Source: Ginglymostoma cirratum
Lineage: Eukaryota
NCBI GenBank assembly: GCA_024137785.1
Contig: JAHRHZ010000043.1
Coordinates: forward strand, 27,041,729 to 27,105,728
Length of the DNA stretch: 64,000 nt
Reading direction: 5' to 3'
Of this stretch, positions 1 to 64,000 are shown one piece after another (positions within the stretch are counted from its first letter, which is position 1; the number at the start of each line of letters is the position of its first letter). The notes under the pieces are model-generated. The model did no database searches. It was not told the origin of the DNA and worked only from the letters and a program-made list of their open reading frames with translations. The position numbers were made by a program, and so were the translations under genes.

Positions 1-357
1 TCTCACCTATCCCCTCCTCCCACCTCAAGCCCCACCCCCATCTCCTATCTACTAACATCATCCCGCCCCCTTGACCTGTCCGTCCTCCCTGGACTGACCT
101 ATCTCCTCCCTACCCCCCTACCTACACTCACCTTTACTGGCTCCATTCCCGCCTCTTCGACTTGTCTGCCTCCTCTCCACCTATCCTCTCCTCTATCCAT
201 CCTCTATCTGCCTCCCCCTCTCTCCCTATTTATTTCAGAACCCTCTTCCCCTCCTCCATTTCTGATGAAGGGTCTAGGCCTGAAACGTCAAGCTTTCCTG
301 CTCCTATGCTGCTGCTTGGCCTGCTGCGTTCATCCAGCCCCACACCTTGTTATCTCC
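1..357 (+). mobile_element. Penelope-like element (PLE) 3' end / pseudo-LTR fragment with hammerhead-like core, in the last intron of WDR18
   Basis: CT-rich segment, then CTGATGAAGGGTCTAGGCCTGAAACGTC (262-289) and tail GCTGCTTGGCCTGCTGCGTTCATCCAGC...TTGTTATCTC; near-identical copies at 9828-10120(-), 14260-14548, 23362-23459 and 32814-32913. Confidence 0.7.
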
Positions 358-403
358 AAATTTGTACTCAGTTGTTCAGATCGTTTTTTACTTTTTTATG
401 CAG

Positions 404-532
404 CATATGCTGGGAGATGGCGAGAACACAAAAATGAGAGTGGCTGAGCTGGAAGACGAAGTGAAGACATTGAAGAAAATCAATAGAGATTTGTATGATT
501 TTTCAGTGCAAGTTCTGACCAAACAGACATAA
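404..532 (+). CDS. WDR18: WD repeat-containing protein 18, last coding exon (C-terminal coiled coil)
   Basis: Pyrimidine tract plus CAG acceptor at 401-403. Reads HMLGDGENTKMRVAELEDEVKTLKKINRDLYDFSVQVLTKQT*, matching the vertebrate WDR18 C-terminus as recalled (RVTELEDEVRNLRKINRDLFDFS). A GRIN3-type gene downstream fits known synteny. Confidence 0.9.
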   Translation, partial: HMLGDGENTKMRVAELEDEVKTLKKINRDLYDFSVQVLTKQT

Positions 533-1767
533 GTGAAGAAAAGAGAAATACTGCAAATTCTGAAGCACCCTGTGAAAGGTTTCTGTTGGTATTGTAACAA
601 TACATTTTATTAGCCTTTATATAATGAACTGGCATATTTAAACATTTCCAATTGTGGTCCCACTTATGCATCTGTTTATCTGATTTGTCAGAGGTGTTTA
701 TGCTCGTGTTTCTTCTTATTTACACATAGTCACATCTATTTAAGTCAGGTTTTTCTTTAACTGCTTTTAAGCTGTAATTGTTGGCCTGTTAACAATCTTG
801 ATTCCATACACATGGGTCCAATTTGCCAGATTCATAAAACATTTGGATTGGGGGACCCAGTTGATACCTGGATCTTCCTGGTGATTTTTTTTATTTGGAG
901 AGGATATTGCTTTCACCTTTGTTTGGATTGTCATTTTCAGAATCAGTTTGTAAATATAATAGCACTGTACATATGAATTCCACATGTGGCCTCTTGAACC
1001 CAGTTTGTACTTCTAAGTTTTCTCCATAGGTTTGTTCTGTTTGAAGCTTATGAACTTGAAGACTCTGAAAGGTCTGTTTGCCCATCACCTAAGAGGGTTT
1101 AAGATCTGTTATCTATAAAGGAAACTTTAAATCTTGTCTGTGGCCAGAGGCTCCATGATACACACGTTATCTCTTATAGTCAGAAAGTTTGGACATTCAA
1201 GTGTTAAAGTAATAATTCCAAATTCTCTGCAGTTCTTGAAGTATTTGGTATCTCTTACTCCATTTCTCCTGGTCAGTCCTCTGTCCTCTTGAGAGTTAAA
1301 ATGTTGTATGTGGGTCATCCTGGAATTCATATTGGGTTTATCCTGACTCTTGTGGTTTCCCCTCTTCCTGTGGGAGATTGCCATTTACTTGACTACTTTT
1401 CCACTTTGTTGTAATTGTAATCAGGAACACAGTGTGGGAAAATCACTGGCATAGACCCACGTCCCATTTTGGGCATTCCAGTGTGTGATCATCAACCAAG
1501 ACAACAATTGGGGTTGCAAAGTCGATGCAGTTACTGGAGTAACTGATTTGATTCTGTGATACAAGTCACACATTTTTGGCTTATGTTGTTATAATTTTTA
1601 TTGTTATTTATGTCAATCTGACTGTGGTTTGATTGACAGGAGCATTTAGAATCCCAGCCCCTGTCATGGTATATTTGCATTCTACCCTGTGCCTCATATT
1701 TGAGTAGTCTATTCTGTCTTGTGTTTGTGGGAACTTTGTACATATCTGGAGCATTTGACATTTTTAA

Positions 1768-1773
1768 AATAAA
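1768..1773 (+). terminator. Candidate polyadenylation signal of WDR18
   Basis: First clear AATAAA I found downstream of the stop, followed by T-rich sequence. Confidence 0.45.
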
Positions 1774-4305
1774 TGTTTTGCAGTAAATCTGATCTTTTTA
1801 ATCTGCAGTTATTTTAAGTTAAATTCAGCATAAAATTGCCCAGAGCGCAATGTCTGTATTAGGTTTTACTACTGGGATTGTTATCATTTTTCCTATTGCT
1901 GTAGAAATATTAACTGAATCTTACAGCAAAATTTAAAGTTCAGTATTATAAGAGGAAAAGGATTTATTTTAAAAGTTTCCACCATCTACAGAGGTAACTA
2001 AGTCAAGAACAAGTCTAATTAGGCAAATATACTTTCAAATAGCATTGAACAAAATCCTTCACATCAGACCAGTGTGGAAGGTCACGATTTACAAAATAGT
2101 TGACAGATAAACACAGCAGATTCAAAAATTGTTGGGCAGCTGTCAGCAGTGCAAAACTAAGTGAAAATACTGTGCTTGAGGAAAAGTAATCAGCAGTATT
2201 TATGAATGAGGTAGCAAAACCTAATGCTTATGGCTATGTAAGGAGCAGAAAGGGAGACTGACTACCCTTACGGAGATTAGAGATTTAGGCCAACTATTCA
2301 GCTGTGGTAGAATGCATGTGTTTAAATCTAGATATATTTAATCTAATACATGAAAATGGATGATAACAAAAGAAAACATAAATGCTATGTAGAAGTGACA
2401 GAATCTCTTTCTGCTCAGAATCTAAGTATCAAGTTGGTGTTAAATTCTTATTATGTAAATAATGCTGTGGTATGTTTCTGAGGTTTTTAATTCTCCACAG
2501 TTGAGTAGGCAACTAATAACTGTCTGGGGTCACAAGTGAAGATTACCTCTTTATTTCTAGCACCCATAAGACAGAACCTCATCAAAAAGATAGCAACTTC
2601 AGCAGAAATCGCAGGATATGGGAAACATTTGATGCTCTCAATTAATATTATGGGATTACATTTAAAGTACAAACTAATCAATTTGCTGGGGGAACCAGGA
2701 AGCTGAATTGACTAGTGTGGTTCAGAATAATACCAACTGCACAGGTTCAATTCTTTTTCTGGTTAAGATAGACTTGGTACCTGCATCTCTGCCCTGCCTG
2801 AGTGGAAGGCAATGACAAACTGCCAAGAACAACAGCCCAGGATGGTGCATTAGTGGACATGAGCCAAAGGACCTGCCTGAGGCAGAGGAATTGTGGAATG
2901 GAATTGAATTGCTCTACTGTACATATCCAGTAGTTGGATGTACACTGCTGCACAATAAACCAACATTGATGCAATCGGCGAGGACAATATCGCAGCAACA
3001 AAATAAATGGAAATTGTAAAAATGTGTGGAAAATATTCAAGTCTGGTTGCATCAAAGAGAATAGTTATTGTTTCAGACTGATTACCTTTTTAAGAACAGA
3101 ACGAGCAACCCTCTTATGAACTTCCCTGGTCACAATTCTGGTTTAACCAACACAAGTGTACCTTGTGGAAATGCCTGTAATATAGAACCGACCTAGAGTT
3201 GCAAAAAAGAAAATGGATAAATATTGCTCTCCTGGCACTTTAAGCAACTTCCTATTTAAGGCAGACTGGTGGGAATGCCATCCTGTTTCTAATTTGCACC
3301 TACCTAATCTGGAAATGCTTAATGCCAATACTGGGCATTAACTGGTGGACCCATTCCAGTTGTCAAACTCCATGAGTACAGAAAACCATCCAATGTTTTT
3401 TTAACTCAGTTTCTAGAATTCTGCTGCAGAGTAGATTATTTATATTTGAGTTTTTACAGTACAGATCATGAAATTGATTATAAGCCAATCAAGGTAGAAC
3501 TGGACTAATGTGTCCTGCTGATTGGATTTTTATTTTTAATATTTTTCAAAAGCTAATCCTTTTAGATAAACCACTGCTGTGAGACTTTACTTGACACATT
3601 TTGTTTTTAACTGAATATTTGTCTTGTATTGGGTAAGGTTTAACCCTAACTCTAAACTTTATGGAACATTAACAGTACGTTGCAGTTGGTACAAGGATGT
3701 TGCAATAATTCTTGGGCCATTGCTGGGTGTCTCATTTTTATGAAATACATTATGATTTACGCCTTCTTCCTAAAGCATAAAGTATTGTTGTTGAGCATCT
3801 CTCATAACCAATGATCCAGTCATATTCAATTGCCCACTGTAGCAATTCTGCTTTTCCAGTTCCTGTGAAGTAGTTCGCTCTGTTACCAGGGTCATCCAGA
3901 GACAGAGTGAAAAGGATAAATGACATCCAAAGTATCTTTTGTATTTTGTGTAAAGCAGCACTCAGATCAGTTTCGATTAGAATTGAGGCAGAGAAAAGGT
4001 AAAGAATTTTAAAGCATAAGGTTGATGGTGTGCAGTTGAATACACAAAGGTGAATTCAAACGTTGGATTGGCTATGACCTTTCATAATGTGGTGACTGAT
4101 TAGTGGAAATTTCTCAGAATACATTTCTTTTTCTGACTGTGCTTTGTATTCACAGCACATTGCTGTTTGCAAATGAAAAGAAAAGGCATTAAGTGGTTTT
4201 AAAACTGGCTGTTCGACTTAGTTTTTGATCAGAGCCATGGATTGTGCAGATGCTGTGAAGTTTCTGCACTAGATAATGGAAGATTACATGTAAAGCCAGA
4301 TTTCT

Positions 4306-5060
4306 GATCCAAGATGGTGGCAGAGTAGGGTTCCTGTGCTGGAGCTCATCTGCTCTGACCACTTTTTTTGTTTTCCCACCATCTTTCTTTCTTTCTTACT
4401 TGCTTATTTACCTTGACCTAATCTTGGACAGCATCGGCAGTGGTGAGAGCTCAACACACGGATCTCAAGTGGGCCCAGGGAGCGGACCTCAAGCCAGCAT
4501 ACCCTGGACCTTAAGTGGGCCCAGCGTGCGGGAGAGTGAGCCCCTACTTACTTTTCCAGAGTAAGCGCAGGATCTGGAATCGGTGGCTGCTTCATTGGCA
4601 GAGGCGACATCGGTGAGGCCCAGTGGCAAGAGATGGCATTTGAGGATCAGTGACTTTTGTTGGTTGGTCCAGCGCTGGCAGCAGCAGAATGGCATCATGG
4701 CAACATCGATAAGGTGGAGCCAGCTGCAAGAGGCACGAGTCTAATGTTGGGATGGTCTGGTGCAGGAGGCGGTGAGGCTGTGGTGGAGGAGTATTGGCCC
4801 AGTAGCAAAGATGGCACCTGAGGATCAGTGACTTCAATGTTAGTTGTGTCTGGTGTAGACAGAGGCAGAGGATGGTGGCGCAGGCATCGTCAAGAGTAAT
4901 GAGCTGATTCAGGACTGATGGACTCTCTTCAAGCTCCATCTTTTTTTCCTTATTCTGAAATTGTTCAAAATGATGCCATTTCATGGCAACAAAGAAAGCT
5001 TTTCACAGAATTTTTTTGTATTCCTACTGTAAAATATATGCAACAAAATCAAAATCAAAA
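4306..5060 (+). mobile_element. Non-autonomous, internally deleted LINE-derived element (Rex/Babar- or L2-like ends)
   Basis: Starts GATCCAAGATGG; GC-rich body with internal direct repeats; ends CTTTTCAC...(CAAAAT)n, like the tail of the LINE fragment at 30550-30932. Confidence 0.45.
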
Positions 5061-6485
5061 ATTTTGGAATTGTCTAATGGGCTTGTTAAATATTTCTAGC
5101 ATTTTCTGTTTTATTACTAAACTGCCTTTCACACAAACGCATTTCTTGTAATGGATGGAATTTGGTTCAAATTGAAATTCCTTTCCAAGTTTGACTGTCA
5201 GATACAATCCAGGGTTACCTGTTGTGCTGGTTTTCCACTCTTAAGTTAACAGGCAGCTATCCTGGCAGAGAGATAACGCGGTAATTCTAGATCCTTTCCA
5301 AGGTAAGGGTGAAGCTAACAGTTAATCAAAGAATGCCATCTTTGTTAAATTGAATCTGGAACCTTGCAGTCAAAATGATTGAGGGACAAGCAAAATACAT
5401 GTTCAATTTATCGAGAAACACGTCAAAATCTCATTCTCTATCCTGTCCAAGAAAGGTTTTGTTCTGTTCAACAAACCTTAACTGGCATATGTAATGGATA
5501 AATGTATTAAGGTTGAATTGTACATAGAGGGGAGGAGATGGACAGCTCAGCCAGCATAGCAGCTGAGAGAAAACATTCCTTAAATAATTTGTAGTGACTT
5601 TGTGAATGGGCCATGAATATCCTGGTCTGTGCTGAGTTACCTGATCTCAGGCAGGCAAATGCTAAGATCCAACCTGGGAATTTCCCAGCCTTATAAAAGC
5701 TTCAGTTTTCACTGGAAACAATTTTGAAAATTAAGCCATCATGACACAACTTCATCTTATAGTTGTATATTTACAGAAGTGTTCTGTAAGTCATTCTATT
5801 GCTCCAGTTTACGTCATATGGTTTCAACTGGCTCCATTTGTTCTAAATCTTTACATGTGGTAAACATTCATTTAGATTTTAAATAGAATGTAATTTAAGA
5901 CAGTTATTGATTCTGTATACGGTTCTTTGTTCTACTTGTAGTGAACTTGTTTAATGTTCATTCACATCCTGAATGAACCCAAGTCCAACCGACATGATGG
6001 TCGTATTGTTGAATATTTGTCAATGCATCTGGATGTTTGGCTACAATCCGTATAATTAATCTACACACCATATACATATAAGTAAGACGGCTGTTCCCAT
6101 AGAGAATGTCTCTATTAAATGAATATGGTGTTGTAGAAGAAGAAATTATAAGTGATGAAATCTTTTATTTTCCACTTATTTTACTTAATGATGAATAGCT
6201 CCACAGGAAAGGTCAAGACACCTTCCAACCATAGAACTGTACCCAGAAAGCTACATTCCCTTCAAATAGAGGGTATGATGTGAAACAGGTTAAAATGATT
6301 AACCAGACCACCTTATAAGATTTGTGTATACACTGTGAAAGAAAGGCATAAACCAATTTGATTGGTTTGCAGAAAACATTGTCCCTCAGTTGTATCGTGT
6401 TTGTGTGTGTACAGTTACAAGAGCTAGCAACTAAAATAGGTAAGAATATTTCACAGATAATTAGCTATAATGTGTTACAGACTCA

Positions 6486-6712
6486 GGGGCTCTTTGTGGT
6501 GGTAATGTATGGTCCTTTAAGCTAGGAGGCCCAGGTTTGAGTCCCACCTGTTCCAGGGTATATAATATCGATTAGAAAATATCTACAACAGAATTGGGGG
6601 CTCTTGTGGTGCAAGAGTAGTGCACCTATCTCTGAGCTAGGAGGCTTGGGTTCAAGACCCACTTGCTCCAGATGTAATAACATCTCTGAACAGGTTGATC
6701 AGAAAAATAGCT
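6486..6712 (+). mobile_element. Tandem pair of short tRNA-derived SINE units
   Basis: Two ~110 bp units starting GGGGCTCT(T)TGTGGTG at 6486 and 6597, each with AGCTAGGAGGC and a B-box-like GGTTTGAGTCCC / GGTTCAAGACCC. Confidence 0.55.
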
Positions 6713-7889
6713 ATATAGCACCAGTAGGAACAGGCCTGATGCAGTCTGAATTAGGGTCCTCTTCTAGATAAGCAACCTGCAATAATTAATCAGAGTTCGC
6801 ATCACCTCAAGCTTTAAATGTGATCACTCCAATGTCACAGAATTCATATCAACATATAAAAATGGCAGTGTCTGTCTGTGAATAAACCAACAGCATTTTA
6901 AATTGAACTTGTTTCTGATTTGGAAAACTGACTACATTAGTGCTAAAAGAAAGACTGCATGAATCCCCCCAAAAAAGGAAATATCTACTGGCCCAGTAAT
7001 GAATGCACAGCTACAGTTCATAATGGAAGAGAAAATTGATGGAAAGAAATTAAGCAAGTTGTCTTTTAGCAGTTCTAAAACAAGTTCTGAGCCAGCTGTA
7101 ATCTGTCTGTGGGTTAGGATTAAATTTATTTAACAGCTGGGAACTGATTGAAGTAGGCAGCAATATAAACCAGATGTAATTTTTGAAGGATTTAGCACCC
7201 ATCTCCAGCCATAGTCAGGTCATTGGATTCACACTATGGATTGTAAGCCTCAGACAGCATATAAACAAAGCTGTAGATAATTTTGTAACAAGACTGTGGG
7301 AGGCAGAAGGGCAACTAAATTGTGGTTTGGCACAGCCTCAAATACAGAGAGCACTATTTGGTGACAAGTTTATAACATCAAAGGCTGCAGACATTGCCAG
7401 GCCGTGCGTGCATACAAGGAAACAGGTGAAGATGGTGACTACTCAGACAGCCAGCCTTCAGCTGAGCCAAGGGAAAGGCCGCAGATTTCACACAGTGAAA
7501 CAGAAACAAATGCAGGTACACCCAGAGTTATCTGCTTACAGATAACTACATGAATTCACAGACAGAAGGAAATACCTTACATATGGCAGTTATTGTGAAA
7601 TGATGTGCAGGACAAAGCATGAAGCTGGTAGACAAGCTACCAGAGCCAGAGCAACAAGGTAAATGGATGGGGGATGTGAACAAAACATTACTACCAGTGT
7701 CACAGAATTGTTACAGCTCAGGAGGAGGGCATTTGGTTCATCATGTCTGCATTGGCCCTCTGAGAATTTTAACTTAATGCCAATCTCCTGCCTTTTTCTT
7801 ATAACCCTACATGTTGCTTTATTTAAATATCACCCAATGCTGTCTTGAATGCCTCATTGAACCTGGCTCCACCACACTTCCAGACAAGA

Positions 7890-8167
7890 TTTTAAGAGTA
7901 TGGAGGAGGCAGCTTAAAGGGGATTTGAGGAAATAAATGTTTTCACCCAAAGAATGGTGGATATCTGGAACTCACTGTATGAAAGAGTAGTGGAGGCAGA
8001 AACCCTCAAGACATTGAAGAACTATTTAGACGAGCGTTAGAAATGCCATAGTGTAAAGGCTACAGGCCAAATACCAGAAATTGGCAGTAGAGTAGAAGAA
8101 TATTTGATGCTTGGGCATGATGGGCTAAAGTGTCTTGTTCTGTGCTGTAAAATCTCTGACTATGACT
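7890..8167 (+). mobile_element. CR1 LINE 3' end fragment
   Basis: TTTTCACCCAAAGAATGGTG...TGGAACTCACTG...GATGGGCTAAA and CTATGACT tail, homologous to the 3' end of the CR1 at 43480-43715. Confidence 0.7.
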
Positions 8168-8699
8168 CAAGTGATCCAATCTGCTGGGATTACTGTGGCT
8201 TTAAAGAGCTTTATCCTGACCACTTTGGATTCAAGAATGACCAAAAAGATAATGTGTCGAGCATGCTGCCAAAGGGACCAAAGTCATACACCTGAAGTCT
8301 TCAAAAGAATCAAATTCCCTTAAAGTATTTTTTTAATTACATTTTTTAAAAAGTCTGGAATTCAAATTTTGCCATTTGAACCTATTATCCCACAACATTA
8401 GCGTGGAGACCTGGAGTCCTAGTTTATTGTCATTACCACTACACCATCACCTCTGCTGTTTCCAATGGGATTTAATCCCAACTAGATTCAGTGTCTTTGT
8501 AAGAAAGTTTTTAATATTGTTATGAAAATATTTAAATTTTGCAGCTGAGTTTAAAAATGAGCAACATGGTATTAATCTACTTTTTTATACTTGTAGATAC
8601 CTGCCAACACTACAATCTTCTCGTACATCGAACTCATGTTTTGTACTAAAATAACGTGAATTAAAGCAACTTTTATTGTAAAAAGATCCCTGCAATGAA

Positions 8700-9445
8700 G
8701 ACATAGAATCAATGAATGTTACACCCTGGAGGGAGGCCATTCTGTCCTCTTTGTCTGCGCCAGCTCTTTGGTGAAGCTATCTAATTCACCTTACTTCTAG
8801 ATTTTCTCTGCCTCTCGGTGCCCTTTGTCTGTCACCTTGTATCCGACTTTTTGGATGCTGATCTACTACTGAATTCAGTTTCTTTTTATATACGCTGTCA
8901 AAAATTTTATGATTTTGAACACCTGTATCAAGTACCCTCTTGACCTTATCTTTTAAATAGAACAATTCCAGCTTCTCCAACTAAATTCCCTTAGCCCTCC
9001 CAAGTTCCATTCTGATAAACCTCTTCATGGCCTTGCAATTTGTCTTCAAAGGCCACACGCACAATTTGGCAGAATAATTAATCTGACGCTTAACCTTAAA
9101 AGAAAGTCCTAGAGTCTTAGAGCTATACAGCATAGAGACAGACCCTTCAGTCCAATTCGTCCATGCCAACCAGATATCCTAATTTAATCTAGTAAATCTG
9201 GAATATTTAGCATATCTTCCTTGCTTTTATGTTCCATAATAAATACCATACATCCCACATGTTTGTTATGCCTTCTCAACTGATCCTGCCACCTTCAAGC
9301 ATTTCTATTTGTACATCTCAAGGTCCCAATGTTCTTGCATATCCTTGAAAATGAGACCATTCAGCTTGCATTGCTACTCACCATATTTCCTACCAAAGTG
9401 TATCACTTCACATTTTCTGTATTAAATTTCATCTGCCACATTTCA
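8700..9445 (-). mobile_element. Decayed CR1 LINE 3' portion, with a second CR1 tail at about 9110-9195
   Basis: Minus-strand ORF MEKLELFYLK...; reverse-complement similarity to the CR1 RT C-terminus (WQMKFNTEKCEVIHFG at 9390-9440). Confidence 0.65.
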
Positions 9446-9827
9446 TCACACTAAGAAAACCTTTTATTAACAACAAGGTGCTGTGTCCAGGAGTGCTGTA
9501 CCTGAAAAAGATGAAGGAAGCAAATTCAACAATAACATTCAAGGAGAACTTGTTGAACCTGAAGGTTCAAAAAAAATTCCAGAGCTATAGGAGAAAAGGT
9601 AGGAAGGAGGATTAATTTAAATAGCTTCACCAAAGAGCTAGTACAGACTACACTCTCCTGAAGTCTGCATTATCTGTATCATTATTTTACCACATTTCTA
9701 AGTTTGAATTCAGATGCAGCTTTTGAAATTATATCTTGTCTACCCACATGCAATTCATTAGTATTTATTAAAAACAGCAATGACTCTACTACTGACCATT
9801 GATAGCAGAATTGTATACTTGGCTATA

Positions 9828-10120
9828 GATAACAAGGTGTGGAGCTGGATGAACACAGCAGGCCAGGCAGCATTAGAGGAGCAGGAAAACTGACGCTTCG
9901 GGTCGCGACCATTTTTCAGAAATGCGGAGGGGGAGGGGAGCTCAGAAATAAATAGAGGGGTGGTGGGGCTGGGGAAGGTAGGTGGCATGGTGATAGGTGA
10001 GTGCATGTAGGCAGTGGTCAGGACTGATCAGTGAGGTGGGAGTGGCAGATAGGTGAGAGATAAGATGAACAGGTTGTGTCAGGGCAAGGAGACGGGGATA
10101 AGAAGGAGGGTTGGTCAAGG
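9828..10120 (-). mobile_element. PLE pseudo-LTR fragment (same family as 1-357)
   Basis: Reverse complement of the 1-357 repeat; degenerate core CTGAAAAATGGTCGCGACCCGAAGCGTC. Confidence 0.7.
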
Positions 10121-10329
10121 GCTCATGCCAATAGTCATTCTCACCATGCCTGCTGTTACTACTCAGTCAACTAGTTCTTATAACCCTTCCTGTACAGCCA
10201 CAAATGCTTTGCCATTTGTCGTGTTATCCTTTTCACGACCTCCTCCCTCCATTTTAGACACCAGATTCAGTGCCTAAAAGCATCTTTGATTATAGCTGTT
10301 TCATAGAGATTGAACAGTGCTGTGATAAA

Positions 10330-10810
10330 CAACCAACACCCTTTGTTTCTGACCTGCCAGTAAGTACTCTCACTGTTATTGTTTGTTCCTGTGTGTGGCC
10401 ATACAGCTTTCTTATCTGTTGTCAATCTCTCCTGTCTACTCCAGTGTTTTTCTGCACCATCAGGAGCGTAATCCAGTCAACCCAATCGAACACTATTTAA
10501 AAATCTACAAAACAATTATATAATTACTGTCCAAATTCAAAATGTTCCCCCTCAGTAATCGGATCATACCAATTGCTTCTTCCATCCCTCTTACTCCCTG
10601 AAACCCAAACTGGTCATCCTTGATTTTGTGCCTTCCCATCCACTCTCTTTGTTATAACTTTCAACTCAGCCTGTGATGGACGAGCAAACAGACTAGCAGT
10701 ACAAAAGGCTAAACCTCTACATGCCTTTGTGTCGTCTTCATCATTACTTTCATTATTGTCTGCATAAAGTCCTCTGGCCATTCTCCTGATAAATAAATAT
10801 TGTTGCACAA
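10330..10810 (-). mobile_element. Decayed RTE-like reverse transcriptase fragment
   Basis: Minus-strand translation gives DQFGF(R/Q)...EAIGMIR and YNCFVDF motifs typical of the non-LTR RT N-terminus. Confidence 0.45.
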
Positions 10811-11339
10811 TTCAGTAAAAATTGACGTTAGGTGCTTTTAATCAGCTCTGTAGATATTGTATCCATACCAGCTGCTGTCATACCAGCTGCTGTTCCAGCA
10901 CTTTTCTTTTTATCCCATTTATTACTGCTCTAACCTCAGTGGCTAATATTTCTGAGCAATGAAATCAACGTCAGCGTTCATCTGTTGTAGCTCAATTGTT
11001 GCAGATTTTTCATTTTTATAAACTGCTCATTCCTTCTTTAACTTATTTATTTGGGTTTGTTAACAGCATCTTTCTTGCTGTTGTTTTCAGTCCTTTATGC
11101 TGCGTGCTACTCATCTCTTGTTTTTGCCTGCATGAAGTATTGGCCTCCTGACCAAGTCAGTTCTTCAACCTTATCACACGACTCTTTTATCCATTGTTCT
11201 CATGTCTTTTCAGTTACTCATAACTTATTATTCAAGTATCTATATTTCAGCTTGTCTTCTTCAGCATTGATTTTCTCCTTTCTTCCAACTTTTGCAACAT
11301 TGCAGTTGTAGCCAACTCCATGTCCAAAGACAATTGCAT

Positions 11340-12910
11340 GATTATGGCCAATTTATACCAGATTGACTGCCTTCATTGCTTGGCAGAATGAGCCAAGGTG
11401 GCAAGTCAAGAAGGCACCCTTACAACAGTTCAAGAATGGCATTCATCAATGCTGGGAAGAACATTTTCAACAACTCCTGAACTTTGAATCCACAGTGGCA
11501 GCTAATATTCTCTGTTCTACGTTCAAATATGCTGGTAAAATCCATGGTGAACTATCATCAATGGGAGGACTGCAGCATACAATCAAACATAGAAAACGGC
11601 AAATTCTGCTTCTCTAAAGATCTTCCAGCTGATGCCTTCAAAGCTGGCTTTCTGCTCAGATTAAGACTCTGTACACTCATCTCCAGCATTTGGGAGAAAA
11701 AGGAACTCCCAGTACCCTCCCCGACGCACCACGCACCACCCTCCACCAACTTCTGGAATGTGACAATTGTAATATCTTCAAGAAGGTTGATAAGTCAGAT
11801 TGCAGGAGCTACCATAACCATCTGGTCTCTAGCAGGGAAAATCCTGACATATGTTGTCCTGGATTGAACATTTCCTGAGGCTTCAGAACATCCAGACAAA
11901 CCTTTGAAATGCTCTCTGAGGAAAAATGGCAGAACCAAAGCAAGCCATATTTCATTCAGTTCATCAACCTGAGCTAAGCAATTGACTCAATAAATTATGA
12001 CGCTCTGAGAATTGTTTTCAAAAGACTTGGATGTCCCAAAAACATCACCACAATCCCGTAAGTGGTTCACAATGATATGATTGAAACCCTGAGTTGAATG
12101 GCAAATCTGAAATAGCTGTCTTCAAAATCCAGATGTGGGTGAAGGAAGGCTGGGTGATTGCCCCCAAACTGTATATAATCTCTCTGACAGCGCTATTCAT
12201 CTCAGCCAAGATTAACTGCCCTCTGGCATGAGTACTAAGTACCATTTTAGTGGAATTTTTAACTTCAATTGTCTCCATGCCAAAACTGAACTGACCATCA
12301 TAGATACCACTCTGCAGCAGATTTGCGAGCCACTCATGATCTCTTCAATTCTATGTAAAAGGAACTCAGCCTGCCCTTGAATGTTGCTAAAATAAATTCA
12401 TTTATCAACTGGCCAAATATTCCACCTCCCGTAAATGTTGAAGGAGATAATCTGGAGCATGCTGAGAACTTGCCATAACTTGGAAACTAACTATGTCAAA
12501 AAGCCACCAGCTCAGACTCCTACTGGCTGTAGTAGTGAGGATTTGACAAAAGACCTCTGCTAATGAGTAAAAGTTTTACCGGTAGGGTAGTTATCATCAC
12601 CACATTCCCGTACTACAGTGAAACCTGGACAGTGGCTCAGCAGCACAGAGGAGCACTGGGGAAATTGTGTCTGCAGTCTTCCTTTCAAATCCTCTGATTC
12701 AATGTGGAACTGGCAAACAAATGCTAGTGCCCTTCTCGAAGCCAGCTCCACAAGCAATATCTCCACAAAATCAACTTCAGTGGACTGGACAGTGAGTTTG
12801 GATGACTGCAAAGTGTCTTCCCTCTACAGGTACTGTCTTCTGAACTCTCAAATGGCCAGCACTTTGTGGAAGGATAAGAAAACAGGCTGAAGGACGCTGT
12901 AAAACTCTTC
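11340..12910 (+). mobile_element. Decayed RTE-clade LINE ORF
   Basis: Fragments WEEHFQQLLN, DLPADAFKAG, IWEKKELP, IFKKVDKSDCRSY, LAGKIL and VKEGWVIAP across frameshifts resemble RTE RT motifs. Confidence 0.7.
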
Positions 12911-12917
12911 TCTGTAA

Positions 12918-13085
12918 TTTTTTTTTATTCATTCGTGGGGTGCAGGCATCACTAGCTGGCCAGCATTTATTGCCCATCCTTAGAGAAGGAGGTGATGAGC
13001 TGCCTTCTTGAACCTTAGTAGTTTGCCTGCTGTAGGTTGACCCACAGTGCCATTAGGGAGGGAATTCCAGAATTTTGACCCAGCA
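12918..13085 (-). mobile_element. 3' tail of a CR1/L2-group LINE (same family as 25110-27250)
   Basis: Reverse complement of GGGTCAAAATYCTGGAA...GGATGGGCAATAAATGCTGGCCAG...GAATGAATAAAAAA; also seen at 19890-19985, 45267-45450, 49320-49572 and 51150-51420. Confidence 0.6.
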
Positions 13086-13514
13086 AATCCTGTGGATGAG
13101 AATCATGGTCTGTTATGCATTTATTATATCTAGTATCCTAAATCTTATTAGCATTTCTCTCTGAACATTGCAAGTATCAGCAGTGGCTACATTGAAAATG
13201 TTACTGTACAGACCTCAGCACAGTATAGTTTGCAGCTCACAAACATCAGCCAAGGGCAGGTCACAATCTCATGTTATAACGGTTTTACAATGAGCCAAAC
13301 AAGGATCACACTTTGCAAGCATTGTTCAAGGTCTAAGGACCATCCTGGACCAACAGAGGCTCTCTCAATCTTTATTGATACAACCTTTAGCATTGATCTG
13401 TGTTGAATAATCTCCCGACATGAGCTGGTAACATGAGTTACTGTTTTTTGCATATTAAACCAAGTTTGACAGTTCATTTGAAAGTCAAAGTAAGGGTCTA
13501 GGTGTTCTGATATC

Positions 13515-16500
13515 TGGATGGAGTGCTGGCTGCAAAGAGTAAGCAGCTGAGAGTTGCGGTAAGTATGAGAGTTTCAGGAAGTCAGGGAGGGGGGCCTTGC
13601 TGTGTCTTGTTGTCCTTGCCCTAATTCCACAGGTCCACTGGGGACAGAAGCAGACCCGATATTACATTCAGAAAATGAGTGAGACCAATGCGAGCGGTTG
13701 ATTAGCAATTAAGCTCTGGCGGATATTTCCAAACTGTTATTTTGTAAGTCTTTGTTTAAGTAAGGGTATGGACTTATTTGGTTCATTTATATATTTTTAT
13801 CAAAGTCTTCCAAAGTTTTTAATCTTTAAAGGATTCAGTCAAAAAAAGCTGGTTGTTAATGAGGCGAAGGTAGCAGGCAGTGCAGTGGTATACTCCTCCT
13901 GTCAGATTTGGAAGATTAAGGAGCAGTCGAGTGTCCCTCGTGATTACATCTACAGGAAGTGTGTCTGGCTGGAGCTTCTCTCAGACTACATGGATCAATT
14001 GGAATGGCAGCTGGGTGCACTGAGGAGCAAAGATTGTGATAGATAGTAGCTTTAGGGAGATGGTCACACCGCAGATTCGGTCAAGTTGATAGGTGACCAC
14101 CAGGAGAGGTAGGCAGGTAGTGCAGGAGTGTCCTGTGGCTATCCCCCTCTCAAACAAGTATACCAGTTTGGAGATAGTAGGAACTGCAGATACTGGAGAA
14201 TCTGAGATAACAAGGTGTAGAGCTGGATGAACACAGCAGGGATTCTGTTTTGGTTGTTATTGCTAACCTCATCCCGCCCCCTTGACCTGTCTGTCCTCCC
14301 TGGACTGACCTATCTCCTCCCTAACTCCCCACCTACACTCACCTTTACTGGCTCCATCCCCACCTCTTTGACCTGTCTGTCTCCTCTCCACCTATCTTCT
14401 CCTCTATCCATCTTCTATTCGCCTCCCCCTCTCTCCCTATTTATTTCAGAACCCCCTTCCCCTCCCCCATTTCTGAAAAAGGGTCTAGGCCTGAAACGTC
14501 AGCCTTCCTCCTGCTCTGATGCTGTGTTCATCCAGCTCTACACCTTGTTATACCAGTTTGGATACTGTTTTGGGGGAGGGCCTCTCAGGGAAAATTATCC
14601 TTAGCAGCCAGATCTGTAGCATCATGACTGGCTCTGTTGTAAATCAGGTTATGGCAAAGTCCAAGCAAATGTGCTATTGGACCCTGTGGGCATTTCAGTG
14701 GCTGTGAGTGAGACTCCAGGATGGTGTGTTGCCTCCTTGGTGCCAGGGGTCAAGAACAGCATAGAGCAGTTGCAACAAATTCTCAGAGGGGAGTACGAGC
14801 AGCCAGAGGTCATTGTACACATTGGTATCAATGACACAGGTAGAAAAAGAGATGAGGTCCTGCAGAGTGAATATAGGGAGTTGGCAGGACATTAAAAATC
14901 AGGACTTAAGGACAGTAATCTCTGTATTACTCCCAGTGCCATGTGCTAGTGAAACTAGGAATAGGAAGACAAAGCATAATGAATGTGTGGCTGAGGATCT
15001 GGTGCAGGGGGCAGGGATTCAGATTTTTGGATCATAGGGATCTCTCCTAGGAGCTGAGGTGACCTGTACAAGAGGGATGAGTTGCACCTGAACTGCAAGG
15101 AGACCAATATCCTGGCAGGGAGATTTACTAGAGCTACTTGGGAAGATTGAAACTAGTCTGGCAGGGGGTTGGGACCCTAAGCAGTAGTGACACAAGAGAG
15201 AACATTGAGGCTGGTACAGAAGTTAAAGAGAGCAAGTTAAATAAACAAGGCAGGCAAGAGCATGATGGGGAACGAGGAAAGACTGAAGAATTAAACTGCA
15301 TTTATTTCAATGCAAGAGGCCTGACAGGTAAGGCAGATGAACTCAGGGTATGGATGGGTATATGGGATTGAGATAGCTATTACAGAAACATGGCTGAGGG
15401 AGGAACAAGACTGGCAACTCAATGTTCTGGGGAAATAGATGCATTGGGAAGGACAGAAGGGGAGGCAGAGAGGAAGGGAAGTGGTGTTTTTGATTAGGAA
15501 AAACATCTTGGCAGTACACAGAGAGGATATTCCTGAAGGATGCTCCCGTGAAGCTATATGGGTGGAACTGAGAAATAAGAAGGGGTGATCACTTTGATGG
15601 GATTATACTACAGCACCATTCCCCCCCAATAGTCAGGGGGAAATTGAGGAGCAAATATGTAGGGAGATCACAGATAACTGTAAGAATAATAGGTTTGTAA
15701 TAGTAAGGGATTTTAACTTCCCAAACGTAGACTGGGACTACCATAGTGTTAAGGGCTTGGATGGGGAGAATTTGTTAAGTGCATTCAGGAAAAATTTCTC
15801 AATCAATATGTAGGTGGCCCTACTAGAGAAGGGGCAAAACTCAGCCCCCACTTGGGAAATAAGGCAGGGCAGGTGACTGAGGTGTTAGAGGGGGAGCACT
15901 TTGGGACCAGTGACCATAATTCCATTAGTTTTAAAATACTTATGGAAAAGGATAGGCCTGGTCCACAAGATAAAGTTCTAAATTGCGGTAAGGCCAGTTT
16001 GGATGGTATTAGACAGGAACTTTCAAAAGTCGACTGGGGGAGGAACATCTGGAAAGTGGGAGGATTTCAAAAGGAGATAAGGAGAGTTCAGGGTCAGCAA
16101 GGTTTCTGTTAGTGTGAAGGGCAAGGCTGGCAGGAGTAGAGAACACTGAAGACTAGAGATATTGAGGTTCTGATCAAGAAAAAGAAGGAGGCATATGTCA
16201 GGTGTAGGCAGCTAGGATCAAGTGAGTCCCTTGAGGAGGATGGGGGTATAGGAGAACATTTAAGAGGGAAATCAGGAAGGCAAAAGGGGGACATGGATAG
16301 CTTTAGCAGATAAGTTAAAAGGAGAATCTAAAGAGATTCTACAAGTATACTAAGGGCAAAAGAGTAACTGGGAAGAGAACAGCATCCCTTAAAGATCTAT
16401 AAGGTCATCTATGTGTGGAGCCATAGGAGGTGGCTGAGATCCTAAACATATATTTTTTGTCAGTATTTAGCTTGGAGAAAGAAGTAGAAGCTAGGGAACT

Positions 16501-17745
16501 CAGGGAAGTAAATAGTGACGTCTCGAAAAGAGTCCACATTACAGAAGAGGAAGTGCTAGAGGTCTTAAAATGCATAAATTTAGATAAATCCCCAGGACCT
16601 GATCAAGTGTATCCCAGGAGTTGTGGGAGGCTAGGGAAGACTGAGGTATGGTTAATGTTGTGTCATTATTTAAGAAAGGCTGTAAGGAAAAGCCAGAGAA
16701 CTACAGACCGGTGATCCTGACTTCAGTGGTTGGTAATTTGTTGGAGAGTATTCTGAGAGACGGGCATTATAAACATTTAGAAAGGCAAGGATTGATTAGG
16801 GATAGTCAGCATGGCTTTGTATGTGGAAAATTGTGTTCCATAAATTTGATTGCGTTTTTTGAAGAGGTGACCAAGTAGATAGATGATGGTAGAATGGTGG
16901 AGGTTGTCTACATGGAATTTAGTAAGACCTTCAACAAGGTTCCACATGGTAAATTGTTTGGTAAGGCTAGATTACACAGGTACCAGAGAGAACTAGCCAA
17001 TTGGATGCAAAATTGGCTTGATAGAGGTTGTGGTAGAGCATTGTTGTTCAGGCTGCAAGTCTGTGACTAGCAGTGTTCTGCAAGGGTCAGTGATGGGTCC
17101 ACTGTTTTCATCATTCATATAAACAATTTGGATGTGAATATAGGAGATATGGTTGTTACGTTTGTGGATGACACCAAAATTGGTGCTGTAATGGACAGTG
17201 AAGGAGGTTTTCTAAGAGTACAGTGGGATCTTGATCAATAGGGTTAAGGAGAATCCAAAGGGATTTTATAAATACATTAGGGACAAAAAGGTAACTAGGG
17301 AGAGAGTAAGGACCCTTAAAGATCAGCAAGGCCACCTATGAAACCGCAGGAGATGGAGCAGATACTAAACGAGCATTTTGCATCAGTGTTTACTGTGGAG
17401 AAGGATATGGAAGAAATGGAATGTGGGGAAATAAATAGAAAACATCTTGAAAAATATCCATATTACAGAGGAGGAGGTGCTGAACGTCTTAAAAGGAAAT
17501 TGAGGGGTAACTTTTCCACAGAGGGTGGTGTATGTATGGAACAAGCTCCCAGAGGAAGTGGTGGGGGTGGGTGGTGGTTTGAATTACAACATTTAAAAGA
17601 TATTTGGAGAGGTACATGGGTAGGAAAGGTTTAGAAGGATGTGGGCCAAACACAGACAAATTGGACTAGTTCAGTTTAGGAAACTTGGTCGGCATGGATG
17701 AGTTGGACCAAAGGGCCTGTCTCCATGCTGCATGACTCTGAGTCT
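13515..17745 (+). mobile_element. Near-full-length decayed CR1 LINE (ORF1 zinc finger and esterase, ORF2 APE endonuclease and RT), rearranged near 17240
   Basis: SSCQIW...YRKCVWLELL, VIVHIGINDTG, LNCIYFNARGL, GTSDHNSI, DKSPGPD and NVVSLFKKG...NYRPVILTS; many stops and frameshifts; 3' tail at about 17700-17745. Confidence 0.9.
14173..14548. mobile_element. Fold-back PLE fragment inserted in CR1 ORF1 with 14 bp TSD
   Basis: TATACCAGTTTGGA at 14159-14172 and 14549-14562; perfect 32 bp inverted repeat 14207-14238 / 14520-14551; the uninterrupted homologous site is visible in the CR1 at about 40391-40420. Confidence 0.85.
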
Positions 17746-17974
17746 AATACAATTGCTAAAAGGTCTTTCTCAGTCTCTGCATTTCTCATCTGTACAGCTG
17801 CCAACACCCATGATGAAAACAAGACTGGTTGTCTATTCTGCATCAATGCTGCTGGTTGTGCTGCTTTTCAATTCCATATCCCCTCTGCTGTAAGAGCCAC
17901 AGAATCAGAGCTTAGTCATTACTGAGCTCATCTTACTCAGTTCTACATGAGGACTCTTAGTCAATTAAAGCTTA

Positions 17975-18096
17975 CCATATAATTCCATATATTTATATGA
18001 ATTTTTATTACTGAGTTCACAAGTACTGCTTCTGAGTTCTTATAATGCTTTGTGAACTCAGAATAAAAATTCATTAAATTATATGGAATTATACGG
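17975..18096. mobile_element. Palindromic MITE-like element with TA flanks (Tc1/mariner-pogo type)
   Basis: ~48 bp inverted arms CCATATAATTCCATATA...CTGAGTTCACAA / TTGTGAACTCAG...TATATGGAATTATACGG; TA at 17973-74 and 18097-98. Confidence 0.65.
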
Positions 18097-20761
18097 TATG
18101 ATCCCTTGCTTTATGTTCCAATCTGACCACTACAAACCAGTGCTCTAATTGTGCCAATTCTGCTGCTGATATCTACACTCCATGAATCCTAACACTTAAA
18201 AAGATAAGCAATGCAGACGTCAGAAAACATGGAAGCAAAACTATTAGTTTCCTTCTTTCCTAAATGGTTTTGTTAGCATTACTAAATAATTAACTAAAGC
18301 TTTTAAATCACTTTATTACTATAAAGTGACTAAATAACATGTTCCAGACTCTCATAACATGGATGAGAAATCTTCATCTTCCAACAGCTCCATGACTAAG
18401 TATGCCTACTCAGCAGAACTAAAAGCTGTTTCAAGTCATGCATCAAACAAAGTAAGTACATTAAGATCCATAGGTAAGATGAACTCACATTTCGACACTG
18501 TTCCAAATCCTAATTGAAGTGCATTGTCATGTAGAGGACTATTTAAGGACTAGCACGCTGGTAATTTTTTTTTGAGCCGTTGCAGCCTCGATTCCAGCAG
18601 AATCTTTCTGAATCAAATCGCTGACTGATTTTGTTAAAGGTATTTACTCAAATATTGAATAAAAGTAGAATAACAAACGAATGCTGGAAATCTTGAAACC
18701 AAAACGCAAAAATGCTGATAATGATGAAATATCATTGACATGTTCTTTACTTTTCTACACAGAACTGCTGAGAATTTCCCGAGTTTGTTTTGTTTTTGTT
18801 TTATTTCTGATTTTGAAAAAGCAGCTATTTAATTTATCCAAAACTGTTGCAATTTAGGATCCACAGCAGGTGATGGTGTTCCCTTCATGTATCTGCTGCT
18901 TCTAGGTACTCAAGGCTGGATGGTCTTATAACTGAGGAAGAGTGCTGTTGAAGAGAATGTGTGGCATGTTGCAGGTTGGGACTATTGTTCCCCAAATCTC
19001 ATATGGCCATTCTGGATGCTGAGAATGGTGACAATGTTTGGTCTCACGTTTGTGTCAACATGTAGCTTCATCTTCAGTCAGTGGCAATGGTTCATCCTGT
19101 TACTTGATAATCTTGTTTAAATCTTTAAAACCAAAGAAGATTCAATAGTCTATTCCTCTCAGGTAACTGATTCATTGGGTCCAACCTCATTACAGGAGCA
19201 ATGATCAAACTATGCAGCATTTCCTTTACCACATCTCCTAAAACCACTCATAAATAATATGAAACATATTGGATTGGATCAAGTCTGATTTGCTATTCTC
19301 CTTACACTTGTCCTAACTCATCTTTAAACATCAATATTAAGCTGATAGTAAACACTCCTTGGTTAATCATATTCACCTTATTCCAGTTTTTATCCTTAAG
19401 TATAAGGAAGTTTTATGTTCAATTAAGCTTTCTTATCAAGCAAAAGGGCATATTTGTGCTGTCAATGAACTTATACTCCTGTTTACAATTCTAGTCACCA
19501 CATTGGAACAGAATTCATGCCTGTCCTCCAATGGACAGATTTATTTCACCATATGCTATAACAATAGATTAAATTGTTCCATGTTTGCAAGATTAAAATC
19601 TCGTGTTAACTTTTGGTATAGGTGAGGCTCAATCAACTTACATTGTGCACTTGTGACTATTTGAAATCTTACGTATCTTTAATAGAGAAGGGAGTCAGAC
19701 GTTATGGGAGCAGACAGAAAAGTGAAGTTGAGACCACAGCTAGATCAGCTATGGTCTTAATGAATGGCGGAACCAGCTTGACGGGCTGAATGCCCAATTT
19801 CTGCTCCTAATTCATACATCCTATGCTTGGCCTCAGTTTAAATGTAACATACTCCAATCATCTAAATCAAATTACTGAGTCTAGCATTTCAAGGGAGCAG
19901 CTCATCAACATCTTGTCAAGGGCGACTAGGGATGGGCAAAAAATGCTGGCCAGTGATGCCCATAATCCATGAATGAATTTTTTTTCAAAAAAGATGAAAC
20001 ACAATAGAACCTAGAATCTACCAGGAGTGCCAATATAAAATATCCAAGAGAAGAATAGGAATTGAAATAAACAATATTGTAAAGTAACTAAAACAGATCA
20101 TATCGAGACCTAATCTGCTATCACAAGTCCATATTTTCTTTACATTTGCTGTCAGTGAAAACTTTAGAGACAGGAATTTTACTCAACACCAGAAATCTGA
20201 CAAAATCACATTTCTAGAAAACCAGGCCAATTAGTATCTGACAGCAAAATCTTCTAATGTTTCAGGCAGGATCTTTTCATACAACAGTCCTGAAAAAGGT
20301 CAACTTTGATGACCAGCATGGAATCAGACTTTTACAATGCAGGAGGCAGCCATTCAAGAAGTTACAAAGTAGATTGACTTCATGGATGATAGTCTCTGGA
20401 TTGTGTTCTGTGCATCACAGACTGGACACGTTACAGAATTGAACATTAGAAAAATACAACGTGTGGCTGTAGGAATTATGTAGAAGGATTGACAGTGCTT
20501 GCGCTGTTGAACCAATTTTTGGAGCAAGTGAAGGTTATACAGAAGGAACAATATTCACTGAAGTAAAGCTGCATCAAAGTTCTCAAGAGAGAGCAATCAG
20601 GAGAATCTAATACAGCAAGGTCTGGGGTGACCAGGTTTAGAACTAAAGATGTATGATTAATAAAGCTTTTAGAATTAAAAGGTATATCTTAAATAAATTG
20701 TTAAATGGGGTAGGAGAATACTGGTAATCAATCAGTTGTACAGGATGTATATTCACACAAT

Positions 20762-20998
20762 GTTTGCACATTCTCCCATGTCTGCCTGGATTCCCCCCAC
20801 AGCCCAAAGATGTGCAAGTTAGGTGGATTGGCCATGCTAAGTGGCCAATAATGTCTGGGGATGTGCAGTCAGGATGGATTAGCCATGGGAAATGTAGTCT
20901 TAGAGGGGGTGGGTCTGGGTTGGATGATCTTTGAAGGGTCGGTGTGGACTCGATGGGCCAAATGGCCTGCTTCCACACTGTAGGGATTCTATGATTCT
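20762..20998 (+). mobile_element. HE1-like V-SINE, 5' truncated
   Basis: GTTTGCACATTCTCCC...CCAAAGATGTGCA.GTTAGGTGGATTGGCCATGCTAA core plus CR1-type tail GATGGGCCAAATGGCCTGCTTCC...GATTCTATGATTCTA. Confidence 0.8.
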
Positions 20999-21289
20999 AA
21001 CAGAATTGATGTTATTCATGTTAGAGATATTTGTTGTTATTACTTCTGCATTTATTGCCCTAGTTGTCTGTATATGTGCAGACAATTTTTTTTCAATGGC
21101 AATTTAGATGTAAGATGGTCATTTTGCTGCAGACCTTTCCAAAATCTGGACAAAGCTCTCTCTTGTACAACATGTGTTTATGTTTCACATGTGTGAGATT
21201 TTTGGAGTTCTTTGTTATTAACCCAAAGCTTGCCTCTATCGTGCCTTAAGGTTTCCTTTGCTTTAAATATCAGTCTCATTCTGTCCCTT

Positions 21290-21735
21290 CATTCACTGAT
21301 GCCTGTGAGTTGCTCAATTAGTCTTTCAGCCACATGACAAATTTTGACACAGTTTGAAAAGTCCCTCAACAGACCCTTGCTGGAACCTGTATTTCCAAGC
21401 ATGAATCAGTCTCTGAGCATCTCTTCTGGTGTTATAACATGGAGCTTGTACGTTTCAGCTTGTTTTTGCAGTGCTGGATGGTACTGGTGTTCTGTTTCAC
21501 TTGGTTCCAGCTTTCTTCTGTTGAAGCCATCTCTCCCAAGGCCCAATCTGTCCACATGGAGTGGACCTTACACACTTCTCCCCCATCACTGAAAGAATTG
21601 GCTGCACTGTACTCGTTACACGCTCTGTTGTACAGGGGATGTGTTTTCAGGCCCACTTGAATCTCGTCCACATCAACACAATATTCATGTCAAAGATTTC
21701 AAAAGCCTGAGGTGGTGGTAGAGCACTTCCTTTCA
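21290..21735 (-). mobile_element. Ty3/Gypsy-like gag relic
   Basis: Minus-strand hand translation LPPPQAFEIFDMNIVLMWTRFK ... EEMLRD*FMLG...GLLRD...VKICHVAE resembles the Gypsy gag motif (EMLRDRLVxG...LLRE...AIxICRAAE). Confidence 0.45.
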
Positions 21736-23361
21736 GCTCAACATTGCAGCTTCTGTGTGACTTTAGAAGCTTTTACTATAGCGTTGCAAGCTCCAGGTCT
21801 CTTGCTACTTTATCAGATCATGTTCCCCAGGGGAGAGAGCCAGAAAATAAAAACAAAACCTGGAAAAGCACGTGACAGATCCCACAATTCTGATTCAGAT
21901 ACTGCTTTGTTGTGTTTAGTACGCACGTTGCATCACACTGTCAGTCTTGTGATAAGTGACTGACACGTTGGACAACACTATTCTAGTGGACCAGTAGAGA
22001 GTGAGTCAAGTTTGTCAGGGGGCAGACAATTCTGGATAAAGATAGAGGCTGGATGCAAAGCTGTCTCCACTGTTTGAGAATTGAATATTAAGGTTGGATT
22101 CTCACACAAAGCAACTCTCAACAGCTTTCTAATTCAAATTTTTAATAACATGTATCGATAATTTATGAGATGTTTTACAACAAGTGATCATCCGAAATTA
22201 TCACACAATAACACAAAATGCAGCGGGTAAACAATTGGCTTGCACAAATGACTGAACAGAAACCCTCGACAAATGTACTTCACTTTATCTCAAGGAGAAT
22301 GCCGTTGCTATCCCTTGTCAGTGTGCATGACCAAGGTTAGGTGAGACAGTTCTTGACATTCCTGAACAAAATACTGATCTCAGTGTCAAATAATCTGCCT
22401 TCCTTTTACTCTCTAGCCCAAGGGAAATTAGTGAATCGCTATTTATGTGAAATTGCTTTATATGCATGACTAATTCCAAAACTACTGCAGCTCTCATAAT
22501 TTATTGAATATCTTGTTTACTCCAATCTTTGTGGAGCAGATGAATAATGCATCTTAGTGTTTGTTTCCCTCCCATATCTCTCTAAAGTTGCTGATGTTTA
22601 ATCAGCAACAGTTGCACAGCCACACCTCTTTGGTTCCTAAACCAAGAGACAATTCTTCATATGTCAATCTCAGTAGTAAGAGTCTGTTCTTCTTTGGGAG
22701 TATCACCCAATTGTTTCCTCACCCATCTCCAACACTTTGTTTTTCAGCATGGATGGCTGCACTGTGGGTAAGAGTAGGAACCACAGCTGACGTCTGTTCA
22801 CTCTGATCTAAGAGGGAAGGCTGATTGGAGTGGCTCCCTCACCAAGAGCCCGAGGTAGAATCTGGGAGTTCATTGGTCTGTTTAGTTCTGTCTTAGACTT
22901 GATGTGCCTTTAACAAATGAGCACCCAGGATCTCTCAGAAAAGAAATCGCTTGCAACTGCATGATCTATTTTAACCCTCTTCCTGTAAAACCTTTCATGT
23001 GATTAAAGTGAAGAGAAATAATTGCTCAAATATGTCTCTCCTCTGGAGGGGTTTACTTGACATCTGTTAGTGCTGCTGTTGTGATTTCTGTTGTTTCTCT
23101 TTGTAAGGGTTCGGGCGATGCAGGAGCACTGCATTCATGTCAAGAGCTCTTCTTTAGAAAGTTGCAGTACTTGAGTTAATATGTTTTTCCAAGTGTCATT
23201 TTGGTTCAATGGAAAATACTCACTTCTTGAGGTGGGAATGTTTTAAGCCTTACTGTTTAACTCTTCCTTCAGTTATCTCCCTTAATATTGCTTTATTGCA
23301 AATTGCTTCTGTCTCAAACAGCTTGAGACACTTATTGAAATTCAACTGTTCTATCAAGTGA

Positions 23362-23459
23362 TTTTCTGAAGAAGGGTCCTGACCCGAAAAGTCAGCTTTC
23401 CTGCTGCTCTGATGCTGCCTGGCCTGCTGTGTTCCTCCAGCTCCACACTGTGTTATCTG
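23362..23459 (+). mobile_element. Short PLE pseudo-LTR fragment starting at the hammerhead-like core
   Basis: CTGAAGAAGGGTCCTGACCCGAAAAGTC (23366-23393) followed by the family tail. Confidence 0.7.
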
Positions 23460-25109
23460 TAAAGAGATCACTGTTTAACCCACAGAAGTATCAAAAGACG
23501 ATATACTAGGAGAAGCAATGATAAACTAGCGAGAGACAAAAAAGATTATTATTGACAGCAGTCGGTGGTTGGTAGAGAGGGAAGGATAGCCTACTGGACT
23601 CAGGTTCCATTGTATCCAACCCTAGAATATGGATGAGCAATAGAAGAGCAATATTCAAGTCTTGGTCAGATTTTGACTCAGTAGACCACTGACAGTTTGT
23701 TAAGCCTTATATTTTCAGGCAGTGTGTTGAACATTCATGTAATTTAAAATTCTGTATTAGTTATAGCTAAATAGCAGATAGCTGCAGGTATTGCTGAGAA
23801 TCATGGCTGAGTAATGATTTTGCAGAGACTTATTGTAAAGGGTACCAAAATCTGACTGAGTGCTGATTCACTTTGGAAGAACTATAATTCAAAGTGACTT
23901 TTATCGCAAATTTGCCACAACTCAATCCAACTTTTTGCATATTGGGAGTTCGAACTTCATGGTATGCATAATATCAACCTGGATAGTTATACAACGTGGG
24001 GTCTTTCAACTAAAGCCCATTAAATAATTTAGTAGTCTTATGAAGGTCAATTTTGGTATCATTGTCACCCGTTTCTCTTCAGGAACAGAGTAATAGAGAG
24101 ACCAACAAAAATGATGAAAAAAGACTTAACATTATATAAAGCCTAGCAGAAATTTCCTCAGAGCTGCTCCTATTTCCATGACCATAAGTTTACCAGATAC
24201 TGTGTTGGAAACTTTGTTTATGTGCTTAGATTGGTTTATGCCTCGTCTAGGATGCGGCTATTTCTGAGGAGGTTCCTGGATATCTCTAAAGGCTAATAAG
24301 ACAAATCTGCAATCTTTAATTTTTTTTAAAATTAAAAATTAGTTTACGTTGATTATATTTAGTGCCCAGTGGATTTAATATGCCTTCTCAGGGAAACAAT
24401 GCAACATCAACCAGTATTGGAATTGTTAAGAAAAAAAATGAAATCCATTTTCTTCTTTTAATAGGTAATGCATCATGCATTAGAGGTGTTATGTTGAAAT
24501 TCTTCTGGGACGATCTATGTCTGAAGAATAAGATTCAAGAGCCTGAATGTTGCTGTTTGTCATGCAAAGAATAGTCAGTAATTATTGTTTATAAAGTCAT
24601 TGAGTTTACAATTATCTAATGACTCCTAGTAAGCCCATGAACTATGAATGCCAGCTGTTCCAATCTTTGATGTACTGTGAATATATAAAACAGCCAACCT
24701 TAAATTGGATTTTCAAGAGCCAGGGTTATGTGGAGTCATTTAACAACTGTAAATTAACTTTAAAGGAGTGTCCTTGAATCTGAACACCATATAAAGCTGT
24801 AGGTTTTTAAACCATTTTCTACCTTTCCCTCTTGAGGGTGCTGACTCTTGGGATATGTTTATACGCAGGCATCAGCCACCTCTAGAAACGTGCCCAAGTC
24901 GCTCTTCTTCATGGATTATGCTAGATGGGAGAGTTATTCAGCTGTGAAGGGCATCACATCCAAAAGTTATCTAGTTATCACATTTATTCATATACATGTG
25001 GATACATATATATCCCCACACACACACACACACACAGAGCAAAATATTTCCAAACCCACTGATTTCATGCTTAAACTGTTATTTACGGTTTTCCATCTCG
25101 TCATTTGTT

Positions 25110-27250
25110 GGTGGTTTGTCATCTCAGCTCCAGGGCATCTCTGTAGGAGTTCCTCAGGGTAGTGTCCTCGGCCCAAACATCTTCAACTGCTTCATCAATG
25201 GCCCTCTCTCCACCATAAAGGTCAGAAGTGGGGATGTACACCGATGATTGCACAATGTTCAGCACCATTCATGACTCCTCAGATACTGAAGCAGTCCATG
25301 TTCAAATGCAACAAGATCTGGACAATATCCAGGCTTGGGCTGACATGTGGCAAGTAACATTTGCCAGGCAAGGACCACCTCCAAACAGAGACAACCTAAC
25401 CACCACCCCTTGACATTCAGTCATGTTACCTTTACTGAATCCCCACTATCAACATCCTGGGGTTACCATTGAACCTTGCTACAAAAGCAGGTCAGAGGCT
25501 AGTTACTTGCAGCAAGTAACTCACCTCCTAACTCCCCAAAGCCTGTCCACCATTGTAGGACTGAGACTCCCAAACAGGGACAAAGACTCAGGAGGCCAAC
25601 AGGATTCAGGCACATGGCAAAATTTTATTGAAACGATAACCGGTTAATGTAGGGAGAGGACCAAAGGATCTTCCCCGAATCTGGCCTTGACATGAGAACA
25701 CAATTGTTCCCTTAATCTACAGCTCAGTTTGGAAGAGAGATCAATGACACACTCTGATTTTTACATAAGAGAAGTATTTTTATATATTTTGTGTTACAGT
25801 GATCACACACAACATGGTTACTGTGCCCTTCCCCTTCCCATCTATGTGACTAATCCTATAAAACACCTGATCAATGATGGGCATTCCTGTTGACAGCCCC
25901 AGGTTCCTTTAGTCTTTCATGATGTTTAACAATCATTGTAATCTCTAGGATTTGGGATTTTTCTTTGTTGCATTCCAAAGTTACTGGCTGTTTTTTGGTC
26001 ATGTCCCTGATTTGCTTATCTCCACAGACTGCTTGAATTCTATTGTTCATTGTACTTTCTATCTCTATCAAATTTAATTACTACTTTTTATGTAAAATAC
26101 AGTTGATTCTGTATAAGATTCATAATATTAATTTTTATTATAAATTTTTATAATTACTTCTACTGTTAGCACTCTTTAGCTAGTGAGACAAGATATGTCA
26201 CACATCTCAGTAGTGTTTTCCCTTAGCGCTTTCTTTTATAAAATTCTAAAATTATGTTGAAATTTATCTCTGTAATTATGTAAAGAATATTTAACTAGAA
26301 CTTATTTCTTAATATTGTAAATAATTTCAAGGAAACAGCTAAATTTCTGCAAGGCAACTTTAGCTGCTGTTTTCATGGCTGCATGATGCTTAACTAATGC
26401 TGTTTGCCTAATGGGAAAGCATCCTTTCATTAATGAGACTGGAATTAATTACTTGTAGTTTAATGATCCTTCAAAGTTTCTTTTTACGCACTTGTGTTTG
26501 TTTAAAATCTTCAAATTGTTTGTCCTTGAATATTTCCTTGTAACTTGTTTAGATAATGCTGCCTTTTGCCTCGGAATAAGCTCATCTCAAAGGCATTATA
26601 GTTTCAGTTAAACGCTAAAGGTGGCTTTTTAAATCAATTGGTCAACCATTTCATGTCCAAATGCTGAAGCAGACCTTTTAAATTTGTTGGTCAACCATTT
26701 TGTGTGTCTCAAATATAGGGGCAGCTCCAACAACCATCTACAAGGCACAAGTTACAAATGTGATGGAATACTTCTCACTTGCCTGGATGTGTGCAGCTCC
26801 AACAACATTCCAGAAGCTTAACACCATCCAAAACAAAGCAGTCCATTTGATTGGCACGACATCCACAAACATCCACTCCCTCCACCACTGACATTCAGTA
26901 GCAGCAGTGAGAACCATTGACAAGATGCACTATTGGAATTCACCAAAGATCCTTATATACCACCTTCGAACCTCAAGACCGCTTTCGTCCAGAAGGACGA
27001 GGCAGCAGATACAGGGGAAGATCATCACTGGCAAATTCCTCTTCAGTTACTCACCATCCTGATTTGGAAATATATCATCATTGCTTTAGTGGTCACTGGA
27101 TCAAAATCCTGGAAATCCCTCTCTGAGAATATTGTTGGCCTACCTACAACATGTGGACTGCAGCAGTTCAAGAAGGCACCTCACCCCTAACAATTAGGGA
27201 TGGGTGATAAATGCTGGCCAGCCAGTGGTGCCATATCTTATGAGTGATAA
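25110..27250 (+). mobile_element. CR1/L2-group LINE 3' half, split by a solo LTR
   Basis: GVPQGSVLGPNIFNCFIN, MYTDDCT, QQDLDNIQAWADMWQVTF, LTPQSLST | IYKAQVTNVMEYFSLAW...LNTIQNKAVHLIG. Confidence 0.85.
25554..26732 (-). mobile_element. Solo LTR (ERV or LTR retrotransposon), 1179 bp
   Basis: TG...CA ends with imperfect inverted termini (TGTAGGACTG / CAGCTCCAACA); 5 bp TSD ACCAT at 25549-25553 and 26733-26737; minus-strand TATATAAAA near 25780 and AATAAA at 25624-25629. Confidence 0.8.
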
Positions 27251-27499
27251 AATACATCACTGTAGCCGGAAATATGACCATGAGTCAACTTTCAACTGAA
27301 TGTATGTAAAACTCATCGAACAGTTTATTGAGTTTCATTGTTAGTGGTTAGAACTTGAATATCAAGAACATTTTCAATGGTTTAATCCTGTTATTATCAT
27401 AAAAATATGGTTGGATTTGGAAAGCCTGCTCAAAATGGAGGTTTACACCTACCTTTACTTTCTACTTCTACTCTAAGTCCAATTTTCATTACATTGAAA

Positions 27500-27890
27500 T
27501 ATCTAAAATTTTACTTCTTGTTTTTAAATCTCCCCTTGCCTCTCTCCTTTCTAGCTCTGTAATCTCCTCCAGCCCCACAACCTTTTGAGACCCCAGTGCT
27601 GATCTCATTCTGGTCAACTGAACATTCCTAATTACAAATAGTCAGTTAGCAGCTGCGCTTTCGATCACATCAGCTCCAAGCTTTGGAATATCCTCCCTGC
27701 AGTTCTCTGTCCCTCTACTCACTTTTCTCCTTTCGGAATCTCCTTAACTCTGCTTCTTTGACCAAGCATTTGATCATCTGACCCAATATCTCCTTATTTG
27801 TTTCAGTATCAAATTGTACTTCAAAATTATCACATGTAGAGCCGTGCGACATTTTATTTTGTAAAAGGCACTATATAAATATAAACTGTC
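27500..27890 (+). mobile_element. L2 LINE 3' end fragment
   Basis: TTTAAATCTCCCC...CTCTGTAATCTCCTCCAGCCC...AAGCTTTGGAATATCCTCCC...GGCACTATATAAATATAA resembles L2 3' ends. Confidence 0.55.
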
Positions 27891-29184
27891 ATTGATCTGT
27901 GCCAATAATTACTTTGGATGTTTTGCTGTATTGAAAATCACTATGTAAATGGTCGACAAGACAATGGATCATAGTGCATTTAATCTCATCAGGCAATATG
28001 GGGAGAGAATGTGGAACATTCACTTTATAAACAACAAATACAGTTAAATTAAAATGCCATCTTGTTCCATAATTGATGTTAATCAAGTTAAACATTTAGT
28101 ACAAATTATAGAAACAAGATAATTTTAGCATCGCAGTGATTGCATCAATAAGGTATATCACTCGAACTTTAATCTGCACTTTGATTATATAATGTGAGGA
28201 GCATTGAGAAAATGCTTATGATAAATTCTTCATACAGATGGCCTATTGAGTGTTTTCCAGAATTTTCTATTTTTGAACTATTAGGAATCAGTGAAATCTG
28301 CAAATAATTCTTAGAAATCTCTACTTGCCATCAAGATTGAGGGTTTTCTATTGGACAGCCATGCGGCATTTTAAAACAATCAAATTTACACCACAAAGAA
28401 CTGCCCAGAATGCAGCATCCCCAGTGCTGGTAAAAAAAAATCTCGGATAAAACATGATTTCATTTTTTCTCATTCATGACCTAATATGCAATACATTTCG
28501 AGAGATTCTTTAAATAAATTTTATCGAATACTAAACATGTTCCACTGATTTATAAATATATACATTTTGAGGATTTTAGACACTTAAACCACTACTTTAA
28601 ATATTCACTCCTTCCACCATTGGTGCGACATGTCAACAGTTTGTAACTTCTGATAGGTTCACTATAGCAACTCATTAAAGTCGCAGTGACAGCACTTGGC
28701 AAACCTATAATTCCTGGAACAACAAGGGTAGACTGCCACCTTTCAACTTCTCCTCCAACATCCTTACTTGGAAATAATGGAAAATAAATTCATGGTCCAA
28801 AGAGTAATGTCAGAAAAATAGAGATTTCAATTCACAGGGCATTGGCACCTACTTGGAAAAATGCTGAAGAGCTGTTACATGCAATGGGTTTCACAAACAA
28901 TCTGATTTGATTCTTCTGGCACTCCCATCGTCTTGTCTGTTGTACCAAGCTCTATTAAGTTCCACCCATGGATATAAGATGACAAAGGCTATGAAATTAA
29001 AATTCCAGTATACAAAACATGTCAAAAAGAAAAGAACAGTGTCAAAAGAGGAAAGGTCTTCAAAGCAAAAGGATGATATGAAGACAATAACATGGAATGA
29101 TCCTGGTTCAGATAATCATATCATAAAATCACAATGGATATAGATTATGAATAGCAAGCATTAGAAAATGCTGGTGGTTCCTTT

Positions 29185-30435
29185 TATAGGCTCGGTACTG
29201 CAGGGATCACCAATCCCAGCTTCACAATATGTATTAATGATTTAATTGAGGGAACTAAATACAATATCTCCAAATTTGCAGATGACACAAAGCTGGTTGT
29301 GAGGGTGAACTGGGAGGAGGATACAGAGATGTTTTAGTATGATTTGGTGAAGTTGAGTGAGTGAGCAAATGCATGGCAATTGCAGTATTATGTGGATGAA
29401 TGTAAGGTTATCTACGTTGGTAGCAAAAACAGGAAGGCAGATTATTATCTGAACAGCTATAAACTGAGAGAGGAGAATGTGCAACAAGTCCAGCATGTCC
29501 TTGTACACCAGTTACTGAAGGTAAGCATGCAGACAACAAAGGAGGTAAATGGTATGTTTCTCATGGTATATCTTCACATAGAGAGAAGATTTCAGTACAG
29601 GAGAAGGATGCCTTGCTGGAATTATACAGGGTCTTGGTGACACCACATCTGCAATATTGCAATAAAAAACAAAGAAATGTGGATGCTGGAAATCAGAAAT
29701 TGCTGGAAAAACTCAGCAGGCCTGAAAACATCTGTGGAGAGAAAGTGGAGTTAATATTTTGTATTCAGTGACCCTTCTTCAGAACATCTACAGAACCATT
29801 CTAAAGTTGGGTCACTGGACCCGAAACATTAACTCTGCTTTCTCTCTATGGATGCTGCCAGACCTGTTGAGTGTTTCCAGCAATTTCTGATTTTGTTTCT
29901 GCAATATTGTGTGCCGTTATGGTCTCCTTATCCAAGAAAGGATGTCCTTACTGCAGAAGGAGTGTAACGAAGGTTTATCGCACTGATTCCTGGGATGGTG
30001 AGATATAGGGGAAGGTCAAATCAGTTTGGATTATATTCACTGGAGTTCAGAAGAATGAGGGAGGATCTCACAGAATTCTAACAGGACAAGATAGGGTAGA
30101 TGCAGGAAGAATGTTTCCAATGGTGCAGGAGTCCAGAGTCAGGGGCCACGGTCTAAGGATATGCAACAAATTTTTTAAGACTGAGATGAGGAAAAATTTC
30201 TTCAACCAGAGAATGGTGAGCCTGTGGAATCGCTACCACAGAAAGCAGTTATAGAAGGCATTATATGATTTCAAGAAGGAGTTCAATATAGCTAAAGGGA
30301 TCAAAAGACATGAGAGAATAGCAGGAACAGGCTATCAAGTTGACTGATCAGCCATGATCATAATGAATAGTGGAACAGGCTTGAAGGGGCTGAATGATCT
30401 ACTGCTGCTCCTATTTTCTATGTTTCTGTGTTTCT
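29185..30435 (+). mobile_element. Decayed CR1 LINE 3' third (RT C-terminus plus tail)
   Basis: ISKFADDTKL and WQLQYYVDECKVIYVG motifs; tail TTTTCTATGTTTCTGTGTTTCTAAG. Confidence 0.85.
29660..29897. mobile_element. Fold-back PLE mini-element inserted in CR1 with 12 bp TSD
   Basis: TCTGCAATATTG at 29648-29659 and 29898-29909; inverted arms about 29690-29784 / 29799-29892, each with a partly decayed hammerhead-like core. Confidence 0.85.
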
Positions 30436-30549
30436 AAGAAGTGAACACAATCATTTGCTTCTCCAGGGCACCTCATTACTGAAGGGATGCGAGTAGGGGA
30501 CAAGGTGTGAATACTGATTCATTACGTCCCCATTTGTTGAATGTCAGTT

Positions 30550-30932
30550 CATCATGAAACCAGCCTTCCTTTCATTGACTCCCTCTACACTTCCCACTGC
30601 CTCAGGAAAGCAACCAACATAATTAAAGACCCCTCCCACCCCAGTTATACTCTCTTTCACCCTCTTCCATAGGGCAGAAGATACAAAAGTTTGAAAACAC
30701 GTACCAACAGATTTCAGAACAACTTCTTCCCTGCTGTTATCAGACTTACGAATGGGCCTTTCATATATTAGAGTTGATCTTTCTCTATACCTTCTCTTGA
30801 GCTGTAACACTATATTCTGAATTCTATTGCCCTAACGTGTTTATGTAAGGTATGATTTGTCTGGTTAGCATGCAATACAATACTTTTCACTGTATCTCAG
30901 TACGTGACAATAATAAATCAAATTAAATCAAA
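30550..30932 (+). mobile_element. Rex1/Babar-like LINE 3' end
   Basis: Encodes CLRKATNIIKDPSHP...LP.GRRYKSLKTRT.RFQNNFFPAVIRL.N; tail GACAATAATAAATCAAATTAAATCAAA. Confidence 0.7.
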
Positions 30933-32662
30933 CCACTGAACCTGTTGTTCAAATTCAAGAGCTAAGGTTCCTCCATTTCTACCTGCTGGATCCTCATATT
31001 AACCTGACTTTCAGTCACATCTCCTGTCCTTGAGCATCGACCAACTCAAAAATCCTACCTGACTTCAGGGATGCGACCATCTCCTGGAACAACGTATCCA
31101 AGTCAATCTCCCTCCCTTGCCCCATAATTTCTGTGACTCTGACTTTGGCTCAGTAACTGTAAGCTGACATTGTTCAAGCTACAAGCATTTACTGCAGATA
31201 TGATTGTCTGGGACTGCAATACATTCTACAAATTCCATATGTTGTAGTCATGATACAGCACCATCCCTGACATGCCTGTTTATGTACTTCTACTGTCTCT
31301 TAACTCCAACCAAAAAGATTCTAACCCTTCCTGGACATCCTTTATCTGGCACGGTAGTATCATTAAAACCACCTTTCTTATTCCTTTTCTTCCTTATCTT
31401 TCCCTAACACCTTGTATCCAGGAATATTTAGTACACCACCCTGCCATTTTTTTAGGCCAGTTTTCTGCTATCACTGACTTATTGTGGCTACTTTAGCTTG
31501 CAGAAATCTTTTGTTTTGCCATTCTTTTTGTGTTTGCATACATGCATTTATTCTAAAACAAATTGTAATTAATGCTCTAATTGCACATTAAATGTTATAA
31601 CAAGATCACTGGATATAATCTCAAGTAGGACGCAAACTGTAAGGTGTCAAATATGGTTGATATGTGACAGGATCGAAGCCTCCAAAGAATTGATTGTTTT
31701 TATTAGTGCCAAACTCCTTGTTCTGCCTCATAAGCCAGTGATGTTAAGTGGCAGTGTACTTTCATTTTGTTAACTGCTCAGACTTTTCCCACACTGATAC
31801 AAACTCTACAAATCTTACCATGCCACAACTAAGACATTCTAAATTCTTGCCATTTACCACTTTCTGACATTTTATCACCTTTCTGCTTTATCTCATCCGC
31901 CAGGACAAAAATATAATTCTAAATAATACTTAAATAATCCTGGTAGTCTGTTATACGTAAAAGGCAAAAGGATTTAACATTGATTTGCAAATATATTCCT
32001 TTGCCAACTTCTGCTGAGTTATAGGTTCCACAGACATTGACCACACTGTCCTCCACTGAAGTGCTCATCTTTCATGTGGGAGCTAAGAGGGTGATGGTTC
32101 TCCCAAGGAAGCATCTCAGATCACTCCAATTCCAATTTCATTCAATTGTCACATGTACATATTTCTCTTGGTATGAATCGCTGGTCATGTAAAGACCACT
32201 TTTACTTTTGGACTGTGGACCAAAAATTGGAAAAGATACCACTTTAAACCAAGGAGACTGTGGAAGTAGATACTTGAAGTTTTTAGAACAGGTTTGTACT
32301 GGAACACAGTGTGAGTTAAAGCTACAGTATTGCCTTATTTGAGCAGTGGGGGAGAATACTAGACACAATGGTGCCACTTGTGTATTCTAGGAAATCCTGT
32401 TCACATTTGATTGGTTTTTAAATTGACAAAAAACTTTCCTGGTAGCTGCTGTCACTCAATATTTCCCTGTAAACAATTCTCATTACAAATTCCCTTGGCG
32501 AAAGGCAAAAGAGGAGGGGGAGAAAACATCTTTAAAGAAACTGACAGGACAGGTCCTCAGCCAGTGAATTCAAGACCGAGAATTGGTAGATCCAGAACCT
32601 TGCATCGTTGGTAAAGGATTGGAAGGATTCAAGAGAAAACCAAATAAAATAATTCATCTGTG

Positions 32663-32920
32663 ATTCAGAAAATTGTAAGAACTGCCAATGATGGAGTCAG
32701 AGACAACATAATATGGAGCTGGAGGAACACAGCAGCCCAGGCAGCATCAGAGGAGCCGGAATGTTGATGCTTTGGGTCAGGACCCTTCTTCAGAAATGGC
32801 CCCATTTCTTGCCCCATTTCTGATGAAGGGTCCCAACCCGAAACGCTAACTTTTCTGCTCCTTTGATGCTGCCTGGCCTGCTGTGTTCCTCCAGCTCTAT
32901 ACTGTGCTGTCTCATCTCTG
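32663..32920. mobile_element. Fold-back PLE mini-element with 11 bp TSD
   Basis: ATTCATCTGTG at 32652-32662 and 32921-32931; ~100 bp inverted arms 32700-32799 / 32814-32913; cores CTGATGA...GAAAC on + (32820-32844) and CTGAAGA on - (32787-32793). Confidence 0.85.
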
Positions 32921-34094
32921 ATTCATCTGTGTCTGTGATCTGAGATCTGTGCTTCTTTAACTTTTTTCCTTTCCTCACCCCTAACACTTGTATCATGTCT
33001 TGTCACTTTTTGTGTCTGTTTGTCTGTGTTCAGGAATTTTTTAAAAAAGATACAGTTTAAATTATAAAATTATTAAATTAACTAATCATTTTTCTTTTCC
33101 ATTGTCTAAAAACAGTTTGATGATAATTTTTAGTTGTTTTCTTGTTAATAAAAATCCTGTTTGTGCATATTCTTTTAACCTGATTTAAAGAGTTAGGTAA
33201 AATCAATAGTTGAATTAAATTTTAACATCTATGGCAACATCAGGAATAATGAGTCTTGACTTCTGGTCCATTACTGCAGACAGTCATGATCGTTATCTGC
33301 TTTGGGAACCATGTTTGATAGCCTCATCACCCAAATCCCAGGCCATTGATAGTCAAGCCACTTCTAACATTACATTAGGAGCTGAAGTTATTTTTTTTTT
33401 CCCAATTTTCTTGAACGTGACTGGAAAACTTCTAAAAACACAAAGTGTTTGAAAATTCCACACCACAGTTTTATGGTATTCCTGTTTTCAGGTCAGAAGG
33501 GCCATTGAACATTTTAAAGTTGTTATTTGGATTCAGTTGGTATTTATAAACAACATGTTTTCTAGTTAGCAAAGTTTGAGATTTGTTAGGGAGGGGGTAC
33601 GCAGAAGGAGCACTTTACAATGTTGACCTTTGTTTAAAATAAGGTTGATGGTGTACCCTCATTCGTTATTACTTCAGCTAAATGCACTAGCACGTAACTG
33701 CACCTTATGTGAATTACAGAATCTTCTCATCAAACAGTTCTAGTGAATTGCAATCGATCTACACATTTTATTCTTTGGACCTTTTGTGCAGAAAAATTAG
33801 GTTCGAGACTCCTGAAGAAAATGCTTGTGTCTGATCAATAATGCATTTACACATGGAATGGGATTTATTTCTTGAGGGTGAAATGCAGCAAAGTGAGGTG
33901 CATTTTTAAATCAAAACTCCAAGATGCCCAAGCTCTGAGGTAGCTTTTGTTCTCACATCTTCACACATTTTGCACAGACAAAAGCATCAAGTGGAGGAAG
34001 GAAACTTGGGTTGATTATCTATCCGACTGTCTGTAACATGAACATTCCTATTTGTTAAAGTCTGACAAGTACATGCTAATTGATAATTGATGAT

Positions 34095-34410
34095 GGCATG
34101 CTGGTGATATCTGTGGATCCAGTAAATCCAGGGGCATGCATTCAAATCTCAACTGTGTCAACTGGTAGAGATGCAATGTAATTAATGAATCTAAAATGTA
34201 AAGCTGAGCAATTGTACTATGACATTATCATCAATTGTCATAATGGGTCCTTTGGAGAAGGAAACCTGTCATCCAGACCTGGTCTACGTGTGACTCCAGA
34301 CCCGTGGTAATGTGATTGACACTGAAATGACTGAACAAATCACTCAGATTCAGGATGAGCAACTGCACATAGGACTTTCCAGTGATGCCCACATTCCAAC
34401 AGAGGAAAAA
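34095..34410 (+). mobile_element. Old tRNA-derived SINE with CR1/L2-group tail
   Basis: Decayed B-box ATTCAAATCTC; core GTCCTTTGGAGAAGGAAACCTG...GTGACTCCAGACCC; tail CCAGTGATGCCCACATTCC shared with the LINE tails above. Confidence 0.5.
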
Positions 34411-34874
34411 AATGACTTTGTATCCATTGATTACTGTCCCATTGTATTATAGTAAGTCATAAGACAAATGTATTATACAAAGCTTGCAAAATGCAACATT
34501 TTTACGTGTCAAAGTTGAAAATATTACATTTTACAGACTGGATAATATGGAATTCGGAGTGTCTGTCCTGAGTTCAAAGACAAGATTGACAGAGAACAGT
34601 TTTATCTTTATTCCACTGCTGTTGAAATAAAAATCTAATAAAATTAGACTTTGGTTTCTTGTGGTACTCCACTCCCATTGTTGTTTGGTGGTTATACTTT
34701 TAGCCATGTAGGTCTTAAAACTGTGGAAACTTACCTTAAACCTGACCAACCCTGTTTACTACCTGGACCCTCCTTAATATCTACTCTTTTAACCAAATGT
34801 TTAATTATATGTCTTTTTGCAAGCCCCTTCTTTGACCCAGTATCAATTTTTATCTGGTTATGAGCTGAAATTTC

Positions 34875-36710
34875 CCTGCTCCTGGAAGTAGGAAAGAACT
34901 TAGCAAGGAGTTAGGAGGGCAAAAAGTGGACATGAAATGTCCTTTGCAGACAAGATTAAGGACATTCATTCATATATAAATGGAGCAAGAGGGTAGCTAA
35001 GGAAAAGGTAGATCCACTTGAGGACAAAGGAGGAAATTTATACGTGGAGCCAGAGGAAGTGGCTTAGGTCCTTCATAAATAGTCATGATGGATGGTGAGT
35101 TTTGAAAGGGGTGTTTTGAAAAGCATTAAGGTAGACAAGTTCCCAGAACTTGATGGGATTTATCCCAGAATACTTAGGAAAGCAAGCGAGAAAATTGCTG
35201 AGGTATTGTACAGTCTTTATACACTCTTTAGTCACACTAAAGGTTCCAGAAGACTGGAGAAGAGCCAATGTTGTTCCTTTATTTAAGAAGGTCAGCAGGA
35301 TAATCTGGGAAGTTACAAGTGTATGAGACTAATGTCATTTGTAGAGAAATTACCGGAGAAGATTCTTAGTGATGGGATTTATTCAAATTCTGAAAAATAT
35401 GGACTTATTAGCAACAGGCAAAATGGCTTTGTGCAGGGGCGACATGTCTCACAAACTCGATTGAACTTTTTGAGAAAGTGACAATGATGATTGATGAGGG
35501 CAGGACGGTAGATGTTGTATATATGAACTTTAGCAAGGCCTCTGACAAGGTCCCTCATGGCAGGCTGATAGGAAAGGTGAAGTCACATGAGACCCATGGT
35601 CAGCTGGTAAGATGGATACAGAACTGGCTTAGTCATAGAAAACAGAGAGTAGCAGTGGAAGGATACATTCCTGACTGGAGATCTGTGACCAGTGGTATTT
35701 CACAGAGATGCTGGGACCTCTTTTGTTTGTAATATATATAAATGTTTTGGAAGAGAATATGGGTGGCCTGATTAGTAAGTTTGCAGATGACACAAAAATT
35801 TAGGGAGCTAAAGTGAGGAGGATTACCTGAGGATACAGCAGGATATAGATAGGCTGGAGACTTGGTTGGAGAAATGGCAGATGGAATTTAATCCAGACAA
35901 ATGTGAGGTGATGCATTTTGGAAGGTCTAATGCAGGAGGGAAGTATACATATAATGTCAGAACCCTTAGAAGCATTAACATAACGATGGATTTAGGTTTA
36001 CAGATCCACAGTTCCCTGAAAGTGGCCGCACAAGCGGATAATGTGGCCAAGAAGGTATATGGCATGCTTGCCTGCATTGGTCAGGGCATAAAGTACAAAA
36101 ATTGGCAAGTCGTCTTACAGTTGCAGCTATATAGAACTTTAGTTAGACCACATTTGAAATATTGCATACAGTTCTAGTTGCCAGGCTACCAGAAGGATGT
36201 GGAAGCTTTGAAGAGGGCACGGAAAAGATTTATCAGGATGTTGCTGGGGATTGGTTTGAAGATTATCAGCTGTGAGGATAGATTGGACTAACTTGGCTTG
36301 TTTTCACTTGAACCTCAAAGGCTGAGGGGATGATCTGATAGGAGTTTACAAGATAATGAGAGACATGGACCGAATGGATAGCCGAGTCTTTTAACCAGGG
36401 TGGAAATTCAATTATTAGGGTACATGAGTTTGAGGTAAACGGCGGGAAACTTAAAGAAAATGTGAAAGGCAAGTACTTTGCACAGTGGGTGATAAGTGCC
36501 TGGAATGCGCTGTCAGAGGAGTTGGTAGAAGTTGATACAATAGAAACTTTGAGGAGCACCTTAACAGATGCATGAACAGGCAGAGAATGGAGGTATACGG
36601 ACTACATAGAGGCAAGGGGTTTTTAGTTTAGAAAGGCGTCAAGTGTCAGTGCAGGCTCGGTGGACTGAAGGGCCCGTTCCTGTGTTGTACTGCTCTTTGT
36701 TTTTTGTTCT
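34875..36710 (+). mobile_element. Decayed CR1 LINE ORF2 (RT) and 3' end
   Basis: DKFPELDGIYPRIL, VDVVYMNFSKASDKVPHGRL, SKFADDTKI, WQMEFNPDKCEVMHFG and YRTLVRPHLKYCIQF motifs. Confidence 0.9.
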
Positions 36711-38384
36711 CTGACATAGATGAGTCAGTTAGGAAAACATGACACAATTGGAAAGTTAAATTCCTGACTTCAGAAAAAAAAGACTCTGATTTCGTATATC
36801 AAATTTTGCATGGTGAATGAGAACCTCACAACTAAGAGACAAGAGACCTACTTGCGTGCATTAATGTCTCATGTATCTGCAAATATTTATTAACCCATGT
36901 GCCAGAGAGAAACAATACAGTGACAATTTCCGACCGGACCACTTTGTTCAGGGGAGCCAGGTACCAATCTCCTGCATTCGAGCAGAGGATACCTTGGGGC
37001 TCTCAGCTTGCTTTCTTAGCACTCATTCCCTTTGTGCCAACTTGGATGCTCACAGCATCTCTGCCTGGCCTTTTTGCACAATGACGTCTCATTCAAAACT
37101 TAAAGGCTAATAGTTCCTCTGTCTTGCATTGCTGTTTAGCGCAGACACAAAGCCAGGCTGCTTGTCATTGTTAGCAAAAATGATCAGTCAAGGGGTGGAC
37201 GTGACACCACCTTACATCAATCTCACACCTGCACCATGTGCTAGCAGCTTGTGCAGCAAACATACTGCATGTACCTTGACTAAATGGCCAATTTTCAAAA
37301 GTCTAGGGGAAGTAGTCCTCAGCCAAACCAAGGGAGACTCATGTCAGTCAAGGGGTCCTGCTACAGTAAGTCAAGGGCAGTATTGATGTCAGTCCAAGGT
37401 TTTCGACATAGTCATTCAGCAGTTTGGGGCAGTTAATGCTACATAATCTATATCACTGTGGGTCAGAGAATGGGCCATGGTTAGTCCTTCAGGTCCAGTG
37501 TAACCAGTCTGGGGATTCCTAGTAAGTCAGTTGGGGAGTTGTTCAGAGATCAGTCAGGTGTCCAGTCACTCACTAGTTGGGGCTGTGTGTCCAAGTCAGT
37601 CAGGGAGGTGGGTGACAGTTAGTCCTGAGGGTCTGCTCACCAAATGTCAAGGGTGACTGAGCCATTGCTATGGAACGAAAGCTGGGTAAGTCAGCTGCAT
37701 GGATTGGACGCAGAATGCTGAGATGCAGATGGACAATAATTGCGAAGGGTGGCAATTAACATTTGAAGGGTGGAAGACATTGGTTCTATTGGGACAGCAT
37801 CATTGATAGTCATAACTACCCTGGTTTTGACAGGGGAACAGTATAGCATGATGGCTGGCATAGTTAAACTTTAGGGCAGGGCTCAGGGTAATCTGGGGGA
37901 ATGAAAAGTGAAATGAAAGAGTTGTGTGAGAACGTGTGGAAGCTCTGTACTGATGGGTCAAAAAGGAGTACAAGAAAGAAAAGAACACAGAGGTTTGTGG
38001 AGGGGAGCTCTTGATTAACAGATGAGACTGCAACTCATTCTGCCAAGTGACCTGTGGTACCTTCAATCTTCATGGGAATCGCAAATGTGCCATGGAACTG
38101 GAAAATGGCTGTGACCACACCCAACACGGGCAGAATAAGTAAGTTTTTTTCTGACTGAACTCGTGGGCTTTACTTGTCAGTGATGTGAGACCTTTGAAGG
38201 AGCAATTGCATTAATCAGACATTTTCACAGAACAGGTTGAAGACATCTGCAACAATAGAACCCTACGTGTGATTTGTATGCAGTGTATAATAGTGTGGGA
38301 TATAAATCCTGGTCACAGGCAATCTTTTGATGACCTGCAGAGACTTGTTATTTGACACTCCACTCACATCATTTGTATGATCTT

Positions 38385-38565
38385 TTGCTCTCTCTGCCCT
38401 TGATCTCTCTGCCTGTAAATTCTGTGCCTGTATGCATCTCTCTCACTTCACCTGAGGGGGTTACGCTCTGAAAGCTTGTGATTTCAAATAAATCTGTTGG
38501 AATATAACCTGGTGTCATGCAACTTCTGACTTTGTCCACCCCAGTCCAAGACCAGCACCTCCCTA
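38385..38565 (+). mobile_element. PLE pseudo-LTR fragment, second family
   Basis: CAC-CTGAGGG...CGCTCT-GAAAGCTT-GTG (about 38449-38480), then AATAAATCTGTTGG..TATAACCTGGTGTC. Confidence 0.5.
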
Positions 38566-40082
38566 TCATGAGAAGCAGTCTTGACCATATTATCAGTCAT
38601 TAGAAATTGATCACAGTCATCCCCGTGAAGCAGGAATAATCACAGGTGATCTTAAAGTGAACCATTATTCACAAAGACAATCCAACAACTCATAGGCTGC
38701 TCTAGGCACAGAGCTGATTTTCACTCATCTTGAATTGAAAGTATTCAAAAACATGATTTTATAAGAAATGCTGTCTTTCCTGGGTGGTGTGACAGGTTGG
38801 GGTGGGAAAGCAAATTTCCAGCAATCCATTGCATTTACAATCTCCTGCTTCACTCACATGGAATGACAGGTGTTGCATACATTGGAATAAGGTCTTTGAG
38901 TCAAAGGTGCATGTTGTTGTCACTGTGGCCATGATGCTATGAAGATGCAGAGAAATTGAGGAGGAGCAGATGTGCCAGCAAGCCCAGGACCAGCAGCAAC
39001 ATCCAGTGGCTGCCAAGTAGCTTCTGCTTGAAGCAGTCACAACTGATAGTCCCTCAGGATGCAGAGGGGCTGCAGGAGGCCTAGAATCCATTGTCCTCAG
39101 TGTTATTTTCTCAAGGTGAATGAGGTTCATTGCCATCTCAGGCTGCGGACATCCCTGGACATAGTTACTGAACCATGTCATCTGCTGGAGTGGGACCTGC
39201 GATCTGAAGGAGTGACTGTCCATTCTATCCCAGTGACCCTCAAGATGAAAGCTGCTCTAAACTTTTATGCAACTGGCTGCTTCTAAGGATCCACTGGGGA
39301 CCTGTGTGGGATCTCTCAATCCTCAACCCACAAATGTATCCAGGCTGTTATCAATGCAACTTGTGCCACACCACATCGCGGCATTTTGTTTCCCTGTAAT
39401 GAGGTCAGTTCTGTAGCCCAGGTGGCAGGCTTTGCTGACGTAGCTGGTTTCCCCCAGATGCAAGGCACGGTAGACTGTATACACGTTGCATTGAGAGCAC
39501 CACATCATTATGCAACAAACTTCGTCCATAGTGCAGGTTTCCATTCCAGCAATGTGCAAGTCATTGGTAATCATTGATACCGCATCTTAGAAGTTTGTGC
39601 CAGGTACGCTGTAAGCTGCCATACTGGCTACATCCTTTTGAACTCTTATGTTCCTGATTCATTTCAAGAGCCAGATGTTCTGCACTGATGGTTTTTCGGA
39701 GACAAAGGCTCTTTTCTGCAAACATGACTGATGGGTCTGTTAAGCAACTTTCTGACTGAGGCCAACCATCGATACAATGCAGCCCATTCTTTCAGTCGTT
39801 TCAGCGGCGGGAGTCCGGAAGGAGGCGCGAGGGCAGCCTGGGAAGGTAAGCTTCTCCTTTAAAAACTTACCTCGTGAATAGGCGGAGTGCGCGTCGAGCA
39901 GGAGCAGACACGGGACGGTTGAGTAAGTGAGGTAATATATTTGGGCGGTTGCTTTACCCGAAACACTACTTAGGTAGTGTCTCCCACCCATCCTCCTCCT
40001 CTAACCAAAAAGGTTCTGAGCGCCGATTTGGTAAGTTACTAGTGTTTTTTTCCCAATAGTCTGTTTTTTAGAATTCAGAACA

Positions 40083-41012
40083 ATGGCAATGGATGCAAGG
40101 GCAGTTGCATGCTCCTCTTGTAGGATGTGAGAGGTAAGGGTCACCACTTGTGTCCCTGCTGACTTCATCTGCGGGAAGTGCACCCAACTCCAGCTCCTTG
40201 GAAACAGTGTTAGGGAACTGGAGCTGGATGAACTTCGGATCATTCAGGAGGCTGAGGAGGTGATTGAGAGGAGTTACAGGGAGGTAGTCACACCTCAGGT
40301 ACAGAAAAAAAGTAGATGGGTTACAATCAGGGGACAGAAAGGGAACAGGCAGACAGTGCAGGGATCCCCTGTGACCGTTCCCCTCAATAACAGGTATACC
40401 GTTTTGGATTCTGTTGAGGGGGATGACTTACCAGGAGTAAGCCATGGGGTACAGGTCTCTGGCGCAGAGTCTGTCCCTGTTGCTCAGAAGGGAAGGGGGG
40501 AGAGGAGGAGAGCATTAGTCACTGGGGACTCCATAGTTAGGGGGACAGACAGGAGATTCTGCGGGAACGAGAGAGACTCGCAGTTGGTGTGTTGCCTCCC
40601 AGGTGCCAGGGTCCGTGATGTCTCGGATCGTGTTTTCAGGATCCTTAAGGGCGAGGGGGAGCAGCCCCAAGTCGTGGTCCACATAGGCACCAACGACATA
40701 GGTAGGAAAAGGGACGGAGATGTAAGGCAGAAATTCAAGGAGCTTCAGTGGAAGCTTAGAGCTAGAACAAACAGAGTTGTTATCTCTGGTTTGTTACCCG
40801 TGCCACATGCTAGCGAGGCGAGGAATAGGGAGAGAGAGCAGTTGAACACGTGGCTACAGGGATGGTGCAAGAGGGAGGGATTCAGATACCTGGATAATTG
40901 GAGCTCATTCTGGGGTAGGTGGGACCTCTACAAATGAATGGTCTGCACCTGAACCAGAGGGGTACTAGTATCCTTGGGGGGAAATTTGCTGATGCTCTTC
41001 GGGAGGGTTTAA
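40083..41012 (+). pseudogene. CR1 ORF1: Cys-rich zinc finger, coiled coil and SGNH/GDSL esterase domain (two premature stops)
   Basis: CSSCRM*...CGKCTQLQLL, GDSIVRG, CCLPGARV, HIGTNDI, LYK*(N)GLHLN. Confidence 0.85.
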
Positions 41013-41082
41013 ACTAGTTCAGCTGGGGGATGGGAACCTGACTTGTCGCTCCAGTGTACAGGAAGTTGAGAGTAGTGAGGTC

Positions 41083-43619
41083 ATGAATAAGGTTTCAAGG
41101 TCGCAGGAGTGTACCAGCAGGCAGGAAAGTGGTTTGAAGTGTGTCTACTTCAACACCAGGAGCATCCGGAATAAGGTGGGTGACCTTGCAGCATGGGTTA
41201 GTACCTGGGACTTTGATGTTGTGGCCATTTCGGAGACATGGATAGAGCAGGGACAGGAATGGATGCTGCAGGTTCCGGGGTTTAGGTGTTTCAGTAAGAT
41301 CAGGGAAGGTGGTAAAAGAGGGGGAGGTGTGGCATTGTTAGTCAAGGACAGTATTATGGTGGTAGATAGGACGTTTGATGAGGACTCGTCTACTGAGGTA
41401 GTATGGGCTGAGGTTAGAAACAGGAAAGGAGAGGTCACCCTGTTGGGAGTTTTCTATAGGCCTCCGAATAGTTCCAGGGATGTAGAGGAAAGGATAGCAA
41501 AGATGATTCTGGATAGGAGCGAAAGGAACAGGGTAGTTGTTATGGGGGACTTTAACTTTCCAAATATTGACTGGAAACACTATAGTTCAAGTACTTTAGA
41601 TGGGTCAGTTTTTGTCCAGTGTGTGCAGGAGGGTTTCCTGACACAGTATGTAGATAGGCCAACAAGAGGCGATGCCACATTGGATTTGGTACTGGGTAAT
41701 GAACCAGGCCAGGTGTTAGATTTGAAGGTAGGTGAGCACTTTGGTGATAGTGACCACAATTCGGTCATGTTTACTTTAGCGATGGAAAGGGATAGGTATA
41801 TACTGCAGGGCAAGAGTTATAGCTGGGGGAAAGGCAATTATGAGGCGATTAGGCAAGACTTAGGATGCATAGGATGGGGAAGGAAACTGGAGGGGCTGGG
41901 CACAATTGGAATGTGGAGCTTGTTCAAGGAACAGCTACTGCGTGTCCTTGATAAGTATGTACCTGTCAGGCAGGGAGGAAATGGTCGAGCGAGGGAACTG
42001 TGGCTTACTAAAGAAGTTGAATCTCTTGTCAAGAGGAAGAAGGAGGCTTATGTAAAGATGAAGGGCGCTTGAGAGTTACAAGTTAGCCAGGAAGGACCTA
42101 AAGAGAGAGCTAAGAAGAGCCAGGAGGGGACATGAGAAGTCTTTGGCAGGTAGGATCAAGGAAAATCCTAAAGCTTTCTATAGGTATGTCAGGAATAAAA
42201 GAATGACTAGAGTAAGATTAGGGCCAGTCAAGGACAGTAGTGGGAAGTTGTGCGTGGAGTCCGAAGAGATAGGAGAGGCGCTAAATGAGTATTTTTCATC
42301 AGTATTCACACATGAAAAAGACAGTGTTGTCGAGGAGAATACTGAGATACAGACTATTAGACGAGACAGGATTGAGGTTCATAAGGAGGAGGTGTTAGCA
42401 ATCCTGGAAAGTCTGAGAATAGATAAGTCCCCTGGGCCGGATGGGATCTATCCTAGGATTCTCTGGGAAGCTAAGGAGGAGATTGCAGAGCCTTTGGCTT
42501 TGATCTTTATGTCAGTTGGATGAGGGTAAAGCGGTTGATGTGGTGTATATGGATTTCAATAAAGCATTTGATAAGGTTCCCCATGGTAGGCTACTGCAGA
42601 AAATTCGGAGGCATGGGATTGAGGGTGATTTAACGGTTTGGATCAGAAATTGGCTAGCTGTAAGAAGACAGAGGGTGGTGGTTGATGGGAAATGTTAACC
42701 CTGGAGTTCAGTTATTAGTGGCGTACCGCAAGGATCTGTTTTGGGGCCACTGATGTTTGTCATTTTTATAAATGACCTGGATGAGGGCGTAGAAGGATGG
42801 GTTAGTAAATTTGCGGATGACACTAAAGTCGGTGGAGTTGTGGATAGTGCGGAAGGATGTTGCAGGTTACAGAGGGACATAGATAAGCTGCAGAGCTGGG
42901 CTGAGAGGTGGCAAATGGAGTTTAATGCGGAAAAGTGTGAGGTGATTCACTTTGGAAGGAGTAACAGGAATACAGAGTACTGGGCTAATGGTAAGATTCT
43001 TGGTAGTGTGGACGAGCAGAGAGATCTCGGTGTCCATGTGCATAGATCCCTGAAAGTTGCCACCCAGGTTGATAGGGTTGTTAAGAAGGCGTACGGTGTG
43101 TTAGGTTTTATTGGTGGAGGGATTGAGTTTCGGAGCCGTGAGGTCATGTTGCAGCTGTACAAAACTCTGGTGCGGCCGCACTTGGAGTATTGCATACAGT
43201 TCTGGTCACCACATTATAGGAAGGATGTGGAAGCATTGGAAAGGGTGCAGAGGAGATTTACCAGGATGTTGCCTGCTTTGGACGGAAGGTCTTATGAGGA
43301 AAGGCTGAGGGACTTGAGGCTACTTTCGTTAGAGAGAAGAAGGTTAAGAGGTGACTTAATAGAGACATACAAGATGATCAGAGGATTAGATAGGGTGGAC
43401 AGTGAGAGCCTTTTTCCTTGGATGGTGACGGCTAGTACAAGGGGACATAGCTTTAAGTTGAGGGGTGATAGATATAGGACAGATGTCAGAGGTAGATTCT
43501 TTACTGAGAGAGTAGTCAGGGCATGGAATGCCTTGCCTGCAGCAGTTGTCGACTCGCCAACTTTAAGGGCATTTAAATGGTCGTTGGATAAACATACGGA
43601 TGATAATGGAATAGTGTAG
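41083..43619 (+). pseudogene. CR1 ORF2: APE endonuclease and reverse transcriptase, disrupted
   Basis: ORFs 41083-42072 (ISETW, FYRPP, GDFN, SDHN), 42143-42523, 42516-42698 and 42741-43619 (KFADDTK); segment VVPLFKKG...IEFFE is missing at about 42514. Confidence 0.92.
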
Positions 43620-44744
43620 GTTAGATGGGCTTCACATTGGTTTCACAGGTCGGCGCAACATCGAGGGCCAAAGGGCCTGTACTGCGCTGTAATTTTCTAT
43701 GTTCTATGTTCTATGTTCTTTCACCAGAGGCATCATGGATCAGGTTATAGATCTCCTGAAGATGTGGTTTTGATGTTTTGATCAGTCTGTGGGGATCTTG
43801 ACAGAGTGTACCACAGAATTCTATTGTTCTGCACCCTGCATAACTGGAGGAGATAACAAGGGAAGATATGACAAACACCAAAGAGCTGGGAGAGCAGCAG
43901 AAGTTTTCCAAGATGGGAGATGAGGGTATTTGAGAAGGATGAACATTACCTTCTGCATGATAGAGAGCTGCAGTGACAGACTCAATAAACCAGACAGGAC
44001 TTAATTGGCAACCAGTCCCAATAAGATGAGAGCTGGGTGCAGTGCTCGTTGATTGATTGTAAATTTGTGATTGTGCAAAAGGCTGAAGCAAATGCAACTT
44101 TTTATGTTTGCTTTGGCCGGTGTTCAGTAAAGGGTTTCAACCACTTGAAGGCTCTTCAGCAATGAATACTCCCACACTGAACAATAACAAGATGTAATAA
44201 TATACTGGCCATTAGGGAAACAGGAGCGCCCTTAGAAAGTCTTCTTAGATGGTGTGGTGCTCAGGATGTGTAGTCTGGGGAGCTTCATTCTTATAGCTAC
44301 AACTACCAATGACAGTTAATCAGATAGGTGACAATGTAACTTAGTGATATATTTATGAATGTCAGGTCTTATTTGCAATGAGGTGTTACTAGTTCCACTT
44401 ATGCGCCCTCAGTATCTTTTCTTTTTCATTCCCCTCTCACTATGTGAACTGTGAACTACAGCTCCTGTCTGGCAGCAGTTGTCCAGGGGCATAGCTGAAC
44501 GTTAAAGATGGCACAGGAATCCTGGAAGGTCCTGGCAGCCATGCATACTTCCACCCCTATTGAGTGCACAATAGCATGAACAGAATGACAGGGAGACATG
44601 GTGCCCACATAATGAGGTGAGCAACATAAAATTCATTCGGAAAACTCACTAGAGCTCACAAAGCAAAACCTCCATGAAACTACCTGAAATTGACACTGCC
44701 AATTTTTGGTTAAATTCAGTGCTATATTCTGGTGAAGCACATCG

Positions 44745-46085
44745 AGACAAAAATATAGAAAATGTTAGAAATTCTCAGTAGGTGTCAATGGAAAAATGAA
44801 AAGTTAGCACTGATGATCTTTCAGTTGAACTGGAAAAATATTGAGACAAGTTTAATTGAGTACAGAGAGAGAGAAATAGAGAGAGAAGCAAAGACCAAAA
44901 AAGAATGACCTGTGAAAAGGTGGAAGGCAGGACAGATTAAATGATAAAAGACAGTGATGGTGCAAGGCAAAAAGAGATAGACAGCAAAAAGATCAGAAGG
45001 TCGATCTGGAGGAGAATAAGGGAAAAGCAGACTCATTTTCAACAGCTACTGTCCAAACAAAAAAGAGGTTATGATCTGTAATTGATTAACTCATTGTTGA
45101 GTCCAAAGGCTGTTGAGTAATTAATTGAAAGTTGCAGTACTGTGATTAAGCTAAAATTGTTCTTTAGTGCAGAGGTGAAGCTGCAGTTATGTTTGTGGAC
45201 GGAAGAGTATTGTTCTTTAAAGCAGTTATCCAATCTGCTTTTGGTTTCCTCTTTGCATTGTGACCAACAACTGCTGGGGTCAAAATCCTGGAACTCCCTC
45301 CTTAAAAGCATTGTGGGTCTACTGACAGAAAATGGACTGCAATGATTCAAGAAGGCAATTTATCCCCATTTTCTCAGGATAAGTAAAGGTTGGGTAATAA
45401 ATGCTGACTCAGCCAATGATGCCCACATCCCATCGGTGAATTAAAAAGCAATTATTCCAAATTGGAGGGAAAGAATACAAATAAAACACTGTTTTGCATG
45501 GAAGGAGTATTTAAGATCCTGAGAATGGAGGTGAGAAGAGGGCTTGTGTTTGCAAGGGAAGTTGGTAAGGGAAGGGATGTTAGGATTGAAGATGAACCAA
45601 AATGTCCTGGAAGGAAGGGATCCTTAGAATGCTGAAAATGAAATGGACAAGAATATTATTTTGATAGTAGCCTCTCTGTCACTGATCTGTTCCAATCAAA
45701 CTAAATGAACAACACATCACCTTTCAATATTGGCACATCACAGATTCCAAAATAACTTTGACAATTTCAAATCAAAATCCATAATTTTCAGGTAGCAGCT
45801 GTTGGTGAAGATTCTGCTTTTGTCATTTATACGTCCTCTTGGCACATCTTTTAATCATTTGTTTGTTCCCTTAAAATCCCTTTTGGCCTAACACTATCAT
45901 CTCTTTCGTTATCTTACTTCAATTACTCTTATTGAAGATCTTCCCTTTTGTTTATTCCTTCCTTTCCTGTTTCTCTAATCTTTTTCCAGTTCTGATGAAA
46001 AGATCACAAAAAACCTGCTGTATGAATTATTTTCCTCTCTCAACGATACTGCCTGGCCTACTGAGTACTTCCAGCATTTTCTGCT
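44745..46085. mobile_element. Old, larger fold-back PLE (minus arm about 44745-45260, plus arm about 45740-46085) with a LINE tail inserted at 45267-45450
   Basis: Arms are loose reverse complements (AAAATGTTAGAAATTCTCAGTAGG / CCTACTGAGTACTTCCAGCATTTT); CAGTTCTGATGA at about 45987. Confidence 0.5.
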
Positions 46086-46089
46086 TTGG

Positions 46090-46840
46090 AGCTGTTGGTT
46101 GGTTCACCGAGCTGACTGGTTTTCATGCAAACGTTTGTCTCCCTTCTAGATGACATCATCAGTGTTGCGTAGCCTCCGTTGAAGCGCTGTTGTTCTGTCC
46201 TGCTCTGAATTTGTATGGTCTGCTTTGTCATGGTGGACAGTCTTGTTTCCGGTTTTGTACCATAGCGGTATGTAGATGGGGTCCATTTCAACATGTTTGT
46301 TAATTGCATCAGCGGCTGAAAACCAGGCCTCCAGGAATTCTCGTGCTTGTCTTTGTTTCGCTTGTCCTAGTACTGTAACTTTGTCCCAGTCACATTGATG
46401 CCCTTCTACGTCAGAGTGTACTGAAATGAGGGAGAGTGGTCATGCTGTTTTGCCGCGAGTTGGTGTTCATGTATCCTGGTGGCAAGTTTCCTACCCATCT
46501 GTCCTATGTAGTGTTTCTCGCTGCATGGTATTTTATATATCACATTTGACCTGCTCATTGTGGGTTTTCAACCACCAATGCAATTAACAAACATGTTGAA
46601 ATAGACCCCATCTACATTCCACTGCGGTACAAAACCGGAAACAAGACTGCCCGCCATGACAGACTGGTCCATATAAGTTCAGAGTGGGACAGAATACCAG
46701 CACTTCAACGCAGGCTACACAGCACTGAGATGCCACCTAGAAAGGAGATAAAATGTTTGCATGAAAACCAGTCAGTTCGGCAAACCAACCAATAAGTCCA
46801 ACCGCAACCCGAGCTACAGATCATCATTAAAACATTAAAT
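46090..46840. mobile_element. Penelope element remnant: GIY-YIG endonuclease fragment (- strand, about 46147-46560) with inverted pseudo-LTR copy
   Basis: Minus-strand translation NVIYKIPCSEKHYIGQMGRKLATRIHEH...DWDKVTVLGQAKQRQAREFLEAWFS; ~220 bp inverted arms 46092-46310 / 46578-46795. Confidence 0.9.
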
Positions 46841-48289
46841 TTTCTGGTTTTATTCCAGATTTCCAGAATTTTGTATTTGCATTATTTAATGGACTATGTC
46901 TGGAAAATAAATGCCTCCTGAGTAAATGTGTGCATTCAAGACTTGCGTTTTGGGTCCAATTTTTTTAATGTTCCTAGTATTGCTACTGTTCCTTTATACT
47001 CTCCTTTGAAATATGGGGCAATGAATTGAGTATGACACTTGAAGTGTGATAAATAACTGTGTTGGTCAGGAAATGTGTTCTACACCTACCATTTATATTA
47101 CAAATAGATGAGTACATCTTTCAGCAAAAAGGCAGATCTGCCTTCTCTATCGGACAAATAAGGCTTCAAGATCAAACAAGTCTCATTGTCCCTCCTTAAC
47201 TGTCCTCTGTGATCTTGAAAATCTGCCTCAGTTTTATAATGTAGATTATTTCTAATCCAAGAATCAAATCACAATTGAATTGAATATTGATGGGCCCTGA
47301 TCGGTCACAAAAGAGCTTGAATGGGAGATTCACAGCTGTTCTTTGTTAATATGTGACATTGCTACAATAATCAGTAAGTATGTTACAGTGCAGTAATGCC
47401 TGCTCATCAAGGTAAGGAATGTTATTGTTGGGATTTCAGAAACTGAGTGTCAGTAACATGCACAAACATATCAGGTTAAATAAACATGGTGTAAAACTCC
47501 TCCTCAATCACATCACCAGAATTTTTGCTACTTTATATTTTTACCTATGCTGATAGTCTATCTACTTAATTGCAGTCCATCACCATTGATATTATTCTGG
47601 TAAATCTGTGCATCCTCTACAAGGACTTGACACACTAATTACCACTACTTGTAAATGTCTGGCTCCCATCGATGAATACTAATCTTTTTCCTTAAGGTTA
47701 TTTGGCACTTGTATGTGACATGCCAAATTTTAACTCTCAGTACGTGACTAATGCTTGTGTGCTGCAATTCTTTATTCCATGTAGATCTGCTATAAAATTG
47801 CCAAAGGTATTTTTTTGATGTGCTATCTTTGAGGACAACTGCAGCATACCATATGATAAGCTTGTGGTTTTAAATGACAAAGTGTAATTGTTATTGAGTG
47901 AATATGAGATAATGTCAGGAAGCAGGTTTCTATTTCTTTCTCTTTAAGTTGTTTTGATAAGGACAATAATGTATACAGGCATTCTGATTCTTTGCATTCA
48001 ACGTGTTTTGATTTGCTGCAAGAAATGTGCTTCCCATATGACAATATTCTTTTGTTTAAACCAAAAGTGTGACATAGAAATGTGTCTGCCATATATATGC
48101 TGCAATTAACAAGAAGTGTCATGTAAGTATTTAATATTGCTGGGGGAAAAAAGGCATGCACTTTAAGTGTTCGTCTTGTGTTCATCAGAACAGATGCAAA
48201 AATGCCGGATGTCAAATGCAGCAACAACTTACACTGCATGGGAAAAGCATGCTGGCTCGTTGTCACATCACTTCTGATTTATCATGGCA

Positions 48290-48465
48290 TTGATTTGGAA
48301 ACCAATCAGAAGTGACTGGCCAAACAATCATTAGTCTTTGCACATGCATTTAAATTGTTACTCCCTTTGCAATTTGGCATTCTTGCATCTGTCCTGATAA
48401 ATTCAAAATGAAAAGCTTCAATAATATAGCTCTTTCTTCACCAATATTCAAGTTCTGTACTACCG
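48290..48465 (+). mobile_element. Probable PLE pseudo-LTR fragment, further family
   Basis: TGTC-CTGATAA-ATTCAAAAT-GAAAAGCTTC-AATA (48390-48423), a decayed hammerhead-like core with palindromic AAGCTT. Confidence 0.4.
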
Positions 48466-50729
48466 AAATATTTGAAAACCAACCAGTTGACCTCCCCGAA
48501 AGTTGCTCGCAATGAATTGGAGATAATCAATAATCAAACTGATTGGGAAATTATAGGAAACGTGTTACAAGAAGTACATTTGACAATACGAAGAATGTGT
48601 TATACATAAGGCTAATAGCTTACTACAGATACATGGACAAGAGTAATAGATTAATTGATGCAATAGTTAGGTGCAGTGACAGGCTCATTCAAGACAGCAG
48701 ATTGTATTAGCTCATGAAAGTAATAACTGGTCAGTACTGGAAGCATTTGTGCCAAGCTGCAAAACAAGAAGGGACTACCTCTTATTAATGTGGTCTGGGA
48801 GAAATTCAACAGACAGGGAAAGCAACTTGCAAAGCTTTGCTGCTCATATTCTGACTGACATATTATGGTTTAAATATTAAAGTAGGCATAATTTCACAAC
48901 TAAGTGCAGATAGTATACATTTAATTGCAAATGGCAGGGCAAGTCATGGACTGACTGATTTTGCTACATAATATTGAACTGTACAAGTATATACATATTA
49001 ATAACACTGCAGTGTGTCTTCTCAATTTCGGTGGTGGGAGAAGCAGGAGTAAGAAGGATAAAAAGAAATTGAAAATAAATGTTGCTATTTTTGGACGAAG
49101 GTGAATCTCCTGTGTAAACAACATTGGTCAGATATAAATGTACTTACTTGTGAGCAGCTGGTCAGCACTCAGTCTGTGGAAAACAATCTCAAAGGAGAGA
49201 CTGTGAGCAGGTGGGATGTCTGTCTGTTGTGTGCAGCAAATCATAGGTGGTGGCATGGATGTTGTGAGAGACAGAGATCCCCTGTATAGGGTTCTTTCTG
49301 TGCTCAATAACACTGTCGTATTCAGACACCACAGCTGCAAGTTCACCTCCAAGCCACTCACCATCTTGATTTGGAAATGTATCATGGTTCGTTCATAGAT
49401 GTTGAGTCAAAATCCTGGAACACTCTCCCTAATGCCAATTTGGGTCTACCTATACTAAATGGATTGCAGTGGTTCGGGAAACAGTTCATCATAACCTACT
49501 CAAAGGCAACTAAGGATGGACGATAAATGTTGGCCCAGCCAATGAAAACCACATCCCATGAATGAATAAAAAGTAGCAGAATCTCAAACAATTCCACTGG
49601 TAAAAAGGTCATAGGTAATGAACTGCCCAAAGCAAGACATCCTTTGGACATCTTCCAAAGTATGTCTGCTAGAACCATTCACTATTTCTCTCCATCTAAA
49701 TGCAAGAATACAGAGCAGTTGTCTACCCTCTTGAATGGGTTCTGTACAGAAACTAAGGCCAGTGTTGGAATGCTTCCATTAGCACTGTCTTCAATCCATT
49801 ATGAATGTCAGATAGCAAGACTACAGTTAATCTCCATTAAATTCTCTGCTTGGCAGGATATATATTACCTCTGGAAATTTTCAGAAAGTCAAAAGCAGTC
49901 CTTTATGGTAAACTATACACCTGTAAGTGAGAACTTGTAAATACTTCAATGACTAGCTGAAAGACAGCTCTCTCTAGCTGACATTGACCAGCTGGGGTGG
50001 GAGCAGAAAGCTCTGAGAGAGACAACCATCCCAGAACAACCAGGAAATCAGATATAGGTTTAAAACCTATAAGATCCAAGCAGGTAGTGGATGGCGTCTA
50101 CTTAGACCAGAATCCTTCCAAACCTGGAATTCCTGTGCCTCAACTGTTCAAGAGCTTGCAAATCAAGAATTGGTCTCCTCAGTTTCCAATAATCATGCTA
50201 AGTACCATGGAGGCTGGCCTTCCCATGATCGTCACCTGCTCAGTATCTGCTGTTGTGGCAACTAAATTACACAAAACAGGACCCGATAAAGAGCAATTAG
50301 ATAAGTGATTAGATAAACTGCCTTTCTTCATGACATTAGTTCAGTGATTCATATGGTGCAAGAAATAGGGATAACTGGTTTCATCCCTCATAAAGCTTGG
50401 AGCAAACATGGGCATGACAGCTAAATTCTAAAGGTAAGGTAAGTGTACACTTGGCACCAAGGGAGTATTTGACTGAATCCAGCATCAAAAAGCCCGAGTG
50501 AAATTGAAGTCAATGGGAATCAGAGCTAAACCATCCAATGACTGGAGTCATATCTTGTATAAAGGAAGATTTTTGTAGTTGCTGGATGCCAATCATTATC
50601 AGATACTGGACATTGCTGCAAGAATTGCTTCGGGTAGCATCTGCAGCGCAACCACATTCAAATGCTTTATGAGAGGTATTCCTCCATCATTCGATTAGGA
50701 GTGGGGTTGCCTGCTGAAGATTGCACTTT

Positions 50730-51115
50730 AGAGCCTCAGGATTCAGCATTGAGTTCAACAAGTTCAGAGCATGAACTCTGTTCTCCATTTTAATCATACC
50801 CTCTTCCAACTTCCCCACCCCCTCCCCTCTCTGTGTCTCTCCAACAGATTTGACCCATTTCCTACTATTCATACCTGTCATTACTACTTATTTTACATCT
50901 AGAGCACTCCTTGAAAACCCCCTTTGTCTTGCTCCAGGTACACTTACCATCTGTCTCACTCCCTCCTTCTCCCTGTCTGTCAACAGTATAAAAATCATCA
51001 TTTTCCAGTCCTTTTCAGTTCCAAGGAAGAGATATTGAACTTGAAACATTAGTTGTGTTTCTGTCTCCACAGATGCTGCCAGATCTGCTGAATTTCCCCA
51101 ACTCTTTCATCTTTT
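50730..51115 (+). mobile_element. PLE 3' fragment inserted in a decayed CR1/L2-group LINE (about 50330-51420)
   Basis: GCCTCAGGATTCAGCATTGAGTTCAACAAG...TTGAAACATTAG...CCACAGATGCTGCCAGATCTGCTGA; same tail as 29821-29890. Confidence 0.6.
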
Positions 51116-52167
51116 ATTCCTTCCAAATTTTTGATTCTACTCTCGAAACAAAGAACAACAGGTGAATGGGAACATTGCCATTTGGAAGTTCCCCTCCAAA
51201 TCATAAATCATCCTGACATAAAAATAGATTACAACTCCTTTGCTGTCACTGAGTCCAGATTCTGGAATTTCTTCTCTGATAGCACTGGGCTATAGCTACA
51301 CAATGTGGGCTGTCAGCTCCAAAGAATGCTGCTCCTCATCACCTTCTTGAGGGTAATTAGGGCTGATCAATAAATTTTGGCTTTGCCTGTGATACCCACA
51401 TTGCATAAAACAATAAAACAAGCTTCTGATCTACTTCAGACCATCATGACCTGCGAAGAAAACCAACAGCCTTGGTTTACCATATCATCTGAAAGCCAAC
51501 AACTTGAACAATGGAGCATTCCTTCAAAACTGCACAAATCTGTCATCTTAGATTTGTGCTGAAGATTCTCATTTGAGATTGAAGGCACATCCTTCTAATT
51601 TTGAGGCATCAATGTCACTATTCAACCAAGGATAACACTTAAATACTTACTATAAATGTTATAATACATTAATCAACTAACCTAGTTCCTATAGACTGGC
51701 ACTGCAACTATTAGCATTGACATCTATGCACACTATGGTGAAGAACACAACAGAACATAGAATGAGAAAAAAACATTCAATTATCAGTCCAGTTTCTTCC
51801 ACTGTTCATGTGCAATCTACCTGACCATGGCATCTACCCATCCATTTCATCTCCTTCCACATCCCAGCTTTAATGTACACTTATTTGCTTTGTGTCAAAG
51901 CTAATTTTCAATGAGTCAGTGTTCTGGCCACTAAGTAAATACTGTACTCTAGCCGAGTATTCCCTACCTGTCATCCCCATTGGAAACAAACTACTGCATG
52001 AAGAAAGCAACCTGAATAATCCCACTTTCCAGAATAGGTGCAGTCTCTTCCTCCAATATCTCCAATTCAGAGATGGATTCTCCTCCTTACCTCCAAGTGT
52101 TTTTAATGATATTTTCACGGTCTGGAAGCCCTATTTAGTAGTGTGTTTCAGTCTCAATGCTGTATTT

Positions 52168-52490
52168 GGGCAGCACAGTGGCTCAATAGTTAGCACTGCT
52201 GCCTCATAATGCCAGGGAACAGGGATTGATTCCAGCCTCTGGTTACTGTCAGTGTGGAGTTTGCACATTCTCCCTGTGCCTGTGTGGGCTTCCTTTGGGT
52301 GCTCTGGTTTTGCTCCCAAAGTCCGAAGATGTGCAGGTTAGTTGGATTGACCATGCTAAATTGCATATAATGTCCAGGAATGTGCAGGCGACGTGGGTTG
52401 GCCATGGGAAATGCAGGGCTACAGGGATAGGGTGAGGTGGGTCTGGGTGGGATGCTGTTCAGATGGGTTGGTGTGGACTCAATGGGCCAG
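52168..52490 (+). mobile_element. HE1-like V-SINE, nearly complete
   Basis: tRNA-like head GGGCAGCACAGTGGCTCAATAGTTAGCACTGCTGCCTC, V-domain GTGTGGAGTTTGCACATTCTCCC...GATGTGCAGGTTAG, CR1-type tail. Confidence 0.85.
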
Positions 52491-53592
52491 TTGATTTTTT
52501 AAAAAAAAAACAAAGATCTGGGGTTGCCTGCTTGATGGCTTGTAGTACGGCCGTCAAATACCTTTAGTAGAGAGACAGAGGGGAGCAGTTTCTCCCTTGG
52601 TGTCCCTGGTACCTGACGAGGAAGTAACGGGCCCGACTCTTTCGCTCAGCGCAACTTCAAAGAAGAAAGTGAACAGATCAAATATTCCTTCTCATCCACT
52701 TTTAAACTGGAGAGGTATTACAAAGAGACCAGCGCAGAAGCTGGAAGTGTGAAATAGCCGAATAGTCTGACAATGTTCAGCAGGTCTGACAGCCCCAAGG
52801 GAGAGAGTAAATCTTTGCGATTGACGACCATTTCGCGAAAATTCCAGTTCAAGGTCAGCAACTTGAAACCTCATCTCTGTTATTCTCTGCACGGATGCTG
52901 CCTGATGTGTTCCCAGCAATTTTTTTTGTTACATTTTAGACAAGGCAGACCTATTTTCGGGAAGGATTTCTGCAATGTTGGTTTTCCCAGGTGACTGAGC
53001 ACCCTGTGGTGTATTGCTATTTCCAATTAATTTTTAATCAACACCGAGGAAGCGATTAGATTCCAATCCATGATTTCACCCGAGGGCCCTGTGCTATCTG
53101 AGCCTTCTTGCTGCTATTTGAATTGCCAATAAATGCTTTTCAAATGGATTTATTCCCCTCGGCTAATGGGAACTAAATATTGTGCAAAACGGCTAATACA
53201 GTCTGTGTATCTGACAAACATTCCAGTCCCACCTCACACAGGCTCGCCACCCTATTTGCTGGGAAATAAATAACAGGACGGTTCCTTATCATTAGGACAA
53301 ATCATTTGAAGGGACACAGCCCATGCACCGTCCAGGCTGTAAGATGATGGATAAAAAAGGACACTGTGAGTGCGACAGGCTTAACAAACCTATAGAAGCA
53401 CAGACCTTTCCAGTAAACAAAGAGGCCATTCACCTTTCTTGTCTGTTCCAACCCTGAGCTAGAGTAATCCAAACCGAGGCGCACTTTCCCCATTGATCCC
53501 CTTCCATAGGAATATTCCCAAGGCACATGCTTCCAATATTAATTCGCCCACTGTCTATCTATATTACCCTGCGTTTGTCTTTCCTTCCCCTG

Positions 53593-54051
53593 TTTAAATA
53601 CCGTACGCCCCTCTCTCCTTTGATCTTTCTGTGAGTTGCGGAGTTTTCACAGTCCGGGAGTTCTCCAATGAATGAGTTGCAGTAGGATAGTGTCGAGTTG
53701 GAAGCAGTAAAGACTGGCGATGAGGGACTGGGCAGCGATGTTTGTAGTTTGAGTGAGAGGCGTTCAGTTGCTGTTTCTTCAGTACAGAGCTCAGACTCCA
53801 GCCCGGGACGGTCTTGGTGATTTGGAGGGTGGATCAGCCGGTGGATACTCTGGGGCTTTGTGAATGTAGCAGGGGCCTCTGTGTCCAGGGTGACGGCTTC
53901 AGATTTCAGCCGCTCACGGAGTAGATCTCGGAGCCCTGGCCGGCTCTGGCAGGGGCAGTTGGAGGCAGAACCGCCGGGGAACCGTCAGGGTTTTTACCAG
54001 CTACGTCCCCCGACCCGCCAAACCCTCTCCCAACTCCCCTCTCAGGAATGG
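53593..54051 (+). promoter_or_regulatory. Putative GRIN3B promoter and non-coding first exon in a CpG-rich region
   Basis: TATA-like TTTAAATA at 53593-53600; CpG enrichment about 53500-56600; strong donor G|GTAAGC after 54051. Confidence 0.4.
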
Positions 54052-54279
54052 GTAAGCTGTACTGGAGCCCAGTGGATCACACCCAGCTTTGGAAATCATG
54101 CAAGGTGCCGCTGACTCCGGAATCGGGGAACCCCTCACTCTGCTGAGATTAATACCGCCAACCACCCAGAGCAACACTAGCTTCCTCCACCCCACTGGGG
54201 AAAGGAGGCAGGAAACTGTGGACTCAGGAATCAATGTTAAAGATCCCTTCACCCCAGTGTAATACCACAGGACATTAAA

Positions 54280-54650
54280 TCTCTCTCTATCTCATTTCTA
54301 CATTCTGTCTCTCTGTTGCAATTTTGCAACCTCAGATCCTTCCTTCCTCCAATTGTTTGATCTATTTGGTTCCACCTTTAGATTTATAGATCTTCCCTGA
54401 ATTTGTTTTTCTTCATTCTCTTATATTCTTCCATATTCTCTTTCATACCTTCTCTCTTTCTTTCTCTACCTCCTCTCTCCATTTTCTCTCTATCTACCTT
54501 CTCTCACTCGACCTTCTCTTTCTCTTAACCTTCTGTCTCTCTCTACCTTCTCTCTCGACCTTCTCTCTCAACCTTCTCGCTCCATCTACCTTTTCTGCCT
54601 GCTTTCTCTCTCTCCATTTACTTTCTCTCTCTTCGCCCAGTCCTTCCCAG
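54280..54650 (+). repeat. CT-rich polypyrimidine tract ending in candidate acceptors
   Basis: Low-complexity (CT)-rich run ending CTTCGCCCAG (54640) and TCCTTCCCAG (54650). Confidence 0.7.
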
Positions 54651-54845
54651 ATCAGCAGAGAGTTGAGAACCCGACGGGGGCTGCAGATTTTGACCTCAGT
54701 GCCTTCTTTCGGTGCCGTTCCGAGCCCGGTGACCAGCTCCAAGCTGCCCCCAGCCAATGAGAGTGTTAAGTTGCGGCACTGAGCTGGCGCGGAGCCGGGG
54801 CTTCCTACACATTGCTGCCCCACAGCCTCAGCTCACACACTGGCC

Positions 54846-55274
54846 ATGGAGTGCAGACAGCGCCTCTGGACCCTGCTCGGCTTCCTGCACGCTGTCCTCA
54901 GTCTGTGCCATTCTCACCCACAGCCGTGCCATATCCTGAACCGGATCGGACACACCGTGAGCCTGGGCACTGTGCTGCCCTCCCCCCGGAGAGCCCTCCT
55001 GCAACAAGCGCTGCTCGAAGGAGTGGAGGCGGCCTTAAGGGGCAACCTCCTACCCTACAACCTGAGCCTAGAGATGGTCAGCAGTCAGGGCTGGCAGCCC
55101 GACCCGCAGTCCCTCCTGCAATCCATCTGTCAGTCTGTCGTGGTCCGGGGAGTCGCGGCCGTTCTGGCATTCCCACAGTCTGCCGACCAACTGGTGCAGA
55201 TGGATTTTTTAGCATCTTTCCTGGAGATCCCTTTCATCAGTATCATGGAGCAAGGAGAGGGGCTGGCCACTGAG
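54846..55274 (+). CDS. GRIN3B: Glutamate receptor ionotropic NMDA 3B (GluN3B), first coding exon: signal peptide and start of amino-terminal domain
   Basis: Strong Kozak GCCATGG; hydrophobic signal peptide then HPQPCHILNRIGHTVSLG, LLPYNLSLE, DPQSLLQSICQSVVVRGVAAVLAFPQS, MDFLASFLEIPFISI (GluN3 motifs); 143 codons to phase-0 donor GAG|GTAGGT; 3B rather than 3A is inferred from the short exon and WDR18 adjacency. Confidence 0.88.
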
Positions 55275-55354
55275 GTAGGTGGCAAAGCAAGTTATCCAAC
55301 TTCTGTTAGCGTTAGAATTGGAAATTCCGCTCTTCCTTTCAACTTGGCGCAAGG

Positions 55355-55864
55355 AGGTGTGTATGGTGGAGTGGTTTATTGTGGAGTGATGTATAGCGGA
55401 GTAGTGTAGAGTGGTAGATTGTGGACTGGCATATCGAGGACCGGAGTCGAGTGGTATCTAGCGGAGTGGTGTATTTTGGAGTAGCGTGTTGTGGGAATGG
55501 AATGGTTAATTGTGGAGTGGAGTGATTTGTAACATCATGTGGAGTGAAATGTTTTTTGCTGATGGAGTGATGTATTGTAGAGTATCGTGGAGTGGACTGG
55601 TGTGGACTGGAGTGTTGTGTCTTGTGGAATGGAGACGTGTATCATGGTATATTGTGGAGTAGAATGGTGTACAGTGGTGTGTTGTGGAGTGGTGTACAGT
55701 GGTGTGTTGTGNNNNNNNNNNTGGAGTGGTGTACAGTGATGTGTTGTGGAGTGGAGTGGTGTACAGTGATGTGGAGTGGAGTGGAGTGGTGTACAGTGGT
55801 GTGTTGTGGAGTGGAGTGGTGTACAGTGATGTGGAGTGGTGTAACGTGGTGTGTTGTGGAGTGG
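55355..55864. repeat. (GTGGA/GTGGT/GTGTA)n satellite containing an assembly gap at 55712-55721
   Basis: Pentamer-based repeat with higher-order unit TGGAGTGGTGTACAGTG(A/G)TGTG; 10 N. Confidence 0.9.
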
Positions 55865-56857
55865 ATCCCAGTCTCTCAGAGCAGCTTAGAATCGAAGCAG
55901 ACTCCGAAAAAGAGAGAGCTTCACTCGGGTTCCCCTCTTGGACTCTCCCCGGGGTTAAATCCGGAGCTTTCTCCTGTACATGGCAGAGCTTCAGTGAAAA
56001 ACTGGATGGTTCTTAATCCACAAATCATTTCCTTCCTGGACAACCTGTCAATTTGAAAGCAGGTGATTTAAACCTGGGAGCGCTGCAGTCCGGAGGCGCG
56101 CTCACTGTGAACCATCCTGAGATCCAGATTAACCGGTCACATCGGAAATCAGCTTCGGTTCGACAGAGCGCGACCACAAGGGTGATCATTCACTTCAATA
56201 CAGATAAGACATTCCGTTCCGTATTGGGCACAATATTGGGTACTGTATTGTACCCTCTGTACAATGTCAATGAGAGATTTTTAAACTGAACTCTGCATCT
56301 GTCTCGGCAGGATTGAATTGCGCTGTTTAAAAGTATTCCTTTTTAGAACTAAAATGACCGCCAGTGAACTGATTAGCTGGTGCCGATCACAGTGAGCCAG
56401 AGTAACCTGGTGAGACTTCACCCTGCAGCTGACTGAGAGAGCAGCCGAGCGACCCCTTCGCCCGGTCCTGCGATCTCTAATGATCCCTAATGGACAGACT
56501 GGAACTCACGTCGCTGCCTAACCGTGGGCGGAGGAACGCAGTATATTCTCCAAATGCCTAACCCCGAGAGAGACAGACAGTTGGGAGTTGTGAGGCCCTG
56601 AACGGAAAGAACATGGTTACCACTGTTAAAAAAAAGGGTTCTGTTGTCATTGACCAAAACTCGAACGTGGGATGGTTCGTTTTATTTTAGCATTGTAAGT
56701 GTAATTTACAACGTAAAACTTGCACATGTTTAAAATGTCATCTATTCCATTAGCTCAATGGGTAAATATACCACCCGGTGTGATATTCAGTCAAGAAGGT
56801 GTGGAATTTACATCAGAGTCAGTGCTTTGATCTCAGACCCTCCAGGGGTATGAGGTG

Positions 56858-57180
56858 AACATAAGAACCAGGAGCAGGAGCAGGCCACCTGGCCCTTGGA
56901 GCCTGCTCCGCCATTCAGTCTGTGGCTGATCTTTTCGTAGCCTCAGTTTCACTTACCCACCCTCTCAGGGCAACCCTTAATTCCTTTACTTTTCAAGAAA
57001 TTATCTATCTTAGTTTTAAAAACATTCAATGAGGAAGCCTCAACTACTTCAATGGGCAGGGAATTCCACAGATTCACAACCCTTTGGGTGAAGAAGTTCC
57101 TCCTCAATTCAGTCTAAATCTGGTCCCCCTAATTTTGATGCTATGCCCTCTTGTCTACTTTCACCCACCAGTAGAAACAT
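56858..57180 (-). mobile_element. CR1 3' end fragment in GRIN3B intron 1
   Basis: GAACATAAGAACCAGGAGCAGGAG...GAATTCCACAGATTCACAACCCTTTGGGTGAAGAAG is the reverse complement of a CR1 tail. Confidence 0.8.
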
Positions 57181-57229
57181 CTCCTAATTAAAGATTAACT
57201 ATTTGAACAACTACTACAATAACCAGGTC

Positions 57230-57950
57230 CTTTCTCCAACAAGAGAGCTCAACCACTTCTCCTGTACCTTCAATGTAATTGCCATCTCTCAGACTAGTGT
57301 CCCATCATCTCCCTGTTTATCTTTGTACACATTGGACACAGCGCCATTTTCTTTCTTGCCCAGTACCATGATCAGCATGTCCAGTCCCTGCTGGATTGCT
57401 ACATGGCTCTGACCATACTGCCTTATAAAGAACACTCCTGACTCAGAAACTCAAGAATGGCCATGCAATGGCTACAAGCAGTAGGTCAGAGATTTCCTAT
57501 TCTTTGGCAAGCAATGCCCAATGTCTATCCCTAATCTACAAAGCATAGGGGCAGGAATGGGAGAGAATATACTACCCTTGCCTGGACAATTCAGCTCCAA
57601 CAGCTAAGTATTGTCTGAGACAAAGCAGCCCACTTGATTGGCATGCCATCAGCTGGCTTAAACATCCACTTCCTCCACCATCCATCTACTGTGATTACAG
57701 TGTGTACCATCTACAGGGCACATTGCAGCATAACTTTTTCAGTTAATCACTGGGCCATGGGTAACAGGTATATAGGAACATCAGCTCCTCCAGGATCCCC
57801 TCCAAGACAGGAGCCTAGAGCTCCCATCTTAATTCTGTAGGAACACTTTAACTGTCCAAACAGATAACAGCGGCCCACCACCACCTCAGGTATTCGCGGA
57901 ATGGAGGAAAATGCAGGGGGTGCTAATGATGTCTCGCACCCTGAAAATGT
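57230..57950 (+). mobile_element. Decayed CR1/L2-group LINE 3' part
   Basis: Similar to 26733-27250 (ATCTACAAAGCA, CAGCTCCAACA, AAAGCAGCCCACTTGATTGGCA, CATCCACTTCCTCCACCA). Confidence 0.6.
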
Positions 57951-60536
57951 AAAAGTGGCCACACCCTCATGACAGTCAGCACCTTGAGTAGAGAAATGTA
58001 GAGAAGACGTGCTTTATGACTGTCAGTCTATGTGGCTGGAGATGTGGCATTATTTACCTCCAACTTCCTTTGCTCCTTTCCTGGAATGAGTGTTAGCTGC
58101 CGACTTGGCCTTGGGAAGGTTGTAGCTGATCCTGATCTTCTGTCGTGTAGTTCACAGTTTCCAGCAGAGGCTAACGTGTTGTAGGCTTACCCCTAAGGTG
58201 ATAATGGCTGACAGCATTGAGCAGATCATCATTTTTGTTACACTGCTGTCTTAACATCAATAGGAGTCACTAGTGTGCTGTAACTAGGTAGTATTTGGTA
58301 CAAAGTGGAATGCACTGCATTATTTTTGGTGATAAAACAAAGCAGCAGTAATATGGCTTTGGGTGAGTGATGAATGACTGGTGCGTTTAGTTTAAATGCC
58401 GTATGCTTCAGCATTTCACTTGCTAATTACTAAGATGCCCTTTGGCATAGTTCCTGGTGCAGTCCTGGGACAATGCCAAATAGTGTCATCATTGCAGTTG
58501 TACGGAACGAACCGGGACTATATCAGTTAGTACTGTAATCATTCTGTGCGGCGGTCATATTTTATTTTTGACTGACTGCAGTCCACTGAGACATAGTATG
58601 GCATGAGTGGCTTATACCATCCTGTGTTCATGGGCAATGAACACCCCAACCAGCACTTGAATATGTTGGAATCTGCTTTCAGGATGAGCCTTAAGCAAAT
58701 GCAGTAGCCTACTTTTCCTTCATGCACTATAATCCCCTGACCCTCAGGTGTACAGGCAGTGTACCACCCAAACATCTATCATTCTTGTGTGAAATTAAAT
58801 AGTGTGTACTGCTGGGTGTTCCATTAATGGAGAGTACCACAACTGAACTCTGTTCTGCTCTTACCCAATACGCCCTCCATCCGAAGTAACTGAATAATAA
58901 TTAGCTAAAAGAATCAATAGGGTTGAACTTAATTATAACATCGATGCTCATACTTACAGATCATAAAAAATATGCTCAACATGATTATGATAAATTCGTT
59001 ATAACTGGAATTAACTTTAGAGCTGAATGACTGCATTGCAAAGATTAAAATCACTATCAAAGAAAGTTCACATCTGATCAAAATCCAGTTCTGTTCAATG
59101 CAACTTAAGCACAATGTTGACAGGTTCTCAATTACCATGCTGCTCTTATTAAAGCTGCCTGATTGTGACAAATAACATTTTGTTGCCCTTTGTTTTGTGT
59201 GAAGATTCACTGCGCCACATTATTTTACCACCTGAAACCAGCTGATGAAATGTACTATGCAAGGTGATCCCAAGTTCGACCCTCAATCAGTGGTGAGTTT
59301 AGTATATCTAAACTGATGCTGATGCACTAAAGTTGACAGCACCTAAACTATGGACAGAAAATCAGCCAACATTTCTTCTTGTAAGTTCTCGTTGAGTGAA
59401 TTGTGCTGCAGATTCATGTGTTACTGGGCATGGACGAGATTAAACTTACTAGTGATATCCATCATGCTCTCCAAACTCAAAGATGAAGAAGAATGGGCAA
59501 GAAACAAGCCTTAGTGGGGTGTCCTTTGAAATGTTACCCCACAAGGTCAGAAGAGTTGGGAAAAAGGACATTCCTAACTGGAAATTCTGGGCTTTCTCAG
59601 ATAGCCTTCTGAAATTGACAATAGGATGCCTTTTAACTAGGCTTCCCTTTGGATTGATTGCTTGGCTATCTCCTCTCAGACCACATCTAAACATTTCTTA
59701 TCTCAATTCAAAAATTAAGTTCCCAGATTATTCCTGTTTTAATCCTGGACTGTGGCCAGATCACAAAGACTAACAAGATTTCAGATTTTCATTGCAGAAA
59801 TAAACATTAATGTAGCATTAATAAAAAAAAGCTAGTCAAACCTTAATCCTGCACATGTTTGAAACAAATAAAGATAAAAGTTTAATCAATTTTTTTTCAA
59901 AACTTGAAATATCTGCTCATTTTTTTGTTCTGATTTCCTTTCTGTTTCACCCCTCTGCTTTTTCTTTCCTCTTACGTAACTGACCTATCTTTCAAAAAAT
60001 ATTTTTAGGGTTGTAAATGTACAACTTTGTTAATTTCTGCCTCACTGTCTAAACAAAAAGTATCATTGTTCAGAGTGTACACAGTTTTGCATCTGTCTGT
60101 TAACCTTTTGTGATTGAATAGTTGATTGTTGCAGGCAGAATGGTGGTATTTCAGAGGATGTTCGATGCTATTAGAAACTGTACCTTTAGTGTCTTTAGGA
60201 AAGTGTGGGGTGGAGGAGAGGCGGTGGTGGTTGGGGGTAGTTAACTTTGTCATTATTCTTAATTCCTCAATGAAATAAAGAAGTTCTATCTGTAGAATAG
60301 TTATGGATTAGAAGAAGTTTATCTGTGAAGTCAGAATTATTATCCTCATCCAGAATTATTGACATTATCACCTGCCTCCAACTTTAAAGAATAGATGCTT
60401 CATTAAAAAATTACCAGATCCAAGAATCCCTCTGTATATGCAGTGGCATACTTAGAACTAAAACTAACTAACATCATCTACTGCAATAGTATAGAGATTT
60501 AAGCAGTCAGGGATATAGCCTACTTTGCCTCCCCAT

Positions 60537-60768
60537 TTAGAATTAAGATGAGGAGAAACTTTTTCACCCAGAGAGTGGTGAGCCTGTAGAATTCTCTGCC
60601 ACTGGTAGCAAGAGGCCATTCAGTTTTCAGGATGGAATCAGATATAGTTCTTAGGGCTAAGGGTAAGGGGATACTGAGTAGGATGATCAGCCATGATCAT
60701 ATTGAATGGTGGTACAGGCTTGAGGTGCTGAATGGCCTCCACCTGCTCCTATTTTCTATGTTTCTATG
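60537..60768 (+). mobile_element. CR1 3' end fragment
   Basis: GATGAGGAGAAACTTTTTCACCCAGAGAGTGGTG...GATCAGCCATGATC...TTTTCTATGTTTCTATG. Confidence 0.8.
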
Positions 60769-62068
60769 CAAATAAATACATTGATTATGCGTTCATTCCA
60801 ACTGGTTAATGTTGATGCTTATGCTCCAACAAGACTCGTCCAATCCATTTTAATCTAACCTTGTCAGGACATTCTATTCCTTTCACCCCTATAAGTTGCC
60901 TGGTATCCCCCTAAACACGTCAATTCTATTTTGATCAGCTGGTCCATGTGGTAATAATGTATCCACAGTGATAAGTGGATCAGGTCCTCAGACTGGTAGG
61001 CGTGAATTGTGTAGTAATTCAAGAGTAGACAGGTAGGTTAGTTGGTAGGTAATTTCTAGTCAGTGTTGAATTAGCTTATCATAGTTACAGGAAAATCAAA
61101 CTGGGCTCCCACTTCTAAACACTATGCAGTGTTTTCTGCTAGGAATGAATGTTAATTGAGGGCAAGATTGAGCTGAAGCATGATGCACTCCGTCATAAAA
61201 CATCTGACTACCTCTCAAAGATTTGGGCAACATTAAAAATGCTTTTCTTGGAACCAGGAGCCTGCATGAATCAGCAGTATGGGAGGGGGAAGGAAGGAAA
61301 CTGTAATGAAAAATTACAGAATTAATGGTGTTAATCAAGTAATGATCCATTTTACATTGGAGCATTGGTTTCGCTCTCCTTGTTTCTGTTTGAATCCTGA
61401 TATCTGCAAGTGCACTGTACAATGTAAGCATATAACTTCTCTTTATTCAAGTTTTTAATTGATTTGCCTTAATAAAACTTGATTTGCTTTCTTTCATTTT
61501 CCTTCTGTTTGCTATATTAAATCACTGCTTTAGAACAGCACAGAGAGATTCTCTGGAATAGCAGTTAGTGCTCCATTGCATACCTGTTTTTTTTAACAGT
61601 TTAAATGAAATGATTTATATCCACTTTGGAAAGACTGCACACAATCCAGAGCTAAGAGAATCATACATATTCTATAAGGCAAGGTGAATGGTATGTACAC
61701 ATCTCAGTCTGTATCTGAGGTGAGGTTTCTTTGTTCCAAGTCAACTGTTTACAGGACTCATGTTCATTAGTCATTTCAAATTCAGTCTTATTTTGGCATT
61801 GCATTCTAAGTCTCAGTTATTTTACAGTGATATGTATTCATTGAGTCCTATCTTGTCTTATGGTGATGTATCCATCAACCTTGCCTTAGGTTTATCCATT
61901 TTTATTATTTCTATTGTGTCCTTTGTGACCTTATGTTGTGTAATTGAGGCTGATGTTCTCTGAGCTTAATTGTAAATACTAAGTGCAGGAAAGATGTAAA
62001 GTTGAAAGCAGTGCATTGGATTTTGAAGACTCCTTCCCCTCGTGCCCTGCAGGTGTACCAGGTTTGTT

Positions 62069-62152
62069 GGGGGGTGAGGAGGGGAGGGGAGTGGGGGGGG
62101 GGGATGCGGGTGGGGGTGCAGGGGAGGCGGTGGGGGTGGGGTGGGGTGTGGT
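62069..62152 (+). repeat. G-rich low-complexity tract (G-quadruplex-capable)
   Basis: More than ten runs of at least three G within about 85 bp. Confidence 0.7.
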
Positions 62153-64000
62153 GCTTAAATCAGATAGAAGTCATGATTTGCTGGATAGTGACTTCGCTGT
62201 GAATTACTAACATCAGTAAGAACATGGTGAGGCTCAACAATGATGCAGTCTATAGTTGAATAATGTGGCAGGCTCACAAACAAAGAATGGCCATTTGTAA
62301 GAGAAATGGAGGGTGTGTGTGGAAAGTAAACCCAAACAAGATTCTTTACCTTCAGTCGAGGAGGGATCACCGAAAGAACACAAAGAAGTAATTAAGCTGT
62401 TTGAAAGAAGTAACCTTTAAAAAAAATCCAAAAGGCATTTTCAATGTAGTAAAAATTTGTTGTGCTTGATGGAAATTATCAATTGTATTACTATTACAGT
62501 TATTGGCAGTTTATTTAAAAGGATAGACAATTTGGCTGACTTTGGAAAAATAATAGAAGTAACCAGCCACCAGCCCCATTCTGTAAGGGTCTATTTTTAC
62601 TTTGGCCTCTCTTTTCCCTTTTTATACACTTAATGAAGCTGTTGCTGTCCATCTTGAGATTTATAAATTTCTTCAAGATTCATAGCTGCTCCACTGCCTA
62701 CATCCATGTGACATCATTATATTGGGCAATACTTAGTGCACCCCACGGCATTAACTCTTTGAGACACTTACACACTTGTACAATATTTCCCCACAAGCAT
62801 TTTCCCATTATTGATATTATACATTAGAGAGTATAATTACATTTACCATTACTCCATCTGCCCCCCATGTCTCAGACTTCACTAAATCAGACAATCTGGA
62901 GATTTCACTGTTCAGCCAGAATACATGATCTTTGAACTTGGAAGACTGGTAGGTCTCTGGGTTGAATTTTTGAGCTGTTCACTTTGACGCTGCTCTGAAC
63001 AGCGTGAGGTCTGTAACTTCCTTTGAAATGGAGAACACTTTATCTCCTGGATTTCCTTCACTGAGGACATCTGATGGAACAGGCAATTGTACTATTGTAT
63101 TATCCAGAGGACTTTTAATCTCAAAAGATTTTGATCATGGAGAAGGATAGCTATACTGGTGAAACTAGTGGGACCTTTTTTTCTGTATCCTGGATCTCTT
63201 GGCCAGGCAATTTCTTCCTTATTTGTGATATCGTGGATCTCCAAACCAGGCAGTTTGTTCCTGGGTGTAACATTAGTCTGTGTACATTGATCATGCCATT
63301 TCAGTTTTGGCTTCCATGGAGTTGCATGCACTACATAATCCATATGAGCAAATCTTTATTTTCAATTTGCCAGTAAACCTGTACATAAGTGTGTAGACTA
63401 TTTACTTCAACTGGTTCATTAGATTAAGCACCTTTTTTTTTGCCGCAGTGATTGCAATTTTGATCAAAACAGCTTATTTTCTTTCTCAATTGTGCTACTG
63501 GAGATTGCATCTCACTTGGCATGATCTCTGTCTTTGGTACTGATGATTTGTCCTGTCAAAATACAGGAATAAAATGCTCCACATGAATTTGTAAGCTTGA
63601 ATCTGTCATTACTGTCTGTCCACCAAGCTGTAGAGTAGTCTGAATTCATCTGTTCAGGATTCATCAATGTGTTCAAATGGGGTATACTGCTCAACTGCTG
63701 TCTTATCATTTATGTTTCCTCACAAATTTTGCTGATTGGAGTTGATAGCTGTGGATAACATTTCTGCCAACCTCGAATAGTCATGGGCTTCGGCCTTGCT
63801 GACAGTATGAAACAAATTTCTTATGCTAAAATAGCTTATCTCAGTAGCTTTTGTCTCCTGTTCCACTATTAATCTAGAAAGTTCTATAAAATCTTCTACT
63901 AGTTACATTTGACTGGCTATTCAGTAGCAAAAATTTTTTTGACCTGTTGTTCCATTGCTGGCTGATCCTTGAACAATGGTAACTTAATTTTAATCAATTT

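Follow-up and report, generated by a model that had tools for sequence, protein, structure and literature searches.

Minimal type I hammerhead ribozymes have been known since 2014 from the pseudo-LTRs (pLTRs) of Penelope-like elements (PLEs). The consensus given for metazoan PLEs is NNN CUGANGAH G..C GAAAN-palindrome-NUH NNN (Cervera & De la Pena 2014, PMC4209133); Fig. S3 of that paper includes CGU, GCU, and longer palindromes as well as forms with a 2-bp stem I, and the occurrence of the same layout in many families per genome was already published there. Cleavage as dimers was described by Lunse et al. 2016, as cited in PMC6765202. For the Anolis Poseidon element PAc, in vitro work has shown that both target strands are cut, that two reverse transcription (RT) start sites define the tail, that uncleaved RNA serves as template, and that the hammerhead is assisted by protein (Frangieh 2024, PMC11167929).

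Here we examined a 64,000-nucleotide stretch of the genome of Ginglymostoma cirratum, hereafter the window, in which 15 motif-bearing copies, most of them broken, lie within ~53 kb (Table 1). The motif belongs to the PLE class described above. The scattered and mostly mutated copies are, we conclude with considerable confidence, likely 3'-end fragments from at least three PLE lineages (A/B, C, D, and possibly E), probably inert in situ. Seen directly in the window are the copies and their damaged cores, the end of a PLE reading frame at family C, the repetitive character of families D and E, and four inverted insertions bounded by target duplications of 12-14 bp. The initial annotation had proposed several PLE-type hammerhead families, which these results support; the link to PLEs comes from protein homology for family C only, from insertion anatomy for A and B, and from the motif and repeat character alone for D and E.

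Table 1. Hammerhead-like motif copies and associated features in the window, in order of position
Feature	Coordinates	Strand	Remarks
A minimal hammerhead	259..292	+	predicted cut after 289; only copy with full core and ACGT palindrome
A minimal hammerhead	9889..9922	-	G8>A, A15.1>G; new here
A insertion unit	14159..14562	.	perfect target duplication of 14 bp (14159, 14549)
A minimal hammerhead	14470..14503	+	G8>A, intact palindrome
A minimal hammerhead	23363..23396	+	invariant core intact; palindrome broken (AAGT)
B head-to-head pair	29648..29909	.	12-bp perfect target duplication
B minimal hammerhead	29750..29785	-	G12>A, stem II damaged
B minimal hammerhead	29798..29833	+	5-bp stem II intact; CUGANGA broken
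A head-to-head pair, 14 nt apart	32654..32925	.	14-bp target duplication, 1 mismatch
A minimal hammerhead	32763..32796	-	G12>A, A15.1>G, palindrome broken; new here
A minimal hammerhead	32817..32850	+	U16.1>C
D repeat fragment	38330..38569	+	many contigs diverge at 38562-38569
D minimal hammerhead, broken copy	38448..38481	+	GAAA/NUH present, AGCT palindrome
B-type relic	45988..46075	+	CTGATGA present; no recognisable stem II or GAAA; new here
C insertion unit	46076..46850	.	12-bp target duplication, 1 mismatch
C minimal hammerhead	46127..46165	-	CTGATGA intact; one base lost at G12-A15
C-terminal part of PLE ORF, GIY-YIG-type segment	46149..46567	-	two frames, end inside hammerhead
C minimal hammerhead, inverted arm	46722..46760	+	one base lost in CUGANGA; G12>A
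E head-to-head pair	48130..48451	.	104/147 aligned bases identical; 0/200 random pairs score as high
E minus arm	48158..48192	-	CTGATGA intact; GAAA/palindrome damaged; no stem II pairing; new here
E plus arm	48390..48421	+	CTGATAA (G8>A), GAAA, AAGCTT palindrome; stem II <=2 bp
B-type minimal hammerhead relic	51017..51054	+	broken core; new here
Decayed B-type tail, outside the 15	52847..52931	+	profile match E 1.7e-8; 5' core absent; new here

Motif copies and families A and B

The hammerhead-like layout, previously claimed at nine places, was present at all nine, and the earlier list lacked five further copies (9919, 32793, and 48188 on the minus strand; 45992 and 51021 on the plus strand). 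Most copies had been described as mutated in the core, and indeed the invariant bases are all retained in just 2 of the 15 (262 and 23366); core and ACGT palindrome are retained together in copy 262 only, with weak stems. The palindrome takes the place of helix III, as ACGT in family A and the C minus arm, AGCT in D, and AAGCTT in the E plus arm, and its self-duplex is worth -1.7 to -4.3 kcal/mol.

A strict pattern of core plus ACGT matched once in the window (262) and not at all in 100 shuffles. With the relaxed motif score set at >=6, eight sites were found versus a mean of 0.65 (maximum 2) in 20 shuffles; seven belong to A/B, and the eighth (28918, minus strand) is without a homolog in the window. 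The A/B motif occurs more often than expected by chance. On the relaxed scale the C minus arm scores 0 and the D copy 5, while the C plus arm and E fall outside the best 40 sites; by motif score alone the C, D, and E copies lie within background, and their support comes from other evidence. A search of the window with Rfam covariance models returned no hammerhead at E<=10. The A/B pattern had no matches in viral contigs or prokaryote genomes, nor did the E pattern in prokaryote genomes; matches to the D pattern in metagenomes were rejected as chance, consisting of two near-identical, GC-rich, bacterial-looking loci with no flanks in common. The window also contains a stop-free frame matching the NMDA receptor subunit GluN3A (54783..55406, plus strand), and every motif lies upstream of it.

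Families A and B, first presented as independent stem solutions, are related to each other. The majority line of nine A/B copies has the full core (CUGANGA, GAAA, NUH), with 91.7% of stem II cells paired and an extra base ahead of stem II, and the third stem I pair is open in six of the nine. Covariation, which the initial annotation suggested testing, was not significant in these nine decayed copies, two of seven pairs having changed on both sides, a result reached in 32 of 500 shuffles. Stem I of family A was rightly called weak, having only 2-3 weak pairs, and that of family B has 3-4 bp. The family A stem II, formerly read as GGGTC..GRCCY, is actually 4 bp (GGGT/RCCY) with a 4-nt loop; a fifth pair would reduce the loop to 2 nt. 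Other family descriptions held for some copies: ACGT with GTC for 262 and 14473 but not for 23366 (AAGT) or 32820 (ACGC-T), the B stem I GTT/AAC exactly in the minus copy only, and the C stem I GCA/TGC exactly in the plus arm only. Copy 262 has a 3-bp stem I (U-A, U-A, U.G) and a 4-bp stem II containing two G.U pairs, including G10.1.U11.1. Family A stems are worth only -0.7 kcal/mol in the best copy, and those of copy 262 have a pairing probability near 0 in sequence context.

Families C, D, and E

Family C had been placed next to a GIY-YIG fragment, and the PLE reading frame found there does run into the hammerhead on the minus strand. Homology identifies family C as the 3' terminus of such a frame. 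The fragment has 69-77% identity to all four proteins returned, and three named shark relatives combine an RVT_1 match with a GIY-YIG match that is below threshold (Pfam scores of 15-21 bits, under the 22.6 cut-off); the RT domain is seen in relatives only, not in the window copy. A full HMMER search returned 173 relatives at E<=0.001; among the 86 candidates of a word-based search with the 97-aa fragment there was no homolog. Among relatives whose ORF continues into this region, the peptide that an intact core would encode in frame is present in 6 of 84 tails, versus a mean of 0.15 (maximum 2) in 200 shuffles; it is absent from the other 78 tails and has no occurrence in 13,345 upstream residues. 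At the family level, the C core (CUGANGA, GAAA, NUH) is represented by these six peptides together with both window arms, in which stem II is partly paired and stem I reaches 3 bp in one arm. The family C unit itself sits inserted in the tail of the B-type relic on the plus strand at 45988..46075.

Within the window, none of the families A, B, D, and E could be linked to a PLE ORF. A tblastn search of the window with 154 C relatives gave strong PLE-type matches at the C locus only, a homolog search with a family A read-through frame gave no match among 508 candidates, and Pfam searches of the window's own C frames and of the DNA adjoining the A copy at 9919, D, and E gave no PLE domain.

Family D is a high-copy repeat. 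A 451-bp stretch around it was represented by 17,387, 10,711, and 540 contigs from three sequencing runs, where summed contig depth was not taken as copy number and a run presumed to be RNA was not counted as evidence of expression. Other D copies read CAC CTGAYGA A GGAGC-AGY-GCTCC before the GAAA-GC-TT-GTG part, and contig ends diverging at 38465-38471 carry an intact CUGANGA and the GGAGC/GCTCC stem, with agreement among these diverging ends, which come from assembled contigs often decayed at the C11.1-G12 CpG, of only 0.55-0.66. The family has a 5-bp stem II and a 4-bp stem I. Many contigs depart from the repeat at 38562-38569 into A/T-rich, dissimilar sequence. The earlier expectation of very many ribozyme-like loci is plausible from the largest of these contig counts and the number of copies in the window, most loci being relics, and the data suggest that shark genomes are very rich in relics of minimal hammerheads.

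Family E, previously listed as possible, proved to be a genuine inverted repeat; its core is divided between the two arms, which carry complementary core halves at aligned positions. The AAGCTT palindrome was confirmed but a paired stem II was not, with <=2 bp in the plus arm and none in the minus arm; lacking this pairing, E was not filed as a PLE minimal hammerhead. Both arms are old (71% identical), and no significant target duplication was found, an 8-bp candidate being matched by 30% of random pairs.

Insertion anatomy and alternative readings

Four insertions have the hallmarks of PLEs: head-to-head arms, target duplications of 12-14 bp, and arms of which one has the longer tail. Target duplications were found at 4 of 10 loci tested and at none of the other six. 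The A unit at 14159 has a short inverted arm and a long left tail, and none of 300 random window pairs scored as high; the inverted arms of the C unit are ~240 bp long with 84% identity, and 4 of 300 random pairs scored as high. Beyond the cleavage site, the arms extend 98 and 64 nt in the A pair at 32654, 93 and 67 nt in the B pair, and 42 and 81 nt in the C unit, so that the two arms differ by 34, 26, and 39 nt, respectively. In families A and B, an inverted shortened end, a target duplication, and a one-arm tail were found together in three units, and these hallmarks were not seen at 23366, 9919, 51021, or the 52.8-kb relic. What looked like another inverted pair, at 52.7-52.9 kb, was discarded, as 163 of 200 random pairs scored as high. 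The 5' ends of the motif copies vary, and copy ends miss the cut site.

Since all measured copies continue 42-98 nt past the cut site and the window has no same-strand tandem of motifs, nor any tandem array containing a motif, the loci are probably inert. In the four head-to-head pairs, 19-29 of the 28-33 motif bases form pairs beyond the motif itself. An active element would carry the motif in its pLTR, and a transcript spanning two pLTRs would pair both palindromes (ACGU in A/B/C, AGCU in D) to form a shared 4-bp helix III. Cutting would occur 3' of the NUH triplet, probably at a slow rate and assisted by the PLE's own protein. Nicks made by the RT-endonuclease would lie 12-14 bp apart on the two target strands, and copying would begin on RNA that had not been cleaved, at two sites separated by 26-39 nt, with the ribozyme upstream; an early stop of copying would then leave short ends placed head to head, one with a long tail and the other with a short one. 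The inserted copies would subsequently decay without selection, largely via transitions.

The motif may be a true hammerhead relative that was kept because it binds protein or helps to fold the template, or simply as a passenger, with cutting never needed. Core mutants of the anole PLE left in vitro insertion unchanged and RNA-seq showed no ends at its cut site (PMC11167929), Naiads thrive without the motif (PMC8557442), and the window copies run past the cut site, with family A stems that are barely stable. We still hold this reading to be unlikely: the full catalytic core, G10.1-C11.1, and a palindrome are found repeatedly in lineages whose flanks are unrelated, Schistosoma minimal hammerhead dimers and trimers do cut, if weakly (PMC4209133), and the anole motif cuts when protein is present (PMC11167929). 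It is distinctly less probable that families A, B, D, and E represent retrozyme- or SINE-like elements, non-autonomous and moving as ribozyme-cut circles, rather than truncated ends of autonomous PLEs. Such elements would explain the lack of a linked ORF in the window, and retrozymes, which are pLTR-derived, are present in one chondrichthyan (bioRxiv 10.64898/2026.07.22.740005), but the variable 5' ends, the ends away from the cut site, and the absence of motif-containing tandem arrays speak against them, and the pattern of head-to-head pairs with a target duplication and a tail on one side is that of PLEs.

One or more copies could be active ribozymes co-opted by the host, for example in transcripts near the GluN3-like gene; copy 262, with its full core, palindrome, and 3-bp stem I, would be the foremost candidate. 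This seems scarcely plausible for an ordinary repeat-family member that is 87% identical to the broken copy 14473, has G.U at G10.1-C11.1, folds unfavourably in context, lacks an intact same-strand partner in the window, and lies 54 kb from the GluN3-like exon. That C, D, and E are chance look-alikes produced by pattern fitting can hardly be right, even though their window copies score within background and neither E arm forms stem II: relatives of C encode the intact core and relatives of D have both the 5' core and stem II intact, which refutes chance for these two families, and the E arms hold complementary core halves at matching positions. A host-level reading, which we regard as very unlikely, is that intact copies in long host transcripts could pair across families or molecules and cut shark pre-mRNAs, forming a genome-wide RNA-cutting layer controlled by retroelements; such pairing could occur because ACGU is common to A, B, and C and the genome is densely seeded. 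Switch-on might perhaps be provided by the PLE protein. Decayed 3'-end fragments of PLEs remain the reading we favor.

Comparison with described elements

What is new here is the addition of cartilaginous-fish families to the class described in 2014, with otherwise little new biology. No cartilaginous fish is named in the rows of Fig. S3 or the supplement text of PMC4209133 that were covered, and a literature search for shark reports of PLE hammerheads, with most subscription papers beyond its reach, turned up a paper that was discarded, as "shark" there described the shape of an animal's head. With thousands of copies per family, the abundance would be material for a proper covariation test and for a map of RT start sites, both of which bear on the question of whether hammerhead cutting is needed for PLE mobility.

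The minimal hammerheads of PMC4209133 resemble the window copies in the extra base before stem II, in G10.1-C11.1, and in having several families per genome, mostly as single truncated copies with close opposite-strand pairs. A lamprey motif in Fig. S3 of that paper has a UCAC/GUGA stem I, as does family D, whereas family A, with its U-A/U.G stem I and 4-bp stem II, stands at the weak end of the published forms. The density in the window, relics counted, looks higher than the 4,000-9,000 per genome given for coelacanth and Xenopus with a strict descriptor (PMC4209133). Non-LTR retrozymes share the pLTR-derived type I hammerhead but are arranged in tandem, two or more consecutive units each containing a complete motif, unlike anything in the window (bioRxiv 10.64898/2026.07.22.740005). 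The PAc features were shown in vitro in Anolis (PMC11167929), and for the shark copies we only infer them. In contrast to published endonuclease PLE units, those in the window mostly comprise only the last 100-350 bp, and their target duplications of 12-14 bp exceed the 8-10 bp of rotifer PLEs (PMC3846280, PMC8557442). The 5' truncation, the inverted pLTR, and the 30-40-bp tail, often at one end only, are common to both, and the insertion anatomy of the window agrees with that published for PLEs (PMC8557442, PMC3846280).

Hammerhead motifs of the window and their lineages

All nine motifs named in the initial annotation were found in the window, which has a GC content of 41% and an animal-type composition. 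A strict descriptor returned one site, at 262, and none in 5 shuffles or in the 100 shuffles of a second run. A relaxed score, designed with the motif already known, gave eight window sites at 6 or above, where 20 shuffles averaged 0.65; seven of the eight were copies of families A and B, and families C, D, and E fell below its pass mark in the window scan. Self-comparison and nhmmer revealed five copies absent from the annotation (9919-, 32793-, 45992+, 51021+, and 48188-; position and strand), and the window holds 15 motif-bearing copies in total. Most cores had been described as mutated, and indeed only two of the 15 (262 and 23366) keep all invariant core bases. Copy 262 alone combines the palindrome with the full invariant core, and its stem II carries two G.U pairs. 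An Rfam search of the window returned no hammerhead match.

Families A and B had been listed as separate. Judged by their sequences, they belong to a single lineage, as they have in common a GGGT/ACCC stem II and downstream tail, and cross-match in profile searches (e.g., family B copy 29801 versus A copies, E about 1e-4). The majority sequence of nine A/B copies contains the whole core, and 91.7% of stem II cells are paired. Stem I is weak, as previously noted, with two pairs (U-A, then U-A or U.G) and the third unpaired in six of the nine copies. Both sides had changed in 2 of 7 pairs, a result reached by 32 of 500 shuffles, and the covariation proposed as a check was therefore not demonstrated within this lineage. 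The 36 differences relative to the A/B majority included 28 transitions and 11 changes at CpG, matching the expectation for decay.

The DNA of the possible family E is not unique, since an inverted partner exists (48130-48279 versus 48304-48451, 104/147 bases identical, exceeding all 200 random pairs). One arm (one of the two head-to-head pieces) has CTGATGA and the other GAAA-AGCTT, at positions that align. Stem II was not recoverable from either arm and an E pattern scan of prokaryote genomes found no copies outside the window, so that family E is a likely but unproven hammerhead relic.

Families C and D

The minus strand of 46149-46567 is the end of a Penelope-like element (PLE) ORF, spread over two frames. 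At 73-77% identity, the 46409-46567 fragment matches proteins attributed to two carpet sharks, which makes a shark the likely host. All four proteins returned by the C-frame search match at 69-77% identity, three with RVT_1 and all four with a sub-threshold GIY-YIG match. The second frame, with 173 relatives, is 50% identical to the protein P0002 across 102 residues. Both family C motifs in the window are broken. The in-frame product of an intact CUGANGA..GAAA-NNU core is the signature peptide [TPAS][DE][DE]..E[TS][SLF], spelled by six of the 84 tails (from 154 C-related proteins) that extend at least 35 residues beyond the domain; shuffled tails average 0.15, and the peptide is absent from 13,345 upstream residues. 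Tails of the three closest relatives contain DVT-xx-G[DN]ET, compatible, on codon grounds, with a GUCAC/GUGAC stem.

Family D has one copy in the window, which is broken. Public contigs matching 38250-38700 numbered 17,387 in sequencing run X1, 10,711 in X11, and 540 in X14 (another organism); depth does not equate to copy number, and the zero raw reads from X18 were counted as no test. At 38465-38471, the loose ends of 105-184 contigs per row (X1 and X11; agreement 0.55-0.62) have the sequence CAC CTGAYGA A GGAGC AGY GCTCC. Joined to the window's GAAA-GC-TT-GTG, it makes a full core with a stem I of 4 bp, a stem II of 5 bp, and an AGCT palindrome. In many contigs the C11.1-G12 CpG carries a T or an A, so that many further D copies are damaged as well. 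G12 is the proposed hammerhead base, with the 2'-OH of G8 as the acid (PMC6155905).

Insertion anatomy and predicted activity

Direct duplications of 12-14 bp were found at 4 of 10 loci tested, and all four enclose two outward-pointing arms. The overrun beyond the predicted cut site in the three pairs measured was 98, 93, and 81 nt in the long arm and 64, 67, and 42 nt in the short arm; the 14-kb family A unit likewise has long and short ends. On uncleaved RNA in vitro, RT starts at two sites, and the distance separating them equals the tail length (PMC11167929).

Duplications, with random pairs scoring as high, and other features of the window
Feature	Position	Strand	Observation
Duplication, family A unit	14159/14549		0 of 300
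Duplication, family A pair	32654/32912		0 of 300
Duplication, family B pair	29648/29898		0 of 300
Duplication, family C unit	46076/46839		4 of 300
Family C unit	46076-46850		Within tail of B-type relic (45988-46880): PLE into PLE
Tracts upstream of copy 262	230-290	+	TTCAGAA and C/U-rich tracts predicted to pair with the motif, blocking it; not conserved in family A copy 9919
Unassigned site	28880-28925	-	Relaxed score 7 (C3 at 28918); no homolog in window; probably chance
Second repeat	38574-38700		Follows D, shallower coverage; some contigs pass directly from 38326 to a point near 38600, which would fit an insertion of D into it
LINE	40131-43616	+	Fairly young; SGNH-esterase ORF1, endonuclease and RT pieces, RT apparently partly missing; at about 40.1-43.6 kb, presumably CR1-type from these domains
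Older LINE relatives	about 14.7-17.5 kb, 35.3-36.2 kb
tRNA-like	6608-6670	+	26.5 bits, under Rfam cut-off; possibly a SINE head
Dispersed repeat family	12921-13085, 27049-27252, 45272-45447, 49356-49572		68-73% alike; no hammerhead seen
GluN3A-like frame	54783-55406	+	Stop-free, matches NMDA receptor subunit GluN3A (E 5e-18); probably a GRIN3-type gene's first coding exon; a TGGAG-rich tandem tract with 10-N gap comes next

Minimal type I hammerheads (min-HHRs) are without their own helix III, and a Schistosoma monomer was uncut while dimers and trimers were cleaved weakly (PMC4209133). An anole motif was cleaved only when PLE protein was present, and motif mutants left insertion unblocked (PMC11167929). 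In active elements, transcripts running from one end repeat (pLTR) to the next would be cut via a shared palindromic helix; integrated pieces would have been copied from uncut RNA and later decayed. Neighboring motifs within window pairs sit on opposite strands, and in read-through RNA 19-29 of the 28-33 motif bases are predicted in other pairings, mostly a long arm-to-arm hairpin, which makes dimer cleavage at these loci unlikely. The best copy has a hammerhead fold of -0.7 kcal/mol compared to -7.4 for a competing fold, with predicted stem probabilities near 0 in context. The window copies are probably mostly dead.

Comparison with known systems

Published PLE insertions feature an inverted truncated copy, a target duplication, and often a 30-40-bp tail at one end (PMC8557442, PMC3846280), and the window insertions are the same in inverted copy, duplication, and unequal tail. 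Retrozymes are traced to pLTRs in a 2026 preprint that has one chondrichthyan among its cases (bioRxiv 10.64898/2026.07.22.740005); as described there, they occur as arrays, whereas tandem arrays of this type are absent from the window. No listing of shark PLE hammerheads was found in the literature searched, with most subscription journals outside its coverage. The min-HHRs described in PMC4209133 have the same layout, multi-family diversity, and opposite-strand pairs, and already include the stem I of family D. The initial annotation was correct in its catch, and the window motifs add members to an already described kind.

Follow-up and report, generated by a model that had tools for sequence, protein, structure and literature searches.

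A head-to-head Penelope-like insertion with decayed hammerhead cores in an elasmobranch genome

The fold-back at 32.7 kb of the window (the entire 64-kb stretch of DNA analysed here, whose numbering is used throughout) is a real, old insertion of a Penelope-like element (PLE) with a layout already published for such elements, and it is not a retrozyme. It is probably a dead-on-arrival insertion of a Neptune-clade PLE, truncated on both sides, in an elasmobranch genome. One of the two readings offered by the original prediction, a stereotyped abortive Penelope integration, is supported: the insertion has a tail on one arm, a target-site duplication (TSD) and a link to a Neptune-type reverse transcriptase (RT), and its arrangement recurs in several subfamilies.

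Anatomy of the focal insertion

Taken together, the inverted, 5'-truncated pseudo-LTR (pLTR), the one-sided tail of 32 bp and the TSD of 11 or 12 bp are features of PLE membership (Table 1). The two inverted arms, foreseen at about 100 bp each, are 100 bp long, 83% complementary and separated by 14 nt, a score that was reached in 0 of 500 shuffles. The insertion as a whole is nevertheless asymmetrical, with a 32-bp tail on the left and none on the right. At its centre, the duplicated spacer that had been described is present, the 11-mer GCCCCATTTCT occurring at 32799 and again at 32811.

The size of the insertion required revision. It had been put at 258 bp, bounded by an 11-bp TSD, and an exact 11-bp repeat pair does enclose 258 bp and is unique to these two sites within the 64-kb window. 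A 12-bp duplication with a single mismatch is the simpler register and gives an insertion of 246 bp within a short pre-existing repeat. This reading is preferred because it needs no filler, abuts the right arm and places the start of the tail where the alignment to the tail at 14.2 kb places it. The 11-bp register requires fillers of 5 and 7 nt, both of them target-like.

Table 1. Positions of the focal insertion, related PLE copies and neighbouring features in the window
Position	Strand	Feature	Basis
32652..32662	+	Left copy of exact 11-bp repeat; unit of the short pre-existing target repeat under the 12-bp reading	
32656..32667	+	Left TSD, preferred 12-bp register, 11/12 match	
32668..32699	-	32-bp PLE tail, left arm only	Alignment to 14.2-kb tail; protein match to N-termini of P0007/P0008 (whale shark)
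32700..32799	-	Left arm, 5'-truncated family-A pLTR, sense on minus strand	
32766..32793	-	Minimal type I hammerhead core in decayed form; stem II and CUGANGA box preserved, AAAG in place of GAAA, CA in place of helix III CG	Read from sequence
32800..32813	.	Central junction, 14 nt separating the arms; near-perfect palindrome with 11-12 nt tandem duplication (32799-32809, 32811-32821)	
32814..32913	+	Right arm, 5'-truncated pLTR without tail; same end as the tail-less copies at 226-356, 9827 and 23458	
32820..32847	+	Decayed minimal hammerhead core; both boxes kept, one stem II mismatch, cleavage-site GUC = GCU	
32914..32925	+	Right TSD, 12-bp register	
32921..32931	+	Right copy of exact 11-bp repeat	
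1-356; 9827-about 10115; 14173-14548; 23360-23458; focal, 32.7 kb		Family-A copies	
29.7, 46.0, 51.0, 52.8 kb		Copies of the related family B	
14173..14548		Asymmetric inverted family-A insertion in CR1 LINE; tail and ~40-bp arm, 22-nt filler, ~290-bp tail-less arm, 14-bp TSD	
23360..23458	+	Solo family-A arm, also starting 3-4 nt upstream of core	
29660..29898		Second fold-back, family B, in CR1 LINE; 95-bp arms, tail on left arm, 11-12 bp TSD	
46088..46838		Third PLE family, asymmetric inverted insertion within a family-B pLTR; ~475-bp tail-less arm, ~240-bp arm with tail, 8-12 bp TSD	
52766..52933		Probable old family-B fold-back, weakly supported; TSD not found	
40131-43619		Long CR1-type LINE; several open frames including endonuclease-like and RT parts	RT domain by Pfam
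54846-55274		Exon, followed by short-unit repeat with assembly gap (10 N)	Match to NMDA receptor subunit 3A structures

Each arm contains one hammerhead-like core, so that the focal element has one core per strand, head-to-head, with no same-strand tandem. The pattern is present in decayed form in both focal arms and in other copies of the family. The positions that are altered here (the boxes, the cleavage site and the helix III pair) are needed for hammerhead activity, and both cores are, judged by their sequence, broken through the loss of invariant bases. An Rfam scan of the whole window returned no hammerhead, its sole match being a weak tRNA.

A rod holding one hammerhead core had been proposed for a transcript of either strand. 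The rod is confirmed by folding (-159.5 and -161.5 kcal/mol; z -17.0 and -15.9), with one core on each strand, and the proposal needs amendment in that both cores are decayed. The stability of the rod is a consequence of the inverted repeat and is no indication of function. The rod buries both cores: stem II pairing is 0.0 in the full RNA, as compared to 0.74-0.95 for four of the five pairs in the isolated arm (the fifth is also 0.0), and forcing stem II to form in the full focal RNA costs 20-23 kcal/mol. A viroid-like RNA has a working ribozyme in each polarity that refolds out of the rod; what is found here is a pair of broken cores and this energetic cost.

The arms differ by 17% (13 transitions, 4 transversions; K2P 0.20). 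Their identity to each other (83%) is no higher than their identity to the solo arm of 23.4 kb (83-84%), and wobble-preserving changes between the focal strands stand at 7:6 (P = 1.0). The divergence looks like neutral decay. Selection on a hairpin RNA was set aside on wobble counts of 7:6 and 8:6. A MITE was set aside as well, the arms being retroelement pLTR with a tail on one side. The focal arms do have two variants in common that are missing from the other four copies in the window.

Related insertions and the link to a reverse transcriptase

Four inverted, TSD-flanked PLE insertions lie in the window, at 32.7 (focal), 29.7, 14.2 and 46 kb. The second of these had been predicted at 29660-29897 and was recovered with a boundary one nucleotide away; its arms are 80% complementary and its TSD breaks a CR1 reading frame. 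Excision of the insert and one TSD copy at 29.7 and at 14.2 kb leaves sequence colinear with a longer copy of the LINE in the window, and both TSDs are thus genuine. The insertion at 14.2 kb is younger; its arms are identical over 32/32 nt, with the 22-nt filler at the junction between them. The insertion at 46 kb contains a frameshifted GIY-YIG-like coding remnant and hammerhead-like cores of its own. The arms at 23.4, 9.8, 51 and 52.8 kb yielded no TSD.

Two decayed copies had also been suggested. The one at 18680-18790 is not supported: 119/500 shuffles gave an arm-to-arm match as good, and a single homology comparison out of eight beat all shuffles, by one point. At 52770-52925, arm-to-arm complementarity fails in the same way (459/500 shuffles as good), and what survives is that the two halves match family B in opposite orientation, with 0/300 shuffles as good in seven of eight comparisons against family-B copies.

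Several observations concern the surroundings. A short coding stretch at 400-532 may resemble the C-terminus of WDR18, in which case the focal element is intergenic; the NMDA-receptor-3-type exon lies about 22 kb downstream of it. The LINE in the window is taken to be of CR1 type. Other self-complementary sequences include an element of about 245 bp at 48170-48412 (68%), unrelated to the PLE arms and with no clear TSD; an AT-rich fold-back at 17973-18098 (37-bp arms, 89% complementary), for which no TSD was found; and an inverted pair at 8753-8808 and 9591-9648, about 780 bp apart and 79% matched over 58 nt. A weak tRNA-like match at 6608-6670, sub-threshold in Rfam, is possibly the head of a SINE.

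The focal element itself has no ORF, and the connection of its pLTR to RT and GIY-YIG sequences runs through a whale-shark gene model, P0007, and its matches. An exhaustive protein search with the focal read-through frame, against a library that keeps one protein per 50% cluster, gave eight matches. Six are whale-shark gene models; the other two, the tick repeat protein P0003 and the unnamed repeat protein P0006, were discarded as low-complexity noise. Word-index protein searches produced one candidate for the focal read-through frame and 1439 for window positions 1-357, none of which scored. Pfam detected no domain in the 46-kb fragments, in the focal frame or in any of the six whale-shark models.

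P0007 reads through the family-A tail and arm in antisense and then into an RT fragment. This fragment has 230 relatives among 510 candidates, the best matches being elasmobranch proteins from Chiloscyllium, Stegostoma and Mobula. By these matches and by the six whale-shark models, the window looks elasmobranch. One match, P0071, comprises RVT_1, a CX4CxxC linker and GIY-YIG. A linker of this kind before a C-terminal GIY-YIG is the Neptune/Nematis pattern (CX2-5CxxC), which is common to both clades; we call the RT linked to family A Neptune-type by the linker and domain pattern of P0071 rather than by a tree. As the window contains no full-length family-A element, the family link depends on one gene model. 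P0007 may be spliced, and the link is backed by the hammerhead pattern and the tail. Both P0007 and P0008 have long arms of the focal subtype, and one of them adjoins RT.

At least two subtypes of family A, and family B as well, include fold-backs. In four of the six whale-shark models, an antisense family-A arm is followed by a sense one, which allows their junctions to be compared with the focal one. The two core cytosines are 26 nt apart in the focal element (14 nt once the duplication is discounted), 11 nt apart in P0004 and 17 in P0005; read by eye, the spacing is about 3 nt for P0009 and negative for P0010. All five family-A junctions differ, four of them having been back-read from proteins whose models may be spliced, and the query favours junctions near the core. 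Because the four whale-shark junctions differ from the focal one and from one another, no fixed unit is seen to amplify among these five. Stray shark contigs were also sought among bacterial and archaeal genomes by two motif scans, with 0 matches.

These comparisons bear on the second reading of the original prediction, a self-propagating class of hairpin elements, considered here as a retrozyme- or viroid-like unit that would undergo cleavage and circularisation before being reinserted in full. Retrozymes are head-to-tail tandems whose same-strand ribozymes release circles (PMC7229834; bioRxiv 10.64898/2026.07.22.740005). As in the non-LTR retrozymes of these sources, the focal element is non-coding, is related to a pLTR and contains a type I hammerhead. 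Unlike them, it is head-to-head with one broken core per strand, and it is for lack of same-strand tandem ribozymes that it is placed outside the group. A stable rod on both strands, a hammerhead-like core in each and the recurrence of the layout would all be in keeping with a self-propagating unit. Nevertheless, such a unit is extremely unlikely: the cores are neither in tandem nor intact and are buried at the folding cost given above, the wobble counts show no bias, the single minimal PLE hammerhead motif showed no cleavage as a monomer (PMC4209133), and a shared junction is absent from the small sample of five.

Origin of the inverted arms

In published PLEs, the pLTR is inverted, with a 31-bp tail on one arm, TSDs of 8-10 bp and palindromes at the junction (PMC3846280), or an inverted 5'-truncated copy is present with a tail of 30-40 bp, often at one end (PMC8557442). 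The focal element resembles the EN+ Neptune-clade examples of these papers in its head-to-head pLTR pieces, one-arm tail, short TSD, palindromic junction and minimal hammerhead. It differs from them in that its arms are only ~100 bp, the coding body is gone and the ends cluster at the ribozyme edge; its TSD of 11-12 bp is also longer than those of the rotifer examples (PMC3846280). Schistosoma has dual minimal hammerheads on opposite strands, about 100-700 bp apart, and scattered motifs related to truncated PLEs (PMC4209133). The focal cores are much closer, only 26 nt apart, and the text on the Schistosoma pairs (PMC4209133) describes them without a structure or mechanism. The origin of tandem and inverted PLE ends has been called undefined (PMC8557442).

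The favoured mechanism would likely involve: nicking of both target strands by the RT-endonuclease of the element, at positions that the TSD places 11-12 nt apart; priming of RT on PLE RNA by each nick, one from the tail end and the other from a tail-less start site; and joining of the two cDNA ends by end-joining, which would create the palindromic centre and the short duplication. The tail is found on one focal arm, and two primings would account for this. The arms would then have decayed independently, consistent with their transition-rich 17% divergence. The element would have no catalytic or replicative role now, and, if read through by chance, it would give a transcript in the form of a double-stranded hairpin.

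Biochemical precedent for the early steps comes from the Anolis Poseidon-clade PLE, PAc. Its protein nicks both strands in vitro and extends them, is predicted to be a dimer, inserts uncleaved RNA and uses two internal RT start sites that bound the tail (PMC11167929). These activities predict a TSD enclosing head-to-head cDNAs, one tailed and one tail-less, as seen here. On the favoured mechanism, the focal element would be like PAc in its two tail-bounding RT starts, in the nicking and extension of both strands and in its uncleaved ribozyme; it is unlike PAc in clade, and the account of PAc (PMC11167929) stops short of an inverted two-cDNA product. A caveat is that the in vitro support derives from a Poseidon element, while the focal element appears to be Neptune-type.

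A related process is L1 twin priming, in which both target nicks prime RT and yield an inversion inside the TSD, the two pieces coming from different parts of one RNA. In the PLE fold-back, by contrast, the two focal pieces cover the same sequence.

The asymmetric insertions at 14.2 and 46 kb are informative on this point. In both, the tail sits on the short arm, and upstream sequence is present in the long one. Because each arm contains sequence that is absent from the other, the arms are not DNA copies of one another, and their composition points to two primings on RNA.

The same PLE origin could also produce a fold-back from a single cDNA that folds back, primes itself and is copied into the second arm. 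Self-priming of this type has been proposed for PLEs (PMC3846280). The near-perfect focal palindrome, the equal length of the focal arms and their two common variants fit snap-back synthesis too and keep it as a rival; equal arms recur at 29.7 kb, and the identical arms of the young insertion at 14.2 kb are likewise in its favour. It cannot yield the insertions at 14.2 and 46 kb, with their arm-specific sequence. In addition, the two arms of P0004 carry residues of different family-A subtypes, which tentatively fits two templates, and a spliced model or gene conversion could explain this as well. Overall, self-priming is judged rather unlikely as the source of the focal element.

Long palindromes are unstable and are revised at the centre. 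A longer inverted-pLTR insertion, or two separate insertions, might therefore have been trimmed later by a central deletion, and the duplication at the focal centre would agree with such an event. It would leave unexplained why ends lie at the ribozyme edge across families and in the solo arm at 23.4 kb, and a single TSD encloses both focal arms, making this history very improbable.

Arm ends at the ribozyme edge

The end survey covered 13 arms at nine family-A and family-B loci in the window, with nhmmer matches at E 0.02-10 left out except for the left half at 52.8 kb. At four of the nine loci (23.4, 29.7, 32.7 and approximately 52.8 kb), arms end 2-9 nt upstream of the core. The remaining ends lie about 57 nt downstream of the core, or upstream of it by 110 to more than 258 nt. 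Under a uniform null, the P for this clustering lies between 6e-5 and 8e-3, for an interval that was picked after seeing the data. The clustered ends suggest the 5' end of a template or a strong RT pause.

Two other stops were considered. A stop at the hammerhead cleavage site was set aside, as the arms include the whole core. A stop at a splice acceptor fits the arms at 29.7 kb, which end at the AG of longer family-B copies, and does not fit family A. Pyrimidine tracts ending in AG at 45960-45990, 50990-51020 and 225-240 are candidate splice acceptors; in long family-B copies the candidate AG immediately precedes the hammerhead, and in family A it is found about 25 nt further upstream. These candidates resemble the Penelope intron of D. 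virilis, in which 46 nt separate the start site from the 75-nt intron that follows (PMC2377424); the end of that intron maps to hammerhead helix I (PMC4209133).

A template ending at this edge could be a dedicated short non-autonomous RNA of about 130-140 nt, running from the ribozyme 5' edge to the tail, which a Neptune RT would insert as a fold-back, forming a different junction at each insertion. In favour of such a source RNA, besides the four loci above, are certain subtype bases that are common to the short arms of 23.4 and 32.7 kb and missing from the long copies in the window. The long arms of P0007 and P0008, one of them adjoining RT, are nonetheless of the same subtype, and short arms are found in several subtypes and in family B. 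Moreover, the template requirement of the Anolis RT extends through ORF sequence up to +172, beyond its start sites at +111-118 (PMC11167929). A dedicated short RNA as the source of the focal element is thus doubtful, with little weight assigned to it.

The diversity of junctions does not exclude a short source RNA, since a short twin-primed template makes a new junction at every insertion. The test attached to the original prediction, in which shared junctions would indicate an amplifying unit and unique junctions independent events, has a gap here, as it is blind to such a template. A broader speculation, to which only slight probability is given, is that shark PLEs possess a short RNA or strong-stop cDNA, spanning the stretch between tail and ribozyme 5' edge, that is mobilised in trans and always lands as a fold-back with a fresh junction. 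Existing fold-back loci might perhaps feed the short RNA. If true, this would constitute a non-autonomous class in which the hairpin is rebuilt in each cycle, and its copies would document in the genome how PLE RT begins. A literature search, for which subscription papers, Repbase/Dfam and supplements were outside the scope, retrieved no description of shark fold-backs or of clustering at the ribozyme edge.

The focal element itself is minor, an old PLE fragment in a layout already described. Shark genomes seem to hold many such minimal products. The ends and tails of their arms, and the differences between paired arms, could serve to tell twin priming apart from snap-back synthesis and to show whether a fixed stop exists at the ribozyme edge.
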